A stretch of 64,000 bases of DNA from an uncultured bacterium (GTDB lineage Bacteria > Planctomycetota > UBA8108 > UBA1146). Below are positions 1 to 64,000 of the stretch, piece after piece. Made by a program: the position numbers and the translations under genes. The stretch covers positions 42,987-106,986 of the forward strand of contig CALJGL010000023.1 in the NCBI GenBank assembly GCA_938075155.1. Reading direction: 5' to 3'. Each line of letters starts with the position of its first letter. Within the stretch, counting starts at the first letter, position 1. Below the pieces are notes generated by a model. The model did no database searches and had not been told where the DNA came from. It saw only the letters and a program-made list of their open reading frames with translations.

Positions 1-543
1 GGGGTCCTCCGAAAGTGATCCAGCCGAAGAGTTAAAGCGGCTCAGAGAAATTCATGGTCCTTCTCCCATTATCGTTGTCGTCGAACAGACGTATTCTGCC
101 GGAAAAGGTGGAGAGTGGCTCGCAGAAGATCACAGGATCGAAGACCTTTCGACTCTTGGTTTCGGATTGTCTCAACTGAGGGACCACCTGCTTCTTCAAA
201 GGAACATTCAGGCGGATCATTGGGTTCTTGCGGGGGCAGCACAAGGTGCTGAGGTGGTGGTTTCGATATCCGCAGGAGATCCGGACTGGCCACGCGTTTG
301 GATCGCCCCTGGATCGGGGCCGGGTTGGTTTGGCATGGAGGGATTATCAGATCCTCCCGATGAGCCACACTCTGGACCTGGAATTCGTGTCGTGACCACA
401 GAAGAGCATCGATCTCGGTGGGAGATGGAACTTAAATCACGTGCGCAGGTGGGGACTCCCATGGAAGTTCGGGTCGAAGCGGTGGAAGACCAAGTCGAAT
501 CCAGAATGCACCATCTGATGGGCAAGGAATTAGACTTAGGGCC

Positions 544-1185
544 TCAGGCGAAAAACTTTAGAGCGAAAAATCCCAATACGCCCATCACCAAAGCTCCGAT
601 TGAGATCCAGCCGAACCAGCGTTCGATGAATTCTTTCACTTTCTCGCCATAAATACGAATCAGAATTCCCTCAGCCATGAATCGTATGCCGCGCCCTGCG
701 AGGCTGGCCAGAGTGAATATTCCCAATGGCATTCCCGCTGCTCCTGAAGCGATGGTGAAGACCTTGTAGGGGAGGGGAGTCAGTGCTGCTGCGAGCACTG
801 CGATGAATCCCACATCGATGAATCCTTCTCGTACCTCTTCAAATATTTCGTGTGCTTGAAAAAAGTCGAGAATCGCAACCCCGACCGAATCGAACGCCCA
901 TGCACCTATCGCATATCCCAGCCAGCCTCCGGCAACGGAGGCGAGTGTCGTCAAGACGGCGAGGGGGATGGCTCTTTTTGGATTTCCAATTCCTAATGCA
1001 ATCAGTAACGGATCTGGAGGAATCGGGAAAAAACTCGATTCAGTAAAAGAGACCGTCGCTAATACAGCAGGGCCTCTTCGAGTTTCTGACTCGGCTAAAA
1101 TCCGATTGTAGAGACGCTTGAGAAAAGAGTCTTGAGAGACGATTTCTTGATCTTCGGATGGGCGAGAATCGTCAGGCACCGACAT
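544..1185 (-). CDS. DedA/SNARE-associated family membrane protein. The ORF track extends to 1308, but the likely start is the internal Met at 1185 (MSVPDD), which avoids a long overlap with thiE.
   Basis: FPIPPDPLLIALG motif typical of the DedA/YqaA family. Multiple hydrophobic segments. Confidence 0.6.
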   Translation of the reverse strand: MSVPDDSRPSEDQEIVSQDSFLKRLYNRILAESETRRGPAVLATVSFTESSFFPIPPDPLLIALGIGNPKRAIPLAVLTTLASVAGGWLGYAIGAWAFDSVGVAILDFFQAHEIFEEVREGFIDVGFIAVLAAALTPLPYKVFTIASGAAGMPLGIFTLASLAGRGIRFMAEGILIRIYGEKVKEFIERWFGWISIGALVMGVLGFFALKFFA

Positions 1186-2305
1186 TCCTTTCGGATCGGG
1201 CAGCTTCAAGTTTCTCGGCCAAGAGGCGGGTGGCGGCTTCGGGGTCTTCTTTTCCAATGATTCCAGTGCAAATAGCAATGCGATCAGCACCCGCAGAGAG
1301 AACAGCATCTATTGTCGTGTCATCGACTCGGCCTATGGCGAAGCCGGGGAGTGGGCAACAACTTTGAGATTCTGTGATGTATCCGGTACCGACTGACGAG
1401 CGGTGGACTTTTGTCCGGGTTTCGTGGATCGGTCCCACTCCGATGTAGTCCGCCCCCAAGCCGGCCGCTTTTCCAGCCTGTTCTTTACAGTGGGTCGATA
1501 AGCCTATGATGGCATCGGGGCCCAATATTTTTCGTGCTTCGTGGGGAGGGACATCTTCTTGGCCGAGGTGCACTCCATCTGCTCCAGATAATTGAGCCAC
1601 TGCGATATGGTCATTAATAATCAGAAGAGTGTCTGTTTTCTCGGTGATGGCTCGTAATCGCCGTGCCATATCGAGGAGTTGACCCGTCGGGCAATCCTTC
1701 TCTCGAAGTTGGACAATGTCGGCGCCACCGGCGATAGCGGCTTCGGTGGTCTCGTAAATATCTCCTCGGCACAGGGATTCTGTGACGAGCAGATAGAGTC
1801 GTCTGTCCCCGAGTGATTTGCCCCGAGTCAAAATTCCGGTGCAGATACTGTCGAGTGAATATATCGAGTAACGGATTTCCTGCATCTGTTGAGCCAAGTC
1901 AGAGTCGACCAATCGAAGTTGTTCCTCGATGGAGCGGGACGCTTCCCGAACTCTTGAGGTATTGGCTGCGAGCAGACCTTGGAGATGGGCGTGGGGCCCG
2001 GTCCCTTCGACGGAACTCAGAGGATCTCCTAAGAGATCCCGGATCGCGCCGAGTGGGCCCCATCGTTTTTCTAACTGAACCCGTATTCCGGAAGCTCTTC
2101 TGCGGAGGTCTTGCCAGCCCGCCGCTAATGGCGAATTCTGCAGGTGGAAGCGGCAGGGGTCCTCCAGCGTCCTCAATCCTTCGGTCAGGCGGTGAAGGGC
2201 CGCATCCAGGGTTCTCTGGAAGCCGGGATCGAGGGAGTCAGGAGATGGCTGTATATTCATGCCCCCAGAGTGGTCGGAGAAAGGCTCTTCATCAAGCCAT
2301 ACCAT
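1172..2305 (-). CDS. thiE: Thiamine-phosphate synthase with an unusual N-terminal extension of about 160 aa
   Basis: The C-terminal ~210 aa matches the ThiE TIM-barrel: LLVTE...GADIVQLREKD, HLGQEDV, GADYIGVGPIHETRTK, IGG. The N-terminal 160 aa has no evident TMP-synthase similarity. Confidence 0.75.
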   Translation of the reverse strand: MVWLDEEPFSDHSGGMNIQPSPDSLDPGFQRTLDAALHRLTEGLRTLEDPCRFHLQNSPLAAGWQDLRRRASGIRVQLEKRWGPLGAIRDLLGDPLSSVEGTGPHAHLQGLLAANTSRVREASRSIEEQLRLVDSDLAQQMQEIRYSIYSLDSICTGILTRGKSLGDRRLYLLVTESLCRGDIYETTEAAIAGGADIVQLREKDCPTGQLLDMARRLRAITEKTDTLLIINDHIAVAQLSGADGVHLGQEDVPPHEARKILGPDAIIGLSTHCKEQAGKAAGLGADYIGVGPIHETRTKVHRSSVGTGYITESQSCCPLPGFAIGRVDDTTIDAVLSAGADRIAICTGIIGKEDPEAATRLLAEKLEAARSERNVGA

Positions 2306-2377
2306 TACGCTCCCCTCGGGGCCAATACACCCTTACACTGCATGCCGAAGGGAGGTCATCCTGTGAGAACCTTGTAT

Positions 2378-2875
2378 ATGTTGTCCGCTATAATTCCGGG
2401 ATTACCGTTGCTCCTTCATGGGCGATATTCCCCAGGATTATTGCTGTTCCTCTTTGGTACAGCGAGTTGGACCCTTCATGCCGCTTCTCATTTGAGAGTG
2501 GGAGGGGATCGACAGTTGTTTCTCGTGGTCAGTCTACTGGCAGGGATCAGCTGTTCTCTCGCGACATTGATATGGACATACCACTGGACTTCGAATGAGC
2601 GCATTGAGCAGACGAAACAAAGGGTAGAAGCGGCTCTCGACGAAGCACAAAGGTCTTATCTTCGTGGTCGTTTGGATCAAGCCAGGACTTCTCTCGATCA
2701 GGGATTGAAGCACGATTCTAGAGATATCGATCTGCTCTTTCTTGATTGGCAAGTCGCGCGTCGCATGGGGGATGATCCTCGTGCTCGAAGAAGTCGTAGA
2801 ATGCTCAGAAAATATGACCTAGAAGAGAAATGGCTCTGGGAAGTCCAGAGAGAGGAGCTCGTTCGTGGCCGATGA
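2378..2875 (+). CDS. Hypothetical small membrane protein. The longer ORF from 2144 would overlap thiE.
   Basis: Hydrophobic N-terminal half and a charged helical C-terminal half. The ORF ends overlapping the purM start. No recognisable family. Confidence 0.3.
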   Translation: MLSAIIPGLPLLLHGRYSPGLLLFLFGTASWTLHAASHLRVGGDRQLFLVVSLLAGISCSLATLIWTYHWTSNERIEQTKQRVEAALDEAQRSYLRGRLDQARTSLDQGLKHDSRDIDLLFLDWQVARRMGDDPRARRSRRMLRKYDLEEKWLWEVQREELVRGR

Positions 2876-3959
2876 TACACCCGTGGATGCTCGATCAAAA
2901 AAAGTCACATACAGAGATTCGGGTGTCGATATCGATGCCGGAAATGAAGTGGTCGACCGGATCCGTGAAGCTGTGCAGTCTACTCAGGATGATCGGGTGC
3001 TGGCAGGGTCGCATGGAGCATTCGGTGGATTCTTCCGACTGTTAGACAACGATGGGGGGCTCTTCGGTAAACCGATGAAAAACCCTATTCTTGTGGGAGC
3101 GACGGATGGCGTCGGTACCAAACTGAAAGTTGCTTTCAGTTGTGGGGTATTAGATTCAGTCGGAATCGATCTGGTCGCAATGTGTGTCAACGATTTGATC
3201 GTGGGCGGAGCACGTCCTCTGTTTTTCTTGGACTATGTCGCGACAGGGAAAATCTCTGCTGATGCGATCGCTACGGTGGTTGAAGGAATAGCCGAGGGCT
3301 GTCGTCAGAGTGGTTGCGCCTTGTTGGGTGGAGAAACTGCGGAAATGCCAGGCTTCTATAAGCCGGGTGAACTCGACCTCGCCGGATTCTCAGTAGGAGT
3401 TGTCGAGAAAGATGAAATCCTAGACGGCTCGACTGTTCGATCGGGTGACAAAGTCATTGGACTAGGATCCAGCGGCGTGCATTCCAACGGATTTTCTCTC
3501 GTTAGACGTGTCCTGATGGAAGGCCCTGGGGCTTTACCTCTCGACCAAGACCCCGCTGGGTGGGGTTGCACTTTGGGTGAAGAACTTTTGAAACCCACTC
3601 GTATCTATGTGAAGTCTTTGCTAGAGGTCTTGGATCAGGATCGAAGTGCTATTCATGCACTGGCCCATATCACTGGAGGAGGTTTGCTTGAAAACCTTCC
3701 TCGTGTTCTCCCTGAGGATTTATCGATTACCCTCCAGAGATCTTCATGGGAACGTCCTCCCATTTTTCAACTGATTGAAGAGAGAGGTCCTGTCGAAGAG
3801 TCAGAGATGGATCGAGTTTTTAATCAGGGCATTGGTATGGCTGTGATCGTGGCTGCAGATGAAGCGGAGAGACTGACAGAGCGGTTCCGTGAGTTGGGCG
3901 AAAAAGCGTGGATCATCGGTTCCGTGTGTGAGGGTGATGGAGTTCAAATTCTTCCCTGA
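2865..3959 (+). CDS. purM: Phosphoribosylformylglycinamidine cyclo-ligase (AIR synthetase)
   Basis: GVDIDAGNEVV, GATDGVGTKLKVA, GGETAEMPG. Length is as expected for PurM. Confidence 0.9.
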   Translation: MADDTPVDARSKKVTYRDSGVDIDAGNEVVDRIREAVQSTQDDRVLAGSHGAFGGFFRLLDNDGGLFGKPMKNPILVGATDGVGTKLKVAFSCGVLDSVGIDLVAMCVNDLIVGGARPLFFLDYVATGKISADAIATVVEGIAEGCRQSGCALLGGETAEMPGFYKPGELDLAGFSVGVVEKDEILDGSTVRSGDKVIGLGSSGVHSNGFSLVRRVLMEGPGALPLDQDPAGWGCTLGEELLKPTRIYVKSLLEVLDQDRSAIHALAHITGGGLLENLPRVLPEDLSITLQRSSWERPPIFQLIEERGPVEESEMDRVFNQGIGMAVIVAADEAERLTERFRELGEKAWIIGSVCEGDGVQILP

Positions 3960-4035
3960 AGAGCATCTTCAAGTTCTCGTCTATAGAGTGCGCCTTGTGT
4001 TCGACCCAGACTTGAAAACGAGTTCGATCAGATTT

Positions 4036-4905
4036 CTAAGTCTGGAGAGAGTCCAACTTTTTCACCGTGGGTAACAATCCCTTGGCAGAGAGGTCGACTT
4101 CACCGGTGAAGGTGATTTCCGCCGGACCTGTGATCGCCATGTGAATCGCTCCGCTGGAGTTCACTTTGCGGATGAATAACTCACCCCCCGGCATTGATAC
4201 GGTCACTTCATCTTCGAGCAAGTTCTCCTGTTGCAATGCAACGACAGCGGCTACGGCCCCTGTCCCACAGGCGAGAGTCTCGCCACATCCGCGTTCCCAG
4301 ACTCGTAGCTGAAGTTTGTTCTTCTCTTCAATCACATAAAACCCGACATTGACTCTCTCAGGGGCGGACGCTTCTAGGGTGGGGCCGAGTTCTCTTACGG
4401 GATCGATTCCCGTTAATGCTTCTTGCGAGACGACCAAATGAGGATTTCCAACATTGACAGGTATCCCTAGGAAGTGTTGGCCTTGAATCTCAAATTCTAA
4501 GGGAGCGGAACAGACCACTGGACCTAGTACTGCTCGCGACAGGAATTCTCCGGAGTCTGAAAGATAGATTTCGACAGGAACCATCCCGGAGTCGGTCAGG
4601 ATTTGATGGACGCCCTCTTTTTCAAACAGGATACGAGACACGACGCGGAGGCCATTCCCGCACGCTTCTGCTCGGCTGCCGTCTGCATTCCAGCATTCCA
4701 TGGCTGGAACACCTTCATTTCTCCTGATGACGAGTAATCCATCCGCTCCGATACCTGTTCTGCGACAGGTGAGACGTCGGGCCAGTGGACCCAGATCTTC
4801 CGCCAGGTGTCCGTTTTTTTCGTCGAGGACAATAAAGTCGTTACCGGCTCCGTGTGCTTTTAGAAATTTCAAAGGAACGTGGCTCAAATTTCCCCTACTC
4901 ATCAA
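4036..4905 (-). CDS. dapF: Diaminopimelate epimerase
   Basis: KFLKAHGAGNDFIVLDE, GNPHLVV, ACGTGAVAAVVA (the two catalytic Cys regions). About 280 aa. Confidence 0.85.
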   Translation of the reverse strand: MMSRGNLSHVPLKFLKAHGAGNDFIVLDEKNGHLAEDLGPLARRLTCRRTGIGADGLLVIRRNEGVPAMECWNADGSRAEACGNGLRVVSRILFEKEGVHQILTDSGMVPVEIYLSDSGEFLSRAVLGPVVCSAPLEFEIQGQHFLGIPVNVGNPHLVVSQEALTGIDPVRELGPTLEASAPERVNVGFYVIEEKNKLQLRVWERGCGETLACGTGAVAAVVALQQENLLEDEVTVSMPGGELFIRKVNSSGAIHMAITGPAEITFTGEVDLSAKGLLPTVKKLDSLQT

Positions 4906-5060
4906 TTTTCGCCATTTAGGCGAGAGTTCTTCAGAAAAGAAGGCCTAATGATCAGGTCCCCGAGTGATATCAACTTCGCTGGAGGAGTGTTGCATCGGAC
5001 GTCTCTTCAGACTCGAATGATAAGTGAAATTGGTGACTGGATCGAGAGGATGATTGTTCC

Positions 5061-6050
5061 ATGAACGATTCGAAAAGTTCTTCTGACCAAAATGAAGAAA
5101 AGGCTCCTAGGCCTGATTCTGAAGTGTCAGTGAGCCGCGAAAATCGGGGATCATTGAGAAGTTTGGGATTATTGATCATTTTGGGCCTCACCCCGATATT
5201 GATCTACACGGCTCTCCCGAATAAGTCACATGAGGAAGTTCCTGTAGAAAACGCATTAAGGCGTGGCAAAGTCAAAGTCGTACTCACCGAATCCATCGAT
5301 GGGAATGAAACTGAAATTAATATCATCGATCTGATTTTGAAACGTTCAATGAGTCAGCATGGATTTGTGATTGTGGATCAAGACTACGATTACTTGTTAC
5401 AAGGATCTCTTTCCTGTGAATATTACCAAGCATTGACCTTTGATTTCGGAGAGTCTTCTCAGCACCTTGAGCATCAGTACCACGGAAAATTCACAGGAGT
5501 TCTCGAAGACAGTTCAGGAAAACTCCTGCAAGACCTTTCCTTTCCAGAGCCACTGATGAATGGACGTACGGATAATGTGCTGGCGCAACGAGATATCAGG
5601 AGGCGGGCTTCAACTTTGATCGCAAGCAACGTGGTGTCAGGGCAGGTATTGGGGAATACGGAAGTCCTCGGCCTTTTGGATGCCATGACAGATACTCTGG
5701 ATTCTCGAACCTACAATGAAGTCGTTGGCGAGTTGGTCGTGATTGGTACTCCGGCAGTCCCTTACCTTTTAGATGCTCTGCGCGATGAGCGACCGGTGCA
5801 ATTGGCGGGGACTTATCCGGGTTTCGAGGATTTAGAAAAAGACGAACTTAAGATTTATCACGTTGCTGATCTGGCTCTGCGGGACATTCTTGATCGTGAT
5901 AGTTTCTTGGATCCAGGGTCTGCTGACGATTATCTGCATCGAACGAGAATAGCATGGCAGTGGGAATGGGAAGACATCCAAAGGATTCCTGAGAACTTAC
6001 GCATCGTTCCTGAGAAACGTCAGAATACTGTCCCTGCTACAAAGGGATAA
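5061..6050 (+). CDS. Hypothetical protein with an N-terminal TM segment and a HEAT/PBS-lyase-like repeat
   Basis: Hydrophobic stretch LGLLIILGLTPILIYTAL. Motif VVIGTPAVPYLLDALRDERP resembles a HEAT repeat. Confidence 0.5.
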   Translation: MNDSKSSSDQNEEKAPRPDSEVSVSRENRGSLRSLGLLIILGLTPILIYTALPNKSHEEVPVENALRRGKVKVVLTESIDGNETEINIIDLILKRSMSQHGFVIVDQDYDYLLQGSLSCEYYQALTFDFGESSQHLEHQYHGKFTGVLEDSSGKLLQDLSFPEPLMNGRTDNVLAQRDIRRRASTLIASNVVSGQVLGNTEVLGLLDAMTDTLDSRTYNEVVGELVVIGTPAVPYLLDALRDERPVQLAGTYPGFEDLEKDELKIYHVADLALRDILDRDSFLDPGSADDYLHRTRIAWQWEWEDIQRIPENLRIVPEKRQNTVPATKG

Positions 6051-6086
6051 CCCCGTACCATTTCTCACTGAAAGACGAGCAACAAG

Positions 6087-6899
6087 TTGAGTATTCATCC
6101 GACAGCAGTGATTCATGAGAGTGCCAAAATTGGCAAGGGAGTCGAAATAGGCCCATTTTGTCAAATCGGAAAGGACGTGACGATCGGCGATGGCTGCAAG
6201 ATCTTTTCGCATGCATACATCGGCGAGAGAACTGTTCTGGGGGAATCCGTTGAGGTGCATATGCAAGTGGTGGTGGGCCACGAACCACAAGATCTGACTT
6301 GGGCACGAGAGCCTAGCTCATGTGAAATCGGAGCCCACACGGTACTCAGGGAATTTTCTACGGTTCACCGGGCTTCTCGCCCCGGGGGGATGACTCAAAT
6401 CGGCCAGCGTTGTTTACTGATGGTGGGTTCTCATGTGGCCCATGATTGTGAAGTGGGCGATGGAGTGGTTCTTGCGAACCATTGTTCTTTGGCAGGACAT
6501 GTCAAAGTGGGAGATGGAGCATTTCTGTCTGCCAACTCATTGGTCCATCAGTTTTGCAGAGTGGGTCGTTTTGTCATGCTCGGTGGGGCTGCTGTCGCCG
6601 TTCAGGATATACCTTCCTTCATGTTGTCGACGGGAGATCGTGCTGTCATCCGAGGCGTGAACGTCATTGGGCTTCGAAGAGCGGGATTTTCCGCAGATAT
6701 CCGAAGAGCTATTCAGGATGCCCATCGCTTGCTTTTCCGTGGAAAAAAGACGATTCCAGAAGCGACCGAACTCTTATTCCAAAGCAAGGTTCCTGAGATT
6801 TTAGAACTCGCAAATTTCATCGCTGATTCGGCAAGGGGAGTCGCTACCGGAGTTTCTATGGCCAGTTTCACGTCGCAAGATCAAGACCTACCACAGTGA
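6087..6899 (+). CDS. lpxA: Acyl-ACP:UDP-GlcNAc O-acyltransferase
   Basis: N-terminal hexapeptide repeats (IHPTAVIHESAKIGKGVEIGPFCQIGKDVTIGDGCKIFSHAYIG) and the LpxA C-terminal helical domain. Confidence 0.85.
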   Translation: MSIHPTAVIHESAKIGKGVEIGPFCQIGKDVTIGDGCKIFSHAYIGERTVLGESVEVHMQVVVGHEPQDLTWAREPSSCEIGAHTVLREFSTVHRASRPGGMTQIGQRCLLMVGSHVAHDCEVGDGVVLANHCSLAGHVKVGDGAFLSANSLVHQFCRVGRFVMLGGAAVAVQDIPSFMLSTGDRAVIRGVNVIGLRRAGFSADIRRAIQDAHRLLFRGKKTIPEATELLFQSKVPEILELANFIADSARGVATGVSMASFTSQDQDLPQ

Positions 6900-6906
6900 A
6901 ATCGAT

Positions 6907-7989
6907 ATGAAAATTGGATACTTGGACCCGTCACCGGGGGGGGCACCTTCTGGAAACGTGAGCACTTCTCAAAGGTTGCTCAGGCATTGGAGGCAGTCAG
7001 GTCACAAGGTGGTCTCTCTGTCCACTCGTGGGATAGACAAGCAAAGTACTTTTTCGGTCCCCCAGATGCGTCAGATGATTTCTGAGCAGAACATGATCAT
7101 CGCTCTTCATTCTCTGCACTCGATGCGTGCTCTTAGAGTATGGCAATCGATGGCTCAGCGGCCCCCATTAATTTTCGTCGTCAGTGGGACCGATCTGTTT
7201 CAGCCATTGCTGAAGAGTGGGAGCATTTCAAAAGATTTCCAGTTTGTGTGCTCAAATGCGGATGCCATTGTGACACTCGCCGATGGCTTCTCTCGATTCT
7301 ATCCCAAAGCTGACCGAAGGCAGTGGGCCAAAAAGACCCAATTCATTGCACAAGGTGCAAAGCCACTCCCGTCCTCTCTAAAGCCTTCAAGTTCACGAAT
7401 ACGGGCAGTTGTGGCGGCCAATTTCCGAATGATTAAGGACCCGCTTCTTCCCGTCAGGGCTCTCGAAAAACTATTGGCTGAAAGAATGAAAACGGAAGAA
7501 GTGAGCCCTCAGTTGGAGGTACTCCACTTCGGATCGGTCTCGGGACATAAGTATAAGCGTGCTGTTGAAAATTCAGAACATCGAATTTCATCATGTGGGC
7601 TTTCATGGCGATGGAAGGGAGTGGTTACCCAAGGAGGACTTCGGAGGTGGTTAGGCTCAAGTCACCTTTTGATTCAGTCTTCTCTCCACGAGGGAGGAGC
7701 CAACATTGTTGGAGAAGCCGTCATGGGGAGGATCCCGATCATCGCCAGTCGTATACCTGGCAATACGGGACTCTTGGGAATGAAACATCCCGGTTTATTT
7801 AGTGTGGGATCTGCGACAGGATTGGCTCGACGCCTTAAAGAATTTATCTCCGACGAGGCATATCGTCAGGAATTGAAAGCCGCTTCCGAGCGACTCTCTT
7901 CGAATCATGACTTGGAGAAAGAGCGAATCGCTTGGGCTGATTTGATTGAGAATATTGGGAGGTGTGGGAGACCATCCACCACAAGTTAA
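6907..7989 (+). CDS. GT-B fold glycosyltransferase (GT4-like), immediately downstream of lpxA
   Basis: EX7E motif HEGGANIVGEAVMGRIPIIASRIPGNTG near the C-terminus. About 360 aa. Confidence 0.6.
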   Translation: MKIGYLDPSPGGAPSGNVSTSQRLLRHWRQSGHKVVSLSTRGIDKQSTFSVPQMRQMISEQNMIIALHSLHSMRALRVWQSMAQRPPLIFVVSGTDLFQPLLKSGSISKDFQFVCSNADAIVTLADGFSRFYPKADRRQWAKKTQFIAQGAKPLPSSLKPSSSRIRAVVAANFRMIKDPLLPVRALEKLLAERMKTEEVSPQLEVLHFGSVSGHKYKRAVENSEHRISSCGLSWRWKGVVTQGGLRRWLGSSHLLIQSSLHEGGANIVGEAVMGRIPIIASRIPGNTGLLGMKHPGLFSVGSATGLARRLKEFISDEAYRQELKAASERLSSNHDLEKERIAWADLIENIGRCGRPSTTS

Positions 7990-8024
7990 TAGACTTCCGT
8001 CATTATTGAATTAGAAGAGTGGAA

Positions 8025-9482
8025 TCAAGGTAACTTCCGTTCCTCTTCTCTTCCTAGAAGGTCGATTTCGTGCTTCTGCCTTTGGTATCGACGCCAGATG
8101 TCTCCCGTTTCCCAACGTGGGGGAGTCAACTCTAACTCCCAATCTTTAAGAAGACCCATAAGTTGCTCCACCCGCTCGGGTTCTTCCATAGCACGATTGG
8201 TGGTTTCACCGGGATCAAGAGAGAGTTGGACGAGTATCGGTTTCTTGTAACCAGAGTTCTCTTTCTCGATACGTATGAGCTTCCAATCCCCCTGTCGAAC
8301 TGCTGCTGCGACTGTACGTCTCCAATATAGAGTTTCACGTGAGATCACATGAGTGCTGTCTTCGAGGAGAGGAAGAAGATTGAGACCGTCTAGCTCAGGG
8401 GATGGGGTATGAGTCTTAGAGCCTGCAACAGCAAGAAATGTGGGAGTGAGATCCAGACTGGATATTAGGGAAGAATTCTCTCCGGAATCGAATCGATCTG
8501 GCCAATGGAAGATAAACGGAACTCTATGGCCCCCTTCCCATTTACTTCCTTTCATTCCTCGCCATGTCCCATTGTCAGAAGCATTGTTTGTGGCTCCTCC
8601 ATTGTCGGAGAGGAAGACGATCAAAGTATCTTTTTCGATTTGTTTTCGTGAAAGAGCGGATCGAATCTTTCCGACACCTTCGTCCAGTGCCGCGACCATG
8701 GCTGCATACTTTCGGCGTTTAGGGTTTTTTATCGATGTGTATTTTTCGAGCAGGTCAGGGCGGGCGTGCATGGGGGTATGGGGAGCGGTGTAAGAAAGCA
8801 TCAGGAACAAAGGTTTGTCGGTTGTGCTTTTTTGGATCAGTCGGACTCCTTCATCCGTGATCCAATCGGTGAAATATGAAAAAGATGATTCTGGTACATG
8901 CTCACCATCTCGTTCGAGAAGTCTCGATTTGGAGAGAGGTTTTTCGAGAACAGGGAAATATGATCGGGAGCCCCCGAGGATTCCTGAAAAATGATCAAAG
9001 CCTAAGGATCGAGGATGGTTATGAGTTTGAGCACCGAGGTGCCATTTACCCACGAGTGCTGTTTGGTAACCCACGCTTTTCAAGCGTGAGGCCAGTGTGG
9101 ATGTCCCCGCGAGTAGACCCGTTCCAGCTCCTCCCAAATTACATTCAAAGCCCTGGGTTTGAGGATATCTGCCCGTCAATAAACCCGCACGGGAAGGAGC
9201 ACAAACGGAGGCGACCACATGGGCATCGGTACAAACAATCCCTTCAAGTGCAATGCGGTCGAGCTGGGGAGTTGAGATATCGGAGACTCCCGTGAATCCC
9301 AAATCGGAATAGCCCAGGTCATCGGCGACGATAAGAATGATGTGGGGTGGGCTCTTCGGACTGATCTCAGCGGAACGCTGAAGGGGCCCAGAACACCCGA
9401 TGGCCCCGAGAAAAACCCAAAAAAATGCAGAGAGAACCAAAAATAAATTCGTGGCAGGGGGAGATCCCGAATTGAAGGCCAT
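8025..9482 (-). CDS. Secreted sulfatase (formylglycine-dependent arylsulfatase family). The ORF track starts at 9602; the internal Met at 9482 gives a proper signal peptide.
   Basis: ILIVADDLGYSDLGFTG and the C-x-P-S-R fGly motif CAPSRAGLLTGRY. N-terminal hydrophobic signal. Confidence 0.85.
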   Translation of the reverse strand: MAFNSGSPPATNLFLVLSAFFWVFLGAIGCSGPLQRSAEISPKSPPHIILIVADDLGYSDLGFTGVSDISTPQLDRIALEGIVCTDAHVVASVCAPSRAGLLTGRYPQTQGFECNLGGAGTGLLAGTSTLASRLKSVGYQTALVGKWHLGAQTHNHPRSLGFDHFSGILGGSRSYFPVLEKPLSKSRLLERDGEHVPESSFSYFTDWITDEGVRLIQKSTTDKPLFLMLSYTAPHTPMHARPDLLEKYTSIKNPKRRKYAAMVAALDEGVGKIRSALSRKQIEKDTLIVFLSDNGGATNNASDNGTWRGMKGSKWEGGHRVPFIFHWPDRFDSGENSSLISSLDLTPTFLAVAGSKTHTPSPELDGLNLLPLLEDSTHVISRETLYWRRTVAAAVRQGDWKLIRIEKENSGYKKPILVQLSLDPGETTNRAMEEPERVEQLMGLLKDWELELTPPRWETGDIWRRYQRQKHEIDLLGREEERKLP

Positions 9483-9896
9483 GATGAATCCTCTCAAATG
9501 TAGGTCGAGGCGGGTATTTGACCAGATCAGCATCTCACTTCTGTCGGTGAGATCCATACCCCAGATCAGCATAATTCGGTTCAATACCACTGTAGGGGTC
9601 ATTTTGAATAGAATTGAGTGGGAATTAAAAAAGGCGCACGGTGGGTTTAGAACCGTGCGCCGGAAGATAGAGATGAAGACTAAATAAGGTGGTCATGCAC
9701 TCTCCTCAAGGAATAAATCCCGACCACAAACGCATTCTATGAGTTAACAATATGGTTAACAAATGGAATATTTGAAAACTCTCAGAGGATGCCTGATCGT
9801 TCCTGATTGACATGGAAGTCCAATTTTGTCCCACTGTTGTTCAGGGGCGGGGGGGATCCGCACCCGAATGTTTGAAACGAATGACAGGGGGATCAA

Positions 9897-11207
9897 GTGT
9901 CACAAGTGACCAACGAGGCTCAACGTTCTCGTCTCTTCTGGGCCAGTTGCATGGCTCTCATTTCTACCTCTATCGCATTTGGAGTGATCACCGCTTCGAT
10001 AACCGATTTTGGGAAGGTGTACAATCTCAGCGAGACGGAGAAAGGCTTTATCGGGGGGGCTGCTCTCGGAGGCTTTGCCTTTTCCATCATCGCACTCGGT
10101 GTGGTGATCGAAAAGATAGGCATCGCCATTTCTCTCAAGATGGCATTCATGTGCCATGTCTTTGGTGCGTTGTTGATGATGTTTGCCGAGGGATTTTCAC
10201 AGTTGATGGCAGGTGCATCCATTATTGCACTCGGAAACGGATGCGTTGAAGCGGGTTGTAATCCACTCGTCGCAACACTGTTTCCCAACAATAAGACGGT
10301 GAGGCTTAACCAGTTTCATGTCTTTTGGCCTGTGGGAATCATCATTGGTACTCTCTTTGGGTACTTCCTGACAGAAGCGGCTGCCACTCTTCCCGCTGGT
10401 GAGGTTTGGTCCTTCATGGGATTGAGCTTGCTGCAAGCGAAGTTGTCCTTGGTTCTTTTGCCCACCGTTGTCTACGGGTTCATGTTCATGGGACAAGAGA
10501 TCCCTCAGACTGAACGGGTGCAGTCAAATATTCCTGCTGCAGAAGTTACAAAGGCGGCGCAGTCACCTTTGTTCTTGACGATGCTCTTCTGCATGGGATT
10601 GACGGCAACATTAGAACTTGCACCGGGTCGCTGGATTGAGGCATTGATGGGTCCCGCTTTTGTGGCGGCAGGCTTCAAGAATAACGCTGCTCTTCTGGTG
10701 CTGGTTTATGGAATGGCTTTGATGGCTGTTCTTCGCTACAGCGCAGGTAGTTTTGTGAAAAAGTTTTCTCCCACAGGGCTGCTCATGGGATCTGCAATCC
10801 TGGGCGGTGTGGGTCTCTTTGCCATGACTTACGCTTCCAGTATGCAGTCGATCTTCCTGACGGCGACGATCTTCTATGTCGGAGTTTGCTTCTTCTGGCC
10901 GACGATGATCGGATTCGTCGCAGAGAGAATTCCCAATAGTGGTGCTTTAGGCCTTTGCCTTATGGGTGGAATCGGAATGCTCGTTGTGGGCTACGTGACT
11001 GTCCCAGGCGTGGGAATGATCCAAGACTACTACAAAGAGGCAGCACTTCTTGCAGGAGAAGGTGAGTCCGCAGCGATCGCCTATGCGGGCAAGATGGCTT
11101 TCCGCTGGGTTGCTGCGTTGGCCATTCCTCTCGTTCTGATTTTCAATCAGTTGAACAACAGGTTTGGTAAGGTTTCGAACGGTGAAAACGTGGCTGTCTC
11201 CGCTTAA
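9897..11207 (+). CDS. MFS transporter, sugar (FucP/glucose-galactose-like) family
   Basis: About 12 predicted TM helices and MFS-type loop motifs. 436 aa. Confidence 0.75.
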   Translation: MSQVTNEAQRSRLFWASCMALISTSIAFGVITASITDFGKVYNLSETEKGFIGGAALGGFAFSIIALGVVIEKIGIAISLKMAFMCHVFGALLMMFAEGFSQLMAGASIIALGNGCVEAGCNPLVATLFPNNKTVRLNQFHVFWPVGIIIGTLFGYFLTEAAATLPAGEVWSFMGLSLLQAKLSLVLLPTVVYGFMFMGQEIPQTERVQSNIPAAEVTKAAQSPLFLTMLFCMGLTATLELAPGRWIEALMGPAFVAAGFKNNAALLVLVYGMALMAVLRYSAGSFVKKFSPTGLLMGSAILGGVGLFAMTYASSMQSIFLTATIFYVGVCFFWPTMIGFVAERIPNSGALGLCLMGGIGMLVVGYVTVPGVGMIQDYYKEAALLAGEGESAAIAYAGKMAFRWVAALAIPLVLIFNQLNNRFGKVSNGENVAVSA

Positions 11208-11220
11208 TCAGGAGAAGTCG

Positions 11221-11270
11221 TCTTACAAAAAAGTCCCGGATGTCTCTCGACATCCGGGACTTTTTTTTTA
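11221..11270. terminator. Bidirectional rho-independent terminator between convergent genes
   Basis: Perfect hairpin gtcccggatgtc-tctc-gacatccgggac, flanked by an A-run upstream and a T9 run downstream. Confidence 0.8.
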
Positions 11271-11278
11271 TGACTTCA

Positions 11279-13705
11279 TCAGGGACATGCATTGAACGAG
11301 TCGCACCCTGGGGCCGCTCCCGGTGAGACAGGACCACAAGTGGGGAAAGGACCGACGGGTGTTGCGCCGCTATCAAAGAGGTAGACCAGAAGATAGACCA
11401 CGTCAGAGATGTCCACTTGCGAGTCACCATTCACCTCATAGGCAGCAACACAGTTTGTACTGGCACCGGCAAAGAGGTACTGGAGACTTTGCACAGCATC
11501 ACTGATGTCGTGACTTCCGTCAGCATTTGTGTCCCCGGCAACGTAGTTGACAACACCGCTGCATTCGTCGGGGATACCGTCGTTATTCGCGTCAACACTA
11601 GAACCCGAACTGATGTCGCAGGAGTCCAGAACGCCGTTGCTGTTACAGTCGTTCGCACTCATCAATTCGCAGCCGTCATGGATGCCATTGTTGTCACAGT
11701 CAGGAATTCCCGCACCTGCAATAGCCACGTCCATACCCCAGACGTTGAGAAGACCCTCATCGCCTCCTGCGGTGTCTGTAATCGTTAATGTCCAGTCGCC
11801 AAGGGCGTTAGCTCCATCAAAGGCCGACAATGGGGCAGCAGGGCTCGAAGTATTCGTTCCAGTCTCGTCGTCATAGGTCGTGTTGATGTCATCTGCAGAG
11901 CCACCGGCACCTGCGTGAAGGAAGATGGAGGTTCCCCCGGGATCTGCGATGGTGATGTCAAGGTCTCCGATAAACGTGTGTGTCAATTCCACGAGAACAT
12001 TCACATCATCGATGGTGCCAATTTGGTCGACATTGAGGATGCGAACGACAGCAGGCAGGTTGTCAGCGATGGGAGCGGGAGGAGAGACATTATCAACATA
12101 GGTGAATATTCCCGCTGCTTCACAGATGTCGAGAACGCCGTTGGTGTCACAATCGAGAGCCGGATTTGATGATATCTCACAGCCGTCGATCACATCGTTT
12201 TGATTACAGTCCGCTGAAGTTCCTTGTGAAATTTGGCAGCTATCAAGAACTCCATTCAAATCGCAATCGGCTGCTCCAGCGGTGATTTGACAGGAGTCAG
12301 GAATGAAATCGTTATCACAATCACCGGCTCCTGCAATAATTTCACAGGCGTCAGCGATGCCGTCATTATTGCAATCGTCCTGACATTCGTCGAGGAGTCC
12401 ATTTCCGTCACAGTCGGATGCTCCAGAGGCAATCTCGTCAGCGTCAGGAATCCCGTTGCCATTGCAGTCTAGATTTCCAGCGGCAGGTGCCACTGCAGGT
12501 ACTAAAAGGGAATCCACTGCACCGGGAGTAAACAAGCCGACCGTTAAATTTGCTGGGACAGGAGGAGAGGTTGTTGTGAATCGGAAATTGTAAGTGGTTC
12601 CCCAACGGATGGCATTGGCATTGGTATCTTGAGCAAAGGTAGAAGTGTTCCAGGTGATAGCCCCACCACTGTTAGACGATGACCAATCTGTTCCGTCATA
12701 AACTTCAGTACTGTGATACTCCACATCGTGAAAGCCGATGGCGCTGGGAACGACGCCTAATAAGGGAACCGAGAAACTGCGTGCGCTTCGTGTCGAGTCC
12801 ATATTGTAGAGCGCGTATTCATACTCCCAAAGATTGGCAGATTGCTGAGTGACCTTGTAACCGAGAATCATGAGGCCATCTTCACCGTCAGAAATGTCGA
12901 CGAGCGTGACTCCTGGGTCGACGTCTTGCCAAGCTTGCAAAGCGGGTTGTTGTCTTTGAGTAGTTCCTAGGAAACTGATGGCGTGGTTTGAGGTACTCGC
13001 AGAGATGGACACTTCACGATAACTACAGTTGTTGTGATGATTTCCGGCAGCCGCATCATCGGGAGTCACGTAATGACCCTCTACAAAGTAGCGGGCATTT
13101 GTGTTGAGGGCAGGGGTGAGGTCATTTCCATGCACTCTTAGCCTTCTGTAGGTCAAGTCGGCATTTGAAGGATCCATGATCTGGGGGTAAACGAAAATGC
13201 CGTGAGCGGGGTCGGTGACTTCAGAGCGAGATCCCAGACTACCTTGGCTTCCATTCAAACTAGCGCCGTATGGATCTGAGCAACCTACACCGAGGCGAGA
13301 GCCGGATCCTGAGGAGACGCAGCCACAATTGCAAATGTTACCTTGGAGTGCTGTGAAGCCATGCTTCAGCCAACTCATCCCAATCTGCTCGAAGCGCCCA
13401 TCTTTGAGGCGATACATGTTTTGGCCAATCACCGGGTGTTCATTGGTACTGGAGATCCAGAGCAATTCTTCGGTGCCGATATTGCAAGACGTGGTTCCGA
13501 CTGAGAAGGCGTAGTATCCGCCAGAGTTGCCGTAGCTCTGAGTGCCGACAAGGTCTCCGACGATGACGTCTGCTCCGGTGCCTCCCTGCCCTCCGCCTGG
13601 ATCGCATTGTCCGTGCAGGATTGAACCTTGAATCAGAATTGTGACAATCACCAAAGTTCTGAACATGAAACTGCTCCCATTCCGCGGGCGAGTTGAGCTT
13701 CCCAT
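11279..13705 (-). CDS. Large secreted protein with a proprotein-convertase P-domain, Cys-rich DCDxNG repeats and a C-terminal dockerin-like module
   Basis: Signal peptide. P-domain signature THTFIGDLDITIADPGG. Repeats CDGNGLLDECQDDCNNDGIADACEI. C-terminus GDTNADGSHDISDAVQSLQYLF...VNGDSQVDISDVVYLLVYLFDSG...PFPTCGP...C. Confidence 0.75.
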   Translation of the reverse strand: MGSSTRPRNGSSFMFRTLVIVTILIQGSILHGQCDPGGGQGGTGADVIVGDLVGTQSYGNSGGYYAFSVGTTSCNIGTEELLWISSTNEHPVIGQNMYRLKDGRFEQIGMSWLKHGFTALQGNICNCGCVSSGSGSRLGVGCSDPYGASLNGSQGSLGSRSEVTDPAHGIFVYPQIMDPSNADLTYRRLRVHGNDLTPALNTNARYFVEGHYVTPDDAAAGNHHNNCSYREVSISASTSNHAISFLGTTQRQQPALQAWQDVDPGVTLVDISDGEDGLMILGYKVTQQSANLWEYEYALYNMDSTRSARSFSVPLLGVVPSAIGFHDVEYHSTEVYDGTDWSSSNSGGAITWNTSTFAQDTNANAIRWGTTYNFRFTTTSPPVPANLTVGLFTPGAVDSLLVPAVAPAAGNLDCNGNGIPDADEIASGASDCDGNGLLDECQDDCNNDGIADACEIIAGAGDCDNDFIPDSCQITAGAADCDLNGVLDSCQISQGTSADCNQNDVIDGCEISSNPALDCDTNGVLDICEAAGIFTYVDNVSPPAPIADNLPAVVRILNVDQIGTIDDVNVLVELTHTFIGDLDITIADPGGTSIFLHAGAGGSADDINTTYDDETGTNTSSPAAPLSAFDGANALGDWTLTITDTAGGDEGLLNVWGMDVAIAGAGIPDCDNNGIHDGCELMSANDCNSNGVLDSCDISSGSSVDANNDGIPDECSGVVNYVAGDTNADGSHDISDAVQSLQYLFAGASTNCVAAYEVNGDSQVDISDVVYLLVYLFDSGATPVGPFPTCGPVSPGAAPGCDSFNACP

Positions 13706-13925
13706 TCGTACTGGATAGGAGAACTCTGTATCTCTGAAATTGTAAATCGGTCTATCAGTCCATAATAATTTGCTGAGTTTGATTATATGTTCGTATTCGA
13801 GTTGAAGCGAGACCGAGAATTTCAGGTATCGAATGACTCGCGAATACTATGAAGAGAAGAAGCACAGGGATCGGAGTCACGAATTCTGGATATTGTGAAG
13901 TAGGTTCGGGAGTGGGGGCGTCACT

Positions 13926-13960
13926 GCCAAAAAAAAACCCCGCCACCCGGAGAGGTGACG
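13926..13960 (-). terminator. Rho-independent terminator downstream of tRNA-Thr
   Basis: On the minus strand, cccgtcacctctccgggtggcgggg hairpin followed by a T9 run. Confidence 0.6.
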
Positions 13961-13974
13961 GGATTCATATTTTA

Positions 13975-14050
13975 TGGAGCTGGCGACGGGAGTCGAACCC
14001 GTGACCTCAGCTTTACGAAAGCTGTGCTCTACCAACTGAGCTACGCCAGC
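13975..14050 (-). tRNA. tRNA-Thr (anticodon CGU)
   Basis: Reverse complement reads GCTGGCGTAGCTCAGTTGGTAGAGCACAGCTTTCGTAAAGCTGAGGTCACGGGTTCGACTCCCGTCGCCAGCTCCA. Cloverleaf with 7-bp acceptor stem, TTCGACT T-loop, CGT anticodon, encoded CCA. Confidence 0.85.
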
Positions 14051-14180
14051 GACTCAAGATTTCCACTGAATTGCGACCAGAGGTACGAAGTCCTCAAAGG
14101 TGAGCATATCTGTTTCATGCGAAGGCGGCAACTTCACCGCCACGGTTGTCGTGGATTGATGCCTGAAATCGGCAGTGGAT

Positions 14181-15098
14181 CTACGAAGTCGTGATTTCTG
14201 GGTCAGGAAGTTTGCTGTGGGGATGCTTTTGGTACTCCGCTGTCCGAGCCTCGCTGGTCAGGTGCCTGTATACCTGAGTGGTCGCGAGGTGCTTGTGACC
14301 GAGGAGCTCTTGAACTTCGCGAAGATTCGCTCCGCTATCCACCAAATGAGTGGCATAAGAATGCCTCAAAGTGTGAGGACTCGTTTTCTGATCTAAGCCG
14401 GCACGCCCGACATATCGATCAAAAATCTTGCGAATGGATCGGTCCGAAATTCGTTCTCCGAAACGATTGAGTAAAACAGGGACAGGGGCCCAGTTTCCAT
14501 TCTCTGGAATCCAGCGGGAGGGAATCGCTTCCCTGTAACTGATCAAAGATCGAATGGCATGTTCACCAATCGGTACGATTCTTTCCTTGCGACCCTTACC
14601 GAATGCTCGGACGAGGCGAATTTTGCTGTCGATATGGCACCAGTCGAGAGCCACAAGTTCACTCACCCTTAGTCCTGTACTGTAAAGGATTTCAAGGATG
14701 GCTCTGTCTCGCAATCCTCGATAAGTGTCGGTCTGGGGTTGGTCCAGTAATCGCATCACTTCCTGGATGGTGAGGAAGTGCGGGAGTGACCGCGGGACCT
14801 TTGGCGTATCCAGTTCGAGGAACGCGCAACGGCCTTCGAGTTTGTTTTCTCGTTGGAGAAACCGGAAGTAGCCCCGTACGGAAGCCAATTTACGGGCTAT
14901 CGTAGATCGGGAGTATCCCAGTTCTCCGAAGTGTGCAAGCCAGCGGCGCACCTCTTCGGTGCTTCTGGACACCAATTCCGAGAGATTATTAACTTGAAAG
15001 AACTCCTGAAGTTGCTCGAGATCTTTGCGATAGGCCCGGAGCGTCTCCGAACTTAGATTTCGCTCTGACTCGAGGTGCTGAAGGAATGAATCCATCAA
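14181..15098 (-). CDS. Tyrosine site-specific recombinase, XerC/XerD family
   Basis: N-terminal SAM-like domain (LESERNLSSETLRAYRKDLEQL). C-terminal catalytic HTLRHSYATHLVDSGANLREVQELLGHKHLATTQVYRHL with R..HxxR..Y. Confidence 0.85.
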   Translation of the reverse strand: MMDSFLQHLESERNLSSETLRAYRKDLEQLQEFFQVNNLSELVSRSTEEVRRWLAHFGELGYSRSTIARKLASVRGYFRFLQRENKLEGRCAFLELDTPKVPRSLPHFLTIQEVMRLLDQPQTDTYRGLRDRAILEILYSTGLRVSELVALDWCHIDSKIRLVRAFGKGRKERIVPIGEHAIRSLISYREAIPSRWIPENGNWAPVPVLLNRFGERISDRSIRKIFDRYVGRAGLDQKTSPHTLRHSYATHLVDSGANLREVQELLGHKHLATTQVYRHLTSEARTAEYQKHPHSKLPDPEITTS

Positions 15099-15264
15099 TT
15101 CGCACCATCTTCCCAGCCCGAAGGCGATTCCCTTGGCTAGATCCTATGAAGTCCGGAAAAAAATTTGAAGCCGATCCCCGGCATTTGGGGGACGTGTCGT
15201 GGCTGAGAGCACCTTGTTTTGGAGAATCTAGAGCCGGAACGGTGTGGATAAGTCGTGGAAATGG

Positions 15265-15516
15265 TTAGCGGATCTGACCGTGAATCCGGCAAATCAGTTC
15301 TCTGACGACGGAACGGAAGTGGTCGATAGTGAGCTCTTCTTCGTCCGTTTCGACCGCTTCGTCTAAGGATCTGGGGGCAGGAGAGCCCATTTTGAGAAGT
15401 TCTTCCAATAATCCCGGCATATCTTGACGGTCGTAAAGAATGCAAAACTCCTCTTTTTGGCTGACCACCATGAGAGAACTGTCTTCTGTGGAAAAAGGGT
15501 TCGATTCGGATTCCAT
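15265..15516 (-). CDS. Hypothetical small acidic protein (83 aa)
   Basis: ORF with an AAGGA-like SD about 10 nt upstream. No family recognised. An alternative overlapping ORF 15137-15580 is less likely. Confidence 0.3.
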   Translation of the reverse strand: MESESNPFSTEDSSLMVVSQKEEFCILYDRQDMPGLLEELLKMGSPAPRSLDEAVETDEEELTIDHFRSVVRELICRIHGQIR

Positions 15517-15631
15517 GATTATTATCGTCCTTCAGTAAAGAAATTGCCGTTCTCGGGTGTTCTATTGGTACATCGTCCATGCCTCCGCCTAACTGGAGGC
15601 TTTTTTTGACAGGTTTTCGGAAGGTCTCTGA

Positions 15632-17062
15632 ATGTTGAAGTCGCCATTTGAGAGTTCTGTTCAGGTCGTTCCTCTAGGGATTCTTTCTTTGGAGCCTGTG
15701 CTAGAGCAGATTTCTCCAGGTGAAGACTGCTTTCTATTGGAGAGTGGACTCGACGTGGCAGGCACTGGTCTCTGGGACATATGGGGGTTTGATCCCATCT
15801 CGTCTTTCGAAATCGCAGCGAATGAAAATCCACGAGAGCTTGAAGATCGTCCGTTGAAGAAATTCGATCACTGGTTTCGACAGTGGGAAGTAGAGCAAGC
15901 TCCACTTCAACTTTCTGGTGAGACAGTGCCTTTCACGGGGGGCGCCGTGGGGTGGCTCAGTTATGAGTTGTTGGATGATTTCTACGGAATGAATACTCGC
16001 GAAATTAGTTCGACAGCGAATATCGCTTGGTTAGACGAATTACCTCGACTCAATTTCTCTCTTCACGATGAGATTTATGTTCGGTTTGCTTCCACAGGTG
16101 AAGCATGGTTTCTTCACAGAAATCGTGAGGGTTGGAAAGATCGAATGGAGTTCCGTTTTTCCTCAGCGGTCGTCAGCCAGCCGAATTCAGAAACACCATC
16201 CATGGTCGCGTCTTCATTTTCCGAATCCGAATATTTGGAATCGGTAAGAGAGATTCAAAAACGTATCGGCCAAGGAGATGTCTACGAAGTCAATTTGGCT
16301 CGAGGGTTTCTGGTCGAAGGGTGCCCAGAACCGAAAGATCTTCACGCCCGTTGGCGACAAGCTCAGCCGGTGCCCTATGGCGCACTTTTACAATCTTCAA
16401 CACATGCTGTTGTGAGCGCATCGCCAGAGCAGTTCCTGCGTCGTCGCAATAAACACATCTGTACTCGTCCCATTAAGGGAACTGTGCCCAGAACAGGAGA
16501 TCCCCTCAAAGATCAGCGGGCTGGTGCTCAATTACTAGCGAATGAAAAAGAGCGCGCAGAGCTGGCGATGATCATCGATTTGGAACGCAACGACCTGGGC
16601 AGAATCTGTAAGCCGGGAAGTGTGGAAGTGACAGCCGTCGCGGATGTTGAGGCTTACTCCACTGTGCTGCATACGGTGGCTACGATCGAAGGAGTTCTTC
16701 AAGGAAATCCGGGTCCAGGTGAGATTCTGGAAGCCACATTTCCTGGGGGGTCGATTACAGGTGCGCCAAAGAGAGCGGCAATGCAGGTCATCCGAGAATT
16801 GGAGCCTTGGCCTCGATCTGTATATACAGGATCCATTGGCTGGTTATCCCCGAACGGCGACCTGGAATTCAATATTGCAATTCGAAGTGCTATCGTCGCC
16901 GCCGGCCAGGCACTGATTCCTTTTGGCGGGGCGATCACATGGGATTCCGATCCTGAAAGTGAGAGCCGTGAAATTGGCCATAAAGGAAGGGCGATTTTGG
17001 GAACGCTGGGACTGGATACCGGCGTCGATCCTGAAAAAAACCTGGAGAGTCTCCCGGGCTAG
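15632..17062 (+). CDS. Chorismate-binding enzyme, aminodeoxychorismate synthase / anthranilate synthase component I family
   Basis: C-terminal chorismate-utilising domain: GDVYEVNLARGF, ERAELAMIIDLERNDLGRI, GSITGAPKRAAMQVIRELEP. Confidence 0.8.
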   Translation: MLKSPFESSVQVVPLGILSLEPVLEQISPGEDCFLLESGLDVAGTGLWDIWGFDPISSFEIAANENPRELEDRPLKKFDHWFRQWEVEQAPLQLSGETVPFTGGAVGWLSYELLDDFYGMNTREISSTANIAWLDELPRLNFSLHDEIYVRFASTGEAWFLHRNREGWKDRMEFRFSSAVVSQPNSETPSMVASSFSESEYLESVREIQKRIGQGDVYEVNLARGFLVEGCPEPKDLHARWRQAQPVPYGALLQSSTHAVVSASPEQFLRRRNKHICTRPIKGTVPRTGDPLKDQRAGAQLLANEKERAELAMIIDLERNDLGRICKPGSVEVTAVADVEAYSTVLHTVATIEGVLQGNPGPGEILEATFPGGSITGAPKRAAMQVIRELEPWPRSVYTGSIGWLSPNGDLEFNIAIRSAIVAAGQALIPFGGAITWDSDPESESREIGHKGRAILGTLGLDTGVDPEKNLESLPG

Positions 17063-17063
17063 T

Positions 17064-18809
17064 TTAACTGTCGAGCCAGTTCGCAAATGACCGAAGCATC
17101 TGCGAGATGACTTCTTGGCCTTCTGAGAAACTTTGCCACGTAAACCAGAATCCGACACCGGCTACCACAAGGGCAGAAAACACAGGAGCTAATTTAATCA
17201 GAGGTGAACTGGCTGTGACGCCCATTCGATCGATCACTCCCTCTTTGCCCAGAGTCAACAGAGTACCGATTCCAATCAGCGTGACACCCAATCCCATACT
17301 GAAGAATATCAGTATGACGATTCCAAGGGGGAGGGCCTGAAAGTGGGCGGCGACAAGAAGAATTGTGAAACCCGCCGGACAGGGGACGATGCCTCCACTG
17401 AGTCCCAGAGCGAGTAAATCCCTGAACCTGACTCCACCATCCTCACCCCAGCCTTTAGGAACATGCGAGTGATCGTGCGAGTGGTCATGCGAGTGGTCAT
17501 GCGAGTGATCGTGTGAGTGATCGTGTGAGTGATCATGTGAGTGGTCATGCGAGTGGTCATGTGAGTGACCGTGCGCTTGTCCTTTGAAGTGTCGGTAGCG
17601 GTGGCGTGCGAGGAACAGGCCAAACAGGATCAACATGACTCCAGAGAGAACACTAAAGGTCGTGGTAATCCAATTTTGATAGGTGGCTGACATCGATTTG
17701 TCGGCACTCCACTCGATCAATGACAAAAGTACGAGGCCAAGAAGAAAGACACTGGCGGTATGTGCGATGGTGACAATGATGCCTAGGACCACAGCGTCCC
17801 TGATGCGACCCCGAGTACCTACCAGATAAGCAGCGACCATCGTTTTACCATGGCCTGGCCCGAGTGCATGTCCCGCTCCATATATAAAGGCCAGAAGGAG
17901 AGCGAGCATGATCTCCCAGATGGCTGCTTTTCCAGAGACGATGGTTTCGACGATATTACCGATCTCTTCTTCTTCAGAGACCTGTGGTGGGTTGTCACCC
18001 TTTGCAATTTCGGGGGGACGAGTGGGTTTAAAGGTGTCTTTATCAGAGGTGTCTTTTTGACTTGAGAGGGGGTCTGACCCTTTCGATTTATTCAGCCATT
18101 GGCGAATCGAATCAGACGTGGGTGGATCATCTTCAAAAGGGTCAAAGGGCGTAGCACCTGGGTGAAAATGGAGTATTGAATTCCGACCTGGTGTGCGCAG
18201 AAAAGGACCTTGGTCCTCGATCAGTTCCGGAGCGGGATCAAGGATTAGAACTGAAAGAGCCGGGTCGTGGTCTTCCAGTGGAATCCAGGTGATTTGACTG
18301 GAAAGGCGATTGGTATGAGTGCCGTCATGCCAGTGGAGCCACCAACCACCCGCGCCCCAAGGAGCATCGTCAGGAAGTGCTGAAGGAAGTTGACCTACCA
18401 GTGTGAAATAAACATCAAAAGCTCTCGCACTGACGGATCCTTGCAGGCCTTCTTCTTCGATGGTTTTCAGTTCTAGAGGGATTTTTTGCCCATTGATTTG
18501 GAGGCTTAAATCTGGAAGCAATGAACTGAGTAGGTTTTCCAAATAAGGACGCCACTCAGCCTCTTCGACTCGTTCATTATTGTTGGCATCGAGATTGGAG
18601 AGGACCGGAAAGCCAGAAGAGGCACTCCAGCCGTGATTAAAAAGCATGACCAATTCTGAGCCACGAAGTGTAAAGGTGACTTGAGTGCCGACACCCTCCA
18701 ACAATTCGTGAGCCTGGACCCGCCGTTGAGTCGAACTGCCGAAGAGTACGGTCAGAGTCGTGATTAGTAGCAGGTATTTCATTGCGCTGGTTTTCAGCAT
18801 GCTTCCCAT
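17064..18809 (-). CDS. Fusion protein: N-terminal periplasmic domain with signal peptide, plus a C-terminal NicO/RcnA-like Ni/Co efflux permease with an (HSHD)9 His-rich loop. The alternative start at 18782 (MKYLLL) removes the overlap with uvrD.
   Basis: HALGPGHGKTMVAAYL and GGIVPCPAGFTILL parallel E. coli RcnA HGLEPGHSKTMMAAF and GGLIPCPAAITVLL. His-rich tract HGHSHDHSHD... sits between TM helices. Confidence 0.75.
   Translation of the reverse strand: MGSMLKTSAMKYLLLITTLTVLFGSSTQRRVQAHELLEGVGTQVTFTLRGSELVMLFNHGWSASSGFPVLSNLDANNNERVEEAEWRPYLENLLSSLLPDLSLQINGQKIPLELKTIEEEGLQGSVSARAFDVYFTLVGQLPSALPDDAPWGAGGWWLHWHDGTHTNRLSSQITWIPLEDHDPALSVLILDPAPELIEDQGPFLRTPGRNSILHFHPGATPFDPFEDDPPTSDSIRQWLNKSKGSDPLSSQKDTSDKDTFKPTRPPEIAKGDNPPQVSEEEEIGNIVETIVSGKAAIWEIMLALLLAFIYGAGHALGPGHGKTMVAAYLVGTRGRIRDAVVLGIIVTIAHTASVFLLGLVLLSLIEWSADKSMSATYQNWITTTFSVLSGVMLILFGLFLARHRYRHFKGQAHGHSHDHSHDHSHDHSHDHSHDHSHDHSHDHSHDHSHVPKGWGEDGGVRFRDLLALGLSGGIVPCPAGFTILLVAAHFQALPLGIVILIFFSMGLGVTLIGIGTLLTLGKEGVIDRMGVTASSPLIKLAPVFSALVVAGVGFWFTWQSFSEGQEVISQMLRSFANWLDS
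17462..17572 (-). repeat. 12-nt tandem repeat (about 9 copies) encoding the (HSHD)n metal-binding tract of the transporter
   Basis: gtgatcgtgcga / gtggtcatgcga units repeated head to tail within the coding sequence. Confidence 0.8.
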
Positions 18810-21064
18810 TCCTCATCCGGTGGCGATATCGGTGTCAGGGGCGCATAGGCGACGACGAGTTGTCGCTCTTCACCATTTTCAAATCGAACGGTGATGCGGC
18901 GAGATGAGCCGTATCCCTGGACAGTATTGACTCTGCCTCGTCCCAGTAATTCATGTTGAACCCATGCACCGGGGTGGAGTCCATCGTCTTCCTCAGAGTC
19001 ATGAGCACTCTCTTCGTCCCATACTGTAGGAGAAGTGTGACCTGACCGAGAGGGGGATCGATCAAATTCGATGGAAGTGCCTTCGAGTTCGCTAAGGAAG
19101 GAGGAGGGGAGTCGAGGTTCTCTCTCTTGGAATCGTCTTCGCCATGAACTATGGGTCAAAACCAATTCTTCCATGGCTCGTGTGACGCCCACATAGAGCA
19201 ACCTTTTTTCTTCATCAATGCCCTCTACTTCACCATGACGAGAGTGGGGAATCAGAGTTTCTTCGACTCCGATGATGATGACTTTTTCAAACTCCAGTCC
19301 CTTTGCCGCGTGCAAGGTCATCAATGAGACTTTTTCTTTCAGTTCTTCCTGACTATCGGCATCGGCTACGAGTGCGATGCGCTCTAGGAAAATCGTGAGG
19401 GGGTCAAAGTCGTCTTCATTATCCTCGTGTCTTTGGAGAGGTTGCTGGCGGGCGAGATCGAGGATCTCTTCGGTCTCTGCAGCGGCGGCAACCAGTTCTT
19501 GTAGGTTTTGTTCTCTTTCTTGCCAGTTCTCAGGTTCAGATCTTTCAAGATGAGAAATATATCCACTGGCTTCGATAGCCTGCTCGACAAGATCTGCGAG
19601 TCCACCCGAAAGTCGGTCTTCCAGTTTCTCTAAGACTTCTCGCAGATGATCGATCCCCTTTTTTGCTTTTCCTTTGATGCCCTCTGTGCAGTCGGACCTT
19701 CTCAGGTGTTCACCCATCGTTCGTCCATTAGAAATCGCGGCGTCTTGAAATCTTTCAAGACTGACTTTGCCGATCCCTCTTGCCGGTGTGTTGAAAATTC
19801 TTTGCAGAGCCACATCGTCACGGCTGGATCGGGCAGCTCTGAGATATCCGAGAATATCTTTGATTTCTTTTCTCTCGTAGAAAGACATTCCGCCGACGAC
19901 GGCGTATTGAAGTCTTCGTCGTACAAACTCTTCCTCGATAGCACGCGAGAGTGAATTGACCCGATAGAGGACAGCGATCTGGTCGCTGGACACCCCTTCT
20001 GAGAGCCAGGACTCGACGTGGTCACATACCCGGCGGGATTCAGTTCTTTCATCGTGCAGTTGTTGGACCCTGACGGCATTGCCGTCCGCATTTTCAGTGA
20101 ACAGTTCCCGGTGACCAAACTCAGATCCGGCGAGTCTGGAGGCGACTTCCAGGATCTGGGGGGTGGATCGATAGTTTTGTTCAAGAGTCACGACTTGATG
20201 TTGGGGGAAGTCTTCTCTGAAACGGTTGAAGTTATCGGGACTCGCACCTCTCCAAGAATAGATCGACTGGTCAGGATCACCCGTCACGCAAATATTGCTG
20301 TGACTCTGTGATAACAGTTTTGCGATCAGGTATTGAGGTCGATTGGTATCTTGGAACTCGTCAATCATGACGTACTGGAATCTTTCTTGAAGTCGTTCAA
20401 GAACGTCGGGATGTTCCGTCAGTAGTCGCACGACTAATAGAAGGAGATCGTCGAAGTCGGCAGCATCTCTTTCTTCCAGTAATTCTTGATATCTTCCATA
20501 CAGTTTGCCCAACTCCCGGTCGCGGAATGTTGCGGCTTGATCGATGGCGATCTCTGGAGAGACCATCTGATTCTTCCACTGACTGATCGTAGACATCGAA
20601 GCTCTTGGTGGAAAAGCCGTTCTGTCGAGTTGAAGTTGCTTCATCACTTCTGTGACGAGTTGTTTTTGGTCGACCGAATCATAGATCGAGAACTGACTCG
20701 TGTAAGGTTCGAGGCGGTGTGCGTGACGACGAAGGAGTCTTGCGCAAAAGGAGTGAAAGGTTCGGAGTACTGGCCGGTCTTCTTCGAGACCAAGTGCTGC
20801 AGAACCAAAAAATCCGTTGCCATGAAAGGAGTCGAGTTCTGGGATGGAGAGCAGTTGCATCGTTCTGCGAAGCATCTCTTCGGCAGCTTTGTTGGTGAAG
20901 GTGATGGCCAGAATAGAACCCGGGGCTATTCCGGAATGAACCATGTCAGCGATTCTTTGAGTCATCACCCGAGTCTTGCCACTGCCCGGGCCAGCGATCA
21001 CCACCAGAGGACCCGCGTGGTGCGAGACGGCTTCCTGCTGAGCTTTATTTAATCCCTCGCTCAT
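18794..21064 (-). CDS. uvrD: ATP-dependent DNA helicase, UvrD/PcrA/Rep family
   Basis: LNKAQQEAVSHHAGPLVVIAGPGSGKTRVMTQRIA (Walker A), DEFQDTN, QNYRST, and an extended C-terminal domain. 756 aa. Confidence 0.9.
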   Translation of the reverse strand: MSEGLNKAQQEAVSHHAGPLVVIAGPGSGKTRVMTQRIADMVHSGIAPGSILAITFTNKAAEEMLRRTMQLLSIPELDSFHGNGFFGSAALGLEEDRPVLRTFHSFCARLLRRHAHRLEPYTSQFSIYDSVDQKQLVTEVMKQLQLDRTAFPPRASMSTISQWKNQMVSPEIAIDQAATFRDRELGKLYGRYQELLEERDAADFDDLLLLVVRLLTEHPDVLERLQERFQYVMIDEFQDTNRPQYLIAKLLSQSHSNICVTGDPDQSIYSWRGASPDNFNRFREDFPQHQVVTLEQNYRSTPQILEVASRLAGSEFGHRELFTENADGNAVRVQQLHDERTESRRVCDHVESWLSEGVSSDQIAVLYRVNSLSRAIEEEFVRRRLQYAVVGGMSFYERKEIKDILGYLRAARSSRDDVALQRIFNTPARGIGKVSLERFQDAAISNGRTMGEHLRRSDCTEGIKGKAKKGIDHLREVLEKLEDRLSGGLADLVEQAIEASGYISHLERSEPENWQEREQNLQELVAAAAETEEILDLARQQPLQRHEDNEDDFDPLTIFLERIALVADADSQEELKEKVSLMTLHAAKGLEFEKVIIIGVEETLIPHSRHGEVEGIDEEKRLLYVGVTRAMEELVLTHSSWRRRFQEREPRLPSSFLSELEGTSIEFDRSPSRSGHTSPTVWDEESAHDSEEDDGLHPGAWVQHELLGRGRVNTVQGYGSSRRITVRFENGEERQLVVAYAPLTPISPPDEEWEAC

Positions 21065-21484
21065 CGATTCCTGACTCTTCCGCGAGGCCCTGCTGAGGAC
21101 CCAATTCTTGAATTAATGCCTCCCCGGGCGTTCAGGGGGACGTGGAGCATGGTCCACCCCAGAAACCATTTGGGCAAGCGGGACCCGTTGAGCAATCCCA
21201 TTGAGCCATGTTGGACGATTCGGACTATGCAGGATCATGAGGGCCAGAGGGGACTATTTGAAGGATGAAGACCTCTCAGGCGTGTTCAAGTTGACGGCCC
21301 CCCGTGGGTTACTTATGATCCTAGGCTGCCTTCGACTCATTCCCGTCACCTATCAGGTTGCCCGGGGCTCAGTTGGCCTGAGGCTGGATACTGATGCGTG
21401 GTACTGTTCCGAGTTCTGCAAATTCGATCGAATGGCAGTACCTACGACGTCTGAGTCGGTGATTCTTTCCCCTGAGGAGGAAAA

Positions 21485-22765
21485 TTGGATATTCAAGAAG
21501 AAGTCTCCATCCGCGAATTGATTCTCGACAGAGAGACTCATATCGATTTCTACCATGAAGTTCGCCAAGGCGTGACTTCCCGCAGAGACGCGATCGATGA
21601 ACTCGAATCGCTTATCGATGAAATCACAGATGATTTCAGAAGGGCGATCGCCTTAGATCTTTTGGGAAAAAGGGAAGAGGCGAAGGGGTTCCTGCGTAAT
21701 TGCCAGGACAATGCCATGTGCGTTCACTTGCTTGGAAAACTCAGCCTTGAAGAGGGGAATTCCAAAGAAGCTTTGGTCGTCCTTGAAACAGGATGGGCCA
21801 GCTTTGGATCTGTCGTTCCTAGGATCGGCATGTTGCTTTGCGAAGCAATGATTCATGAGCATCGTATTGATGAGGCTCGTGCATTGCTCTCCAAGTTGCC
21901 CGACTCTGTCGATCACCCAAGAATTTGTTACCTCGAGGGTCTGCTTCACCAACATGAAGGTGACTACGACGAAGCCTTGCAATTCTACTCCACTGCAGCG
22001 GAGGGGCGTCCCGAGGAAACACGATTCCAGTTCCGCCTCGGATACATGCATTCTCTTTATGGTGACGAAGAGTCCGCCATTGAGGCATACCGTATGTGCC
22101 AGAGGAGTACTCCACTCTACGCCAGAGCGATGATTAATCTCGGGCTTCTCTACGAAGACACCGATCGATACGAGGAAGCGATCACCTGCTACCGCATGGT
22201 TCTGCTTTCCAACCCTGATCATAACCGTGCACGTCTCTATCTCCGCGATGCAGAAGCTTCCCAGTCGATGTACTACGATAGGGATAAGGAGAAGGAAAAG
22301 GTACGTATGGGGCAGGTCTTGCAAATACCTGTTACCGAATTTGAACTTTCAGTACGTAGCAGAAACTGCCTTCAAAAGATGGGGATTCACACTCTGGGTG
22401 ATCTCGTCTCAAAAACTGAAGCCGAGTTGCTCTCCTACAAGAACTTTGGTGAAACGAGTCTCCAGGAGATTCGCAAGATCTTGGTTCAAAAGAATCTTCG
22501 TCTCGGGGAAAATTCTCAGAGAGGTGAGACCTCTCTTCTGGGGATGGACAGTGAAGCTCAGGCATTGCTGGGTGAGCCTGTCAGTATTCTTGAGCTTTCC
22601 AGTCGCAGTCAAAGATGCATGGACCGACTCGGCATCGAAACGATCTCAGATCTTCTTCAGCGCAATGAGTTGGAATTAGTGAGCCAGAAAAATTTCGGAG
22701 TGACCTCCCTCAATGAGGTGAAGCGTAAACTGACCGAGCGTGGCTTAACTCTGACCAGCGGATAG
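21485..22765 (+). CDS. TPR-repeat protein with two C-terminal RNA-polymerase alpha-subunit CTD-like (HhH) domains
   Basis: TPR-like repeats in residues 60-260. Two copies of an alpha-CTD-like segment: VLQIPVTEFELSVRSRNCLQKMGIHTLGDLVSKTEAELLSYKNFGETSLQEIRKIL and ILELSSRSQRCMDRLGIETISDLLQRNELELVSQKNFGVTSLNEVKRKL. Compare E. coli RpoA [48 protein letters not shown]. Confidence 0.7.
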   Translation: MDIQEEVSIRELILDRETHIDFYHEVRQGVTSRRDAIDELESLIDEITDDFRRAIALDLLGKREEAKGFLRNCQDNAMCVHLLGKLSLEEGNSKEALVVLETGWASFGSVVPRIGMLLCEAMIHEHRIDEARALLSKLPDSVDHPRICYLEGLLHQHEGDYDEALQFYSTAAEGRPEETRFQFRLGYMHSLYGDEESAIEAYRMCQRSTPLYARAMINLGLLYEDTDRYEEAITCYRMVLLSNPDHNRARLYLRDAEASQSMYYDRDKEKEKVRMGQVLQIPVTEFELSVRSRNCLQKMGIHTLGDLVSKTEAELLSYKNFGETSLQEIRKILVQKNLRLGENSQRGETSLLGMDSEAQALLGEPVSILELSSRSQRCMDRLGIETISDLLQRNELELVSQKNFGVTSLNEVKRKLTERGLTLTSG

Positions 22766-22774
22766 CGAGGGGAC

Positions 22775-23374
22775 TTGTTCGAATACCTTGCCGGTGAAGT
22801 CGTCCGAATCGGGTCAGACCGTGTGACGCTCGATATATCGGGTGTGGGATATGGTTTGAAGGCACCGGGGGGAACTCTTTCTAAACTGAAAGAGGGAAGT
22901 TCCGCCCGTTTGTTCATTTCTCACCGTATCCGAGATGACCAAATGGTTTTCTTTGGATTTTCCCAACCTGAAGAGCGTGATCTGTTTGAGCGATTGTGTC
23001 AGGTATCGGGCGTAGGTCCCGCCTCCGCGCTCGCTTTGCTCTCGCATATCACTCCGGAAAACTTCAAGAATGCAATTCTCGATGGAGATAGCAAAGTCCT
23101 CGAGAAGGTCAAAGGGATCGGTAAAAAAACAGCCCAGCGAATCGTCCTCGATTTGCGGGGAGCCCTTGAGAAGGAAGACCTGGCTTCAATCGTGGGTAGT
23201 CCGGCTGTAGCAGGGGTACCCGAGGGACCAGCAGCGGATGCGGTTCGCGCCCTGCAAGTCTTGGGTTTTCCTGTTGTCGAGGCTCAGGATCGAGTCCGTC
23301 GAGTCGTCGCTGAGCAATCCGACTCGGCATTGATTGCCGAAGATCTCGTTCGTCTTGCGAGCCGAAGAACTTAA
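22775..23374 (+). CDS. ruvA: Holliday junction branch-migration protein RuvA
   Basis: MFEYLAGEVVRIGSDRVTLDISGVGYGL (OB domain), HhH pairs, C-terminal domain III. About 200 aa. Confidence 0.9.
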   Translation: MFEYLAGEVVRIGSDRVTLDISGVGYGLKAPGGTLSKLKEGSSARLFISHRIRDDQMVFFGFSQPEERDLFERLCQVSGVGPASALALLSHITPENFKNAILDGDSKVLEKVKGIGKKTAQRIVLDLRGALEKEDLASIVGSPAVAGVPEGPAADAVRALQVLGFPVVEAQDRVRRVVAEQSDSALIAEDLVRLASRRT

Positions 23375-23541
23375 GGCTTTGAGGTTCGAGGCTGACCTTT
23401 ATCATCGGTAGAGAGTCCTCTAGAGGATTCCAGTGTCGTCCTTAGTGGCGATTTGTCCCCTTCCAAAGAGCACCAGCAACAGATCAAAGTTTATGAACGT
23501 GATGGCTCTCTGCGAGTCTTCTCGTCTCAGATACGGTATGA

Positions 23542-24201
23542 ATGATCTCTACTCTGAATCTGTGCCTACTCCTAGCGACCCTCACACCGGGACCCATATC
23601 GGATCTCCCAGTTACGCTCCTGGTCCATCCGGGTTTGACCTCGATCGCATTCAGCCAATTCGTCGAAGAGTTGGAGAGTTCTGAGACGGATCGGTTCTAT
23701 GAGAGTGATTCGTTTCAGATTCCAGCAAAAATGACTGTGATAGGGAATGAGAACTCAGCGAAGTGGGATGGACTCGTCTTAGGTCTGGGGAGACAGATAA
23801 TTCTCCAGCATCTCAGAGAAGATCCTGATTTCGGATCCGAATCGTATCGAAACTCACTCCAAGCCATGGTTCTCTCGGATTCCCTCGAATCAAAACTGGA
23901 TTCAGGGCTGAGGGACCCTCTTCTAGATGCCCCCTGCTGGGTTCAGGAGACATGGAAACCGCAAGATACCGTTGAATTAGACTCCACAGTAAGATCTCGA
24001 TCCTTTCTCTCTCTCTGGGCAGATGATCCTATTCAGCCCACAGGTATCGACTCCAGCGACTCCGTTATTTGGGGTCTTGGAGCCACCATTGAGTTTCAGC
24101 AACTCGATTCTCAAGCAGATTCATGCTGGAGCCTCAGGATGACTGCGAACCTCGATAATCAGGGAGATAAGGGAGTCCTATTTCAGATCTGTTGGCATTG
24201 A
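23542..24201 (+). CDS. Hypothetical protein
   Basis: ORF only. Weak hydrophobic N-terminus. No family recognised. Confidence 0.25.
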   Translation: MISTLNLCLLLATLTPGPISDLPVTLLVHPGLTSIAFSQFVEELESSETDRFYESDSFQIPAKMTVIGNENSAKWDGLVLGLGRQIILQHLREDPDFGSESYRNSLQAMVLSDSLESKLDSGLRDPLLDAPCWVQETWKPQDTVELDSTVRSRSFLSLWADDPIQPTGIDSSDSVIWGLGATIEFQQLDSQADSCWSLRMTANLDNQGDKGVLFQICWH

Positions 24202-24319
24202 GTCTCTGGTCTTCTTGACACGATCCCCTGATCCCGCCACCATTGCCCCTTGGCTCTGATCTTTGGTTCTGGATTCTATCCATGACCAGAAGGAGAAGAG
24301 TCTGTGAGCATGAATTGAT

Positions 24320-24397
24320 GGTGGGTGTAGCTCAGTCGGTTAGAGCGCCAGTTTGTGGTATTGGAGGTCGAGGGTTCGAGCCCCTCCTCCCACCCCA
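24320..24397 (+). tRNA. tRNA-His (anticodon GUG) with an encoded G-1 and CCA
   Basis: G-GTGGGTG-TA-GCTC-AGTCGGTT-AGAGC-G-CCAGT-TTGTGGT-ATTGG-AGGTC-GAGGG-TTCGAGC-CCCTC-CTCCCAC-C-CCA. The extra 5-prime G pairing with C73 is the tRNA-His hallmark. There is one U-U mismatch in the acceptor stem. Confidence 0.8.
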
Positions 24398-24402
24398 GCT
24401 TT

Positions 24403-24437
24403 TTTAAGGGAACCCTTAGGGGTTCCCTTTTTTCGTT
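24403..24437 (+). terminator. Rho-independent terminator after tRNA-His
   Basis: aagggaaccc-ttag-gggttccctt hairpin followed by TTTTTT. Confidence 0.75.
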
Positions 24438-24510
24438 TTGTCATCAAACGGTAGTCAGCAGACAGTCGTCAGCGGGCCTCAAGAGGGAGCCATGACGAAT
24501 AGACGTGGGT

Positions 24511-24960
24511 TTAATCACCGTCTCTAGAGAATTTGCCTCGATCTTTTTTTATTCGTGATCTCTTTTTCTTATCATCCAGTCGTCGATGCTTACTCGAAAG
24601 TGTGGGACGAGTGGCGGTACGTTTTTTCTTTTTCTTTAACGACGACGATAGCCAATCCTTGAACCGTTCGAGAGCGCTCTGGCGATTTCTTGAGGCAGAT
24701 CGTTCCTCGCTGGCCAGTATTCGAAGGACACCTTCATTCCCTAGCCGAGAAATATGCTCTTTGAGGAGTCTTTGTTTTTCTGGGGGTGAGAGAGCATGGG
24801 TGTTCGTCACTGACCAACGTAACTCGACAGCGGTGGCTGAACGATTGGAATGTTGTCCACCGGGGCCGCCTCGGGTTTGTTGGCGCATATGAATCTCGGA
24901 CCATGGAATCCAGCGATCTTCTCGCCAGCATAATCCTCGTGTTCCATCAGGTGATTCCAT
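24511..24960 (-). CDS. arfB: Alternative ribosome-rescue factor ArfB (peptidyl-tRNA hydrolase, YaeJ family)
   Basis: GGQ motif in RGGPGGQHSNRSATAVELRW, plus a highly basic C-terminal tail (KKKKKRTATRP...KKKRSRIKKDRGK). About 140 aa. Confidence 0.8.
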   Translation of the reverse strand: MESPDGTRGLCWREDRWIPWSEIHMRQQTRGGPGGQHSNRSATAVELRWSVTNTHALSPPEKQRLLKEHISRLGNEGVLRILASEERSASRNRQSALERFKDWLSSSLKKKKKRTATRPTLSSKHRRLDDKKKRSRIKKDRGKFSRDGD

Positions 24961-25082
24961 CGAGTTCCTTCCCTGAGTGTCAGGATAGGTGCCAAGTCTT
25001 CACTTTGCGAGACTCAAGCAGACTTGCCTCTGCAACGATCCAGTGGGATGCTGTAAATGTCTGAGCAAGAAAGGTTGACGCT

Positions 25083-27107
25083 GTGGCCATGAACAAATCC
25101 TTGTCGAAAACCAGACTTATTGAGAGCGTCACTGATATAAGCCTCTTGGTAATACTCATTCTTGCGCCGATTTTGGCTTCTGGCCAACTGTGGGCTGCGA
25201 CTCCAGACATGGCTGATATTCCTGCAGAGACTCTGGAAAGGCTAGGCCTTTTTCATAGTGTTCTCGAGTGGCCCGAAGATGCTCCAGCAACAATTTGCGG
25301 CCTCTCTCAAGGAGGATTTGCACTCCTAACAGAGGCTCAGCAGTTGTGGACGGTCCGCTGGAAGGAATCGCAGTTTGATAGGGGGGAATCCCAGAGTGTT
25401 CCCCTCAAAGGGAAGCCCTCCTGCATGTTGGAATGGGATAAAGGAATCTTTGTCATCGGTTCCGATTTGGGAGAATTGGTTTTGTGGGATGCCCGTGAAA
25501 GCAAAGTGCTCCGTCGCTGGGATGGTTGGGGGAGCCCCTGGGAACCTGTCGCACTTTCTCAGTATGAGGAACGGATCACAGCTGGAAATAAGGAAGAGGC
25601 TTCTGTCTCGCGTCTTCTTGTCGCAGATCGAATCCAAGGCAGAGTTTTAAAACTGGACATTGATTCAGGAGTGCTTCTGCACTCATGGAATGGATTTATT
25701 GACCCGACTGCAATATCTGTCTTCGAAGATCAGATTCGTGTCAGTGATAGGGGCTGGCATCGGGTGATTTCGTGCGTGTCAGGCGAAGACCAAGGCCGTT
25801 TCGATCAAGGGCTTGGAGATCATGGTGCCGCTCCCGGTTTGTTCGCAGGACCATGGGGCTTGGAAATCATCTCTCGGAATTGGATGCTCGTCTCAGACAG
25901 GGATAATCACAGAATACAAGTTTTGGGTCGCCATGGCATGGCGATGCATCACTGGGGGCTTCACTCTTTGATTCCTCGCGAATCCAACGGGCGATTACAT
26001 TACCCCGAGGAAATCGTTTTTGATCGAGACAACATGCACGTTGCTGTTCTAGAGCCGAGCGAACGAAGAGTTCAGGTCTTTTCTGTGAGAGATCCAGAGA
26101 TGGCTGCAGATCCAGCTGAATCATGGCAGCGGGTGGATCTGGTTTCTCACTTTGGGGAGAGTTGGGCCATCGATCACGGAGACGAAAGTTTCCTGCTCGT
26201 CGTTGTTGAGCCCGATTCCGAGCGTATTTCAATTCTTGATCATCGTCAGCAGAGTCCAATAGAGATCGATGATGTGGGTGGGCATGGCACTAAAGTAACT
26301 CGGTTTCGCACACCTTCTGGGGTCGATTTTATGCACCGACCTGGATATCCCAGATTTGTCGTCTCTGATCGAGGGAATCGAAGATTGCAGATGTTTGAAG
26401 TCCGCAGACCGCCTTCTGCACTCGTTGTTCGAGAACCTTGGGTAACGGCTTTCATTCGAAGCGTGGATCTCTCCCAGTTGGCAACTATGACTCCAGAGTG
26501 GAGTTCAGATGTAGATCCTATTCCCGGTGCCGTTGCGTGTCTTAAGGATGGCCAAATTGCGGTCGTGGATCAGGGCCAACCCCGAATACTTCTTTTGAAC
26601 GATCAGTTCCGGGCAATGGGGCTTCTTGGAGAAACTGCTGGGCTGAAGAAAATCAGTGCCATTTCTGAAGATGGAAATGGTCTACTTGTTGCAGACTCCA
26701 GTGCTCAAAAAATATTACGGCTCGGATTGGATGGATCCGTCAAAGTGATTCATTCAGGAAGTGTCGAAGGAGTGTCCGTTCAGCCTGCAGGAGTGGCTCG
26801 TCATGCGGATGGTTCTATTTGGTGGACCGATTCGAAGGGGCATCGACTTCTGAAAACAAACGAAGACTCGGGAGAGACCCTTGTCATTCTTGGAGACACT
26901 GTTGCAGGAAATCGAATGAAAACTGGGGAGCGTGATCTTTACAGACCTGCTGCCTTGAGAATCACAAAGGATGGCAAAGTCTGGATTTTGGATCAGGGAA
27001 ATCACAGGGGAGTGGTCCTCGATAAAGAGGGCGTATTGAAGCATTTTGGAAGTGCGACTTACCTCCCCAATGCAAAAATAGATACTCCCACGAAGGGCGA
27101 GAGTTGA
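25083..27107 (+). CDS. Secreted NHL-repeat beta-propeller protein
   Basis: Signal peptide. Recurring NHL-type motifs VSDRDNHRIQVLGRHG, VVSDRGNRRLQMFE, LDQGNHRGVVLDKEG. Confidence 0.75.
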   Translation: MAMNKSLSKTRLIESVTDISLLVILILAPILASGQLWAATPDMADIPAETLERLGLFHSVLEWPEDAPATICGLSQGGFALLTEAQQLWTVRWKESQFDRGESQSVPLKGKPSCMLEWDKGIFVIGSDLGELVLWDARESKVLRRWDGWGSPWEPVALSQYEERITAGNKEEASVSRLLVADRIQGRVLKLDIDSGVLLHSWNGFIDPTAISVFEDQIRVSDRGWHRVISCVSGEDQGRFDQGLGDHGAAPGLFAGPWGLEIISRNWMLVSDRDNHRIQVLGRHGMAMHHWGLHSLIPRESNGRLHYPEEIVFDRDNMHVAVLEPSERRVQVFSVRDPEMAADPAESWQRVDLVSHFGESWAIDHGDESFLLVVVEPDSERISILDHRQQSPIEIDDVGGHGTKVTRFRTPSGVDFMHRPGYPRFVVSDRGNRRLQMFEVRRPPSALVVREPWVTAFIRSVDLSQLATMTPEWSSDVDPIPGAVACLKDGQIAVVDQGQPRILLLNDQFRAMGLLGETAGLKKISAISEDGNGLLVADSSAQKILRLGLDGSVKVIHSGSVEGVSVQPAGVARHADGSIWWTDSKGHRLLKTNEDSGETLVILGDTVAGNRMKTGERDLYRPAALRITKDGKVWILDQGNHRGVVLDKEGVLKHFGSATYLPNAKIDTPTKGES

Positions 27108-27607
27108 TGAATCCTGAATATGAAAAATCTGAAGGACCCGGGTGGTGGGTCATGGCTCTCTTGGTGATCTCTCTCGTACTGGGACTTGCATTACTCTTGT
27201 TGGTCGGGTGCCAGCCCTTGTCTCCTTCCGTGCGATCAGTGGAGGAGGTTCCATTTGAAATGGTAAAGGTCGCTTCCGACCAGATACTGATGGTGACGGG
27301 CGATAGAAGTTACAGGGTCCTCCTTAATATTCCCGAACAACTTCCGGAGAACGAAGAGTTTACAGTGAGCGGGACGGTGTTTGATTCAAATGGGCCGGTC
27401 TCGGATGAGGTGAGAGTTCATTTTGATGCCGGCATGCCTCAGCACGGTCATGGACTGGCCATCGACGTTGATACAGAGAGGTCGGTGAAGGGTGAATTCC
27501 TGACACCCGGAGTCCGGTTTCATATGAAAGGTCGCTGGCTTTTGACAGTAGACATCGCAGAGGGACCGCACTTTGAACGTGCGAGAGCTTGGGTTTCGGT
27601 TAAATAG
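27107..27607 (+). CDS. Small putative lipoprotein or membrane-anchored periplasmic protein, translationally coupled between the NHL protein and the cytochrome c peroxidase
   Basis: N-terminal hydrophobic segment ending LLVGCQP (possible lipobox). His-rich motif GMPQHGHGL. Start overlaps the upstream stop (TGATG). Ends 3 nt before the next gene. Confidence 0.45.
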   Translation: MNPEYEKSEGPGWWVMALLVISLVLGLALLLLVGCQPLSPSVRSVEEVPFEMVKVASDQILMVTGDRSYRVLLNIPEQLPENEEFTVSGTVFDSNGPVSDEVRVHFDAGMPQHGHGLAIDVDTERSVKGEFLTPGVRFHMKGRWLLTVDIAEGPHFERARAWVSVK

Positions 27608-27609
27608 AT

Positions 27610-28797
27610 ATGCCAGGTTTACTGCTCCTCCTCTCTTTGGCGACGCTCTTGGAAGATCCCCTTCTGCCAGAACCTTGGCGAGGGAAAGCTCTTTCCTTGG
27701 CACGCTCGGATCTCAGAAATTCTGATTCGATATCAGGGAAAGAGTCTTTTCGTCGAGATCTTGGCGAGCTGCTTTTTTATGCGACGGGTTTCTCTGAGAA
27801 TCCTTCGAACTCTTGTGCTTCTTGCCACGACGCAGAGAGAGCTTTTCAAGACCAACGATCACATCCGAGAGGCCTCCAAGGAATCGCGCGTGATACTCCA
27901 AGTCTGTGGGGCGTTTCTGGGCAGCGTTGGTGGGGCTGGGACGGGCGTTGGGACTCATTGTGGGCACAAGCTCTGGAGCCGATTGAATCCGTAGATGAAA
28001 TGGGGGGAGATCGCCTCATGCTCCTTCGTTGGATCGACGAGGATGATCAGAGAAGAGATTTGTTTGAAAAAGGATTTGGTCCGTTGCCTTCTTTGGCTGG
28101 TCTGCCGGAGAAAGCACGTTCCGGTTCTGATTGGCATCCGGACTATCTTCTCGTTTCGAAGTCGAGGCGAAAAGAAATAGATTTGGCTTTCTCGAAAGCG
28201 GGTCGATCTATCGCGGCATTTGAAGCCACTTTGGAGGCTCCTCGATCGTCATTTGACGATTATATCGACGCATTGGCGACGTCGGATCTTCATAAAGCTG
28301 AACTGTATCCTGCGGAAGCACGAAGAGGATTGATCTTATTTTTGGATAAGGGGCGATGCATTCTCTGCCACGGAGGACCCTTACTTTCAGATGGGGAGTT
28401 TCACGACACGGGATTGCTGACTTCTGGAAGTTCAGGAAAAGACTCTGGCAGATATGGCGGAATTCTTGAATTGAAGTCGAACCCTTTCAATCTTGAAGGG
28501 CAATTCTCAACGGCTTCTGAAATGGAAGGAGCCGATCGGACAAGAAGGTTGAAGAGAGATCCCTCTGTTTGGGGGGCATTTCGAACCCCTTCATTGAGGG
28601 GGATCCGTCACACCGCTCCTTATTTTCATGACGGAAGTCAGAAAGACTTAAAGAGTGTGATTCGATTTTATACTCGCAGAGATGGGGCTCGGAAAAAGAG
28701 CCAGGCGGCCGGGCACCACGGTGAAAATTTGATGGAAGAGCTCAATTTCACTCCGGGTGAGGAATATTTGCTGGAACGATTTCTGGAGACATTATAA
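27610..28797 (+). CDS. Di-heme cytochrome c peroxidase (CCP/MauG family)
   Basis: Two CxxCH motifs (CASCHDAERAF, CILCHGG). CCP signature FRTPSLRGIRHTAPYFHDGS...VIRFY. Confidence 0.85.
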   Translation: MPGLLLLLSLATLLEDPLLPEPWRGKALSLARSDLRNSDSISGKESFRRDLGELLFYATGFSENPSNSCASCHDAERAFQDQRSHPRGLQGIARDTPSLWGVSGQRWWGWDGRWDSLWAQALEPIESVDEMGGDRLMLLRWIDEDDQRRDLFEKGFGPLPSLAGLPEKARSGSDWHPDYLLVSKSRRKEIDLAFSKAGRSIAAFEATLEAPRSSFDDYIDALATSDLHKAELYPAEARRGLILFLDKGRCILCHGGPLLSDGEFHDTGLLTSGSSGKDSGRYGGILELKSNPFNLEGQFSTASEMEGADRTRRLKRDPSVWGAFRTPSLRGIRHTAPYFHDGSQKDLKSVIRFYTRRDGARKKSQAAGHHGENLMEELNFTPGEEYLLERFLETL

Positions 28798-29057
28798 AGC
28801 GGACTAATAATGGACTCCGAGGTCGATGACCTCTTTATTGAGGTCATCTGGAAGAATACGTGGCCCCTTTTGATTTCAGACTTGAGGTCGTATAATAGGG
28901 GTAGCCCGGTGTTAAATACTTTTGCCGACGGTTGGACTGTTAGGTTTCGTTCCTGAGTTGGATCTGATGGGGACTTGATAATAAGTTTCCCAAAAAAGAG
29001 TGCCATCTGAGGTGCAGTCTTTCCAGAGGTCTTATCACGATCATGAATGAGTCTTTC

Positions 29058-29091
29058 TTCGTCATCGTTCCTAGTTCGTCATCGTTCCTAG
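29058..29091. repeat. Direct tandem duplication of a 17-nt unit in the upstream region of the 29105 gene
   Basis: ttcgtcatcgttcctag repeated twice head to tail. Confidence 0.7.
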
Positions 29092-29104
29092 CAGGATTGG
29101 CCCA

Positions 29105-31558
29105 TTGGTTTTGATCCAGAAATATTACTCTTCAAACTCATATTTGAAGTCCCTACTCATTTTAGGAATCTGCGTAGTTTCCCTCAGCTCTCCATTCGTC
29201 GGAGGACACGAGGAAGATCTGAAAGCACGAAACGTACTTCCTCCTTACAACGGGTCTGGATACAGAAGAGATGCTGGAGGGGTTCAACCCTTTGGTCCCG
29301 TCGGGGGAACTTCCAATGGAGTGGAATTACTCTCTTGGGTCACCCTCCCGGAGATGCAGGCGGGAATTTCCAATGGAAACGATTGCTGGGGGCATACGTC
29401 CGCTTCTGGACGCGAATATGCCCTGATGGCGCATTCTTCGGGGACCACTGTGATTGAGGTCACCAATCCCGGGAACGCTGTGGTGATCGATACCGTCGCT
29501 GGCCCTACAAGTCTGTGGCGCGACGTGAAAAGTTTCTCCACATTCGCTTATTCAGTGAGTGAAGGGGGTTCAGGGATCCAAGTGATCGACCTGACCGATA
29601 TTGATAATGGAGTCGTCTCTCTTGCTGGAACGATCAATGACGTGGGTTCAGCAGCGACTCACAATGTCGCTATCGATGAAGAGAGTGGATTTCTCTACCG
29701 CTGTGGTGGCGGTGGAAACGGCCTCAGGATTTATAGTCTCGCAGACCCCGGGAATCCAGTTTTCGTGGGAAGTTGGGGCGAGAGGTATGTGCATGATGTT
29801 CAAGTGAAAAGAATCTTGAATACGACCACGCAGATAGAGCGAGAGATCGCATTTGCTTGTTCCGGCAACAATCCTGCCGTTCTTGATATTGTAGATGTGA
29901 CCGACAAGGCGAATCCTATCGTGCTTTCCTCGACGCCATATGGAGGATCTCAGTATTCTCATCAAGGCTGGGTGTCAGAAGATAATAAGTTTTTCTACCT
30001 TGGGGATGAACTCGATGAAAATGGTTCTCAGGGGACGAAGACATACGTTTTTGATGTCAGGGTGTTGGGGTCTCCAAGCTTGGTGACGGAATACATCAGT
30101 GACAATCCATCCATAAATCACAATATGTACACTCTTGGAAATCGAATCTTCCAAGCGAACTACAGGAGTGGATTAAGAATTCTAGACGATACGAATCCAC
30201 TCAATATCACCGAGGTCGGATTCTTTGATACTGTCCCCGAGGATGACAACGCAGACTTCAGTGGCCTTTGGAGTTGTTATCCCTACTTTCCGAGTGGCAT
30301 TGTTATCGGGAGTGATATGCAAAAAGGCCTGTATGTATGGAGCATTCAGCCGGTTCCATTTGTCTTCGGATATCCTGCAGGAATTCCTGATTTGGTGAAT
30401 CCCGCTGGAGATACCCTCATCGTTGAGATCAATGCACAGACAGGGTTTTCAGTCGATAGTTCGACTCCCAGTCTCTGGGTCGATAATGGTGCAGGTTTCG
30501 TTTCCTCTAGCATGGTAGAGATCTCACCTGGAATCTTTGAAGGAAATTTCCCGCCTTCGACGTGTGGCTCGGAAATTCGTTGGTATGTATCTGCGGCTGC
30601 TTTGACGGGCGAAATTCAGTTTGATCCGCCGTCCTCTCCAGCAGGCTTCTTTGCAGCGACTTCCGGATCGGGATTGAATACTCTCATCAGTGAAGACATG
30701 GAAATCGATAACGGCTGGCAAGTGGGGCTTCCCTCGGATGATGCGACGACAGGGATCTGGACCCTTGGAGACCCTAACGGTACCGTCGCACAACCCGAGG
30801 ACGATAACTCTCAGGTGGGCAGTTTCTGTTGGTTTACCGGACAGGCTGCAGCGGGTTCAGGGGCCGGAACAAACGATATCGACGGAGGAACGACGACTCT
30901 TACTTCTCCGGTCTTCGATCTCTCTACGGCTACTGATCCTCAAATCTCTTACTTCCTTTGGTATTCCAACACTTCAGGAGCAAGTCCTTCAGCAGATGTT
31001 TTCCGTACGGAGATCAGTTCGGATGGGGGCGCAACATGGGCTCTTCTTGAAGAAGTTGGGCCTTCTGGACCGAATACAGCCGGAGGCTGGATACAGCGGC
31101 AGTTTAATCTCTCCGCATTTATTACGCTGACAAGTTCTGTCCAAGTTCGATTCATCGCTTCTGATCTGGGCTCACCTTCTGTGGTGGAAGCTGCGATCGA
31201 CGATCTCGTGATTTCTGACCTAGATTGTAATGATTGCAATGGTAACGGAGTGAATGACGCTACAGACATCGCCGCTGGGACGAGTGCAGACTCTAATGGA
31301 GATGGCATTCCCGATGAGTGTCAATGCACCCCCTTTATTCGTGGTGAATTGAATGATGATGGAGAAGTAGATATCTCGGATGCCATTCAGATATTGTTAC
31401 AACTCTTTAGCGGATCGCCTTCTCCCCAACCGGTGGAGAGAGCGGACGTGAACAGCTCTGGCAGCGTTGACATCGCAGACGCCGTTTACCTTGTGCAGTA
31501 TTTATTCCAAGGAGGAACGCCTCCCGGTTTCCCATTCCCAGTTGCGGACTGTAACTGA
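29105..31558 (+). CDS. Secreted LVIVD-repeat beta-propeller protein with a C-terminal dockerin-like module
   Basis: Signal peptide. LVIVD-like repeats (IQVIDLTD, GLRIYSLADPGNP, VLDIVDVTD). C-terminus GELNDDGEVDISDAIQILLQLF...ADVNSSGSVDIADAVYLVQYLFQGGTPPGFPFPVADCN. Confidence 0.75.
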   Translation: MVLIQKYYSSNSYLKSLLILGICVVSLSSPFVGGHEEDLKARNVLPPYNGSGYRRDAGGVQPFGPVGGTSNGVELLSWVTLPEMQAGISNGNDCWGHTSASGREYALMAHSSGTTVIEVTNPGNAVVIDTVAGPTSLWRDVKSFSTFAYSVSEGGSGIQVIDLTDIDNGVVSLAGTINDVGSAATHNVAIDEESGFLYRCGGGGNGLRIYSLADPGNPVFVGSWGERYVHDVQVKRILNTTTQIEREIAFACSGNNPAVLDIVDVTDKANPIVLSSTPYGGSQYSHQGWVSEDNKFFYLGDELDENGSQGTKTYVFDVRVLGSPSLVTEYISDNPSINHNMYTLGNRIFQANYRSGLRILDDTNPLNITEVGFFDTVPEDDNADFSGLWSCYPYFPSGIVIGSDMQKGLYVWSIQPVPFVFGYPAGIPDLVNPAGDTLIVEINAQTGFSVDSSTPSLWVDNGAGFVSSSMVEISPGIFEGNFPPSTCGSEIRWYVSAAALTGEIQFDPPSSPAGFFAATSGSGLNTLISEDMEIDNGWQVGLPSDDATTGIWTLGDPNGTVAQPEDDNSQVGSFCWFTGQAAAGSGAGTNDIDGGTTTLTSPVFDLSTATDPQISYFLWYSNTSGASPSADVFRTEISSDGGATWALLEEVGPSGPNTAGGWIQRQFNLSAFITLTSSVQVRFIASDLGSPSVVEAAIDDLVISDLDCNDCNGNGVNDATDIAAGTSADSNGDGIPDECQCTPFIRGELNDDGEVDISDAIQILLQLFSGSPSPQPVERADVNSSGSVDIADAVYLVQYLFQGGTPPGFPFPVADCN

Positions 31559-31623
31559 GGAGGATGAAATTGTTTGACGTGACTGTTTGAGCAATCATCT
31601 CATACAGTTCCGTTAAATAGTTT

Positions 31624-31684
31624 GGCAGTGGGGGCCGGCAGTGGGGTCGGCGCGTAATCTGGCGCGTAATCTGGCGAGTGATCT
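31624..31684. repeat. Short tandem repeats in a convergent intergenic region
   Basis: ggcagtgggg appears twice. ggcgcgtaatct appears twice, followed by ggcgagtgatct. Confidence 0.6.
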
Positions 31685-31749
31685 CCGTTGATACTCTCAG
31701 ATTCTATTGCAAGGGTCTCTTCTCTTACCGAACCCCGCCTTTGTTCTCT

Positions 31750-34059
31750 TTATTCGATGCGCAGGTCATCTATTCCTAATCGGATATCAAAGGGAGCGGT
31801 TCCGTCGGTCGTAAATACCCAATCGAGCATTCCTAGCGAGTTGAAGTTCAAGTTGGGATTGACGTTGAGGAAGTCTTCTAAAGGTATCGTCACGTCCAGA
31901 AACCGTTGATATTTCAGTGGCACAACTGGGCTCACTGAAATGGACTGTGGATGGTTTCCATTTTCAGGAAGATAGTTCATCAGGTTCAGAGTAGCTGTCT
32001 GAGCTGAAGAATCTCTGAGAGAGAGAGTTGCCGTAAAGTGCCACCCAATATTGTCGAGCCCCCCATGAACGTCATGATTCTTGATCCTGAACTTAAGGTT
32101 CTTCTGCGAACCCAATGACATGGGAGCGAAGATGAAGCCTAGGGGCATATTGATGCTCGAGTCTCCTTGAGGAGGCAGGATACAAATCAGGTTCGTGATC
32201 TCAGGGATAGGTTGAGGCAATGGGAAAGGCCAGTCGTAACAGGGTCCGGAATCGAAGAGAATCATATTCGTATGAGATATTTCGAACCCTTGCGAGTTGA
32301 TGGGGAACTGATCGAAGTTGTCGATTTCAAACACTCCCGAGAGGTTCCTTTTTGTTGCAACACTTTCGTATTGTGAACGTTGAGATTCTGTTCCGTAGAG
32401 CAAGCCTTCCATGCTGATGTCATCGAATGCGTACCTATTGAGGAAGGCCAGCATCCATTTACGGGTCAGATCGTGCTGAAGGCTGCGGGAAATGTATGGG
32501 CAAGAGTCTACGGCGGGTGATTGCGGAATCCACGTACATGTGCCGCACCCCAGACTTGAAGAATTGCTGCTATAGCCATGACAACCGCCGTAAATACAGA
32601 CTGCGGTGGTGGCTCCTACCATTCTCTCCAGAAGCCTCTCGGCATATGGGTAGATGACATCGGTGTCTTGTTCTGCTGTGATACTCAAAATTGGAACATC
32701 CGGAAGGGTTTGCCAACGAGTCGTATTTCCTATCCAAGAATCCTGTTTTGCATCTGTGGGTTGAAGAAGGATTAATCCTGGTGTGTTCGGTTCCAATTCA
32801 GCAGCGGTGACAGCGGCTGATGCACCACGGCTATGGCCGCCATAGAAAACCCTGTGCACATCGATAAGGTCAAAGAGGGGTGAAGTTGAATCTTGTGACA
32901 TCGCTTCAACGACTTCACGCGTTTTGAGGAGAACTCCTGCAGCGGCATCGTGTCCTCCCCAGCAGTACCAATCGGTGTAGACTTCGAAGGAAAAAGTGTT
33001 CCCTACGGAAACACAGATGACCCCATGCGTGGCCAGAAAGCCCAATAGACTGTCGTAATCGTCCCAATTGAACCCTGTTCCGTGGTGGAAGATAAGAATG
33101 GGAGCAGGGCCACTCAATCCTTCAGGAATGAGAATTCGAAGAGGCTTTAGGTCTGTGATTTGTGAGCTAAGTGGGGGTGAAGCGTTACAGCCCCAAAGTG
33201 GGTAGGGAGGGGGCCAGGGTAAATGATGAGTGAACTCAAAAAAGGTCTCGAGGACAGAGACAGAGTGCGGACCGGGTATGTTGAGATTGGGTGCTGGTTG
33301 TATTTGAGATTCTGAATCTTCAAAGGCAGCCAGTCTGCATTTGTAGAACACCAATTCAGCATTCGGAGCTTTAGCAAAAAGATTAAACTCGTGTATTCCA
33401 GGGGGGATATTTGTCGCGGAAAGAGTGCCCCAGCGAGTATCAAGACTCAGGTCACCCGGCAAATTGTCGCCGGGAACAATTCCGTACCCTGAATAAGTCA
33501 CAGATTCTGATATCACTCCGGTGCTATTTCCTGTCTCCCAACGAATCTCTGGATGACGAAACTGGGGTAACTGATCCAAATAGGGGAGGGATTCCCTGAA
33601 TGTGGAAAGGGTGAGTTGTCGGGTTTCTGTCACCTCTCCGAGGGAGCAAGGAGGTTCCATGCAGGTCAGCACTGTGGGGTTTAAATCGAAGTCGCAGTTG
33701 GGAAAAGGTGCTGGTAAAGCATTAGGAGAGCCAGTGAACACAAACCCGAGAAGGGTGATGACGTCATCTAATTGAAGAGAGCCATCGATATTAATATCGG
33801 CCGAGGCTTCGCAGGGGAGTCCTGTCCCTGAGCCAAAAATTTCTTCAAGCAAGAGAACGGGATCACTCAGGTCAATAAATTGGTCGCCATTGATATCACC
33901 CCGCAGGAATCCTTGAATGGGAGCCATTTGAGCTACACAGGTGGGAGACTCGGCTATCCATGCGCCGAGCAGAATGGTTACTAACCAGAAAATACGAATC
34001 CATGTGCCCATTGGGAGTCTCGCGCCTTTCCGTTTAGAGCGAACTTTAATGTCCATCAT
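31750..34059 (-). CDS. Secreted alpha/beta-hydrolase (GHSRG serine-hydrolase motif) with an N-terminal dockerin-like module
   Basis: Signal peptide. Residues about 40-130: RGDINGDQFIDLSDPVLLLEEIF...ADINIDGSLQLDDVITLLGFVFTGSPNALPAPFPNC. GxSxG-type motif GGHSRGASAAVTAAE. Confidence 0.7.
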   Translation of the reverse strand: MMDIKVRSKRKGARLPMGTWIRIFWLVTILLGAWIAESPTCVAQMAPIQGFLRGDINGDQFIDLSDPVLLLEEIFGSGTGLPCEASADINIDGSLQLDDVITLLGFVFTGSPNALPAPFPNCDFDLNPTVLTCMEPPCSLGEVTETRQLTLSTFRESLPYLDQLPQFRHPEIRWETGNSTGVISESVTYSGYGIVPGDNLPGDLSLDTRWGTLSATNIPPGIHEFNLFAKAPNAELVFYKCRLAAFEDSESQIQPAPNLNIPGPHSVSVLETFFEFTHHLPWPPPYPLWGCNASPPLSSQITDLKPLRILIPEGLSGPAPILIFHHGTGFNWDDYDSLLGFLATHGVICVSVGNTFSFEVYTDWYCWGGHDAAAGVLLKTREVVEAMSQDSTSPLFDLIDVHRVFYGGHSRGASAAVTAAELEPNTPGLILLQPTDAKQDSWIGNTTRWQTLPDVPILSITAEQDTDVIYPYAERLLERMVGATTAVCIYGGCHGYSSNSSSLGCGTCTWIPQSPAVDSCPYISRSLQHDLTRKWMLAFLNRYAFDDISMEGLLYGTESQRSQYESVATKRNLSGVFEIDNFDQFPINSQGFEISHTNMILFDSGPCYDWPFPLPQPIPEITNLICILPPQGDSSINMPLGFIFAPMSLGSQKNLKFRIKNHDVHGGLDNIGWHFTATLSLRDSSAQTATLNLMNYLPENGNHPQSISVSPVVPLKYQRFLDVTIPLEDFLNVNPNLNFNSLGMLDWVFTTDGTAPFDIRLGIDDLRIE

Positions 34060-34508
34060 ACCCCAATTTCTTCAATTCAACTTCAGTATTCAAATGCGGT
34101 AATATTTCAATGATCCATGCATTTGAATGTTTAACAATTGGGACTGGTTTATCCGTATAGGTGCCCGGAAATGCCTTCCTAGTGGCATTGGCCGCTTTTT
34201 TGTATGCCCGGAATATGCTTGAGTTGTCTTAATGTATTGTTAATATTGCGTTATTAGTCATTCGGTTTGTAGGGATATTGTAAGCCTGCATGTTAGTCGA
34301 TTGGGTGGCTGAAACGCATTGGCACAACGACGATAGCGGAGTTTCTACGACTCTGATTCGTCCTAAATTCCCCAACTTCGTTTGGGGAGAAATGGCTTCA
34401 GCGAGCCATCTGGGAGGAGACGAAATGTCAGATCTTCACATGAAGTCTGTACACACTGTTTCTAAGAGATTCGAATCCAAAGAATCTTGGCAGGGCAGTG
34501 ACGTCAAA

Positions 34509-37500
34509 ATGGTATTGCTCACATTATTCACGGTCTTTGTAATGGGCTACTGTAGCCCGGCGCTTGAGGCTCAATCAGATCCTGTCCCGCCGGCAGCTCC
34601 AACAAACCTCGAATGCATCGTTGAAGTGGCGCATTTGGAACTTTCTTGGACGAATACGGGCGAATACGATCAGATTCTGATTCGTCGTAACGGAGTCCTC
34701 CTAGAGTATCTCAATGGTTCTTCCACGAGTTACCTCGATATGGACGTCCCTGCCAATTTCCACCTTTATTCCGTTCATGGAATGACGACGGGTGCAAATG
34801 GTCAGGCTGAGGGTGTGGGAGCAGAGTGTTCTGTCTTCCTTATTCCGCCTCCCATCGAGCCAGGATTAGAAGTTCCTGCAGCGCTGAATTTCTTGCCCAT
34901 TCCCCTGCCCGACAATCTCTTCGACTTTATTGCTGATCCTGATATGGCGATTGCTTTGGGTAAGGCATTCTTCTGGGATATGCAGGCAGGATCTGATGAT
35001 CAAATCGCTTGTGCGACATGCCATTATCACGCCGGAGCTGACAACCGTAGAACTCATCAGTTGTACAACGGTCACAATGAAATTTTTGACCTGACTGTTG
35101 CAAACGAACGTCTTACTGCAACTGATTTCCCGCTCCATAAGCTGGCAAACCCGAATGATAATACGTCTGCTGTATTACAGAGTGTCGATGACACCATAGG
35201 GTCTTCAGGAATCTTGCATTCAAATTTCCTCTCTCTTACAGAGGACGCCAATGGAGTTGTTGGTGAAGAAATCGTCAGTATTGAAAATGCAGATAGCATC
35301 AAGGTCAATTCAGACGGTACGCAGGTACAAATGCGTAATGTCACAGACAGGAACGCTCCCTCTGTGATCAACTCCATCTACTTCCTTGAGACCTTCTGGG
35401 ATGGAAGAGCGTCTTTCTGGTTCAACGGAAGAGACAACTGGGGTCCGAGAAACCCCGATGCCTTTGTCTACAAGGTTCAGCCAGGTGGAACAGTGACTCA
35501 GGAAAAAATTCTGCTCGATAAAGCCTCATTGGCTTCTCAGGCTGCTGGTCCGATTCTGAGTGGCAACGAAATGTCTGCCCATGGACGAGACCTTCTTAAG
35601 GTTGGCAAAAAGTTGCTGAGCAGAGAGCCTTTGGCGACTCAAACAGTACACCCTAATGATAGTGTTCTCGGAGGAATGAGTGACGCTACAGACGGAAAAG
35701 GACTCGGTGAGACGACCTATCAGGAATTGATTCAATCTGCTTTTGTGACATCCTGGTGGGCGAGTGATCAGCTCTTCGGACCTGATCTTCAGCCTCTTAC
35801 AGATGTCGATGGAAACCTTCTCACTGGTGTTCCCAATGGCGTTGATCAGTTTTCAATGATGGAAGTCAACTTCTCCCTCTTCTGGGGATTGTCCATCATG
35901 ATGTATGAGTCCACCCTAGTTTCGGAAGACTCTCCTTACGACCGTTGGTGGAGAGCTACGAGAAATCCCGCGGATCCAAATGGCGACATTAATGCTCTCA
36001 GTTCTTTGGAGCATGAGGGAATGTCTGTCCTCGCCGGTTCAACCTGCATGTTCTGTCATACGACCTCTCTTTGGTCCAGTGCTGGAACCAGCAAGATTTT
36101 AACCGTACTCGAGCCAGAGGCTTCAGAGATCGAAGCTCTATTAGAGCGCATGCCGATGAGGGATATGCAACTTTCGGTCTATGATGGCGGATTCTACAAC
36201 CTTGGAGTGACTCCAACAGTTGAAGATATTGGTCGTGGTGGTATTGATCCATTCGGGCATAGTTTCTCGATTGTGAGAACGTTCCAAGAGAAAGCAAATA
36301 TTCCCAACTTGGATGATGACGGAGACGGCATTCCAAACGGAGCTGACCCCGATTTCATTGCTCATGATTTTCAGCCGTTTGCTGATCATGTTCTAGTTGT
36401 CACTCCTCCTCCTGCTCCTTGGGAAGATACGAACATGGATGGCATGTTCAAGACTCCCTCATTGCGAAACGTTGAGTTGACGGGACCATACTTCCACAAC
36501 GGAGGTGCTGGAACCCTTGAGCAAGTGGTGAACTTCTATGCACGCGGAGGAAACTTCGTTGACACAAACCTCGATACATTAGCTCCTGAAATGATCCCGC
36601 AGCCATTCCTCTCTATTAATGAGCAGAGGAAGTTGGCCATGGTGGCATTCATGGAATCACTGACAGATGACAGGGTTCGTTGGGAAAAAGCTCCTTTCGA
36701 TCACCCTGAAATCAGAGTTCCAGAAGGCGCGCTCGCGAGTGATCTCAATGGAGATGTGATCGCCGGCACGAATACCGTGGCTATCGATCGATTCAAGACA
36801 GTTCCTGCAGTAGGTGCTGAAGGTCGAAGTGTAGAGACTGATTCTGCCGGTCGTCCTCTTGATCCTCTGGTGAAGTTTCTTCAGCCAAGGACTGTCAAGG
36901 ATCTCTCATGCGTTCAGACTGGAGAATCGGTAACGATGTCTTGGCTTCCGCAGGAGTTCCCCAACGACGCTTCAACAAGTTTTAAGATTCTAAGAAACAA
37001 TCAAGTCGTTGCAGTTCTGCCCGAAACGGCAGCAAGCTTCACTGACGATTCGATTCCTCCGGGTGAGCATCAGTACACCGTTCGAGGTGAAGACGCCCAT
37101 GAAGGTTTCAATGCACATTGCACGGTCCTGGTGAACCCACCAGCACCTGTTGATCTGTCCTCGAATGTGAACGTGAATCAGGTGAGTTTGCAGTGGACAA
37201 ACCCCTGGCCTTACCACTCCATCGATATTTTCCGCGATGGCGTAAAAGTGGGTGATCAGTTAGCCGGTACTACTGAGATCTTTGTTGATGGCGGCGTGCC
37301 TGCTGGTCATCACTCCTACGAAGTTGTCGGAAGAATTCTGTCGATCGTTTCGGGTAATCTCATCTTCAGTGAACCTGCAATCGTTGGAGCCGACCGTCAT
37401 CCTCTCGCTGCACAAATCTTGGGCTGTACTTCAGTCGCAATGGGACAGAATGAGGTGACTTGGGGTAATACGGAGCCCTATGACTCACTGCGTTTGCTTC

Positions 37501-39176
37501 GCAATGGAACATTGATCAGTGAACTGGATGGTCAAGCATCGTCCTACCTCGATACCACCTCTTTACCGGGTGAGTCGAACTACTCGTTGATTGCAACAGT
37601 TTCCGGACTGGATTCGACTGAGTCTGGCTGTCTTGTGCAGCGTGCGCCACTTCCTGTGGAGTCACTCAGCTGTGATAACAATGGCGGGATCGCCGTGTTG
37701 TCTTGGGTGAATCCGGAGCCGTGGGAGCAAGCTGAAATCTATCGGGACGGTCAACTGATCAATATTTTGACTCAGATCCAAAATACCTATCAGGATGATT
37801 TCCTGACAAACTCTGGTTCTGGTCTTCACAACTACGTCATCAAGACTTACTTCGACGGTCTGACCTCAGGAGAAAACTCCTGTGGAATCTTGGTTGCACC
37901 GACTCCGGTCGTCTTGTTCGAGTGCGAGCCCCTCTCGGGTGGTGTTCTGCTTTCTTGGACCAATACAGATACTTACGACCAGATTCAGATCATGAGAGGC
38001 AGTGAGCTTCTGGTGAATTTGGGTGGTGGGTCAACTCAGACCTTCGATGGTCAAGTCGCCAGTGGTGCAGTGATTTACACACTGACGGCTTCTAGAGACA
38101 ACATTACTGCAAGTTCTGTCCAGTGCATGGTGACTATTCCTTCAGCACCAGTTTCAGATCTTGCTTGTTCAGATAGCGCTGGAGGCATCCAGCTTTCATG
38201 GACGAATGCCGACAACTATTCCACGATCGATATTCTTCGAAATGGATCTGTGGTAGACACCATCGCTGGTGCATCAAGTTCATACCTCGATAGTGCCGCC
38301 GGTGGTGGAACCTCGTTGTATCAGGTTGTTCCCAGCAGTAACGGAGTTGCTTCAGGCCTCTCCAACACCTGTGGCGGATCGATGGCACCGCTGCCCATAA
38401 CAGGGTTGCAAGGTCAGTTGATCGAGAACTGTCAGGGAGATGTGCTCTTGAGTTGGAGTAACGCGGAGTCTTACGATTCCATCCGCTTAGAGCGTAACGG
38501 TATTCCTGTAGTGACCTTGGCTGGATCTCAAACTGAGACAACGATCGACGTGGGTGCCCATGGGTTTTACGAGCTTGTGCTTGTTCCAGCGATGGACAAC
38601 ATTGATGGCCCCGCTGTGAGTACCAGTGTTGATTATGTTGCTGAAGTGGTTTCTGCGCCCACCGGATTCTCTGGAAGTGTCGATTCCGATACTTGTCAGG
38701 CGACTCTCTCTTGGTCAAACCAGGGGACTTACTCTCAGATTCAGATTGTTTCTGCAGGAGAAGTTCTGAGCACGCTTGCCGGTGGAGTGAGTTCCGCATT
38801 GATCAATCTTCCTGGTGCTGGTGGATACGTCCTTGATTTGGTCGTTATCGGAGAATGTGGCACTCAGGCGAGTTCCGCCGATTCTGTCGCTCTTGATTGT
38901 TCCGTGAGATTCCTACGAGGCGATCAAAATGGAGACGGAAGTCTGGATATCTCTGACCCGCTCTCATTACTCGGATTCATGTTTGGTGCCGGAGAAGTGA
39001 CCTGTGAGGACGCTTCTGACGCCAACGATGACGGTAATATCGACGTTTCTGACGCTGTACGCATGCTTCAGTACCTCTTTGGAGGGGCCAGCATACCAGC
39101 GCCGATAAACGGCTGTGGAGTCGATCCGACCGCTGATGGGTTGGGTTGTGAGCAGGGAGATCCGAGCTGCTCCTAG
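34509..39176 (+). CDS. Giant secreted protein of about 1555 aa: N-terminal di-heme cytochrome c peroxidase-like domain, an array of about ten ~85-aa Fn3/Ig-like modules, and a C-terminal dockerin-like module. The ORF track begins at 34290; Met at 34509 gives a signal peptide.
   Basis: Signal peptide [22 protein letters not shown]. CxxCH x2 ([16 protein letters not shown]) and CCP signature [31 protein letters not shown]. Repeating LSWTN....YD.I.I.RNG modules. C-terminus [23 protein letters not shown]...[22 protein letters not shown]...[12 protein letters not shown]...C. Confidence 0.75.
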   Translation: [1555 protein letters not shown]

Positions 39177-39465
39177 ATAGAAAACGAGACGTATCTTGCC
39201 GCGGCGACTCGTCGCCGTGGCAAGAAAAAGTCATAATAGTACGAAGTGTCATGAGTTAACTATGCGGTTAATAGGGTATCGTCTGGTAAGTCTTGAAAAA
39301 CAGGCCCCGAAGGTACTTGAATCTGTGCATTCGAGGAATAACATAAGGATCGCAAGTAATGTTGGCGAGAACGCCATCTGTGCGCTAAAGCCTTTATTGG
39401 CGTTAGTATGCGGCCTTATTTAATAGGAATAATAGGCGGGGTTCCCTGTCTCTAGGTGGTGTGTA

Positions 39466-41949
39466 ATGTGTTTACTAAGAATACTTTTTGATAACAAAAG
39501 GGCTGTTTCTGATGGGAGCTATGCCTTGAAAACTCAATACAATGTTGCGAAGTTTTTGTGGCTCGTGTTGTTCATTTCATGCTTTTCAATGAGCGCTTCT
39601 GCTCAGTTGGGCGTGGGCGATGCAACCATGGGTGTTACTGGTGCTGGCGTTAGTGGGGAAATCGAGTTCATGTCAGTCGATGACATGAGCAATCCGTTCT
39701 CCTCGGGAGTCATGGTCATTGCAGGTCAGGCTTGGATTATTCCAGCTAACCTGTTGATCGATCTACCCGCGAACAGACTGACTCTGCAGCAGCTCTTTGT
39801 GCAAGCGCCTTCAGAAGCACTCGCATTCGGAGAATCTGGCCTGGTCAAAGGGGACAGTTCTCTACGAGGTCGTGGTGGAGCAACAGCGCACCTCCTTGGT
39901 AACCAGATGGCTGATGGCCGAAACATTGCCGGAGACATTTTCATCCAAAAAGACGTCGACTCCCTCACTGGTAGGGTGAGCTACATCAATTACGAACAGG
40001 GATATGTTCGATTGAATGGTGACTCCGGATCTGACAGTGGCGGTGTGATGGTTCGTATCAATGATCCAGATAGTATTCATACGATCCAAAATGGACTCGG
40101 TTGCTCTGATGGCCCTAACTGTAGCCCAGACGTTCGATTCACAAATGATCCTGATAACTACACGGTCTGCTTCCTGACCGGATACCCCATGTGTATCCCC
40201 AGTACCCAGACCGGTGGAAACAGAACCACTGGTTCAGATGCTAATGGAGAAGGTGATCCGTTCTGTCCCCAAGCGAATCGCGACGGGGTTCAGCAATCCG
40301 GTGGTATTCTGGCGGAAGACTCTACGCTCTTTGCTCCCCTAAGAGTGGGAGACAATGTCGGAGTAGAAGGAAACAAGGAAATTATTGACGGAGTTGCCTT
40401 TTTCTCTGCTCACACTTTCGGTGTAAACAGAGCCATTCTCACAAGAGATACCCCCGACCAGCCTTCATACGTACTCGCGGATGAAGCAGAGTGGGATGCT
40501 CCTGGATTCGCTAATGAAAGAGCAAAGTCTCTCTTCATTGGATTCTCCTCTCTTGCTGATTCTCAAGTAAATGTATACGCCCTTTATGTCGATCCCTCGA
40601 CGAACGAAAACCACGAGAGAATCCTCGCCAGCACCGTTAATAATCCCATGAACATCAATCATGGAATCGGCCCTGGCGGTGGCAGTATCTTTAAGATGGT
40701 TTACGACGTGGATTTCCTTAAAGGAGCTCCCGTCGGTCCAAGAAGATCTCCTTGTACTCAGCTCAGGATCTCAGGATTCGATGTATGTCCGAATCTAGGA
40801 TCCATGGACGAGGAATTTGCGATTGTGTCCCCGATTGGTCGTGAAATCGTCATGGTTTCAACCCATGAAGCGGAACTATTGCCTGGAGTCACAGCACTCA
40901 ATCTTCAGGGAGAGCCTGCACAGCACGATCGGTATTTGACACCCGCTGGTGTCGGTCACCCCGAGTTTGGTGAGATTGATCTGAACCGTATGTGGTGGCC
41001 TATGATTTTCGCAGGAGAGCCTTGGAACCTCGATCGTCGTCTCGGCCCTGGTGGTTGCGCTGATGTCAATGGTGACGAGATCGTCGATTGTGAAGATATA
41101 AACATAGTTACAGTCGGTGAACTACGACTTGATCCGTTCCCCTTCTCAGGGTTGAACCCCATTACGGGCGTTCAGGGTGGCTTGAACATCAACATTATCG
41201 ATCCCGGCATTCCTGATCCGATCGCCGGTGAAATTTGTAACAATGGAATTGATGACGAAGGTGATCTGCTTGTCGACTGTGACGACCCAGAGTGCACCTT
41301 GGATAACTTCTGCATATTACTTGAGCAAGCCGGTGGCGAAATCGGTGAAGCAGGATTCTGTGGAAACTTCCTCGACGACGACGGAGACGGATTGGCCGAC
41401 TGTGCTGACCCTGAATGTGCATTCACCATCGACTGTGCTGGAATCGGCGCAAACCTTGGATTGCAGTTCGTTCCTGGAAATATGGAACGGGCCTTCGGAT
41501 ACTGGCCCTTCAGATACGAGGACCTCGACGGCGATCCCCTCAATGGTCAAGAAACTCTGGTCGACAGAATCTATTGGGAGAACCTCCAGTTGCTGCCTGC
41601 CGCAGGCACTGGTCCGATGGACATCCCTGAAATCGCAGGCGCATGTTCAAATCTCAATGGTGCTCCTGAGCCAGCACTAGGTGGCCAGTTGGGTATCGAC
41701 CTCGACTTGAATCAGAGTTCTACCAAGGTCATTACACAAGCTGAAATAGTGACTGACCCAGATAGTGATCACATAAGTTTGACATTCGGTAATGGCAGTC
41801 AAGGTGGGTCATTGCAGTTCCTGAATGGGAACTACATATACACCCCCGCACCTGGATTTACCGGAACTGAAAATTTTGAATATACGGCAACGGATCCTCA
41901 CGGTGGAGCGACCCAGGGAACTCTCAGGTTCGACGTTTCCCAGCCATAG
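39466..41949 (+). CDS. Large secreted protein (827 aa). Paralog of the N-terminal about 550 aa of the next gene. Cys-rich DCxDPEC repeats and one cadherin-like module. No dockerin.
   Basis: Signal peptide. Shared N-terminal domain motifs (IPANLLIDLPANRLTLQQLF, GYPMCIPST, NLDRRLGPGGC) present in both paralogs. Confidence 0.65.
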   Translation: MCLLRILFDNKRAVSDGSYALKTQYNVAKFLWLVLFISCFSMSASAQLGVGDATMGVTGAGVSGEIEFMSVDDMSNPFSSGVMVIAGQAWIIPANLLIDLPANRLTLQQLFVQAPSEALAFGESGLVKGDSSLRGRGGATAHLLGNQMADGRNIAGDIFIQKDVDSLTGRVSYINYEQGYVRLNGDSGSDSGGVMVRINDPDSIHTIQNGLGCSDGPNCSPDVRFTNDPDNYTVCFLTGYPMCIPSTQTGGNRTTGSDANGEGDPFCPQANRDGVQQSGGILAEDSTLFAPLRVGDNVGVEGNKEIIDGVAFFSAHTFGVNRAILTRDTPDQPSYVLADEAEWDAPGFANERAKSLFIGFSSLADSQVNVYALYVDPSTNENHERILASTVNNPMNINHGIGPGGGSIFKMVYDVDFLKGAPVGPRRSPCTQLRISGFDVCPNLGSMDEEFAIVSPIGREIVMVSTHEAELLPGVTALNLQGEPAQHDRYLTPAGVGHPEFGEIDLNRMWWPMIFAGEPWNLDRRLGPGGCADVNGDEIVDCEDINIVTVGELRLDPFPFSGLNPITGVQGGLNINIIDPGIPDPIAGEICNNGIDDEGDLLVDCDDPECTLDNFCILLEQAGGEIGEAGFCGNFLDDDGDGLADCADPECAFTIDCAGIGANLGLQFVPGNMERAFGYWPFRYEDLDGDPLNGQETLVDRIYWENLQLLPAAGTGPMDIPEIAGACSNLNGAPEPALGGQLGIDLDLNQSSTKVITQAEIVTDPDSDHISLTFGNGSQGGSLQFLNGNYIYTPAPGFTGTENFEYTATDPHGGATQGTLRFDVSQP

Positions 41950-41981
41950 GTCTCTCAATAAACCGAAAAGAAAACAGGAGT

Positions 41982-44900
41982 GTGAACACCATGTTCAACA
42001 TTAACGAGAAAGAAACAAAGAGGAGAGGTTGGATGATCGCGAATGCGCTCATCATAACAATCTTTCTTGGTTCAGTTCTTTCCTCGACCAATGTCGAGGG
42101 ACAGATAGCAAATGTACCGCAGCCAACTTCAGAGTCGGTAGTAGTCCTCGGTGAGATCGAGAACATCTTCGTCGATGACATGGATGACATGTTCTCTGCG
42201 GGCTGGATTGTTGCAGACGGAGTAGCGGTCAGGATTCCAAGTGGATTACTGATAGACCTCCCTGCTAACCGTCTTACCCTCAGGGATCTCATGGCAGGTG
42301 CGTCACCGGAATGTCTTGCTAATGGAGAGTCCGGGTTGGCGAGCACTGATGAGTGTCTTCGTAATAAGAGCCTCCAGGGTGGTGGTGCGCAAATCCTTGC
42401 AAACCGTTTACAAGATGGATCTGTCATCGCTGGAGACGTCTTTTTGAATAAATCGATGACGGGTAACGTCGCTGGAGGAATCGTTCCTCCAACCGTCGGC
42501 GGATACGTTTCATACATCAATTTCCAAGACGGTTACTTTGTCGTCAATGGTTCAATGAATGAGCGTCCGTTTGCAGATGGCGGACCCGATAAGCGTGGTG
42601 TGATCTGTCGTATTAACGACCCAGAGACACGTCAAACGATTCAGAGCGGCTTAGGCTGTATCACTGGAATGCCAAACTGTAGTCCAGATCCACGATTCAC
42701 TATCGATCCGGATAACTACAGTTGGACGTTTGGAACTGGATACCCAGTGTGTATTCCAAGTACGGATAACACATCGGGTGAACGTGATGACGACAGTGGT
42801 GCGAACATTCTCACCGGTGCCGGTGACGAATTCTGCCCAATGTGGAATCGCAACTTTGAGGGACCACTGAATAGAACTGTGCCTGACTCGACCTTCTTTG
42901 TTCCTCTGGCAGTGGGTGATCCCATTGGTATTGAAGGAAACTTCGAAGTGATCAACGGCGTAAGATTCTTCTCCTCGTATGGAGGAATGGTTCAACTTGG
43001 TCTGAAGACCAAGAATGAAAATGATCAGCCAGATTACATGATTTATGACGAGGTTGAGGGCGACGTTCCTCCCTTTGACAATGCTAGAATCAAATCATTG
43101 GCTATCTGTTTCACAACAATAGATGACATGCATGTGAACCTTTACAAGATGCATAAAGATCCTTCCACGGGAAATGACATCGAGTACATCTGGGGAACTT
43201 CCCTCGGAAATCTCGGAGCCAGATTTAATGGAATCCCGCCTAACGCTGGTGGAATCAACAAGGTCGAATACGATCTAGATTTCCTTCTCGGAGCTCCCGC
43301 AGCTCACGGTCCATGTTTGAATCTCATTAATGGTGGTTTCAATGTCTGCCCTCAGGGTGGAACGATGGAAGAAGAAGTGGCTCTCATGAGCCCTACTTCG
43401 AGAGAAGTTGTGGGCCGTACACTGCATAGCATGTCTCTGAATCCGGGTATTTTCCCCAGAGATATTCTTGGCTTCGAAGCCCAGCATGGAATGTACATTA
43501 CTCCACAAGGTCAGGGACACCCTGAGTTTGTAGAGATCAATCTCGATAAGAACGGCTGGCCATTCATCTTCGAAGGAATGCCTTGGAACTTGGATCGACG
43601 TCTTGGCCCTGGTGGTTGTGACGAAGATGCAGGGTGTGAAAACCTTGCAACTAATCCGGTTGGAAGTTTTCCTCTTACTCCATTCCCTTCAGCGGGTGAC
43701 CCCGATTGGGTATCTCACTCCATCGGTAATGGTATTCCACCGTTCGCTTCGCAAAGAATGACAGCATTTCATCCCTTTGGAGAAAATGACTTTATGCAGC
43801 CATTCTCGGATATACCGGGACCTAATCCAGCACTGCCTGCAGGGCTGTCGGATGGATTAACGGCTGAACATTGTGATATTCCAAACGATATGCCATTGGC
43901 GATTCAGGATTCTCTGAGTGCAGATGAAGACCAAGTCGCAATGATTTCAGACCAGGATTTGCTACTGAATGATTCTGATCCGGATCTCGACCAACTTAGC
44001 CTATTCCATTACGAGTCAACAAGCTTGAATGGCGGTACGATTCAAAGAATAGGGGCTGGACTGGTTTATCAGGGAGCGCCTGATTTCAATGGTAGTGACG
44101 AGTTCCACTACAGTATCACTGATAATCATGGTGGAACCTCACGTGGAAAAGTCTTGGTTATCGTTGCTGCAAAGAACGATGCGCCTGAGGCTCACGCCGA
44201 TTTCTTGACTCCTCCAAGTGACATTTACACATTCCAGGCCGAATTATTGTTAGACAATGACAGTGATGTCGATGGTGACACGATCACATTAGTTTCGATA
44301 AATGAATCTGTGAGCGGGTCCTCTGGAACAATGACAACTAACGCAGATGGAACGTTCACTTTCACTTCAGACCTGAATAGCACGGGTCCCAGTGTTTGGG
44401 ATTACACCATTTCAGATGATCTTGGCGAAACGGCCTCTTCCACATTAACTTTCTATGTGGGTAACCAGGCACCGGTAGCGTCAGATGATAATGTTGTTAC
44501 TGACGAAGACGTCGAATTGGTGATCAATGCACTTAGTGGTGATTCCGATCCAGATGCCAACGATACCCTCGAAGTGGTGTCTACTGGATCTGCTTCCTTT
44601 GGTAGCGTCGAAAATCTGGGTGGTGGATTACTGCTGTACACTCCAGACCTTGATCAGTTTGGGAGCGACGCTTTTTCCTACACGATTACTGACGGTAAGG
44701 GACTTTCTTCAACAGCTACGGTAAACGTATCTGTACTTCCTGTGAATGACGCTCCAAGATTGGGCGCTGATATTGCAGTAACACTTGAAGACCAGCCTGT
44801 TCAGATAAATGTTTTGAATAATGATTATGATCCTGAAGGCGATGCCATGACGGTATCTCTGCCGATCATCAATGCGTTCAACGGTAGTGTTGAGTTACTT

Positions 44901-46478
44901 CAGGGTGGCGTGATTCGATTCACTCCATTCCCCGACATGTCTGTTGGAGTTGCAGATAACTTCATGTACATGGTCACTGACTCAAATGGAGCTTCCTCTT
45001 CAGGAATGGTTTCCATCGAGGTGACACCGGTCAATGATGCTCCTATTGCGAATCCGGATACTGCAGTGACACTGGAAGACATTCCAACATTGGTCAATGT
45101 ATTGGCGAATGATGGAGACGTCGATAACGATCTCCTAAAGGTGATGTCTGTGGATGTCCCAGCAGATTTCCCTGCAGTGGTAACCTGGCAGACCAACGGT
45201 TCGATCGGGATCAGTCCTCATGCGGACTACAATGGAATCACTCCGAGTACCTTCACGTACATTCTTTCAGACGGATTCCTCACCGATCAGGGTGTGGTCA
45301 GTCTGCAAGTGCTCTCGTTGAATGACGCTCCGGTTGCAAACGATGATTTTGGTCATCAAGTGACTGAGGACGGCTCGGTAACTGTGGATGTTCTTGCCAA
45401 TGATACTGACGTCGATGGAGATACTCTTCAGTTAGCCTCAACTACGAATGGACTGTTGGGTCTGGCCGCTATCACGATTGATGGCAGAGTCTCTTACACA
45501 CCATTCCCCAATGCGAATGGTTTCGATAGCTTTACTTACACCGTGACTGATAACGCTGGTGGACAATCTTCTGCCACTGTTGAAGTTGAAATCCTCGCAG
45601 TGAATGACGCTCCCGAAGCAGGAGTATTGCCAATCTTCCCTCTTCCCGAGGATAGTTTGAAAACGTTCACGGCACTTTCAATCCTGCAGCAGGCCTTCGA
45701 TGCAGATGGCGATTCACTCGTTCTGACAAACATCGGGGAACCCGCAAATGGACAAGTCACGATTTCAGTAGATACGCAAGCAAACATCTCGTCGCTGATT
45801 TACGTTCCTAACCCGGACTTCAATGGAATCGATGAGTTTACGTATGAAGTATCTGATATTGCTTCCTCTGGAGCAGGCATCGTTCGCATGAACGTTCTTC
45901 CTGTCAACGACCTGCCTGTTGCAAATAATGACTCAGGTATTCTTGTCGAAGGTGGAACCAGCATCTCGATCGCACCTCTGCTCAATGACGTAGATGTCGA
46001 TGGCGATTCATTGTCTCTGCTCGGTATTATCAGTGGTCCTTTCCACGGGTCGATGCAGATCAATACGGATAATGGCACCCTGACATACAATGCTGACAGT
46101 AACTGGGACGGTGAAGATTCCATGATTTATAGAGTCACGGATAACCATGGTGGAATGGCAACGGCGAGTATCTTGATCGATATCACGCAGGCCACTTCAG
46201 CTGCTGCTTCCATGATTCGCTCCGATGCCAACGTCGATGGACAGTTGGACGTCTCTGATCCGGTGGAAACCATTATCCACTTGTTCCAGGGTCGTGGAGT
46301 TGCATGTCTTGCAGCATTGGATGCCAATGACGACGAACAGATCGACATTGCTGACGTGGTGTTCTCGCTGAGTGGATTGTTCGCTAACGGACAACTTCCA
46401 GCTGCTCCATATCCGTTCTGTGGTCAGGATCCCACTGATAACTTGCTCCCATGTGACGGTTTTGGTCTTTGCGACTGA
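41982..46478 (+). CDS. Giant secreted adhesin-like protein (1498 aa): paralogous N-terminal domain, about 10 cadherin-like/VCBS-type modules, and a C-terminal dockerin-like module
   Basis: Signal peptide. Repeated VNDAP...D.DGD modules. C-terminus SDANVDGQLDVSDPVETIIHLF...DANDDEQIDIADVVFSLSGLF...PYPFCGQDPTDNLLPC...C. Confidence 0.75.
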   Translation: MNTMFNINEKETKRRGWMIANALIITIFLGSVLSSTNVEGQIANVPQPTSESVVVLGEIENIFVDDMDDMFSAGWIVADGVAVRIPSGLLIDLPANRLTLRDLMAGASPECLANGESGLASTDECLRNKSLQGGGAQILANRLQDGSVIAGDVFLNKSMTGNVAGGIVPPTVGGYVSYINFQDGYFVVNGSMNERPFADGGPDKRGVICRINDPETRQTIQSGLGCITGMPNCSPDPRFTIDPDNYSWTFGTGYPVCIPSTDNTSGERDDDSGANILTGAGDEFCPMWNRNFEGPLNRTVPDSTFFVPLAVGDPIGIEGNFEVINGVRFFSSYGGMVQLGLKTKNENDQPDYMIYDEVEGDVPPFDNARIKSLAICFTTIDDMHVNLYKMHKDPSTGNDIEYIWGTSLGNLGARFNGIPPNAGGINKVEYDLDFLLGAPAAHGPCLNLINGGFNVCPQGGTMEEEVALMSPTSREVVGRTLHSMSLNPGIFPRDILGFEAQHGMYITPQGQGHPEFVEINLDKNGWPFIFEGMPWNLDRRLGPGGCDEDAGCENLATNPVGSFPLTPFPSAGDPDWVSHSIGNGIPPFASQRMTAFHPFGENDFMQPFSDIPGPNPALPAGLSDGLTAEHCDIPNDMPLAIQDSLSADEDQVAMISDQDLLLNDSDPDLDQLSLFHYESTSLNGGTIQRIGAGLVYQGAPDFNGSDEFHYSITDNHGGTSRGKVLVIVAAKNDAPEAHADFLTPPSDIYTFQAELLLDNDSDVDGDTITLVSINESVSGSSGTMTTNADGTFTFTSDLNSTGPSVWDYTISDDLGETASSTLTFYVGNQAPVASDDNVVTDEDVELVINALSGDSDPDANDTLEVVSTGSASFGSVENLGGGLLLYTPDLDQFGSDAFSYTITDGKGLSSTATVNVSVLPVNDAPRLGADIAVTLEDQPVQINVLNNDYDPEGDAMTVSLPIINAFNGSVELLQGGVIRFTPFPDMSVGVADNFMYMVTDSNGASSSGMVSIEVTPVNDAPIANPDTAVTLEDIPTLVNVLANDGDVDNDLLKVMSVDVPADFPAVVTWQTNGSIGISPHADYNGITPSTFTYILSDGFLTDQGVVSLQVLSLNDAPVANDDFGHQVTEDGSVTVDVLANDTDVDGDTLQLASTTNGLLGLAAITIDGRVSYTPFPNANGFDSFTYTVTDNAGGQSSATVEVEILAVNDAPEAGVLPIFPLPEDSLKTFTALSILQQAFDADGDSLVLTNIGEPANGQVTISVDTQANISSLIYVPNPDFNGIDEFTYEVSDIASSGAGIVRMNVLPVNDLPVANNDSGILVEGGTSISIAPLLNDVDVDGDSLSLLGIISGPFHGSMQINTDNGTLTYNADSNWDGEDSMIYRVTDNHGGMATASILIDITQATSAAASMIRSDANVDGQLDVSDPVETIIHLFQGRGVACLAALDANDDEQIDIADVVFSLSGLFANGQLPAAPYPFCGQDPTDNLLPCDGFGLCD

Positions 46479-46523
46479 TCCTTAGCAAGTGAGTACGACA
46501 AAGGGGATTGCTCCCTTGAAAAT

Positions 46524-46557
46524 GGCCCGCGAATAACATTCGCGGGCCATTTTTTTA
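46524..46557 (+). terminator. Rho-independent terminator after the giant adhesin gene
   Basis: ggcccgcgaat-aac-attcgcgggcc perfect hairpin followed by T7. Confidence 0.8.
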
Positions 46558-46774
46558 CGAATAGATCTCTGTAGGGGATACTAAATTGATGAATTTCGGA
46601 CTTTGACGGGTTATTGCTGCAATATCTTGCAGATCTAACTTGTTATTAGTTGTTTGAGATTCTTCACATTTTTTACGAGATTTCGTAGGATGTTATACTT
46701 CAACAGCAGATGGATCCCTGCTTCTGAGGGAGTCCGAAGATTTGCACGTCACTTTAGAGGAAGAGGCAGAGTCG

Positions 46775-47872
46775 ATGATTTTAAAATTGTTCTATGGTTC
46801 TTCAAGCCTAGGGCGAGCCGCCCTCATGGTTGCGCTGGGAATATTGCCACTTGCAGCATTGGGTTTGAATCACGATCCGTTATCAGGACAAGTACCGGGT
46901 TCCCCGCGTATCGAGTGTGATAATCCACTTGTTGAATGGGGAGAGCTTATCAAGGAAACCCCATTCACCCATGAATTCGAAATTAAGAATACGGGTGACG
47001 AGGTCTTGATCATTCAAAAAGTTAACGGCACCTGAGGTTGCACGGTCGCCGATCACGACGACCAAATCCCCCCCGGTGGGGTGGGAAAAGTTTCAGTAAC
47101 TCTCGATACAAAAAAGGTTCGGGGTAAAGGTGTCGCCAAGAACTTGAAGGTATTCTCCAATGATCCGGTGAACCCTGAATATACTTTGACTTTGAAAGGG
47201 ACGATTCTCGAAATCCTCGAAACCCGTCCTCTTCAACTGAAGTTGCTAGGGCTTGCTGGTACCGCCCTCAATGGAAGTTTTACTTTCAACGCGGGATCAC
47301 CGCTGGATGTAGAGATCACAGAGATACGATCCGCAGGAAAGCGTGTGACGGCGTCAGAGCCTGTCGTGCAAGAGGCCGGGCGGTCCTTTGAGATCACCCT
47401 GGACGCTGCACCCAATAACAAGCCTGCGATTCTGAGAGAAAAGCTATATCTGGACGTGAAAACAAGTGACGGAGTTGATCGTACTCTTGAATTTAATGTT
47501 CAGATTGACCACCGGGACCGCATCGTTCTTCAACCCAAGAACAACATCAAGTTCATGGACAAGGAGACGAAGGGACTGCTCAAGGATGGTTCTCCAATTG
47601 AGAAGAGTATTCTCGTAACAGGAGGAGACCCTTCAATTCAATTTGAGGTGACTGGTGTTGCTTTGGACGATCGTATTAAGGATGCATTCAGTACCAGAGT
47701 TCAGGAAGTTGTTCCTGGCAAGAGCTATCGTGTTTGGATCAAGTTGTCAGAATACCAGTCGACGCCAACGGTTCTTGGCAAGATGACGATTCAAACAAGC
47801 GACGAGATGAAAAAAGAGATCTCTATCTGGGTGATGGGCCAGTTCCCGCAGAAACGCCAAACTGCACCCTGA
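46775..47872 (+). CDS. DUF1573-domain secreted protein, a single reading frame interrupted by one in-frame TGA at 47036-47038. It is either a selenocysteine codon or a disrupted gene. The ORF track splits it into 46742-47035 and 47081-47872, which share one frame.
   Basis: Signal peptide MILKLFYGSSSLGRAALMVALGILPLAALG. DUF1573 signature region EIKNTGDEVLIIQKVNGT-[TGA]-GCTVA...IPPGGVGKVSV. The TGA sits where the family has the first Cys of its conserved CGC motif. Confidence 0.5.
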
Positions 47873-47900
47873 TGGTGTTTTAATTTTTCGTTGTTCAATA

Positions 47901-47947
47901 AATGAGCCTGCCACCCTTCATCGGTTGGCAGGCTCATTTGTTTCTCT
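47901..47947 (+). terminator. Rho-independent terminator after the DUF1573 gene
   Basis: 13-bp perfect stem aatgagcctgcca / tggcaggctcatt followed by a T-rich tail. Confidence 0.7.
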
Positions 47948-48171
47948 ATCGCTCAGCTGGTTGCGGAACTAAAGTGAACTAGCCTTGTTATCGTTTATAC
48001 TGCATCAGCGAATGTCAGGAGAGTTACGTCAGTTAGAGGGTGCGGAGAGCTGCGAATACAGCCATAATAGACCTAGCCCGGTTATTTGAGATTATCGTCA
48101 CTCGTGGACCTTTCGATATTTGGATCTACTGCGATCAACTCTCTCTGCGGAGGGGGTAAGTATCTCCGGCT

Positions 48172-50127
48172 ATGTTATTTTTGGAGAACTCGATGAAGTT
48201 CACTAGTGCTCTGGTGGGAAGATCTTATCTATGGCTGCTTTTCGTCGCATGCCTCCTAGGCGATGGACGTGAATCCTACGCCCAATTTCAAATTAGCAGT
48301 CCTGTTCCCACTTCTGTTGGTATCACAATTGCGGCCGCGGTTATATCGGACGTCACAGGTGATGGCATTGTAGATCTGTGTTCTATCGATGCCGGTGGCC
48401 AAATTGTAATTGCTACAGGGTTTGGCGATGGGGTTCATGGAGAAATCCAATCCTTCGACTATGGAGCTGGCATCGATGGTCTTGTCAGAGCGATCGCTGC
48501 TGGTGATTTGGATGCAGACGGAGACGAAGATCTTGTCTTTACGTGGTCTCATCCTCTTGGCGTGGGAGGATTTCTCTCGATAGTGCCCTTTGAGTTAGGA
48601 ATCCCGGGTAGTCGAATTGATTTCTCTCTTGATCAACAAGTCAACCGCACCCCATTTGATATTGAGGTGGGGGATTTGAATCAGGATGGTCGCCTTGATT
48701 TAATCGCTGGTACAAACATTCTTGACCAGGCGTTTCAGCCGGCCTATGTATCTGTGCTTATGGGTGATGCTGCTGCAATACCGGGAGTGATGTCATTTGA
48801 AACTCCGGTGCACTATTTCAGGTCTTCGATGGTTAGGGATGTCCATTTGGAGGACCTTGATGCAGATGGTGATCATGACGTCATCATGACTTGTAGAGGC
48901 GGGAATAGCCTTTCAGTTTTCGAGAATGTCGGCGCAGGAATACTCACATTCGCTTCAGAAACATTATTCCCTCTATCGCCTGAACCCTATGCGGTGAAAA
49001 CAACCGATCTTGATGGAGACGGTGTCATGGATATTCTCTTGGGGACATGGCAGACGAAATCCCTGATCCCATTGTTGGGCTTGGGAAACCTTCAATATTC
49101 TCGTCAAAACGAGATTGAATTGGGGCAATTGGGTTGGGGGGTGATGCACCGATTCGAACTTGAAGATATGAATGGAGATGGCCACCTTGATGCCGTTGCT
49201 CCTTTCTCAAGTGGAGTGATTTCTATCCACTATGGAGATGGAGAAGGGGATTTTGAACCCGGGCCTTTCTTTGTCACTTATCAAAGTGCCAAGTCTCTGT
49301 GGTTTCATGATCTGGATAATAGTGGAACTCGGGAGATGGTTTTAGAGCATACTGATCTGAAGCTCTTTACGACATTCTTTGGAGCTTTTGAATTGCGAGG
49401 GCATGTCTATTTTGATTCCCAAAGAATTCCGGCAGGTCTGGAGTCTGATCTGGTTCTTAAAGGGATCGCAAACCTTGGAATCAGAGGGATTGATACTGCC
49501 ATCGATATTGATAGAGCCCTCTTGATCCCATTGGATTTAGTACCCTCTCAAGCTGTCATGTTGGCCACTGGAGGGCTTGGCCCGGATTTTTGGTCCGTAG
49601 ACCTCGGGGTAAATCCTCAGGACCCTGTGACTCTCAGTTCGATTCTTCAGGGAAATGGTCAGGGTGGATTGGGTGCTGGGCTGATCAATGAGGTTGCGAT
49701 TCTTGGAGTGCAGACTGCTTCTCTTTCGAATCCAATACAGACGACGATAGCTCCTGCTCCTTTGAGTATCGGTGGCCCAACGCTCTCCTTGACTGGTGGC
49801 ATATCTACCTCTGTGAATGCAGGTACTGGCTGGTTGGATATTGAAGTACCCAAAAGGTTTGTTCGAGGAGACGTGAATCAGAATGGTGACGTTAATGTGG
49901 GAGATGCCGTCATTCTATTGAGAAGACTCTTTGGATTGGATTCTCCGGGACAGTGTCTTGCAGCCGAGGATGCTGACGGAGATGGAGCGACTGATATTGG
50001 TGACGCGGTTCGAATTCTGACCTACTTGTTCTCTAGTGGAATCCCTCCCGTTGAGCCATTCCCAGGGTGTGGTTTGGCAGCTGACCCATTACTCATTGAA
50101 TGTGAATTTCATTCCTACTGCCCATAA
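48172..50127 (+). CDS. Secreted FG-GAP/VCBS-repeat (integrin-alpha-like beta-propeller) protein with a C-terminal dockerin-like module
   Basis: Signal peptide. FG-GAP Ca-binding loops (DLDADGDEDLVF, DLNQDGRLDLIAG, DLDADGDHDVIMT, DLDGDGVMDILLG, DMNGDGHLDAVA). C-terminus RGDVNQNGDVNVGDAVILLRRLF...EDADGDGATDIGDAVRILTYLFSSGIPPVEPFPGCG...C...C. Confidence 0.75.
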   Translation: MLFLENSMKFTSALVGRSYLWLLFVACLLGDGRESYAQFQISSPVPTSVGITIAAAVISDVTGDGIVDLCSIDAGGQIVIATGFGDGVHGEIQSFDYGAGIDGLVRAIAAGDLDADGDEDLVFTWSHPLGVGGFLSIVPFELGIPGSRIDFSLDQQVNRTPFDIEVGDLNQDGRLDLIAGTNILDQAFQPAYVSVLMGDAAAIPGVMSFETPVHYFRSSMVRDVHLEDLDADGDHDVIMTCRGGNSLSVFENVGAGILTFASETLFPLSPEPYAVKTTDLDGDGVMDILLGTWQTKSLIPLLGLGNLQYSRQNEIELGQLGWGVMHRFELEDMNGDGHLDAVAPFSSGVISIHYGDGEGDFEPGPFFVTYQSAKSLWFHDLDNSGTREMVLEHTDLKLFTTFFGAFELRGHVYFDSQRIPAGLESDLVLKGIANLGIRGIDTAIDIDRALLIPLDLVPSQAVMLATGGLGPDFWSVDLGVNPQDPVTLSSILQGNGQGGLGAGLINEVAILGVQTASLSNPIQTTIAPAPLSIGGPTLSLTGGISTSVNAGTGWLDIEVPKRFVRGDVNQNGDVNVGDAVILLRRLFGLDSPGQCLAAEDADGDGATDIGDAVRILTYLFSSGIPPVEPFPGCGLAADPLLIECEFHSYCP

Positions 50128-50171
50128 AAAAACCACCTTCAACTTTTGGAGTTAAAGGTGGTTTATTTTTT
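50125..50171. terminator. Bidirectional terminator between convergent genes
   Basis: A-run, then ccaccttcaact-tttgg-agttaaaggtgg hairpin (one mismatch), then T-run. Confidence 0.7.
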
Positions 50172-50190
50172 GAAATGTACAGGGATGGGC

Positions 50191-50769
50191 CTAGGCGCGA
50201 AGTTCGCTTCCAGCTAGGCGCACTACTCGACGAGCGAGTTCTTCCGGGTCAAAAGGTTTGGCGAGAATGTCGTCGGCACCCAAGAGGCGGGCTCTGTCCA
50301 ACTCGGCTTGCTCCATGGCACTGATCACCAAAATCTTGGTCTTGCTCAGTTCTGGGGCGAGTCTGACATATTCAATGACGTCGAATCCACCTAGACCAGG
50401 AACTCGAAGATCGAGTGTCATCACGCATGGGAGGTGCTCTCTCAAGAGTGATCCCGCAGTGAAGCCATCCTGAGCCATGAATACATCAAAGTTATGTTTT
50501 CTCAGGGTGATTTCGATGGCTTTGGAGACGGTGGGTTCTTTCTCGACGACGAGTACTCGACGCGCGAGGTGCAGGAAATCTCTCGGAATGGGAATGTTGT
50601 TTTCCCTTAGAAACGAGATGAAGTTGCTGATTTCGACGCGGTTATCTCCACGACCGGGCAGCTGATATGCACGTAGCTGACCACGCTGAATCCAGCGAAT
50701 AACTGTACGAAAGTTTACGCCGCAATAACTGGCGATTTCTCCCGTAGTAAGGGTTCTCTTATCGTTCAT
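50191..50769 (-). CDS. Response regulator with reversed architecture: N-terminal MerR/excisionase-type HTH and C-terminal receiver domain. The ORF track extends to 50814; the start at 50769 has a GAGGAG SD 7 nt upstream.
   Basis: HTH in LTTGEIASYCGVNFRTVIRWIQRGQLRAYQLPGRGDNRV. Receiver-like C-terminal half (VLVVEKEPT..., VMTLDLRVPGLGGFDVIEYV, KILVISAMEQ, DDILAKPFDPEEL) with a conserved Asp in TLDLRVPG and K in AKPF. Confidence 0.7.
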   Translation of the reverse strand: MNDKRTLTTGEIASYCGVNFRTVIRWIQRGQLRAYQLPGRGDNRVEISNFISFLRENNIPIPRDFLHLARRVLVVEKEPTVSKAIEITLRKHNFDVFMAQDGFTAGSLLREHLPCVMTLDLRVPGLGGFDVIEYVRLAPELSKTKILVISAMEQAELDRARLLGADDILAKPFDPEELARRVVRLAGSELRA

Positions 50770-51026
50770 CCCACACTCCTCGCACATTACTCTACCTCGG
50801 TTAACAAATTTCAACTCGCAATGAAATTTGTAGTGAAGTCGGAAATCCCAATTGTCGTAACTGATTGATTGGGTGCAGGTTCCGGCTTCTCTTGTAAATC
50901 AACTATACACATATTGTATGTTTGTTAGTCATTTTGTCAATAGTTAGGAATGTCTATATCCGGTCCTGCAGTCCCGATTGGCCAAAAAATACCGGAGTGA
51001 ACTCAAGTTCTTTATGTGTGTCTTAA

Positions 51027-53195
51027 TCAAGGACAGTTTTGTCCTGTTTGGCAGGGAAGGAAATCTTGTGTCGGCGTATCAATTCCACAAGTCGCTCCCG
51101 GTGCTGCCGGTGCTAAGCCACCTGAATAAAGAAAGAGAAGCATGAATACAGGGTCACTGATGTCGATGTTTCCATCATCGTTCGTATCCACAGCATCTAA
51201 ACAGGTGTGATTTACAGATTGGAACAGGATGGAAAGCTGAGAGGAGACATCCGCTAGGTTTCTAATCCCGTCCAAATTGACATCTCCACGAATAAACAGT
51301 GGGCCTGGACTCGGACAAAAGATCTGACAGCTGACGGGCAGAAGAAGAGCTCCACAGGTACTGACGGGTGTCAATATCGCTGTCGTATTCAATCCTAGAG
51401 GCGCAGGGAGTGTGACCGAGGTTACATTTCCCGGGAGGGTCAGTGAGGTCGCACCCAGTTGAAGATTAATAGAACTGTAACTGGATTCATTCACCCATGT
51501 CAGATCAGCGATACAGGTTGCTGTATCGAGATTGCAGATCAAATTGGAGATAGGGATCTGTGGAATCAGAGGAGGAACATTTATCTCACAACAACTTGCG
51601 CCTGTTGCGGGGGTGAACCCTCCCAGACTCGGTTCGACACAGTATGTCATCATTCCTGATAAACCTGGATCGTGGACGAGTGAAGTTTCGGTTCCTAATA
51701 CCGTCGTGATTGGCAATAATTGGGAGGGATCAGGTCCACCTGAAATGAGGAAAAAGTCTGCGGGGCCAGCGGACTCCCAATTCAGAGTGACTTCTTGCGA
51801 GCAAGGGTTGGGAATGCTGCATGAGAAATCGAGAAGAGGGAGAGGTCTTTGATCGTAGAAGATCGCTCCTAGGTCAGGAGCTGTGTTGTCGGGGTCTAAT
51901 CCGTACAGAGGGTCACCTGCGTCGATGGCGGGAGAATTGGGATCTAGTGAGAAATCTTCAATGAGTGGGTTCGTAAATACGGGGTCGAAGAGGAACACTG
52001 TTGATCCGGGATACCCCGAGGAAATGACGCTGTAGTCGACCTGCGCCAATGTTGGAATATCGATCTCCAAAGTAACTGGATTCCATAATAGGCAGTGATT
52101 CACAAGCAAGGTCGATAAAGCTCCTCCTGAATTTGTTGGAGGATAGAACACTCCTCCTGAACTTCCTCCTGAACTTCCTCCAGAGGTGTTTCCAGTGATG
52201 GTTGACCTGTGTATTTCAACTTCGGTCAGGTTGATCGTGGAAGCGATCGCACCACCATTGGTATTCGCGGTATTCGAAGCGATGATACTGGAGTTGATGC
52301 TGAGGGTTCCGCCGTCGAGTCCAATTCCTCCACCGCGGCTACTGAAGTTTCCTATGATAGATGAGGAATCGATCGTCGTCGTACTTTGATAAAGGGTGAT
52401 TGCTCCACCCAAAAGTGAAGCTTGATTATTACTCAGCTGAAGATTCGACATTGTGATGGCGGAGATTCTCGAATAGATTCCTCCTCCAATAATGGCGGAG
52501 TTATTCTGAAAGCTACATGTGTTGATGCTGACTTGAGAGCACAGATTGAGAGTGATTCCTCCTCCGGCTGTCAGTGAAGAGTTATTACTGAAGCTACAGT
52601 TCTGAAGATTGATGACTCCACAGTTGGACAGGTAGATTCCTGCGCCCTCCAATGCGTTATTGCCTGAGATCGACACATCGGAAAGATCGAGTGAAAGCGT
52701 TTCTTCTGCATAGAGCCCAGATCCGAATTCAGCAGAATTCCCACTGAGGACACAGTTTTTGATGGTGGGGGAGGCGATAAATATTCGAATCCCGCCCCCT
52801 CGTCGGTAAGTTCCAGAAGAATCGGTAATAGGCCTTCCCGTTCCTCCTGTGATTGTGAATCCGTCTAGTATGGCGAGTTCGGTTTCTCCACCGGAGAAGG
52901 TGACAGTGGCTCCTTCATCAGGGCCCAGAGTGAGCAGTGATCCATCGATCGTCGTTTGGTCTGATCCTGCTGTGGAAAGGATGGAGATGTCTTTTCCTAT
53001 GTATGAGAGGTTTTCTTGGTAGGTGCCAGGTGAGACTAAGATCTGGTCGCCCGAATAAGCAGCGAAGATCGCTTGCTGAATGGTGGGGTACTCCGAGGGG
53101 ACCAAGAGGTCGATCGCTTCTGCCTGTGTTACTGAAAAGCATAAGAAGAGAATCGATAGCATCGATTTCAGCGGTTTCAGGAGATTCAATGTCAT
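51027..53195 (-). CDS. Secreted right-handed parallel beta-helix (pectate-lyase-fold) protein with a C-terminal dockerin-like module
   Basis: Signal peptide MTLNLLKPLKSMLSILFLCFSVTQAEA. Numerous beta-helix rung repeats (NNSAIIGGGIY, GNFSSRGGGIGL, NTANTNGGAIA). C-terminus RGDVNLDGIRNLADVSSQLSILF...DTNDDGNIDISDPVFMLLFLYSGGLAPAAPGATCGIDTPTQDFLPC...C. Confidence 0.75.
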   Translation of the reverse strand: MTLNLLKPLKSMLSILFLCFSVTQAEAIDLLVPSEYPTIQQAIFAAYSGDQILVSPGTYQENLSYIGKDISILSTAGSDQTTIDGSLLTLGPDEGATVTFSGGETELAILDGFTITGGTGRPITDSSGTYRRGGGIRIFIASPTIKNCVLSGNSAEFGSGLYAEETLSLDLSDVSISGNNALEGAGIYLSNCGVINLQNCSFSNNSSLTAGGGITLNLCSQVSINTCSFQNNSAIIGGGIYSRISAITMSNLQLSNNQASLLGGAITLYQSTTTIDSSSIIGNFSSRGGGIGLDGGTLSINSSIIASNTANTNGGAIASTINLTEVEIHRSTITGNTSGGSSGGSSGGVFYPPTNSGGALSTLLVNHCLLWNPVTLEIDIPTLAQVDYSVISSGYPGSTVFLFDPVFTNPLIEDFSLDPNSPAIDAGDPLYGLDPDNTAPDLGAIFYDQRPLPLLDFSCSIPNPCSQEVTLNWESAGPADFFLISGGPDPSQLLPITTVLGTETSLVHDPGLSGMMTYCVEPSLGGFTPATGASCCEINVPPLIPQIPISNLICNLDTATCIADLTWVNESSYSSINLQLGATSLTLPGNVTSVTLPAPLGLNTTAILTPVSTCGALLLPVSCQIFCPSPGPLFIRGDVNLDGIRNLADVSSQLSILFQSVNHTCLDAVDTNDDGNIDISDPVFMLLFLYSGGLAPAAPGATCGIDTPTQDFLPCQTGQNCP

Positions 53196-53595
53196 TCCTC
53201 CATGGGTGCATACGTGTATGGGTCTCAGCGGGGTTACTTCGGTATAGCCTTACTTCCATTTGGCAATCTTGGTGGGCTATCTAGGCTATCGTTAGTAATC
53301 CCATTGTACACCTATGTATGCACATTTATATGTTGGGGCGAGGTTCATAGGGAAAAGGCATAAGTGGCAATAACCACTGCTATTTGTCACTTTGGGCGAA
53401 AGTATCTTCTTCCGGGTAATATTTCCGGTTCTATTCATTGATCTTTGGCAGGATAGACAAAAAACTCGCCCTAGTTACAATCGGGCATACGAACTCTTTT
53501 TGTTAACGACTGCTCCCCGGCTGGCCGTGGCACTTTGCCCAGACCAGTTTAGGAGTCGTAAAGATCCAATGGGGCCATTGCCCCGCGGAGGACCG

Positions 53596-55029
53596 ATGCT
53601 GAACCAAAGCCGAATCTTCTCCAAGTTCTGTTTACTCGTCTGCGTTGTGGGCCTCCTCGGAGGTTGCTTCGGACGCAGTTCAAAGATCCAGGCACCTGCT
53701 CCCTTCAGTTACCCCCAGCAAGATTGGGTTTTGACGGTCGGTGATCCGATAGAGATCCCTGCACCCGAGATTTTCGGTCCCGTCCCTCTAGGGTGGGCAG
53801 TGTCACCGCAGTTACCAGCAGGTCTTTCATTCAATGAAGACAATGGTTCGATCTCCGGAATTCCTCAGGAGCCGTGCCCTCGGAACTTCTTTACGGTGAC
53901 GGCTTCGAACTTTGGTGGACAAACGAGCTATGGCATCTCCATCAGAGTATTACCAGAGGCTCCCTGTGATCTTGCATACCCCGTCACAGAGGTGACAGGC
54001 GTTCTTGCGTTTGCAGAGTTTCCGACTCTCGTCCCCTCCCTCGGTTGTGGAGGTTCGAACGATTACAGTATTGATCCCGCATTGCCTGAGGGTCTTTTGC
54101 TCGACATGTACACAGGAATCATCAGTGGAACTCCATTGATCAGTCATGGTCCACAAGAACATCAGATCACTGCGAGTAACGAAAGTGGCTCTGCAGTAAC
54201 GAGTTTGTTGATCGAGATCTTGCCTGCAGGCCCATGCGGACTCGTCTATGAAGAATCCGACAAAGTTGTTGCTCCAAATGCTGATATGGATCCGATTCTT
54301 CCGACCGTAGGTTGTGGAGAAGCTGAGATTTGGGAGATTAACCCTTCCTTGCCAGCTGGAGTAAACCTTGATCCCGCGACCGGAGTGATCAATGGTAATC
54401 CTTCAGTCGAGACCAATAGAATCGTCTACACGATTACCGCTTCAAATGAACATGGATCTGACAGTACTGAAGTAGCTTTACGTATCTCTCCAGTGTTCAT
54501 CTTTGAAATCGATCAACTGAGTGGATCCTTCAATCCTGAAACAGGTGAAGGTGGAGCTCAGGCCAGAATCATTTTGACTGAGGGAGAAGATAACGAGACT
54601 TTCCCAACGCAGATTCAACTGCTGTCTCTGGCATTGGCGCACGATCCCGAAAGTTTGGACGTCACTTCAATCGAACCCGGAGAAGACCTTGCAGGGTTGA
54701 ACGGTGGAGAGGGCCCCGACTTCTTTACGCCGTTCGAAACGTCGACAGGATTTACCCTTGGAATCGTGTTTTCCTTTAGTCCTGATTTCCCTGGAATCAG
54801 CGCAGAAACTCCGACCGAGATCGCTGTTGTTAACTACGTGACCGTTCCTGAAAACACCTCTGGAGATGCGGATTCAATCCTATCCAGTTTGGCGTGGGGA
54901 AATCCCGTAGCAGGTCAACCTGGTGTTCCCTATGTCGAGAACACCGTCGTATTAGATGGTGTGACCGGGATTCTACCTGTGACCATTGATAACAATGTTG
55001 AACTGGTTGCGGAAACTTCTGGCGAGTGA
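53596..55029 (+). CDS. Lipoprotein with about four He_PIG (putative Ig) repeats and a C-terminal cohesin-like domain (candidate scaffoldin). The ORF track begins at 53392; Met 53596 has a GGAGGA SD and gives lipobox LLGGC.
   Basis: Signal and lipobox MLNQSRIFSKFCLLVCVVGLLGGCFG. Repeats with PCDLAYP...LGCGG...IDPALPEGLLLD..TGIISGTP. C-terminal about 175 aa with ...LNGGEGPDFFTPFETSTGFTLGIVFSF..., shared with the next two genes. Confidence 0.7.
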   Translation: MLNQSRIFSKFCLLVCVVGLLGGCFGRSSKIQAPAPFSYPQQDWVLTVGDPIEIPAPEIFGPVPLGWAVSPQLPAGLSFNEDNGSISGIPQEPCPRNFFTVTASNFGGQTSYGISIRVLPEAPCDLAYPVTEVTGVLAFAEFPTLVPSLGCGGSNDYSIDPALPEGLLLDMYTGIISGTPLISHGPQEHQITASNESGSAVTSLLIEILPAGPCGLVYEESDKVVAPNADMDPILPTVGCGEAEIWEINPSLPAGVNLDPATGVINGNPSVETNRIVYTITASNEHGSDSTEVALRISPVFIFEIDQLSGSFNPETGEGGAQARIILTEGEDNETFPTQIQLLSLALAHDPESLDVTSIEPGEDLAGLNGGEGPDFFTPFETSTGFTLGIVFSFSPDFPGISAETPTEIAVVNYVTVPENTSGDADSILSSLAWGNPVAGQPGVPYVENTVVLDGVTGILPVTIDNNVELVAETSGE

Positions 55030-55086
55030 TCAACTTCACATTTTTGAATCTAGTCATACTAACGAAGTTATCTTTGAAGAGGAAAA

Positions 55087-58083
55087 ATGATCAGGTTCAT
55101 CCCCCTTATCCTGATGTTACTACTACTAGTTGTCCCCGGCTGTGGGGGCGGTACCGGTGGACCTCAATTGGAAGTTATTCCACCCCAAACAGTGGAATAC
55201 TTCGGATTGGGCCCGTTTCTTCTCGGCAAAGAAATTGTTGCAGTCGAACCCTTCATTTCGGGGGGGCAGCCTGACAACTGGACAGTCTCTCCAGAATTTC
55301 CTGCAGGGGTCTTGCTGAATCCCGAAACAGGTGTGATATCAGGAGTTCCCGAAGAGGTTCACTCTCCCACTCCGCATACCATCATGGCTCAAAACTCTAG
55401 CGGTCATTTTGTAATTACAGTAATGATCAGTGTTCTACCCACGACTCCCTGTGGATTAAGTTATGAAACAGAATCTATTCAGGTCATTCTTGGTGAACCT
55501 GTCGGCCCATTTGTTCCTTTGTACGGGTGTGGGCCTGTTCAGCTCTGGACCATTATTCCGCAACTGCCAGAAGGGTTATTGTTTGACTCTTCAACGGGCA
55601 ACATCAGTGGTGTAGCGCAAGTGACCCAGCCTCTGACTGAATATCTGGTGAGTGGTTTTAATCAATTTGGCTCCGCCAGCACGATATTGGCGCTTGAGGT
55701 CATTGGCCCTCCACCCTGTCAACTGACATACGAAGTAGAGACTGTTTCGCTCTCTCAAGGACAAACCTTGGAACCACTGCTTCCAGCTGTCGGTTGTGGA
55801 GATGTGATACTGTTTTCCATCGATCCCGCTTTGCCGGTGGGTTTGAGTCTTAATGTTTCAAATGGGATTCTCTCCGGAGAAGCAGGGGGAGTTCACCCAC
55901 TCACTCAGCATGAAATAATGGCGAGCAATCCTGCAGGATTCACAAGCTTCACCATTTCTATTGAGGTCTTGGTCGAGCCTCCATGCAATCTCCAGTATCC
56001 CGAGTCTGAGATGACTTTGACCGTTGGAAATATTTTGGCCGACGGATTCTTGCCGACATCTGAGTGTGGACCAATTAGTCAATATTCGGTAGATCCAGCG
56101 TTGCCAGAAGGCCTTCTCTTGAACCCGGAGACGGGCGAATTATCAGGAACTGTCCTGGAGGAACAATCAGAGACTGATCATGTAATTCGAGCGTCTAACT
56201 TAACTGGTTTCACGGAGTTCCTTCTCGGTTTGGAAGTTCATCCAGAACCTCCATGCGATTACGAATATTCGGTGAATACATTGGATCTGGAAGTGGGTAC
56301 GCCTCTTCAGGTGCTTGCTCCGCAAATCTCTTGTGGACTGCCGACGATATTTGAGTCGTTTCCTGTCCTGCCTGCTGGAATCCAATTGGATTCACAATCT
56401 GGCGAGATTTCAGGACAACCGTTGGAGACATTGAGCGGAATGGTTTTCACCTTTATCGCTTCAAACATTTCGGGTGTTTCGACGACAACGCTTGAGATCC
56501 AAGTATTGCCAGAGCCACCCTGTGATTTTCAATACCCCAGTGACCAGATTCAGTTAACAGTCGGTCATTCCTTATCACCGCTCGTACCCTCTACAGATTG
56601 TGGATCACCGACGAGCTACACTGCTCTTCCTCCACTTCCCTCGGGGATCATTCTTGAGGTCACGACAGGAATCATTTCAGGGATTCCCCAATTCGTAGGG
56701 GGACCCACAAGTCATGTCATCCTTGCCGGAAATGTATCTGGAGATGTGAGTTTTCCAATAGAAATTGAAGTGATCGAGGAAGCTCCTTGTGACCTTACAT
56801 ACCCAGTATTGAATCTAACCTTGGAAACTGGGCAAGAAGTTGGACCTCTGAATCCTTTAGTCGGTTGCGGAGTTCCGACAGAGTGGGTTGTTTCTCCCTC
56901 TTTACCCTCCGGATTGTCTTTGGACCAAATGACAGGGACTCTTTCTGGAACTGTACAGGAGACGCAAGTCACATCTTCTTACCAGATAGAGGCTTCGAAT
57001 GGTGCGGGTTCAACGTATTTCACACTTGAGATTGAAATCCATCACCCTGCACCATGTGGGCTGACCTATTCTTCCTCACTGATTGAACTTTTTTCGGGTG
57101 AAGATTTAGCACCCATGATCCCAAATGTGGGTTGTGGACCCGTAGAAGAATACAGGATTGATCCGCAGTTGCCTGAGGGATTAACTCTCGATCCTATGTT
57201 AGGAATTCTGCAGGGGACTGCTCAAGGAGAAAGTCCTATTATCGAGTACGTGATTTCTGCTTTGAATCCGACGGGTGCTTCTGATTTTCCAGTACTGATA
57301 TCCATCTTTGGAGCAGCACCCTGTGATCTTCAGTACCCTGAAACAGTTATTGCTGCACCAGTGGGCACTCTTATTGAGCCACAGGTTCCAGTTGTTGACT
57401 GTGGAGTTGTTTCTACTTGGAGTATTGAGCCTCCTTTGCCAGGTGGAATGGAATTCGATACGACTTCTGGAGTGATCAGTGGAGAAGTACTTTCTGAAAT
57501 AGAATCCCATCACACCGTGACTGCTTCCAATGGATTTGGAGATGTTCAATTCGAGCTGACCCTTGTTTTTCGATTGATATATGAATACAGAGGATCAGAA
57601 CTCGTCGTGCCATATTCCATTGCAGACGGTGTGGGTAGCGGGTCCTTCACGTTGACAGCCCAAGAGAGTGAATTGAATCCGGGCTATCCTACTTCTCTCT
57701 CAGGGATTTCAATGGCGATTCAGTACAACTCAAATCTTCTTCAATTTGTGGATGCCGTTCAGACTCCAGAAACTGCTGCGCTAAACGGGGGCGAGGGACC
57801 TGATTTTTGGGCGATAAACCCCATCGACGGGGGTGTCCTCATAGGCATGCTTGTTTCGTTTAGTTTTGTTGATTCCCTTATACTTACTGATGAAACCCCG
57901 ATTGTGAATCTGAGCTTGCAGACACAGCCAGAGGCTTTCATTGGGGATAGCGTTGGAGTCGCGGGTCAACTTATATGGGGGAATCCCACCACTATTCCTC
58001 TCGACAATCTGATTGTCATCGACGGGGCTAATAGTTCGATCCCGGTGATGGAATCCGTCCCCTTCTTGATCCAACCTCAATAA
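55087..58083 (+). CDS. Large lipoprotein with about nine tandem He_PIG repeats of ~95 aa and a C-terminal cohesin-like domain (candidate scaffoldin)
   Basis: Signal peptide MIRFIPLILMLLLLVVPGCGG. Nine modules of consensus PPC.L.Y......L..G.....P...CG........DP.LP.GL.L....G.ISG......... C-terminal 170 aa (57571-58080) contains LNGGEGPDFWAINPIDGGVLIGMLVSF. Confidence 0.75.
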   Translation: MIRFIPLILMLLLLVVPGCGGGTGGPQLEVIPPQTVEYFGLGPFLLGKEIVAVEPFISGGQPDNWTVSPEFPAGVLLNPETGVISGVPEEVHSPTPHTIMAQNSSGHFVITVMISVLPTTPCGLSYETESIQVILGEPVGPFVPLYGCGPVQLWTIIPQLPEGLLFDSSTGNISGVAQVTQPLTEYLVSGFNQFGSASTILALEVIGPPPCQLTYEVETVSLSQGQTLEPLLPAVGCGDVILFSIDPALPVGLSLNVSNGILSGEAGGVHPLTQHEIMASNPAGFTSFTISIEVLVEPPCNLQYPESEMTLTVGNILADGFLPTSECGPISQYSVDPALPEGLLLNPETGELSGTVLEEQSETDHVIRASNLTGFTEFLLGLEVHPEPPCDYEYSVNTLDLEVGTPLQVLAPQISCGLPTIFESFPVLPAGIQLDSQSGEISGQPLETLSGMVFTFIASNISGVSTTTLEIQVLPEPPCDFQYPSDQIQLTVGHSLSPLVPSTDCGSPTSYTALPPLPSGIILEVTTGIISGIPQFVGGPTSHVILAGNVSGDVSFPIEIEVIEEAPCDLTYPVLNLTLETGQEVGPLNPLVGCGVPTEWVVSPSLPSGLSLDQMTGTLSGTVQETQVTSSYQIEASNGAGSTYFTLEIEIHHPAPCGLTYSSSLIELFSGEDLAPMIPNVGCGPVEEYRIDPQLPEGLTLDPMLGILQGTAQGESPIIEYVISALNPTGASDFPVLISIFGAAPCDLQYPETVIAAPVGTLIEPQVPVVDCGVVSTWSIEPPLPGGMEFDTTSGVISGEVLSEIESHHTVTASNGFGDVQFELTLVFRLIYEYRGSELVVPYSIADGVGSGSFTLTAQESELNPGYPTSLSGISMAIQYNSNLLQFVDAVQTPETAALNGGEGPDFWAINPIDGGVLIGMLVSFSFVDSLILTDETPIVNLSLQTQPEAFIGDSVGVAGQLIWGNPTTIPLDNLIVIDGANSSIPVMESVPFLIQPQ

Positions 58084-58355
58084 GTAAGAGGTCTTAGGAT
58101 TTCGGCATTTAAATCACAAATGTCAGGAAATAGATAAGATATCTTCCCCTCGAAATGTTAAAATATTGAGTCATACCTTTATGAAGGTGTAATGTTATTA
58201 GTATTCGTGAATCCTTTTGTCGCTATGTATTACAAGAGGACTGTTATTTATTGAAGTCGTTTCACCTTGGGCGATGACCTGTGCTATGAAATTTAATATG
58301 AGTCTATTTCAGACAACTGAATAGCCTGATCTATTTATTCATAAGATTAAAAAGG

Positions 58356-59735
58356 ATGTTTTTCATGATCCATGTGCAATCAAAAATATTGACTCTGGTT
58401 CTACTGACCACTTTTTGTTGCTCTGACCTGAGTTTTTCACAGGTACATACCCTTACTGCCGGAACCGGATCTGTTCTTCCTGGGGGCACGGTTAATATTC
58501 CCGTATTGTTATCCAACGACGAAGGCGCTCGTGGATACAGCATGGGAGTTTCTCATTCAGGAACAGACCTGACCTTGACCGCAATGTCTCCAGGACAGGA
58601 AGCAGCGGATGCGAATGCAGGCACCGGCCCAGATTTTGAATTCATTGATCTAAGTCCTACGGGTGGATCCGGAGGAACCTACGGTTGTATTTTGAGTACT
58701 GGAGCGCCTCTTGACGAGATCGCAGTGGGGACCAATAACGAGATTGTGTTATTGAGCTACAGTTGCTCTGGGGCCGCAGCGCCTGGAAGTATTACATCAT
58801 TCAATTTCTCAGATACTCTGGGAACTCCCAACGTTCAGACTGTCATTAGTGTTGTCGCAGGTGGTACCTCTATCAGTCGTATTCCGACGAAGGTAGGGGG
58901 ATCTGTATCTGTTGATACCCCTCCCGTCACCGGATTGAGCTGTTTACTCAGTGACCCTTGTCTCTGTGACTTCAGTCTTTCCTGGTCGAATGCTATGACC
59001 TACGACAGTATCGAGATTACGAATGGTTCTGGAGCTGTGATTCAGACCCTTGCCGGTACAGCTACGACTGCTGTTGTCTCTATTAGTGGCACGACAACGG
59101 GTGGTCTCGCCTCTGATAACCTTTCTGTCAGAGGAATCTCCAACGCCGTGACGAGTGCAAATGCAACTTGTACTGCAACATGTCCTGTTGTGGATTTGCC
59201 CACTGCTCCAGCTGGAGTCTCCTGTTCTGTGAATCAGTCAAATGGTGAGACGACTGTTTCTTGGACCAACTCTTCTACTTACGCTGCGATAGAAGTCCGT
59301 TTGGATGGCGCATTGGTGGGAACGCTGGGGGGTGGTGCAACTTCGACCACTGTCACCATTGGTGGCCCCGGAAGTTACTCAGTTTCAGTGAGTGGTAGCA
59401 ATGTTTGCGGTGCTCTTTCCTCAGCAGGCTCTTGCACAGCTGTTCGCGATAACTTCTTTATTCGCAATGATATCAATCAGGACGGAACTCAGAATATTGC
59501 TGATCCGGTTCAGTTGCTTGATTTCCTCTTTGGTGGAGGAAGCGTGAGCTGCCTTGATTCTGCAGATGTGAATGATGACGGTACTAATAACATTGCCGAT
59601 GTTGTTTACAGTTTGAATGTGATCTTTGGAATCTCAGTAGGCGGAACTGTTCCGGTCGTTCCGGCACCAGCCTCCGCCTGTGGTGGAGATCCCACTGCGG
59701 ACGGTCTCGATTGCGCTTCCTTTAACGGTTGCTAA
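58356..59735 (+). CDS. Secreted protein with an N-terminal cohesin-like domain, Fn3-like modules and a C-terminal dockerin-like module (candidate adaptor)
   Basis: Signal peptide. N-terminal GGTVNIPVLLSNDEGARGYSMGVSHSGTDLTLTAM...GTGPDFEFIDLSP...ILST...KVGGSVSVD, compare C. thermocellum CipA cohesin GDTVNIPV...GIANCDFVYSYDPNVLEI...KSFDTAVY...IVFLF...FDGGVNV. C-terminus NDINQDGTQNIADPVQLLDFLFGGG...VNDDGTNNIADVVYSLNVIFG...CGGDPTADGLDC...C. Confidence 0.7.
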   Translation: MFFMIHVQSKILTLVLLTTFCCSDLSFSQVHTLTAGTGSVLPGGTVNIPVLLSNDEGARGYSMGVSHSGTDLTLTAMSPGQEAADANAGTGPDFEFIDLSPTGGSGGTYGCILSTGAPLDEIAVGTNNEIVLLSYSCSGAAAPGSITSFNFSDTLGTPNVQTVISVVAGGTSISRIPTKVGGSVSVDTPPVTGLSCLLSDPCLCDFSLSWSNAMTYDSIEITNGSGAVIQTLAGTATTAVVSISGTTTGGLASDNLSVRGISNAVTSANATCTATCPVVDLPTAPAGVSCSVNQSNGETTVSWTNSSTYAAIEVRLDGALVGTLGGGATSTTVTIGGPGSYSVSVSGSNVCGALSSAGSCTAVRDNFFIRNDINQDGTQNIADPVQLLDFLFGGGSVSCLDSADVNDDGTNNIADVVYSLNVIFGISVGGTVPVVPAPASACGGDPTADGLDCASFNGC

Positions 59736-59745
59736 TCTAGAATCC

Positions 59746-59795
59746 AACACCGAAAAAATCCTCCTGCACAGCAATGTGTAGGGGGATTTTTTTAT
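59746..59795 (+). terminator. Terminator-like imperfect hairpin plus T-run after the island, before the convergent liu cluster
   Basis: atcctcctgcaca-gcaa-tgtgtagggggat followed by TTTTTTT. Confidence 0.55.
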
Positions 59796-60667
59796 GAGAT
59801 CTCTCGGGGTTGATTGGAAAACCAATTTGCAGTTTCTGCCAGTGAAGAAGCGGAGACACCGGTAGCGACTCCTAATTGATCAAAGAGGGCCACCAGAGAT
59901 TCCGTCGAAACATTACCCGAAGCATTTGGGGCAAAGGGGCAACCACCAATGCCTCCTGCTGAACCATCGAATGACCGAATCCCTGCTTCCCAGCCGGCAT
60001 GAGCACTCTCAACGGCTTGTCCATGGGTGTCATGGAGGTGTAGGGATATCTTTGAGGTGATGACTTCAGCCGAGAGTTCCGAATTGAGTTGGTGGGTGAG
60101 CTGGAGGACATGCTCAGGAGTAGCACTTCCAATAGTATCTGAGATGACTATCTCGTGTGCGCCCAAATCCAGTAATTCTCGCGTCATGTACAAAACGTCA
60201 CTCCCCTCGACCTCACCCTCAAATGGACAACTGAAGCAACAGCTGAGATACGCTCTGAGGGGTTGGGAATCAGCCGCGACAACCAAGCTTTTGAATCGTT
60301 CCAATGAATCTTGTCGTGAACATGAAGCATTTTTCGTACTGAATGTTTCTGTTGCTGACGTAAAAAATGCAAAGGCCGAAACTCCAGAATTTTGTGCCCG
60401 TTCGAGCCCTTTGAGATTGGGAACTAACGCCCAGGCAAGAAAATCTGAGTTCTTGATTTTTGTAAAGAGTTGATCGCTACTGGCCATGGCGGGAACTCTG
60501 TCAGGCCTGACGAATGCTCCACACTCAATTTCAGAAAGGCCGGATTGAGAGAGTCGGGTGATCCACTCGAGGCGGGTCTCTATGGACAGTCGGTAGTCTA
60601 AGCTTTGAAGACCATCTCGTGGGCCCACTTCAACCAGTCGGACTGTTCCTGATTTCTGATCAGTCAT
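59792..60667 (-). CDS. Hydroxymethylglutaryl-CoA lyase. Start at Met 60667 overlaps the upstream gene's stop by 8 nt.
   Basis: VRLVEVGPRDGLQS at the N-terminus and an HMGL-like TIM barrel. About 290 aa. Confidence 0.85.
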   Translation of the reverse strand: MTDQKSGTVRLVEVGPRDGLQSLDYRLSIETRLEWITRLSQSGLSEIECGAFVRPDRVPAMASSDQLFTKIKNSDFLAWALVPNLKGLERAQNSGVSAFAFFTSATETFSTKNASCSRQDSLERFKSLVVAADSQPLRAYLSCCFSCPFEGEVEGSDVLYMTRELLDLGAHEIVISDTIGSATPEHVLQLTHQLNSELSAEVITSKISLHLHDTHGQAVESAHAGWEAGIRSFDGSAGGIGGCPFAPNASGNVSTESLVALFDQLGVATGVSASSLAETANWFSNQPREIS

Positions 60668-61124
60668 TTTGCTCCTCCTGATTTCGCTCCTCCCGATTCT
60701 GCTCATCTTCAGACAAAACGACCAGAGATTTACCCTGAGCGACAGAGTCTCCCACATTCACGAGCACTTCTTGAATCCGACCGGGTGCCGGAGCCTTCAC
60801 AGGGAGTTCCATTTTCATGGCCTCGACAACAACCAGTATTTGACCTGCGGAAACTTCATCTCCAACTTGAACCTTAATCTCGAGAACTGTTCCGGGCATA
60901 GGGGAGACCGTCGATCCGTCCGTAGAAGAATTCCCGGCTTCTCTGAGAGGTTCGAAAGTTGTTTGGTAATGACCTTGCCAACTGAATCTGGGTCGGTTGG
61001 CAGATCCCGTTAGGACGAATCGGTGTTGCTCTCCGTTCCTCTCTACAAAGAGGATAGGAGGGGTCCAGTCGAGGATTTTCCAGTCGAGGATTTTCCAGTC
61101 ATGATCTTGCCTGTCAGTGTTCAA
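60660..61124 (-). CDS. Biotinyl/lipoyl carrier domain protein. This is the BT plus BCCP part of methylcrotonyl-CoA carboxylase alpha. It is either a separate gene coupled by ATGA or the frameshifted 3-prime part of the upstream gene.
   Basis: Biotinylation motif EAMKMELPVKAPAPGRI. The start ATG overlaps the TGA of the biotin-carboxylase ORF as ATGA. Contains a 15-nt in-frame tandem duplication (DWKILDWKILDW). Confidence 0.75.
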   Translation of the reverse strand: MNTDRQDHDWKILDWKILDWTPPILFVERNGEQHRFVLTGSANRPRFSWQGHYQTTFEPLREAGNSSTDGSTVSPMPGTVLEIKVQVGDEVSAGQILVVVEAMKMELPVKAPAPGRIQEVLVNVGDSVAQGKSLVVLSEDEQNREERNQEEQND

Positions 61125-62659
61125 GGCAGTACCCCCTCGAGATTGTCCCAGCAGGTCCCACGTCGCCTCTGACGGCTTTTTTGCGATTTAGTCCCAGTGG
61201 TCAGAACTTTCTTGGCCATGGATCTGAGAGGGGTCTCCCAGCTCTCAGGGATCACAGGTGAGCACCATTCACCCCAATCGGTTTCTATCATTCGGGTGTA
61301 AAACTTCCCGGATGAAAATTCCTCTGATTTCAATAGGTCTCTCCCGAGCGAGATGGAGGTTTGGAGTGGAGAAATGGACGTACAGTCGATCGCTTGAATC
61401 AATCTGTCCTTTGCCTGCTCTCTGGTGTCACCTGTCGCGATGATTTTTGCCAGCATGGCATCGTAATAGGGCGTCACTGTATCTCCTGAGCGAATTCCAG
61501 AATCCACACGTATTCCCTCAAAAGAGGGCCAGCAACAATCAAGAAGACGGCCGGTGCTAGGAATGAAATTTTCACTCGGGTTTTCAGCATTGACCCGAAT
61601 CTCAATGGAGTGCGCACAAGGAGATTTCCCATCCAGGTTGGAAGGGAGTTTCTTACCGATGGCAACCATCCATTGTAGTTCGACGAGGTCGACTCCGTAG
61701 GCTTCTTCGGTGACAGGATGTTCGACTTGAAGCCGGGTATTCATTTCAAGGAAGTAATAATTTTCTCCTGAAGAGTCCAAAAGAAATTCTACGGTTCCTG
61801 CTCCTCTGTAATTCACGGAGATCGCCAGATTTTTGGCGGCACTATGCATCAGTTTTCGAATATCTTTTTCAATATGTGGAGCAGGTGCTTCTTCCACCAG
61901 TTTTTGATGGCGGCGTTGAAGAGAGCACTCTCGATCACCTAAAATTGCAACATCACCGAATCCATCCCCGACAACTTGCACTTCAATATGACGTGCGGGT
62001 TCGATCAATTTTTCGAGAAAGAGTCTGTCGTCGTTGAAGGAGGAAAGAGCTTCTCTGCGAGCAGAATGAATGGCTTCCTTCAACTCACTTGAATCCCGAA
62101 CGATTCTCATCCCTTTTCCGCCACCACCAGAAACGGCTTTGACCAGAAGAGGGTAGTCGATGATCTCAGACTGGCGTGTCCAGTCCTCTAGGGAAGGCTC
62201 TGCATTCTTGTGTTCCAGTTTCTCGGGAGACCATGCTGGAGTACATGGAACTCCAGCGGCTTCCGCCAACTTTCGAGCGGTGACCTTATCTCCCAAATCT
62301 CTGGCTTGTTCAGAAGTAGGGCCAATAAAGATCCACTTCTCCGATTCTACAGCAGTGGCTAGATCAGGGTTTTCTGATAAGAATCCCCATCCTGGATGCA
62401 GTGCTGTTGCTGAGAGTTCCTTTCCAGCTTCGATGAGTTTATCGAGTCTGAGATAGGATTCATTCGAGGGTGCAGCCCCGATATTGATGGAGAAGTCTGC
62501 CTCTTCGACAAAAAGCGCCCCTTTGTCCGCGTCGGAGTAGACAGCGATTGTTTCTACTTCCAGTTTTCTGAAAGTACGAATCAGTCTTCTTGCCGCTTCG
62601 CCGCGGTTGGCAATCAGAACTCTGTGAGTCGCAGAATCTTGATTAGAGTTCTTCGGCAT
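61121..62659 (-). CDS. Biotin carboxylase subunit or domain of methylcrotonyl-CoA carboxylase (alpha)
   Basis: ATP-grasp biotin carboxylase motifs (RVLIANRGEAARRLIRT, GGGGKGMRIV, biotin carboxylase C-terminal domain). 512 aa. Confidence 0.9.
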   Translation of the reverse strand: MPKNSNQDSATHRVLIANRGEAARRLIRTFRKLEVETIAVYSDADKGALFVEEADFSINIGAAPSNESYLRLDKLIEAGKELSATALHPGWGFLSENPDLATAVESEKWIFIGPTSEQARDLGDKVTARKLAEAAGVPCTPAWSPEKLEHKNAEPSLEDWTRQSEIIDYPLLVKAVSGGGGKGMRIVRDSSELKEAIHSARREALSSFNDDRLFLEKLIEPARHIEVQVVGDGFGDVAILGDRECSLQRRHQKLVEEAPAPHIEKDIRKLMHSAAKNLAISVNYRGAGTVEFLLDSSGENYYFLEMNTRLQVEHPVTEEAYGVDLVELQWMVAIGKKLPSNLDGKSPCAHSIEIRVNAENPSENFIPSTGRLLDCCWPSFEGIRVDSGIRSGDTVTPYYDAMLAKIIATGDTREQAKDRLIQAIDCTSISPLQTSISLGRDLLKSEEFSSGKFYTRMIETDWGEWCSPVIPESWETPLRSMAKKVLTTGTKSQKSRQRRRGTCWDNLEGVLP

Positions 62660-63461
62660 TGTCGGATCCGGTCGTCAACCATGGGGGGGTGGTTTTCTCA
62701 AGAAAAGCCCTGAGGCCTCCTTGTGCCTCAGCGGTGGCACGTCTTTCCGAAATGCGCAGCGAAGTCAAGTTCTGAAGCTGTTCTATAGAATCGAGAGCGT
62801 CTACCTCTCGAATCAATGACTTGGCTGCACTGACCGCTTCGGGGCCGCCGGCAAGAATGGCATCAATGATGTGGGCAATAGTTTCATCGAGCTTGTCGTC
62901 ATCGCAAACCTCGTGAATCATCCCGATACGATGTGCGGTTTGCGCATCAAAACGCTCCCCGGTTAGAAACCACCGACGGGCTTCCCCTGCACCTATTTTA
63001 TGGATCGCATAAGGAGAGATCACAGCTGGAATAATCCCAAGTCGAACCTCACTGAAGGAGAAAACACATGATTGTGCTGCGACGGTGATATCTCCTGCAC
63101 AGACAAGACCTGTACCTCCACCGATGGCTGCCCCGTGAGCACGAACGATCACAGGAAATGGCGCTTCAGAGATGGTTCTAAACATCTCCGACATTCGGAA
63201 AGCATCTTCTCTGTTCTGTTCAGGAGTGAGGTCGATGGAGTCTTTCATCCAATTTACGTCTGCTCCTGCAGAGAAAACCTTGCCTTCACCAGACAGTACA
63301 ACAACTCTGACATCGGGATCTGTAGAGAGTGAAGCAAAGGTATTGGTTAATTCTGAAATCAAGACAGCATCGAACGCATTCCTCACTTGAGGGCGGTTCA
63401 GAACAACATCGACTCGATCTGCTGATCGGCGAACTTCGATGGTTTTTTGAGTCTCGGACAC
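62643..63461 (-). CDS. Enoyl-CoA hydratase/isomerase (crotonase) family, likely methylglutaconyl-CoA hydratase
   Basis: Crotonase-fold motifs (VVLSGEGKVFSAGADV, GAAIGGGTGLVCAGDI). Sits inside the liu-like cluster. Confidence 0.8.
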   Translation of the reverse strand: MSETQKTIEVRRSADRVDVVLNRPQVRNAFDAVLISELTNTFASLSTDPDVRVVVLSGEGKVFSAGADVNWMKDSIDLTPEQNREDAFRMSEMFRTISEAPFPVIVRAHGAAIGGGTGLVCAGDITVAAQSCVFSFSEVRLGIIPAVISPYAIHKIGAGEARRWFLTGERFDAQTAHRIGMIHEVCDDDKLDETIAHIIDAILAGGPEAVSAAKSLIREVDALDSIEQLQNLTSLRISERRATAEAQGGLRAFLEKTTPPWLTTGSDNAEEL

Positions 63462-63470
63462 AAGAACCTC

Positions 63471-64000
63471 CTACATTCGGTAGATGCCGACTTTTCTCTC
63501 CTCTAGGGGGGCGCATGAAGCCGCTTCTATTCCAAGTCCAAGAATGTCACGGGTCATTGCGGGTTCGATGATGCCATCATCCCAAAGACGAGCAGAAGAA
63601 TACCATGGGCTACCCTCATGAGAGTATTTTTCGAGAATGGGGAGCGTGATGGCCTCTTCTTCTTCTGGGCTGATGGTTTTGCCTGTTGCAGAGAGTTTAT
63701 CTTTTTTGATTTGAAGAAGGACTTGGGCAGCTTGATCACCTCCCATCACGGAAATACGTGAGTTAGGCCACATCCACATCTGTCTGGGTTGAAATGCTCG
63801 TCCACACATTCCGTAGTTTCCGGCACCATGGGATCCTCCAATGATGACGGTGAATCTCGGTGAAGGGGAGTTGGCAACGGCGTGCACAAACTTAGCGCCG
63901 TCCTTGGCAATCCCTCCTTGCTCATAATCTTTTCCCACCATAAATCCCGTAATGTTTTGAAGGAAAATAATGGGGAATCCCCTCATGGAACATAGATCAA
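63471..64000 (-). CDS. Methylcrotonyl-CoA carboxylase beta subunit (carboxyltransferase). Partial: the N-terminus lies beyond the window end.
   Basis: Carboxyltransferase C-terminal region [58 protein letters not shown]. The ORF is open at position 64000. Confidence 0.8.

Follow-up and report, generated by a model that had tools for sequence, protein, structure and literature searches.

A divergent pair of a small RNA gene and a transporter gene with a common control region is known from E. coli, where micF and ompC are arranged in this way. Among described regulatory sites, the CRP operator has the form TGTGA-N6-TCACA and the PrfA box, which belongs to the same Crp/Fnr family, reads TTAACANNTGTTAA, while the box of the alphaproteobacterial regulator CtrA is TTAA-N7-TTAAC and MerR-type promoters possess spacers of 19-20 bp that contain a dyad. 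In Planctomycetota, regulatory small RNAs and promoter architecture are, to our knowledge, almost unexplored. Equally, a search of the literature returned nothing relevant that is specific to planctomycete small RNAs and nothing relevant on published GTTAAC operators.

The locus described here is part of a 64-kb stretch of DNA, which in its full length is referred to as the window, and centres on site 1 (ATGAGTTAACAATATGGTTAAC at 9739-9760), a 22-mer with two copies of GTTAAC, a hexamer that is its own reverse complement. Site 1 is presented as the promoter, and possibly the operator, of a previously unannotated candidate small RNA in Planctomycetota. As in micF-ompC, the small RNA gene would have its own promoter and an intrinsic terminator and would be read away from a membrane-transport gene, with the linkage kept across genomes; unlike micF-ompC, the locus belongs to another phylum, shows no sequence or Rfam relationship to that pair and has a small RNA that is predicted from sequence. 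With respect to the binding sites, the inverted 5-bp half-sites of site 1 recall Crp/Fnr operators, whereby the 5-6-5 layout is that of CRP and the half-site TTAAC/GTTAA that of the PrfA box, a resemblance to be taken as a lead only. However, 6 bases separate TTAAC and GTTAA in site 1 but 4 in the PrfA box, and site 1 is centred near -24.5, a repressor-type position, rather than at -41.5; among the genes of the window, none of the Crp/Fnr family was recognised. Site 1 equally shares with the CtrA box two TTAA(C) elements at a distance of about one helical turn, although with a gap of N8 and not N7, and with MerR-type promoters a dyad between -35 and -10, although its promoter spacer has the optimal length of 17 bp in 13 of 13 orthologues and thus differs from that of the MerR type. 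The coordinates of the features are collected in Table 1.

Table 1. Features of the small RNA-MFS locus and of the look-alike sites, in positions of the window; promoters of relatives are given by their sequence
Feature	Position	Strand	Remark
Distal GTTAAC hexamer	9755..9760	-	overlaps the -35 TTGTTA (9762..9757), supplying four of its bases
Six-nt spacer between the hexamers	9749..9754		unconstrained/hypervariable, different in each main-clade genome
Proximal GTTAAC hexamer	9743..9748	-	about -21 to -16, within the promoter spacer; best conserved of the pair
-10 hexamer TAGAAT (plus strand ATTCTA)	9734..9739	-	found by promoter search and alignment
Promoter of L006, L125 and L166			TTGTAA-N17-TACAAT
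Promoter of L168			TTGCAT-N17-TACAAT
Promoter of L169			TTGTAA-N17-TACGAT
Candidate small RNA gene, ~100 nt	about 9727 to 9627	-	5' hairpin, unpaired region, terminator; from conservation and fold
5' hairpin of the small RNA	9727..9689	-	predicted fold
Invariant CU-rich stretch UCUUCAUCUCUAUCUUCC	9662..9679	-	predicted unpaired; candidate seed
Intrinsic terminator	9627..9661	-	stem-loop 9661..9633, then T-run 9632..9627; minus strand only
Invariant block GATTGACA...ATTTTGTCCCACT	9805..9835	+	conserved in 13/13 orthologues
MFS transporter gene	9897..11207	+	divergent partner of the small RNA gene
Look-alike site 2	39251..39272	+	perfect TTAAC-N6-GTTAA core; not conserved
Site 3, GGTTAACAAAT	50799..50809	+	single-hexamer look-alike in the response-regulator 5' UTR; not conserved
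Site 4, weak relative	34239..34257	+	not conserved in L041

Conservation of the locus among marine Planctomycetota

The content of the window, with sulfatases and dockerin, cadherin-like and FG-GAP proteins, is that of a marine planctomycete, and its closest genome matches are Planctomycetota MAGs. Besides the locus under study, the window codes for a 426-aa protein of unusual architecture (21485-22765, plus strand) in which TPR repeats occur together with a pair of RNA polymerase alpha C-terminal domains (two stretches matching Pfam PF03118). A tyrosine recombinase gene (14181-15098, minus strand; Phage_integrase and SAM-like N domain) adjoins a tRNA gene (13978-14050) and may either be XerC/D-like or mark the border of an integrated element.

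The comparison set consisted of the window and 12 further marine Planctomycetota genomes or contigs (L001-L006, L125 and L165-L169), 13 in all, with MFS proteins at the 12 orthologous loci that are 57-95% identical to that of the window. The order lpxA, GT4 gene, small RNA gene (minus strand) and MFS gene (plus strand) is retained in all relatives examined, while the downstream minus-strand neighbour of the small RNA gene varies among genomes. In the window, site 1 is located in a 294-bp gap between a sulfatase gene (8025-9602, minus strand) and the MFS gene. This sulfatase gene has been inserted in the window lineage between the GT4 gene and the small RNA terminator, at which the GT4 gene of the relatives directly ends, and its start codon follows the U-run of the small RNA by only about 25 nt, so that read-through of the terminator could feed into the sulfatase gene. 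On the other hand, neither the RNA nor the motif accompanies the MFS homologue L173, which is more distant (53%) and has different gene neighbours, so that the module is confined to the lpxA-GT4-MFS clade.

Conservation of the intergenic region at the MFS locus is far above that of silent sites. Fourfold degenerate sites are saturated between the window and L002 and L006 (31-36% identity); against the 36% at these sites, 189 of 271 intergenic positions are identical between the window and L002. For the window and L001, the respective values are 257 of 269 intergenic positions and 90% of the fourfold degenerate sites. Within site 1, both hexamers are identical across the seven main-clade genomes, bar one base in L165, with a spacer that reads AATATG, GAGGAG, CTTTGG, TTTTGA, TCTTAA, TTTCGA or CAACCT. 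Even between the window and L001, its nearest relative at this locus, 4 of the 6 spacer bases differ, though neutral sites differ by only about 10%, and one third of all intergenic differences between these two genomes fall into the 6-nt spacer (binomial p ~1e-3 by our own arithmetic). Inversion of a loop was considered as the source of this divergence and rejected, since reverse complementation of the window's spacer does not give that of L001. As judged from the alignment, the retention of the half-sites around a drifting 6-nt spacer is a clear sign that both have been under selection, and site 1 taken alone is, by its conservation, strongly non-random.

A candidate small RNA gene and its putative promoter

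Site 1 coincides base for base with the -35 element and the spacer of a minus-strand promoter that would be divergent to the MFS gene. The promoter, TTGTTA-N17-TAGAAT, is of the sigma-70 type, with hexamers near TTGACA and TATAAT at a distance within 16-18 bp and agreement at 9 of 12 positions; base 9739, the first base of the 22-mer, is also part of the -10 box, namely its last base in plus-strand reading. The consensus layout in the 13 orthologues is TTGTWA (-35)-N17-TASAAT (-10), whereby the -10 element is realized as TAGAAT, TACAAT or TACGAT at 17-nt spacing in every one of them. Both elements and their spacing persist in 13/13 even with decayed hexamers: in other clades the distal hexamer reads GATTAC, GTTTAC or GCATGC, and the -35 is always kept (TTGTAA, TTGCAT). 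The same promoter type is used elsewhere in the lineage, as three genomes have kept TTGACA-N16-TACAAT in front of the response-regulator gene. A plus-strand promoter at site 1, TTAACA-17-AATATT, was discarded, as it is not kept in L002-L006.

About 7 nt past the -10 element begins a conserved segment of ~100 nt, the predicted fold of which is far more stable than that of shuffled sequences (z = -3.8) and in which the G-U pairs of the 5' hairpin fit the minus strand. Its 18-nt CU-rich stretch is invariant in the 7 aligned genomes, and a 13-nt core thereof, CTTCATCTCTAT, is identical in 12 of 13, with a 2-nt deletion in L169. The segment ends in an intrinsic terminator with a GC-rich hairpin and a U-run on the transcribed strand, the stem of which shows compensatory changes in 4 pairs and is replaced by a wholly different stem in L168; a clean U-run is missing in L006, L125, L166 and L167, being degenerate in the first three. 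A terminator of this type is also found behind tRNA genes in the window. A check by eye for a conserved open reading frame on either strand of the small RNA region found none, and the alignment contains 1-nt indels. Two small open reading frames, from a minus-strand ATG at 9697 (23 codons) and from a plus-strand ATG in the invariant block (MKTK, then stop), were rejected because the peptides are not kept in relatives. Equipped with a promoter and a terminator to itself and lacking a conserved open reading frame, the segment has the appearance of a free-standing gene.

Searches against Rfam at the gathering threshold recovered two tRNAs in the window and nothing else, and at permissive thresholds the best match within 9550-9950 had E = 1.4, far below the gathering threshold. 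A covariance model built on the small RNA detects a single copy at each locus, in every case adjacent to the MFS gene, and none near site 2. Furthermore, a metagenome scan with the invariant 17-mer GAAGATAGAGATGAAGA gave, among the matches listed (at least 120 stretches), one true homologue (L125).

Because of the conserved promoter boxes and the conserved, terminated, non-coding RNA of ~100 nt downstream, site 1 is read here, with a probability of roughly 70%, as the core promoter of a minus-strand small RNA gene that points away from the MFS gene. To go by the sequence, transcription by RNA polymerase carrying the housekeeping sigma factor would start at about 9727. The resulting RNA would base-pair via the CU-rich stretch with purine-rich ribosome-binding or translation-initiation regions, a mode of action that is a plausible guess only. 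The complement of the stretch, GGAAGAUAGAGAUGAAGA, resembles a ribosome-binding site and AUG, but duplex predictions between the seed and the MFS leader gave inconsistent sites across genomes and long artificial loops.

On the opposite side of the intergenic region, the invariant plus-strand block probably serves the MFS gene as promoter or control region. The region of the block can be read as TTGACA-N17-CCCACT or as TTGACA-N19-CACTGT, the latter with an over-long, MerR-like spacer, and a hairpin with a G-rich loop (9844-9865) follows the block just before the MFS start.

Look-alike sites, chance and rival readings

The first-pass annotation had paired site 1 with a second 22-mer, site 2 (ATGAGTTAACTATGCGGTTAAT at 39251-39272), and the sequences and coordinates that it gave, as well as the identity of 18/22, are exact. 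Its placement of both sites about 135-200 nt upstream of plus-strand genes also stands, with 137 nt measured from site 1 to the MFS start (GTG at 9897) and 194 nt from site 2 to the downstream start (ATG at 39466). The partial copy GGTTAACAAAT and the weak relative that it reported do exist, yet at 50799-50809 instead of 50794-50804 and at 34239-34257 instead of 34242-34260. Site 2 is found between a 1628-aa gene ending at 39176 and an 827-aa cadherin-like gene starting at 39466. What had been described as one giant gene at 39466 consists of this 827-aa open reading frame and a separate 1498-aa cadherin-like open reading frame (41982-46478), both within the span 39466-46478 on the plus strand, and the same two-gene arrangement occurs in L041 and L042. 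About 45 nt downstream of site 2, a plus-strand box TTGAAT-N16-TAACAT (39317-39344, read by eye) is conserved as TTGWAW-N16-TAACAT in L041 and L044 and is likely the promoter of the 39466 gene. In the case of the HTH_17-receiver gene, the promoter TTGACA-N16-TACAAT (50913-50940, minus strand, 11/12), which is conserved in L170 and L171, is located about 145 nt upstream and therefore implies a long 5' UTR.

Comparison of the flanks demonstrates that sites 1 and 2 cease to be alike exactly where the 22-mer ends. Neither a duplicated flank nor a mobile or repeat element is thus involved, and the local duplication that the first-pass annotation had itself named as a counter-explanation does not apply. 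In 5.5 kb of intergenic DNA, 2 distant 18/22 matches were seen against ~0.3 per shuffle. The second of these, 110-131 versus 48123-48144 in reverse-complement orientation, is unrelated to sites 1 and 2; it is probably due to chance and provides a yardstick for their resemblance. The GTTAAC hexamer itself occurs 8 times in the window with 6.2 expected and is neither over- nor under-represented, and a scan of 243 kb of same-clade DNA with up to 2 mismatches matched the hexamer pair only at the orthologous RNA promoters and at site 2. On account of these pair-match, 243-kb and hexamer counts, sites 1 and 2 resemble each other no more than stretches of intergenic DNA may do by chance, and their likeness is suggestive at best.

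These observations bear on the proposal of a small regulon, in which one dimeric HTH regulator with the operator GTTAAC-N6-GTTAAY would control its own gene (50191-50769) in addition to those of the MFS transporter and of the 39466 surface protein. The perfect core of site 2, with three of its four mismatches to site 1 in the 6-nt spacer that is free in orthologues, speaks for such a regulon, as does the finding of 2 sites with up to one mismatch in the 64-kb window where 0.14 are expected, a count to be read in the light of the pair having been picked by the first-pass annotation out of all possible pairs. However, a motif conserved upstream of two genes is not what the relatives possess: in L044, the nearest relative here, in which the neighbouring protein is 95% identical, site 2 reads CAATAGTTAACTAGGACGATTGAAC, with the first hexamer retained and the second lost, and the corresponding gaps of L041 (72%) and L042 (63%) contain no GTTAAC pair. 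Nor is autoregulation of the response regulator borne out, as site 3 is absent in L170 (regulator 93% identical) and falls into the 5' UTR, well downstream of the promoter that is actually conserved. With the pairwise similarity within chance, no additional site in the 243 kb of related DNA, sites 2, 3 and 4 not conserved and site 1 itself inside the small RNA promoter, about 46 bp upstream of the MFS -35-like box, the regulon is decidedly improbable. Somewhat better odds, although still those of an unlikely case, are given to site 2 as a recently gained, strain-specific second operator of the regulator of the small RNA promoter, which would couple cadherin-like surface proteins to the small RNA. 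It is the perfect core together with the position of the mismatches in the free spacer for which this reading is kept; the spacing of 6 nt is identical, all 10 core bases are exact and the site precedes the conserved sigma-70-like box at 39317-39344. Yet the site is absent from the closest relative, its intergenic region evolves fast overall, and one match to the core TTAAC-N6-GTTAA in 243 kb is unsurprising (~0.2 expected by chance, our own arithmetic). Around site 2 itself, a search for a promoter-like signal found none.

A further reading, in which the hexamers form a hairpin (stem of 6 bp, variable loop of 6 nt) with a role as an RNA or DNA structure and not as a site of protein binding, would account for a conserved stem and a hypervariable loop in the seven main-clade genomes and for the self-complementarity of GTTAAC. 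The stem, however, is short and AT-rich and shows no compensated change, L006, L125, L166, L168 and L169 no longer allow the pairing although they retain the -35 and -10 elements, and no conserved promoter would put the hexamers inside a transcript. The lack of covariation rules the hairpin out as the main explanation, and what chance is left to it is very small. In comparison with the relatives, sites 2, 3 and 4 appear to be chance look-alikes of site 1, and a regulon that seems plausible in a single window does not survive the comparison of orthologous regions.

The hexamer pair as a possible operator

While the -35 element accounts for the distal hexamer, conservation of the proximal hexamer, for which 12 of 13 orthologues have GTTAAC or GTTAAT and L167 has GTAAAT, goes beyond the needs of sigma-70. 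Neither this near-invariant GTTAAY nor an invariant C at about -28 is explained by a sigma-70 promoter. The two hexamers contain the dyad TTAAC-N6-GTTAA, an inverted repeat with half-site centres 11 bp apart that extends from about -32 to -17. Symmetric half-sites about one helical turn apart around a varying spacer, as in the operator of a dimeric regulator, are present in all seven main-clade genomes; the L006 clade has an imperfect form of the dyad (TAATC-N6-GTTAA). The dimeric-regulator operator of the first-pass annotation hence survives in part: site 1 is a selected cis-element with half-sites kept and spacer free, but not a generic operator upstream of the MFS gene.

That the hexamer pair of the small RNA promoter doubles as the operator of a putative dimeric regulator is possible, with the odds leaning slightly against it. 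A bound regulator, most simply a repressor, would occlude the promoter. The proximal hexamer could also be kept for a reason intrinsic to the promoter, such as spacer geometry, and not for protein binding. No regulator gene linked to the small RNA locus was found in the relatives, and among DNA-binding proteins sought in the window only the HTH_17-receiver protein was recognised, which nothing ties to site 1. Equally, the 243 kb scanned did not reveal the dyad at other genes in a form conserved in relatives.

In its most far-reaching form, the analysis would describe a new regulatory small RNA, strictly conserved in a marine Planctomycetota clade and always paired with an MFS gene, with a promoter gated by a putative dimeric regulator via TTAAC-N6-GTTAA with its hypervariable spacer and with the same operator newly gained upstream of giant cadherin-like genes. 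This combination as a whole is a long shot; if true, it would tie cell-surface remodelling to a small RNA. In any case, the locus offers a concrete candidate, a promoter with -35 and -10 elements and a possible operator, an RNA of ~100 nt with an 18-nt candidate seed and a fixed MFS partner.

Follow-up and report, generated by a model that had tools for sequence, protein, structure and literature searches.

The locus analyzed here raises the question of what the C-terminal domain of the RNA polymerase α subunit (αCTD) does when it works without the rest of α. In the bacteria that have been studied, this domain reads upstream promoter DNA and takes up the signals of activators; here it is found on a separate protein, conserved across a phylum, and occurs twice in the chain behind a tetratricopeptide repeat (TPR) domain. 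In the Planctomycetota little is known of how genes are regulated or of the biology of the nucleoid, and the protein, a natural experiment on the isolated αCTD, points to a layer of DNA or transcription control in this phylum that has yet to be studied. The window (the whole stretch of DNA that was analyzed, 64 kb) carries the gene between a divergent helicase gene and ruvA. Domain identities, folds, conservation pattern, family distribution and gene context were all computed directly.

Domain organization and relation to RpoA

The TTG with which the gene begins is the earliest start codon possible in the frame, and the starts of the homologues align with this position. A database protein (P0001) is 98% identical to the predicted product. 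The parts of the protein and the adjacent features are listed in Table 1.

Table 1. The TPR-2xαCTD gene, its parts and the features next to it in the window.
Feature	Position	Strand	Details
UvrD/PcrA-type helicase gene	18794..21064	-	divergent; Pfam UvrD-helicase, UvrD_C, PcrA_UvrD_tudor (C-terminal Tudor)
Shine-Dalgarno-like GGAGG	21476..21480	+	4 nt 5' of the TTG; read from the sequence
TPR-2xαCTD gene	21485..22765	+	426 aa, TTG start, TAG stop; ORF list, Pfam, NCBIfam and PDB matches
N-terminal helical region	21485..21664	+	aa 1-60; AF2 helices 9-15, 22-31, 36-46, 50-59
TPR superhelix	21665..22243	+	aa 61-253; Pfam TPR_1/2/8/16/19, AF2 pLDDT >90, Foldseek
Conserved connector	22244..22321	+	aa 254-279; 'MYYD.E.EK' motif, helix 266-279
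αCTD copy 1 (CTD1)	22322..22507	+	aa 280-341; PF03118 84.4 bits, scanned alone
Flexible linker between the CTDs	22508..22576	+	aa 342-364; AF2 pLDDT <50 at residues 345-355
αCTD copy 2 (CTD2)	22577..22753	+	aa 365-423; PF03118 67.1 bits, scanned alone
Spacer between stop codon and ruvA start	22766..22774	+	9 nt (CGAGGGGAC); GAGGGG ribosome-binding-like motif inside
ruvA	22775..23374	+	199 aa; TIGR00084 173.2 bits; RuvA_N, HHH_5, RuvA_C

The preliminary description had recognized TPR repeats followed by two αCTD-like domains, and every search bore this out. Scanning of the whole protein with RNA_pol_A_CTD (PF03118) gave two matching stretches at E = 3.4e-41, and each copy taken alone exceeded the gathering cutoff of 23.8 (Table 1). 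The phmmer search of PDB sequences returned αCTD chains, including 1COO and 1LB2, at approximately 1e-14 for CTD1 and 1e-10 for CTD2; all PDB matches of CTD2 alone were RNA polymerase α subunits (αCTD chains). The copies are 48% (CTD1) and 44% (CTD2) identical to the E. coli αCTD and 47% identical to each other, and both show the αCTD fold, compact and helical with two non-standard helix-hairpin-helix motifs. The similarity to 1COO in the phmmer alignment runs on into the connector (KEKEKVRMGQVLQIPV versus VKEEKPEFDPILLRPV), whose C-terminal part resembles the interdomain linker of RpoA, and takes in the end of that linker. Connector residues M262, Y264 and D265 are at least 90% conserved in the family alignments.

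The Pfam families TPR_1, TPR_2, TPR_8, TPR_16 and TPR_19 matched above their cutoffs over approximately aa 80-253, and the AF2 model of this part is a superhelix of multiple repeats with 14 helices at pLDDT >90. Its top Foldseek matches were consensus TPR proteins (CTPR), OGT, PEX5 and the TPRs of the APC/C; a Foldseek search of PDB with the full model gave generic TPR matches only and no clue to function. The preceding residues 1-60 are the least conserved part of the protein (mean top-residue frequency 0.36). The N-terminus and the TPR domain together bear a net charge of -20 (family median -16), out of -21 for the whole protein, and each CTD contributes only +1 to +2. The linker between the CTDs varies from 22 to 62 aa across the family, with a median of 26, and is rich in E, L, G, A, D and P.

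Both modules are thus members of the domain family typified by the RpoA αCTD (PF03118; PDB 1COO, 1LB2, 1Z3E). That the gene is the real RpoA of this organism, or what truncation or misassembly has left of it, is nevertheless so improbable that we reject it, in agreement with the preliminary description. The label 'DNA-directed RNA polymerase subunit alpha' that JGI gives to some family members speaks for this reading. Against it, the protein has no match to the α N-terminal domain (αNTD; Pfam RNA_pol_A_bac and RNA_pol_L), so that an α-like assembly into the RNA polymerase core is impossible, and it bears the αCTD twice per chain, behind a TPR domain. The NCBIfam rpoA equivalog models match with their C-terminal ends only and score far below their cutoffs (TIGR02027, 124.8 versus 227.8 bits; the best PRK05182 model, 131.4 versus 302). 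The full-length architecture and its conserved length recur in hundreds of genomes, and the gene lies outside the ribosomal-protein/rpoA cluster, its neighbors being uvrD/pcrA, a NicO-like gene, ruvA and tRNA-His. A tblastn search with the E. coli αNTD was negative for the 64-kb window and for 81 related loci, and the rest of the window contains no further αCTD.

Family distribution and gene context

The phylogenetic distribution of the TPR plus double αCTD architecture, which the preliminary description had proposed to follow up, proved to be wide within the Planctomycetota, and the family already has names in databases. A similarity search over 5.8 billion proteins yielded 7,953 significant matches among 8,000 scored candidates; nearly all of the best 120 of these were 420-460 aa long, with near-full coverage of the query and 37-98% identity. 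Family matches span 418-485 aa and cover 86-100% of the query. A scan with one genome per species found the architecture in at least 590 species-representative loci. The best 80 of them were analyzed, a sample that may under-represent distant clades, and 75 of these 80 bear a Planctomycetota label (Gemmatales, Pirellulales, Planctomycetales and Phycisphaerae). The closest among the loci listed belongs to 'Planctomycetes bacterium UBA1146' (77% identity). No assembly is represented twice among the best 80, which is weak evidence for a single copy per genome. An exhaustive HMM search of 1.84 billion representatives with a profile of the double CTD (E ≤ 1e-30) gave 479 clusters at 50% identity; in almost all of the best 150 the CTD pair is C-terminal in a protein of approximately 440 aa.

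The source databases call these proteins 'tetratricopeptide repeat protein' or 'DNA-directed RNA polymerase subunit alpha C-terminal domain-containing protein' (Planctomycetota MAGs), and JGI uses 'RNA polymerase subunit alpha'. The window protein is architecturally identical to the PGAP-named members (e.g., MEE2889971.1), with the same length and domain order and 37-98% full-length identity. It has every invariant column of the family CTD1 motif, FELSVRSRNCL...KNFGETSL, and belongs to a sub-clade in which the gene lies between a divergent uvrD/pcrA and ruvA. The gene is therefore one ordinary member of a large family that is already catalogued, under names given by domains only, and the architecture itself, an αCTD reused outside the polymerase, in tandem and on a TPR scaffold, is already known. 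Full-text literature searches found no publication on the function of this planctomycete family.

Three sequences depart from this picture. Two contigs from MAGs labelled 'Proteobacteria' or 'Alphaproteobacteria' (L003, JAFMMO010000216.1, and L069, JANQQE010000021.1) contain a planctomycete-type locus, with the gene order UvrD / TPR-αCTD / RuvA of the window in the former; the labels are probably errors of binning or labelling and not a sign of the family outside the Planctomycetota. The third, P0107 (ENA, a 1,534-bp contig, 461 aa), places the αCTD pair of this family, with only the last helix of the TPR domain before it, behind a lipoprotein-like, non-TPR N-terminus. Its contig switches abruptly into the family sequence, and because it is a single short contig with such a switch, it is most likely a chimeric assembly and was left out.

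The reuse of the αCTD outside RpoA is wider than the TPR family alone. Uncultured organisms encode arrays such as the 1,031-aa P0138, with 10 PF03118 stretches (452 bits), and αCTD-like repeat proteins with 3-4 or more stretches (P0177, P0248, P0277 and P0282). One ENA contig (ERZ25070167 ctg335963; L082:2350-9096) has three adjoining αCTD-repeat genes of 119, 919 and 1,031 aa. Unlike the window protein, the arrays have neither a TPR domain nor a fixed layout of two copies. Models of the BREX kinase PglW also match the window protein, at aa 279-340 (22319-22504): NF033442 with 31.4 bits (model positions 777-865) and the PADLOC PglW model with 33.6 bits (803-864 of 1,403), a further instance of PF03118-type modules reused outside RpoA. 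The same region is matched by the RNA polymerase β' model NF011498 (positions 1320-1371), and both PglW and the β' protein apparently carry αCTD-like modules themselves. A role in defense was rejected: PglW is a 1,400-aa kinase of a defense operon and the match covers the αCTD-like segment only, no kinase domain was found in the window protein and no other BREX gene in the 64-kb window, and the neighbors match no defense models except generic ones for UvrD-type helicases. Tandem small domains of the same broad fold class (HhH/SAM-like) occur at the C-terminus of another transcription-associated protein, NusA (AR1-AR2, PDB 2JZB). AR2 of NusA binds the αCTD.

In the window, the TPR-2xαCTD gene and ruvA are probably co-transcribed, as the preliminary description had supposed, since the two are only 9 nt apart (not the 10 nt given there) and no terminator-like or plus-strand promoter-like site is predicted between them. 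Upstream, 420 nt separate the gene from the divergent UvrD/PcrA-type helicase gene. This intergenic region has no Rfam match, and its promoter-like site at 21291-21319 (10 of 12 matches) is no better than shuffled sequences give.

The association with ruvA was examined in 82 loci (81 relatives and the window), of which 77 had enough sequence downstream and 72 upstream; neighbors were counted by tblastn, and a gene within 700 nt was taken as the immediate downstream neighbor. That neighbor is ruvA on the same strand in 17 of the 77 loci, a spoIID-like gene in 16, tgt in 12, a convergent ruvA in two and something else in 30. A tgt gene lies within 2.5 kb downstream in 25 of the 77, often followed by yajC and secDF. 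The divergent upstream neighbors in the 72 loci include uvrD (10), ffh (8), kdsA-type (8) and murA-type (5) genes. Placed on a neighbor-joining tree of the family, the contexts group by clade: NicO-UvrD/RuvA in the clade of the window, RuvA with or without Ffh in its sister group, SpoIID-Tgt-YajC-SecDF in Phycisphaerae-type loci and MurA/Tgt-YajC-SecDF in Gemmatales-type loci.

The link to ruvA, and with it a consistent genomic association with RuvABC, is hence not a feature of the family. It follows phylogeny and is old within one part of the phylum, persisting down to 36% protein identity; it has the appearance of an operon layout peculiar to a lineage, formed with housekeeping genes, and does not seem to mark the function of the family. 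We read the family as one vertically inherited core gene amid housekeeping genes that vary by lineage.

Other features adjoin these genes in the window. Conserved proximity of the helicase and NicO-like genes to the TPR-2xαCTD gene is confined to the closest clade (each in 10 of 72 loci), and the NicO-like membrane protein gene (17064-18809, minus strand) overlaps the 3' end of the helicase gene. The PcrA_UvrD_tudor domain of PcrA/UvrD binds RNA polymerase. The 219-aa ORF after ruvA (23542-24201, plus strand) matched nothing in Pfam or PADLOC, and tblastn failed to find it in any of the 81 related loci, even in the relative at 77% identity; possibly it is spurious, or else it evolves very fast. 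Downstream of it lies tRNA-His (GTG anticodon; 24321-24397, plus strand), directly followed by a strong intrinsic-terminator-like hairpin with a 10-bp stem and a T-run (24406-24429, plus strand). No terminator was predicted in the stretch from ruvA to tRNA-His.

Conservation of the αCTD surfaces

Median identities to the window protein over the 81 related loci were 73% for CTD1 (minimum 61%), 56% for CTD2, 46% for the connector and 29% for the TPR domain. RuvA and UvrD of these loci reached medians of 38% and 42%, respectively. CTD1 evolves about half as fast as either of these enzymes. The mean top-residue frequency was 0.86 in CTD1 and 0.72 in CTD2.

The E. coli αCTD determinants, established by E. 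coli genetics, were mapped onto an alignment of 109 sequences, the E. coli residues being checked against the 1COO alignment. The '265 determinant' for DNA binding of E. coli type consists of R265, N268, C269, G296, K298 and S299. The positions of R265 and G296 are 100% conserved in both copies, and those of C269 (100% in CTD1, 92% in CTD2), N294 (99% and 100%), S299 (100% and 99%) and E302 (100% and 99%) nearly so. Three positions differ from E. coli: K298 is Thr in all 109 sequences, in CTD1 as in CTD2; Glu takes the place of K297 in 99% of CTD1; and N268, kept as Asn in 98% of CTD1, has become Arg or Lys in 95% of CTD2. P293 is replaced by Lys in 100% of CTD1 and 92% of CTD2. The R..N.L recognition helix that had been reported for each copy accordingly holds for CTD1 and not for CTD2, and the DNA binding proposed in the preliminary description is backed by the six retained positions and set back by the three changed ones.

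When R265, N268, C269, N294, G296, K298, S299 and E302 were scored together as the DNA-contact set, they formed the most conserved class in each domain, with mean top-residue frequencies of 1.00 (CTD1) and 0.96 (CTD2) against 0.93 and 0.79 for the hydrophobic core and 0.81 and 0.62 for the remaining positions. Random sets of non-core positions reached the value of the DNA-contact set with P = 0.0013 in CTD1 and in none of 20,000 draws in CTD2. Some of these positions, namely G296, N294 and S299, may be conserved for structure. The invariant K298T and K297E replacements indicate that the mode of DNA binding may differ from the canonical one and, taken with the Arg/Lys at N268 of CTD2, mean that canonical recognition of UP elements cannot be assumed. 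More speculatively, the invariant Lys at P293 and the Arg at the A267 position might compensate for the changed residues.

Other surfaces behave differently in the two copies. In CTD1, position D259 always carries D or E and position E261 always E (100% of the sequences each), which does not hold in CTD2. In E. coli this acidic pair contacts region 4 of sigma. The CAP-contact positions are not kept: A, Q or P replaces V287 in CTD1, the position is L, V or A in CTD2, and R317 is lost. The derived residues S263, R267, T277, K293, F295 and T298 are common to both copies, which suggests an internal duplication after the module had left rpoA, unless these residues are typical of planctomycete RpoA.

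Candidate roles of the protein and other genes of the window

The explanation that we prefer, tentatively and without giving it the larger share of our confidence, is that of a DNA-binding adaptor made of a TPR domain and two tethered αCTDs, acting most plausibly at promoters with or against RNA polymerase. The cytoplasmic protein would use its acidic TPR superhelix as a protein-binding platform, from which the two RpoA-derived modules would hang on flexible tethers. Both αCTDs would contact the minor groove and backbone of DNA through the helix-hairpin-helix surface centered on the Arg equivalent to R265, so that a protein partner bound by the TPR domain would become tethered to DNA, most plausibly at promoters. 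There the protein could add contacts of αCTD type to those of RNA polymerase, or sit on UP-like sites and so compete with the polymerase's own α subunits. The disordered 22-62 aa linker would let the CTDs reach neighboring DNA sites, as the two α tethers do on UP elements. What we infer here from sequence and models is that the protein binds DNA, what kind of partner its TPR domain has, and that it is connected with transcription.

This adaptor model draws on the DNA-contact positions being the best conserved, on CTD1 being far more constrained than RuvA or UvrD, and on a TPR domain whose high-confidence model is similar to TPRs that bind peptides (PEX5, OGT and APC/C). Action at promoters is favored because CTD1 keeps the acidic pair of sigma-contact type and is almost invariant. 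The housekeeping neighbors that change by clade and the single dominant architecture fit a core cellular role. Counted against the adaptor are the Thr at K298 in both copies, the Glu at K297 in CTD1, the Arg/Lys at N268 in CTD2 and the acidity of the protein as a whole. The gene context of the related loci names no consistent partner gene for the TPR domain.

The same loss of K297 and K298, lysines that help DNA binding in E. coli, can be turned into an argument for a decoy. The modules, which are true αCTD folds, would then bind proteins that dock on α (activators, Spx-like or NusA-type proteins, or sigma region 4 surfaces) and titrate them from RNA polymerase, with the TPR domain controlling or localizing the activity and no need for DNA binding; the 261-type acidic patch kept in CTD1 and the acidity of the protein would suit such a role. 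We consider it unlikely. It is weakened by selection being strongest on the DNA-contact positions, the best conserved of both domains, and the positions of the 287 determinant, for activators of CAP type, vary (V287) or are lost (R317). That CTD1 hardly varies from class to class agrees better with a ligand common to all, for example DNA or the core transcription machinery, than with lineage-specific regulators.

A nucleoid organizer appears similarly doubtful. Here self-association through the TPR domain would create a multivalent DNA binder, for the most part indifferent to sequence, whose task would be to shape the planctomycete nucleoid and not to work at promoters. Two tethered helix-hairpin-helix modules per chain, conservation throughout the phylum, the housekeeping context and the existence of proteins with 3-10 αCTD repeats, which suggest that the αCTD can serve as a generic DNA-binding repeat, all favor it. 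The overall acidity of the protein argues in the opposite direction, as does the acidic pair of sigma-contact type in CTD1, which a generic DNA binder does not need.

A more specific, and in our judgment improbable, proposal is that the protein is a transcription accessory peculiar to the phylum: the TPR domain would dock on RNA polymerase or the primary sigma, and the αCTDs would read upstream DNA in trans or compete for UP-like sites, thus setting the control of rRNA synthesis and growth rate. If true, it would add to promoter recognition in Planctomycetota a component absent from any studied bacterium. In a stronger and speculative version, the protein would be compensating for a reduced or altered αCTD in the RpoA of the phylum.

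The least credible of these roles, and quite an unlikely one, is that of a recombination or repair accessory, a helix-hairpin-helix DNA binder acting with RuvA and UvrD/PcrA at branched or damaged DNA to which its TPR domain recruits enzymes; the restriction of the ruvA/uvrD synteny to certain clades weakens it.

The conservation of CTD1 combined with its altered DNA-contact residues makes the protein a well-defined target for experiments, for which two conserved arginines (R291 and R374), a soluble 165-aa fragment and relatives amenable to genetics are at hand.

The remainder of the window contains several other recognizable genes. The 149-aa protein encoded at 24511-24960 (minus strand) combines an RF-1 domain (53 bits) with a C-terminal tail that is very basic, and looks like a ribosome-rescue peptidyl-tRNA hydrolase of ArfB/ICT1 type. 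Three large proteins follow on the plus strand: 1,628 aa with a CCP_MauG-like segment (34290-39176), 827 aa (39466-41949) and 1,498 aa with eight Big_9/cadherin-like repeats, 438 bits (41982-46478). The large proteins of 34290-46478 are probably destined for the cell surface. The window also encodes a sulfatase (8025-9602) and a dockerin-domain protein (29105-31558), and such a content of large surface proteins, sulfatase and dockerin is typical of planctomycetes.

Follow-up and report, generated by a model that had tools for sequence, protein, structure and literature searches.

A non-cellulolytic cohesin/dockerin system of Planctomycetes, the "planctosome", has been proposed in silico (Andrei et al. 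2019, ISME J, PMC6461901). The model, drawn for the freshwater Nemodlikiaceae, combines a 2,210-aa anchor carrying a lamin-tail domain and P-domains with a Doc-HYR-Coh adaptor and M12B/M14 peptidase cargo (PMC6461901). In C. thermocellum a single cohesin on the cell-attached proteins OlpA and OlpC (PDB 3ul4, 4dh2) captures type I dockerin proteins. Such clostridial single-cohesin anchors are Gram-positive, SLH-anchored and loaded with CAZyme cargo. In the adaptor scaffoldins ScaB of A. cellulolyticus and ScaC of R. flavefaciens (PDB 3l8q, 5lxv), cohesin(s) and a dockerin bridge anchor and cargo, while the cohesins of Archaeoglobus fulgidus (2xdh) and of the C. perfringens toxin complexes (2jh2, 2vo8, 2w1n) belong to assemblies apart from cellulose degradation.

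The locus described here lies in a 64,000-nucleotide stretch of DNA from an uncultured marine planctomycete, analysed as a whole and called the window, and probably encodes a non-cellulosomal cohesin-dockerin display system. It shares with the planctosome the phylum, the association of cohesin and dockerin modules with non-cellulolytic cargo, and the division into anchor, both-module adaptor and dockerin-bearing cargo; both systems are in silico proposals. Proprotein-convertase P-domains also occur in both, here in cargo protein 11279 (genes are named by their first coordinate). The window anchors, in contrast, are He_PIG lipoproteins and the adaptors are Coh-FN3x2-Doc and FG-GAP-Coh-Doc proteins; no peptidase, LTD or HYR domains were found in the window proteins by Pfam profile searches. 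The sequence-only reading had proposed a distinct system, a claim weakened by the planctosome proposal of 2019.

The OlpA/OlpC cohesins rank among the top structural matches of the window cohesins, but the window host is diderm, its anchors combine an N-terminal lipid with a He_PIG stalk, CAZyme cargo is lacking and its dockerin carries a tail with four Cys. The ScaC cohesin was the best match in both sequence and fold; each window adaptor has a single cohesin, whereas their relatives have 1-5. The A. fulgidus and C. perfringens cohesins were also among the structural matches, although these come from other lineages and other architectures with neither lipoprotein stalks nor Cys-tailed dockerins. 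Identity between window and clostridial cohesins was 8-19%. Since each anchor has one cohesin, and neither CAZyme cargo nor an SLH or sortase anchor was found among the locus proteins, the locus does not strictly qualify as a cellulosome, and the earlier phrase "cellulosome-like multi-enzyme complex" was too strong. The single cohesin per anchor points to single-site display of the OlpA/OlpC kind and not to a multi-cohesin scaffoldin.

Layout and conservation of the locus

Twelve genes were counted between 29.1 and 59.7 kb in the gene inventory of the window. The products of ten are large and carry N-terminal signal peptides or lipoboxes, in agreement with the sequence-only reading (Table 1).

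Table 1. Coordinates and modules of the proteins of the cohesin-dockerin locus
Gene (nt)	Strand	Product	Dockerin (nt)	Cohesin (nt)
11279..13705	-	Outlying P-domain protein	11282-11569, C-terminal	
29105..31558	+	Choice-of-anchor B (LVIVD-type) propeller	31310-31555, C-terminal	
31750..34059	-	Signal peptide, chlorophyllase-like alpha/beta hydrolase	33640-33933, N-terminal	
34290..39176	+	Giant di-haem CCP/MauG-like protein	38886-39173, C-terminal	
39466..41949	+	Secreted paralogue of 41982 N-terminal domain, dockerin-less		
41982..46478	+	560-aa N-terminal domain, 8 cadherin-like/Big_9 repeats	46188-46475, C-terminal	
48172..50127	+	Bifunctional FG-GAP propeller-Coh-Doc	49834-50124	~49384-49836
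50191..50814	-	Response regulator (N-terminal HTH_17, C-terminal receiver domain), inside conserved block		
51027..53195	-	Right-handed beta-helix protein, FN3-like repeats	51030-51320, C-terminal	
53596..55029	+	Short anchor lipoprotein, lipobox LLGGC, 3 He_PIG		54487-55026, C-terminal
55087..58083	+	Long anchor lipoprotein, lipobox VVPGC, 8 He_PIG		57568-58080, C-terminal
58356..59735	+	Bifunctional Coh-FN3x2-Doc, signal peptide, two FN3/Ig-like repeats	59433-59732	58437-58940

A check of synteny in related genomes revealed a core block (FG-GAP-Coh-Doc, response regulator, beta-helix-Doc, two He_PIG-cohesin lipoproteins and Coh-FN3x2-Doc, in that order) kept in ~20 species-level marine Planctomycetota MAGs. 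Based on this synteny, a GC content close to the window average and the housekeeping genes flanking it on the chromosome, the locus was taken to be a conserved chromosomal block, and its reading as a mobile island was rejected. In ~20 species-level MAGs, and at identities as low as 44%, cohesin and dockerin genes remain adjacent; where identity is 36-38%, the Coh-FN3-Doc orthologue is isolated amid housekeeping genes.

Dockerin and cohesin modules

An HMM built from the modules and run against the six-frame translation identified exactly eight dockerins of ~95 aa in the window (full-sequence E 2e-30 to 1e-38), in genes 29105, 31750, 34290, 41982, 48172, 51027, 58356 and the outlier 11279, as had been read from the letters. 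Seven fall within 30 kb (29.1-59.7) and one in the remaining 34 kb. The eight are linked by all-vs-all BLAST (E 1e-7 to 7e-24) and consist of two canonical 22-residue Ca-binding segments with D, N or E at positions 1, 3, 5, 9 and 12, the only exceptions across 16 segments being S at 5 (second segment of 29105) and Q at 9 (second segment of 31750). A Pro-rich, four-Cys tail follows, which is mostly missing in 29105 and was without counterpart among solved dockerins in a profile alignment spanning positions 10-64 of 96. In 31750 the module (E 4e-32, residues 48-143 of the stop-to-stop frame) directly follows the signal peptide, a position which fits a binding module and not a C-terminal sorting signal.

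Profile comparison had been set beforehand as a check, and similarity was found for both modules. The dockerin profile matched solved dockerins (best 2y3n_B, E 2e-6), the 58356 module matched 1daq (E 1.8e-5), and all 13 PDB matches of the cohesin family profile were cohesins (best E 8e-6). The Pfam searches that had been suggested gave a mixed outcome: He_PIG was found, Dockerin_1 passed its threshold for two of the eight modules, 29105 (30.3 bits) and 48172 (27.5 bits), with 20.1 bits for 34290 and 21.6 bits for 11279, and the Cohesin model matched none of the four window cohesins, although it matched 7 of 27 orthologues of 58356.

The adjacent genes 53596, 55087 and 58356 have in common a ~170-aa domain, proposed earlier to be cohesin-like; by profile and predicted fold (two of the three modelled) these domains are cohesins. 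That of 53596 was found by the cohesin HMM (E 4e-43) and aligned to the 58356 family with an hhalign probability of 97.9% (E 6e-13). A fourth, which the sequence-only reading missed, occupies residues ~405-555 of 48172 (motif GGLGPDFW; E 1.1e-5 in the six-frame search, hhalign probability 84%), and its match repeats in orthologues with E down to 4e-9. The AF2 model of the 58356 cohesin (pLDDT 93) retrieved only cohesins among its top 50 Foldseek matches in the PDB (E 1e-9). The second modelled domain is also a jelly-roll of cohesin type with cohesins as best PDB matches, but its confidence is only moderate and it is not independent evidence, since members of the 58356 family are part of its alignment. 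Specifically dockerin-binding cohesins make up the best structural matches, and other beta-sandwiches follow only at a clear distance. The four window cohesins are mutually homologous by profile, yet their pairwise identity is only 19-26%, and the contact positions vary among the dockerins, so that some cohesin-dockerin pairs may not bind.

At 50% identity, the window-type cohesin subfamily comprises at least 1,115 clusters. Fusion to the dockerin subtype is near-obligate: among the best 149 representatives, drawn from the 2,382 matches of an exhaustive search, 144 (97%) are fused to a Cys-tailed dockerin as (Coh)1-5-Doc, and most of these are 420-600 aa long without other domain. This phylum-wide (Coh)n-Doc family is the strongest evidence for the putative cohesin-dockerin partnership.

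Cargo and anchor proteins

The cargo assignments made from sequence held. Matches were obtained for 29105 (TIGR04312, 318 bits), 34290 (CCP_MauG, E 7e-18; dockerin HMM, E 2e-36), 41982 (Big_9, E 5e-134, 8 stretches; dockerin HMM, E 2e-37) and 11279 (P_proprotein, E 2.9e-14; dockerin HMM, E 2.6e-37). Chlorophyllase in 31750 (24.9 bits) is under the Pfam threshold, and the beta-helix matches of 51027 are weak (NosD-family, Chlam_PMP); its L004 orthologue is annotated PF13229 Beta_helix, its dockerin is clear (E 7e-36) and its position is syntenic in relatives. Protein 34290 also contains an RGI-lyase beta-sheet domain and FN3-like repeats. Its signal peptide starts at residue ~74, on other contigs its gene call is 1583 aa long, and the real start is probably downstream of 34290. 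The 560-aa N-terminal domain of 41982 had no family match in profile searches; it is 45% identical over 564 aa to 39466, which carries acidic double-disulfide repeats and Big_9. The dockerin HMM gave no match in 39466, whose membership of the system is therefore uncertain.

The two cohesin lipoproteins on He_PIG stalks and the adaptor with both modules (58356), as first described, agree with the sequences and are retained among orthologues. In 53596 (He_PIG, E 2.7e-25, 3 stretches) the lipobox and cohesin domain are kept in orthologues, and the lipobox Cys is conserved in every orthologue examined. The anchors have one cohesin and no dockerin by HMM searches, and stalk length differs among species from 3 to ~18 repeats. 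The propeller of the second bifunctional protein, 48172, matches FG-GAP_3 (E 5.5e-28).

Proposed function and alternatives

As judged from the sequences, the locus most likely serves to tether non-CAZyme cargo to lipoprotein stalks in a Ca-dependent manner, either directly or via adaptors. Every component would leave the cytoplasm via a Sec signal peptide; the two lipoproteins would be lipid-anchored at the N-terminal Cys and each would present its cohesin at the distal end of a disulfide-rich stalk of 3 or 8 He_PIG repeats. True dockerin and cohesin modules are common to these proteins, so the secreted proteins, with adhesin-like or enzymatic, putatively non-cellulolytic activities, probably plug into the two stalks. 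Carrying both modules, 58356 and 48172 may dock on an anchor and present an extra cohesin, as adaptors or chain extenders. We infer the binding itself, its pairing specificity, its Ca dependence and a cell-surface over a periplasmic location.

Both modules in one chain could instead bind intramolecularly or homotypically, without cargo display. The predominance of (Coh)1-5-Doc proteins free of other domains among the best 149 relatives, the two both-module proteins of the window and the solitary Coh-FN3-Doc orthologue would also suit a self-assembling matrix, polymerised head-to-tail or branching into an extracellular lattice, fibre or sheath, with lipoproteins as attachment points and enzyme display secondary or absent. 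Such a matrix is unlikely, given that six dockerin-only window proteins with catalytic or adhesin domains fit cargo and that the anchors have a cohesin without a dockerin. Docking might also take place within the planctomycetal periplasm, which is enlarged and serves polymer uptake according to a review-type statement (PMC11840708). The lipoproteins would then be held in either the cytoplasmic membrane or the outer membrane's inner leaflet, with stalks, whose 3 to ~18 repeats would suit a wide compartment, positioning enzymes there; the signals within the 64-kb window are of Sec/SPII type only, and no outer-membrane translocation feature was seen in it. We consider this location very unlikely; an argument against it is that the cell surface is where cadherin-like arrays, FG-GAP proteins and choice-of-anchor B proteins typically occur.

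It is highly improbable that the modules are not partners at all. In that case the dockerin would be a Ca-binding tag for stability or sorting, the cohesins would be generic beta-sandwich spacers or ligand-binding domains, and the two would lie together because they share a context of secretion or regulation. Outside clostridia it is common to find dockerins without a known cohesin and cohesins without a known dockerin (Peer et al. 2009, as cited in PMC6461901), Pfam misses the window cohesins, and 29105 is a member of a "choice-of-anchor" family, in which alternative sorting tags are typical. Opposed to these points are the 97% fusion among the best 149 representatives, the synteny across ~20 species, the N-terminal dockerin of 31750 and the preference of the structural matches for dockerin-binding cohesins.

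Expression of the proposed display system is plausibly governed by the embedded response regulator (Response_reg, E 5e-17; HTH_17, E 1.5e-6), which had been placed inside the locus from the first and which occupies the equivalent position at related loci L001-L003 and L006. Separately, a "small" gene call at 47081 was replaced by a 365-codon frame with an in-frame TGA (46776-47872), a candidate secreted DUF1573 selenoprotein.

Dockerin and cohesin modules

All-versus-all BLAST (E 1e-7 to 7e-24) revealed that eight proteins of the window have a module of about 95 aa in common, located at one of their termini. When the entire window was translated in six frames and searched with the dockerin-module HMM, exactly eight copies (full-sequence E 2e-30 to 1e-38) and no further ones were found. 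Seven are located within the 30-kb region and the eighth is in gene 11279-13705, which confirms the observation, made in the sequence-only reading, of a dockerin-like module shared by seven genes and this outlier. The module is C-terminal in seven proteins. Each copy contains two 22-residue segments, 32-33 residues apart, in which the calcium-coordinating positions 1, 3, 5, 9 and 12 are occupied by D, N or E. Only two of the 16 segments depart from this, each being the second of its module: that of 29105 has S at position 5, and that of 31750 has Q at position 9. All eight modules conform to the pattern of type I dockerins (PF00404), namely two tandem segments of about 22 residues, with a calcium-binding loop (D/N at 1, 3, 5, 9, 12) followed by a helix.

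Against Pfam Dockerin_1, whose threshold is 22.9 bits, 29105 reached 30.3 bits and 48172 reached 27.5 bits; 34290 and 11279 scored slightly below the threshold and the remaining modules weakly. Comparison of the eight-module profile with solved structures showed significant similarity to known dockerins, which ranked first (2y3n_B, E 2e-6; CelS 1daq, E 9e-5; and many more), and an orthologue profile of 58356 matched 1daq at E 1.8e-5. These alignments to solved dockerins span only positions 10-64 of the 96 in the profile, the rest of which had no counterpart in the structures matched. The additional part has four conserved cysteines, one in the inter-repeat linker and three in a C-G-x-D-P-T...C...C tail, and also includes a proline-rich stretch; the dockerin of 29105 is without most of the Cys tail. 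The sequence evidence identifies the shared module as a dockerin whose tail is unusual. A homologue search with the dockerin profile gave only short contig-end fragments. A role as a C-terminal sorting signal was rated unlikely because the dockerin of 31750 is N-terminal; the frequency with which this type of module is fused to cohesins, given below, also speaks against it.

The three domains that had been proposed as cohesin-like gave no match to Pfam Cohesin (PF00963) even at E up to 10, and a profile built from the three sequences found no match in the PDB. Since the window sequences alone gave no cohesin match, orthologues were needed to reach this family. Seven of 27 orthologues of 58356 matched Pfam Cohesin (best E 3e-6), and all 13 PDB matches of the domain-family profile were cohesins (best match R. 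flavefaciens ScaC, 5lxv_A, E 8e-6), so that homology to known cohesins is evident at the profile level. The AF2 model of the N-terminal domain of 58356 (residues 27-195) was confident (pLDDT 93), and its best 50 Foldseek matches in the PDB were all cohesins (E 1e-9, TM about 0.7); the nine-stranded beta-sandwich jelly-roll typical of cohesins was present in the predicted models, that of the He_PIG-protein cohesin having been built from a mixed alignment. The C-terminal domains of both He_PIG proteins align with the 58356 cohesin family (hhalign probability 97.9%, E 6e-13) and share the motif N-G-G-x-G-P-D-F. A homologue search with the 55087 cohesin domain by itself yielded one fragment and nothing more.

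A fourth domain was identified at residues about 405-555 of the FG-GAP protein 48172-50127, with the motif GGLGPDFW (cohesin HMM E 1e-5 in the six-frame search; hhalign probability 84%), and it recurs in orthologues of this protein (E down to 4e-9). The three proposed domains are cohesins on profile homology and predicted fold, and the fourth one on profile homology. The four are mutually only 19-26% identical. The sequence-only reading was borne out for its three cohesin-like domains and for the fold expected of the 58356 N-terminal domain; of the Pfam searches that it proposed, those for Dockerin_1 and He_PIG gave matches, and that for Cohesin gave none in the three window domains.

Genes and features in and around the cohesin-dockerin region
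Position	Strand	Feature	Content
11279-13705		Outlying dockerin gene	P-domain, dockerin
13975-14050	-	tRNA-Thr	
14181-15098		XerC/D-type tyrosine recombinase	
Upstream flank		Housekeeping genes	UvrD, RuvA, anthranilate synthase
25083-28797	+	Apparent operon directly upstream of region	NHL-repeat protein, YtkA-like protein, 395-aa di-haem CCP/MauG peroxidase
29105 (start)		Dockerin gene	
31750-34059		Dockerin gene	Dockerin directly after signal peptide
34290-39176		Giant dockerin gene	Second MauG-like di-haem domain, dockerin
39466-41949	+	Paralogue of 41982-46478	Acidic double-disulfide repeats (NF033662), Big_9 domain at end
41982-46478	+	Dockerin gene	Cadherin arrays, dockerin
46776-47872	+	365-codon ORF	Signal peptide at start; 3' part 47081-47872
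47033-47035	+	TGA codon	In frame in 46776-47872
48172-50127		Coh+Doc gene	FG-GAP, cohesin, dockerin
50191-50814	-	Response regulator	HTH_17 (MerR/excisionase-type) N-terminal, receiver C-terminal (inverted layout)
51027-53195		Dockerin gene	
53596-55029		Putative lipoprotein	3 He_PIG repeats, cohesin
55087-58083		Putative lipoprotein	8 He_PIG repeats, cohesin
58356-59735		Coh+Doc gene	Cohesin, two FN3, dockerin
Downstream flank		Housekeeping operon	HMG-CoA lyase / methylcrotonyl-CoA carboxylase
L001 18892-21371	-	Giant gene (~1620 aa), ~8.5 kb past region end, outside window	Partial dockerin HMM match
L004 3786-9740		Orthologue of 55087-58083	

Conservation and extent of the region

The stretch 29.1-59.7 kb contains 12 ORFs, 10 of which encode proteins of 459-1628 aa with an N-terminal signal peptide or lipobox. 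The possibility of a mobile island was rejected, because the region is flanked by housekeeping genes and differs little in GC content from the remainder of the window; synteny is also against it. The closest genomes are all Planctomycetota MAGs, the nearest being Black Sea MAG Planctomycetota BS30m-G49 (97% identity). The Coh-FN3x2-Doc gene was present in 22 loci from GTDB species-representative genomes, some of which give two loci, and nearly all were labelled Planctomycetota or Planctomycetia. When both HMMs were run over all loci retrieved, a syntenic block was found in about 20 of them, down to 44-57% identity. Its order is FG-GAP-(Coh)-Doc, response regulator, beta-helix-Doc (minus strand), short He_PIG-Coh, long He_PIG-Coh and Coh-FN3x2-Doc. 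Where identity has fallen to 36-38%, the Coh-FN3-Doc gene lies by itself, surrounded by housekeeping genes. The upstream half (29105-48172) was recovered on same-species contigs only.

The response regulator occupies the same position inside the block in several species, and no cognate histidine kinase was seen within the block. Beyond the region, the gene of about 1620 aa gave its partial dockerin match at E 1e-10 to 1e-12, together with a faint GBD_T9SS_assoc signal, and occurs at equivalent positions in loci L002-L005 and L010-L014. As this gene lies outside the window, the dockerin-bearing set reaches past it.

Proposed anchoring, partnership and assembly

At the N-terminus of both He_PIG proteins, a hydrophobic stretch leads into a lipobox whose last residue is Cys, as in substrates of SPase II. 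The N-terminus of 53596-55029 is MLNQSRIFSKFCLLVCVVGLLGGC, the signal reading ...VVGLLGGC, and that of 55087-58083 is MIRFIPLILMLLLLVVPGC, reading ...LLVVPGC. The lipobox was called by inspection, without a dedicated predictor, and its Cys was kept in every orthologue examined (...GGC, ...SGC, ...AGC or ...TGC). The long protein measures about 1000, 1280, 1535-1565 or 1990 aa in relatives (L004 and L017, L018, L019, L021, L023, L026), a roughly two-fold variation through which lipobox and terminal cohesin are kept. A protein that varies in length and retains its terminal cohesin behaves as a spacer or stalk should, and the variation suggests either selection on stalk length or freedom of that length to vary.

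The cohesin profile was searched exhaustively against 1.84 billion representative proteins, giving 2,382 matches with E no higher than 1e-3, of which 1,115 had E no higher than 1e-10; counted as clusters at 50% identity, the subfamily has 1,115 members or more. Among the best 149 of the 2,382 matches, 144 also carry the Cys-tailed dockerin, C-terminally in 141 of the 144. These comprise 22, 87, 28, 6 and 1 proteins with one, two, three, four and five cohesin copies, respectively. The representatives (P0049-P0197) are small secreted (Coh)1-5-Doc proteins, most commonly with two cohesins and about 430 aa, and their dockerins share the four-Cys tail. Family members bearing organism names are all from Planctomycetota MAGs and are mostly annotated "hypothetical protein". 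Pfam Cohesin or Dockerin_1 was passed at E up to 1e-3 by 13 of 60 representatives (about 22%), among them P0049 with 44.4 bits against a Pfam Cohesin threshold of 24.1; surveys based on Pfam would thus undercount cohesins in Planctomycetota roughly four-fold.

The near-obligate fusion and the conserved neighbourhood provide strong indirect evidence that the cohesin subfamily functions with the Cys-tailed dockerin subtype, and the reading in which the two modules are not partners is accordingly held to be very improbable. We consider it likely that the dockerin proteins dock in a calcium-dependent manner on single cohesins at the tips of lipid-anchored He_PIG stalks. The stalks of 53596 and 55087 would present one cohesin each, to which dockerin-bearing proteins would bind without an intermediary; an alternative route would lead through the two Coh+Doc proteins, 58356 and 48172. 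The same docking could take place within the enlarged periplasm, and this variant was judged distinctly improbable. The many (Coh)1-5-Doc relatives would fit a lattice that (Coh)n-Doc proteins build by themselves, with display as a secondary role; this reading is regarded as unlikely. More tentatively, the locus may be one case of a phylum-wide, essentially unannotated Planctomycetota system, a possibility about which we remain doubtful. Small (Coh)1-5-Doc proteins, numbering from hundreds to thousands and bearing a disulfide-locked variant of the dockerin, would in this case self-assemble as branched scaffolds on lipoprotein stalks, and the scaffolds would arrange adhesins and enzymes of redox or hydrolytic type at the cell envelope. 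If so, there would be a general planctosome architecture that differs from cellulosomes in how it is anchored, in its cargo and in the structure of its dockerin.

The description of the region as cellulosome-like was overstated. A cellulosome in the strict sense requires a multi-cohesin scaffoldin, whereas four window proteins have one cohesin each and only relatives outside the window reach up to five. The dockerin-bearing proteins of the window gave no matches to GH, CE or CBM families; their only related signals were a beta-helix, a chlorophyllase-like match below threshold and an accessory beta-sheet domain of RGI-lyase type. Window proteins gave no SLH or LPXTG matches, the anchors having lipoprotein signal peptides instead. 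In its proposed function the system is akin to the single-cohesin anchors OlpA/OlpC and the adaptor scaffoldins of clostridial cellulosomes, whose cohesins were the best structural matches.

A non-cellulolytic cohesin-dockerin machine in Planctomycetes was already proposed as the "planctosome" for freshwater Nemodlikiaceae by Andrei et al. 2019 (PMC6461901), with an LTD and P-domain anchor, a Doc-HYR-Coh adaptor and M12B and M14 peptidases as cargo. It has been cited since, with no experimental follow-up in the literature searched. The window likewise combines a planctomycete host with cohesin and dockerin modules and non-cellulolytic cargo, but the LTD/P-domain anchor, the Doc-HYR-Coh adaptor and the M12B/M14 cargo are absent, the sole P-domain being that of the cargo protein 11279. 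The system is consequently less distinct than the sequence-only reading had claimed, whose identification of the modules was largely right. What is added to the 2019 idea are the lipoprotein/He_PIG anchors, the Cys-tailed dockerin, a cohesin subfamily largely missed by Pfam and the large (Coh)n-Doc family.

The locus offers a compact, conserved set of parts from abundant uncultured marine Planctomycetota (four cohesins, eight dockerins and lipoprotein stalks) and is linked to a large family annotated almost only as hypothetical. Cohesin-dockerin docking is among the strongest protein-protein interactions and is widely used in synthetic biology; to our knowledge, its natural roles outside Firmicutes are almost entirely untested. 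If binding is confirmed, the set would provide the first concrete, testable interaction matrix for the planctosome idea, show protein display on lipid-anchored stalks by a diderm bacterium, and extend the toolbox by new orthogonal cohesin-dockerin pairs and by a dockerin variant with a disulfide tail.

Accompanying genes and a candidate selenoprotein

Several further genes were observed in and near the region (table). The neighbouring paralogues 39466-41949 and 41982-46478 have a common N-terminal domain of 560 aa (45% identity) that matched no Pfam or NCBIfam family; the former has neither the cadherin arrays nor the dockerin of the latter. The outlying dockerin gene is followed by a tRNA gene and a recombinase gene.

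The reading frame of the ORF 46776-47872 is broken by a TGA codon, with VNGT-U-GCT as the surrounding sequence. A candidate SECIS hairpin 10-30 nt downstream of the TGA folded no better than shuffled sequences (z = -0.63), and no tRNA-Sec was found within the window. With Cys at the TGA codon, the ORF matches DUF1573 end to end (2-98/98, E 4e-20). The short downstream ORF matches the second half of the NCBIfam OS_HP2 (seleno)protein, and on other contigs the counterpart is split by gene callers into genes of 86 and 263 aa. The ORF probably encodes a selenoprotein.

Follow-up and report, generated by a model that had tools for sequence, protein, structure and literature searches.

The window analysed here is a 64-kb stretch of DNA from a marine planctomycete, and the gene under study lies on its forward strand at 46775-47872, where it is broken by a single in-frame TGA at 47033-47035. 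The first-pass annotation had described two ORFs, 46742-47035 and 47081-47872, lying in one frame with a TGA as the sole stop between them, and the sequence confirmed this arrangement. The TGA itself had been placed at 47036-47038, 3 nt downstream of its actual position, because the ORF end at 47035, which includes the stop codon, was taken as the last sense base. The sequence around the site reads ...GTT AAC GGC ACC TGA GGT TGC ACG GTC GCC GAT CAC GAC GAC..., which translates as ...VNGT-stop-GCTVADHDD(Q).... The following features were assigned to the gene and its immediate surroundings:

46775-47872, + strand: complete coding sequence of a predicted DUF1573/OS_HP2 selenoprotein, 365 codons including Sec, with its own stop TGA at 47870-47872
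46775-46864, + strand: predicted N-terminal signal peptide or membrane anchor, residues 1-30, MILKLFYGSSSLGRAALMVALGILPLAALG, with a basic-then-hydrophobic N-terminus in all orthologues
46913-47206, + strand: DUF1573 Ig-like domain, residues 47-144, which includes the putative Sec codon and is matched by PF07610 across the TGA
46916-46918, + strand: TGT codon for an additional Cys (Cys48) whose invariance is restricted to the TGA clade (100% in 28 distinct orthologue sequences)
47033-47035, + strand: in-frame TGA, the putative selenocysteine codon (Sec87) of a U-G-C motif, TGA in 40/40 orthologous loci
47039-47041, + strand: TGC codon for Cys89, the partner Cys of the U-G-C motif, invariant in orthologues and distant homologues
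47897-47942, + strand: terminator-like hairpin with a 17-bp stem followed by GUUUCU, 25 nt past the stop codon, which would end the transcription unit
Predicted tryptic peptide spanning the putative Sec site: VNGT-U-GCTVADHDDQIPPGGVGK, with Sec at +47.94 Da relative to Cys

The ATG at 46775 was common to all orthologues and is also the start picked by public gene calls, and the TTG at 46742 was absent from the close relative L023. The translation start is thus likely the ATG at 46775 and not the TTG at 46742. The N-terminal segment kept its basic-then-hydrophobic character among the orthologues while its sequence diverged. The terminator-like hairpin had a folding energy of -30.7 kcal/mol and a z-score of -6.9 against shuffled sequences. 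Of the stop codons in the window, TGA was the most common: it terminates 15 of the 32 longest ORFs and also ends the DUF1573 gene itself. A change of TGA to a sense codon was ruled out on these grounds. Among further read-through ORFs with an in-frame TGA, for which we also scanned, none had a redox motif or a split domain.

The first-pass annotation had read the two ORFs as one DUF1573 protein. The read-through product matched the Pfam DUF1573 profile (PF07610) as one domain spanning the TGA, with residues 47-144 aligned to profile positions 2-98 of 98 in a single stretch (E 4.4e-20), in agreement with that reading. A HYDIN/VesB-like Ig domain was also matched (9e-9). With Cys written for Sec, residues 55-144 aligned to positions 8-97 of 98 of the NCBIfam model NF041425, "OS_HP2 family (seleno)protein", and the score of 101.2 bits lay narrowly above the cutoff of 100 (E 3e-29). 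The OS_HP2 family is itself computationally defined. It was described in 2007 by Zhang & Gladyshev among six new selenoprotein families from the metagenome of the Olavius symbionts (PMC1976440). The GOS ocean survey subsequently equated OS_HP2 with pfam07610, gave its motif as UxC, and counted 2 Sec sequences and 354 Cys homologues (PMC2398784), and reviews from 2022 and 2026 list a "DUF1573 domain-containing protein, UGC" as a selenoprotein (PMC9312934, PMC13188914). Since the OS_HP2/DUF1573 family of U-G-C selenoproteins has been published, the kind of object proposed here is already known; the gene would be a new, misannotated member of a known selenoprotein family, and knowledge of Sec biology is unchanged by it. 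Our literature search found no description of this planctomycete clade, of its misannotation or of the two-hairpin RNA element described below.

We compared the protein with distant full-length DUF1573 homologues of the same three-domain length. In 26 of 26 such Cys-type homologues, the first Cys of a T-C-G-C-T motif aligned with the TGA column, so that the motif here would read T-U-G-C-T. The earlier proposal that the stop replaces the first Cys of the motif and gives U-G-C was therefore supported. The partner Cys89 was encoded by TGC in every orthologue, and the synonymous TGT variant was never present. Like the window's protein, the Cys-type three-domain proteins (e.g. P0017, P0018, P0022 and P0026) are about 340-360 aa long, carry an N-terminal signal, and have two Ig-like domains after the DUF1573 domain, with T-C-G-C-T at the same column. 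They differ in having Cys for Sec, share only 23-26% identity with it, and have no Cys48, the corresponding column being mostly Phe or another hydrophobic residue. Their context also differs: in two unrelated genomes they adjoin a Mur ligase gene and lie near prfA.

Compared with the OS_HP2 family, the protein has the same DUF1573 domain (PF07610) with Sec predicted for the first Cys of C-G-C (U-G-C/UxC), stem-loops directly after the UGA, many Cys-type homologues, and an occurrence in marine metagenomes. The founding members come from deltaproteobacterial symbionts of Olavius, whereas the present clade belongs to pelagic marine Planctomycetota. Further differences are the two additional Ig-like domains, the invariant Cys48, the two-hairpin element after the UGA, a constant position between two large genes for secreted adhesin-like proteins, and the fact that the clade's public records are all annotated as fragments. 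If the selenocysteine reading holds, a little-studied selenoprotein family would be extended into an abundant group of marine Planctomycetota.

The public records bear on a different reading, in which the TGA is a true stop and the locus makes an 86-aa peptide and a 263-aa protein, the latter as a separate protein or by re-initiation at the GTG at 47081. This reading matches every public annotation of the locus, and the GTG lies just beyond the second of the hairpins that follow the TGA. However, it would split the DUF1573 domain in the middle of a beta-sandwich, and the 15 codons between TGA and GTG (GCTVADHDDQIPPGG) are among the most conserved of the protein and include the invariant G-C-T of the family. 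Moreover, the downstream starts picked by gene callers vary among orthologues, which indicates that no downstream start is conserved. We therefore regard two separate products as very improbable. The 16 closest database proteins (53-98% identity) were all C-terminal fragments of about 213-277 aa, and such records are the expected outcome when a gene caller stops at a conserved TGA. On the selenocysteine reading, every public record that we inspected is wrong: 6/6 contigs (of 19) split the gene into 86-aa and 263-aa pieces, and correcting them is the annotation value of the result.

The comparison set comprised 40 orthologous loci taken from MAGs of marine Planctomycetota and from metagenomes; 39 of them contain the site, which, with the window, gave 40 sequences. 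An alignment of orthologues had been suggested earlier as a way to see whether they carry Cys or TGA at this position. In the alignment, all 40 marine Planctomycetota sequences, the window among them, had TGA at this column, at 56-98% protein identity. Synonymous sites between lineages were saturated (pS 0.65-0.9), while pN was 0.08-0.42 upstream of the TGA and 0.07-0.25 downstream, and dN/dS was 0.03-0.38 where computable. Neither half of the gene contained an additional stop or a frameshift in the orthologues. These sequence comparisons indicate purifying selection upstream as well as downstream of the TGA, and an arrangement far beyond chance.

The first-pass annotation had offered a recent inactivation or a sequencing error as alternatives to selenocysteine, and the conservation data spoke against both. 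A Cys codon, TGC or TGT, needs only one base change to become TGA, and the products called by gene finders are indeed two pieces of 86 and 263 aa, which would fit a pseudogene made by a recent point mutation. On the other side, the TGA is fixed in 40/40 orthologues whose synonymous sites are saturated, and dN is low relative to dS both up- and downstream, with no extra stop or frameshift. A pseudogene could not stay intact across saturated synonymous divergence, and inactivation is accordingly rejected as extremely improbable.

A sequencing or assembly error at the TGA base is a general possibility in any metagenome-derived sequence, and nothing more speaks for it here. Public data from Logan, ENA and NCBI, which stem from independent samples and pipelines, contained 19 contigs with an identical 263-aa C-terminal ORF. 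We inspected six of these 19, and in all six the TGA was present and the surrounding 90 nt were identical; three of the six were 99.8-99.99% identical to the window over 14-21 kb. The same TGA in an identical 90-nt context thus occurs in six independently assembled contigs from Logan, ENA and NCBI, and it is also found in every orthologue. The TGA is fixed across anciently diverged orthologues with both halves under purifying selection, and the chance of an error at this base is negligible.

We then examined the RNA directly downstream of the UGA. The following features were located there:

47036-47086, + strand: candidate bacterial SECIS, a stretch of 17 codons in which synonymous diversity is reduced to 0.13
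47044-47063, + strand: hairpin 1, GGUCG.CG-AUCA-CG.CGACC, -9.2 kcal/mol, its loop beginning 16 nt after the UGA
47067-47085, + strand: hairpin 2, UCCCCCCC-GGU-GGGGUGGG, -13.3 kcal/mol, its loop GGU at 47075-47077, 39 nt after the UGA

Per-codon synonymous diversity was 0.13 in codons +1 to +17, roughly a third to a quarter of the 0.39-0.57 measured in the other blocks of 18-24 codons that were examined. Pairwise pS within 47036-47086 was 0.08-0.24 for most pairs, compared with 0.65-0.9 in the flanks. The variable third positions within the element were those of codons +1 and +10, which are unpaired, codon +7, where CAC/CAU gives G-C or G-U, codon +14, which is the third loop base, and codon +17, which lies just beyond the stem. 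The residual third-base variation was thus confined to unpaired or wobble-compatible sites. The encoded peptide GC[TL]VADHDDQIPPGGVG is itself strongly conserved, which could account for some of the conservation at the nucleotide level.

The RNAalifold consensus of 16 distinct sequences contained two hairpins after the UGA, which together had a folding energy of -22.5 kcal/mol. The first-pass annotation had noted a hairpin GGUCG-CCGAUCACGA-CGACC at 9-28 nt after the TGA, roughly where a bacterial SECIS would sit. This hairpin is present, at 47044-47063, but its apical loop does not have the G that is typical of bacterial SECIS elements. The second, stronger hairpin with a GGU loop at 47067-85 had been missed. 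The inner pair of hairpin 1 was found as G-C, G-U or A-U and never as a mismatch; it changes from G-C to A-U in lineages L002 and L003, and two compensatory pairs occur in hairpin 1 of L022. Hairpin 2 was kept in all orthologues. Its middle is rewritten in L020 and L021 (GAGCCC...GGGCUU), a C.U mismatch becomes U-A in L022, and the two loop G are invariant in the 16 distinct sequences, with U, C or A as the third loop base. In total, 6 pairs were changed on both sides, compared with a mean of 1.2 in column shuffles, and 0 of 500 shuffles reached 6. Slid controls for the two-hairpin structure gave 0-1 pairs changed on both sides. The covariation support is real but not deep, as no more than three or four diverged lineages contribute such changes (L002/L003, L020/L021 and L022).

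A search with Rfam gave no SECIS match at the gathering threshold over the window and none at E up to 10 over 46950-47200. Bacterial SECIS models in Rfam are, as far as is known, specific to particular protein families, and this null result therefore carries little weight. We also ran a covariance model of the 56-nt element (R1) unfiltered over the window, and no second credible copy was found. The only other match with E <0.01, at 28233-28288 (19 bits), was judged to be due to chance; it has a TTG start and lies out of frame inside a di-haem peroxidase-like ORF.

The bSECISearch model of a bacterial SECIS has four criteria: a loop of 3-9 nt on a stem of 4-16 bp, a G in the first two loop positions (N1-G-[G|U]-N-N2), a loop that begins 16-37 nt after the UGA, and a minimum free energy no higher than -7.5 kcal/mol (PMC13188914). 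A subset of genuine bSECIS elements falls outside this model (PMC13188914). Hairpin 2 has a loop of GGU (3 nt) on four C-G pairs, followed by a mismatch or bulge and three or four more pairs, and so lies within the loop and stem ranges, whereas in hairpin 1 the upper stem, above a 1x1 internal loop, is limited to 2 bp. The loop G is present in hairpin 2 (C-G-G-U-G) and missing from the AUCA loop of hairpin 1, except in L002 and L003, where the loop is GUCA. The spacing is reversed: the loop of hairpin 1 begins at 16 nt, within the range, and that of hairpin 2 at 38-39 nt, beyond it (38 when the loop is taken to include the closing C-G pair). Both hairpins, at -9.2 and -13.3 kcal/mol, lie below the energy threshold. 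Neither of the two hairpins agreed with all four criteria at once.

In comparison with the consensus bSECIS, of which E. coli fdhF is the prototype, the element likewise follows the UGA directly and is part of the coding sequence, forms a stable stem-loop, has a small apical loop starting with G and then G/U (C-GGU-G), and has an energy well under -7.5 kcal/mol. It differs in that the G-bearing loop lies 38-39 nt after the UGA and the usual site, at 16 nt, is taken by the hairpin with the AUCA loop. With the G-loop placed distally and a different hairpin at the usual position, the element appears bipartite. On this comparison, hairpin 2 would be the likelier SelB site and hairpin 1 a putative accessory or spacer. 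It is conceivable, though on balance doubtful, that the element represents a distinct bipartite class of bacterial SECIS in pelagic Planctomycetota, with a proximal hairpin lacking the G and a distal C-GGU-G loop. If such a class exists, it would imply a SelB/ribosome geometry, or a coaxially stacked two-helix fold, unlike the E. coli paradigm. The bipartite SECIS candidate is the one mildly unusual feature of the locus. As a well-conserved natural case just outside the consensus bSECIS model, the two-hairpin element could help to refine SECIS predictors.

We searched for the machinery that would decode the UGA as Sec. By tRNA scan and family scans, no selA, selB, selD or tRNA-Sec was found in the 64-kb window, where the only tRNAs were those for Thr and His. 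An AIR-synthase-fold protein at 2865-3959 was considered as SelD and proved to be PurM. The fetched orthologous loci contained no tRNA genes and therefore no tRNA-Sec. Complete Sec machinery together with selenoproteins has been documented in other Planctomycetes (PMC4807772). Because the TGA is conserved and under selection, we infer that this lineage decodes Sec and has the machinery.

These results bear on a further reading, in which the UGA is read through by programme but without Sec, a near-cognate or suppressor tRNA inserting Trp, Cys or Gly with stimulation by the hairpins. The Sec machinery of the lineage was not located in the window or the fetched loci, and the structure downstream of the UGA departs from the consensus bSECIS model, both of which would fit such a mechanism. 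In other systems, read-through can be promoted by stable structure 3' of the stop codon, and the hairpins found here could act in the same way. Against this, the UGA stands exactly at the redox-type Cys of CxC, which is the signature of Sec/Cys exchange, and the protein falls into an established selenoprotein family with a curated model. In addition, SelB-binding loops typically have a G-G/U motif, which is present in the distal loop, and TGA is an ordinary stop elsewhere in the window. Read-through without Sec is therefore unlikely, with a slim chance of being correct.

Taken together, we assign a probability of roughly 0.9 to the reading that this marine planctomycete encodes a secreted DUF1573 protein with selenocysteine specified by the TGA at 47033-47035. 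Selenocysteine was one of the alternatives in the first-pass annotation, and it is borne out by the conserved TGA, the selection on both halves of the gene, the alignment with Cys, the constrained RNA element and the score above the cutoff of the OS_HP2 model. Under the selenocysteine reading, the gene would be intact and expressed, and its product would be an exported protein of three Ig-like domains, the first of which (DUF1573, OS_HP2) would carry Sec-Gly-Cys where other family members have Cys-Gly-Cys. During translation, the approximately 51 nt directly after the UGA would fold into a bacterial SECIS. The C-GGU-G hairpin (47067-85) would recruit SelB.GTP.Sec-tRNA(Sec), the first hairpin (47044-63) would serve as a conserved accessory or spacer, and Sec would be inserted in place of termination. 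The mature protein would then be exported via its N-terminal signal or anchor, and the U-x-C pair would form a redox centre capable of a selenenylsulfide or a soft-metal ligand site. In this scheme, SelB binding, the choice of hairpin, export and the redox or metal function are inferred.

An AlphaFold2 model built on a 27-sequence alignment had a mean pLDDT of 86.6 and showed three tandem Ig-like beta-sandwich domains. Residues 1-38 were of low confidence and unstructured, and Sec87 was placed in a turn before the strand 89-94. When this model was compared with the PDB by Foldseek, only generic tandem Ig, HYDIN/ASH and cadherin folds and an uncharacterised P. gingivalis protein (2qsv) were matched, and these matches held no catalytic clue. 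A sequence search of the PDB found no relatives, only chance matches with E >0.1, and our literature search on DUF1573 found no functional study. The neighbourhood of the Cys-type homologues (Mur ligase, RF-1) offered no hint of a function for the Sec clade. The neighbouring genes encode proteins with Cys-rich C-terminal tails, and these tails matched no specific NCBIfam model.

In every orthologous locus that we inspected, the gene was flanked by a giant cadherin-like protein on one side and an FG-GAP/dockerin protein on the other, followed by a response regulator on the opposite strand. On the basis of these structural and contextual findings and the chemistry of UxC/CxC motifs, we suggest with modest confidence that the protein is exported and that its Sec-Gly-Cys pair is a selenenylsulfide redox centre or a soft-metal site. 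As a weaker possibility, the exported U-G-C protein, with its clade-specific Cys48, may have as its targets the Cys-rich modules at the C-termini of the two secreted adhesin-like proteins that always flank it.

We inspected the public gene calls for the selenoprotein gene, and all of them were split or truncated, both on six contigs encoding the identical C-terminal ORF (L041-L046) and among the closest database homologues (P0001-P0016). The six contigs were taken from 19 that encode this ORF, and in each of the six the gene was divided into products of 86 aa and 263 aa. In NCBI the orthologues are named either "hypothetical protein" or, in truncated form, "DUF1573 domain-containing protein". 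The selenoprotein is thus systematically misannotated in the public records inspected. One further record, L011 (QNYK01000094.1), goes under the title "Bacillota bacterium isolate MAG 7" but carries a Planctomycetota-type orthologue, with the TGA and the element as in Planctomycetota MAGs; this contig or its bin is probably mislabelled or mis-binned.

The gene order around the selenoprotein gene was kept across the whole clade, as seen in the window and in six orthologous loci (L002, L008, L013, L016, L020, and L022). A giant cadherin-like/Big_9 protein is followed by the DUF1573 gene and an FG-GAP/dockerin protein, and after these comes an oppositely oriented response regulator. The neighbour genes of this conserved block lie in the window at:

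41982-46478
48172-50127
50191-50814

At their C-termini, the secreted neighbours carry a dockerin-like stretch and a Cys-rich tail (P-F/Y-P-x-C-G-x-D-P...L-P-C...C), and the Cys-rich tail matched no specific NCBIfam model. A dockerin-like tail is also present in the protein encoded at 34290-39176. A different context recurs in two unrelated genomes (L047, with homologue P0026; L048/L049, with homologue P0017), where three-domain DUF1573 homologues of the Cys type adjoin a divergently transcribed Mur ligase gene, with a gene for a class-I release factor (PCRF/RF-1 domains) close by, whereas the Sec clade has the block described here. The two types also differ within the protein. Every TGA-type orthologue has an extra Cys, Cys48 (46916-46918), located 39 residues N-terminal to Sec, while the Cys-type homologues mostly carry Phe at this position. 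Cys48 may lie buried in the core; alternatively, it may act as a third redox or metal ligand.

Downstream, 25 nt past the stop codon of the selenoprotein gene, a very stable hairpin (47897-47942; -30.7 kcal/mol, z -6.9) with a stem of 17 bp is followed by GUUUCU. It is probably an intrinsic terminator, in which case the 3' end of the selenoprotein gene's transcript would fall there; its larger loop kept it from being detected by a simple terminator scan. The covariance model built from the SECIS candidate gave a 19-bit match (rough E 5e-4) at 28233-28288 (+), inside ORF 27610-28797, a di-haem cytochrome c peroxidase-like gene. This match lacks a TGA and is not in frame, so we rejected it as a second SECIS and attributed it to two small hairpins lying together by chance.

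Di-haem cytochrome c peroxidase (CCP_MauG) domains occur in two proteins of the window, one of them encoded by that ORF. The other (34290-39176) is a secreted giant of 1628 aa, in which a rhamnogalacturonan-lyase-like domain accompanies the dockerin-like tail. The stretch between 25 and 58 kb is dominated by secreted repeat proteins of very large size (NHL, dockerin, cadherin-like, He_PIG). Three other features were located:

13975-14050, minus strand, tRNA-Thr(CGU)
14181-15098, minus strand, XerC-type tyrosine recombinase gene
24321-24397, plus strand, tRNA-His(GUG)

About 130 nt separate the recombinase gene from the tRNA-Thr(CGU) gene; the intergenic gap that holds tRNA-His(GUG) is 880 nt long.
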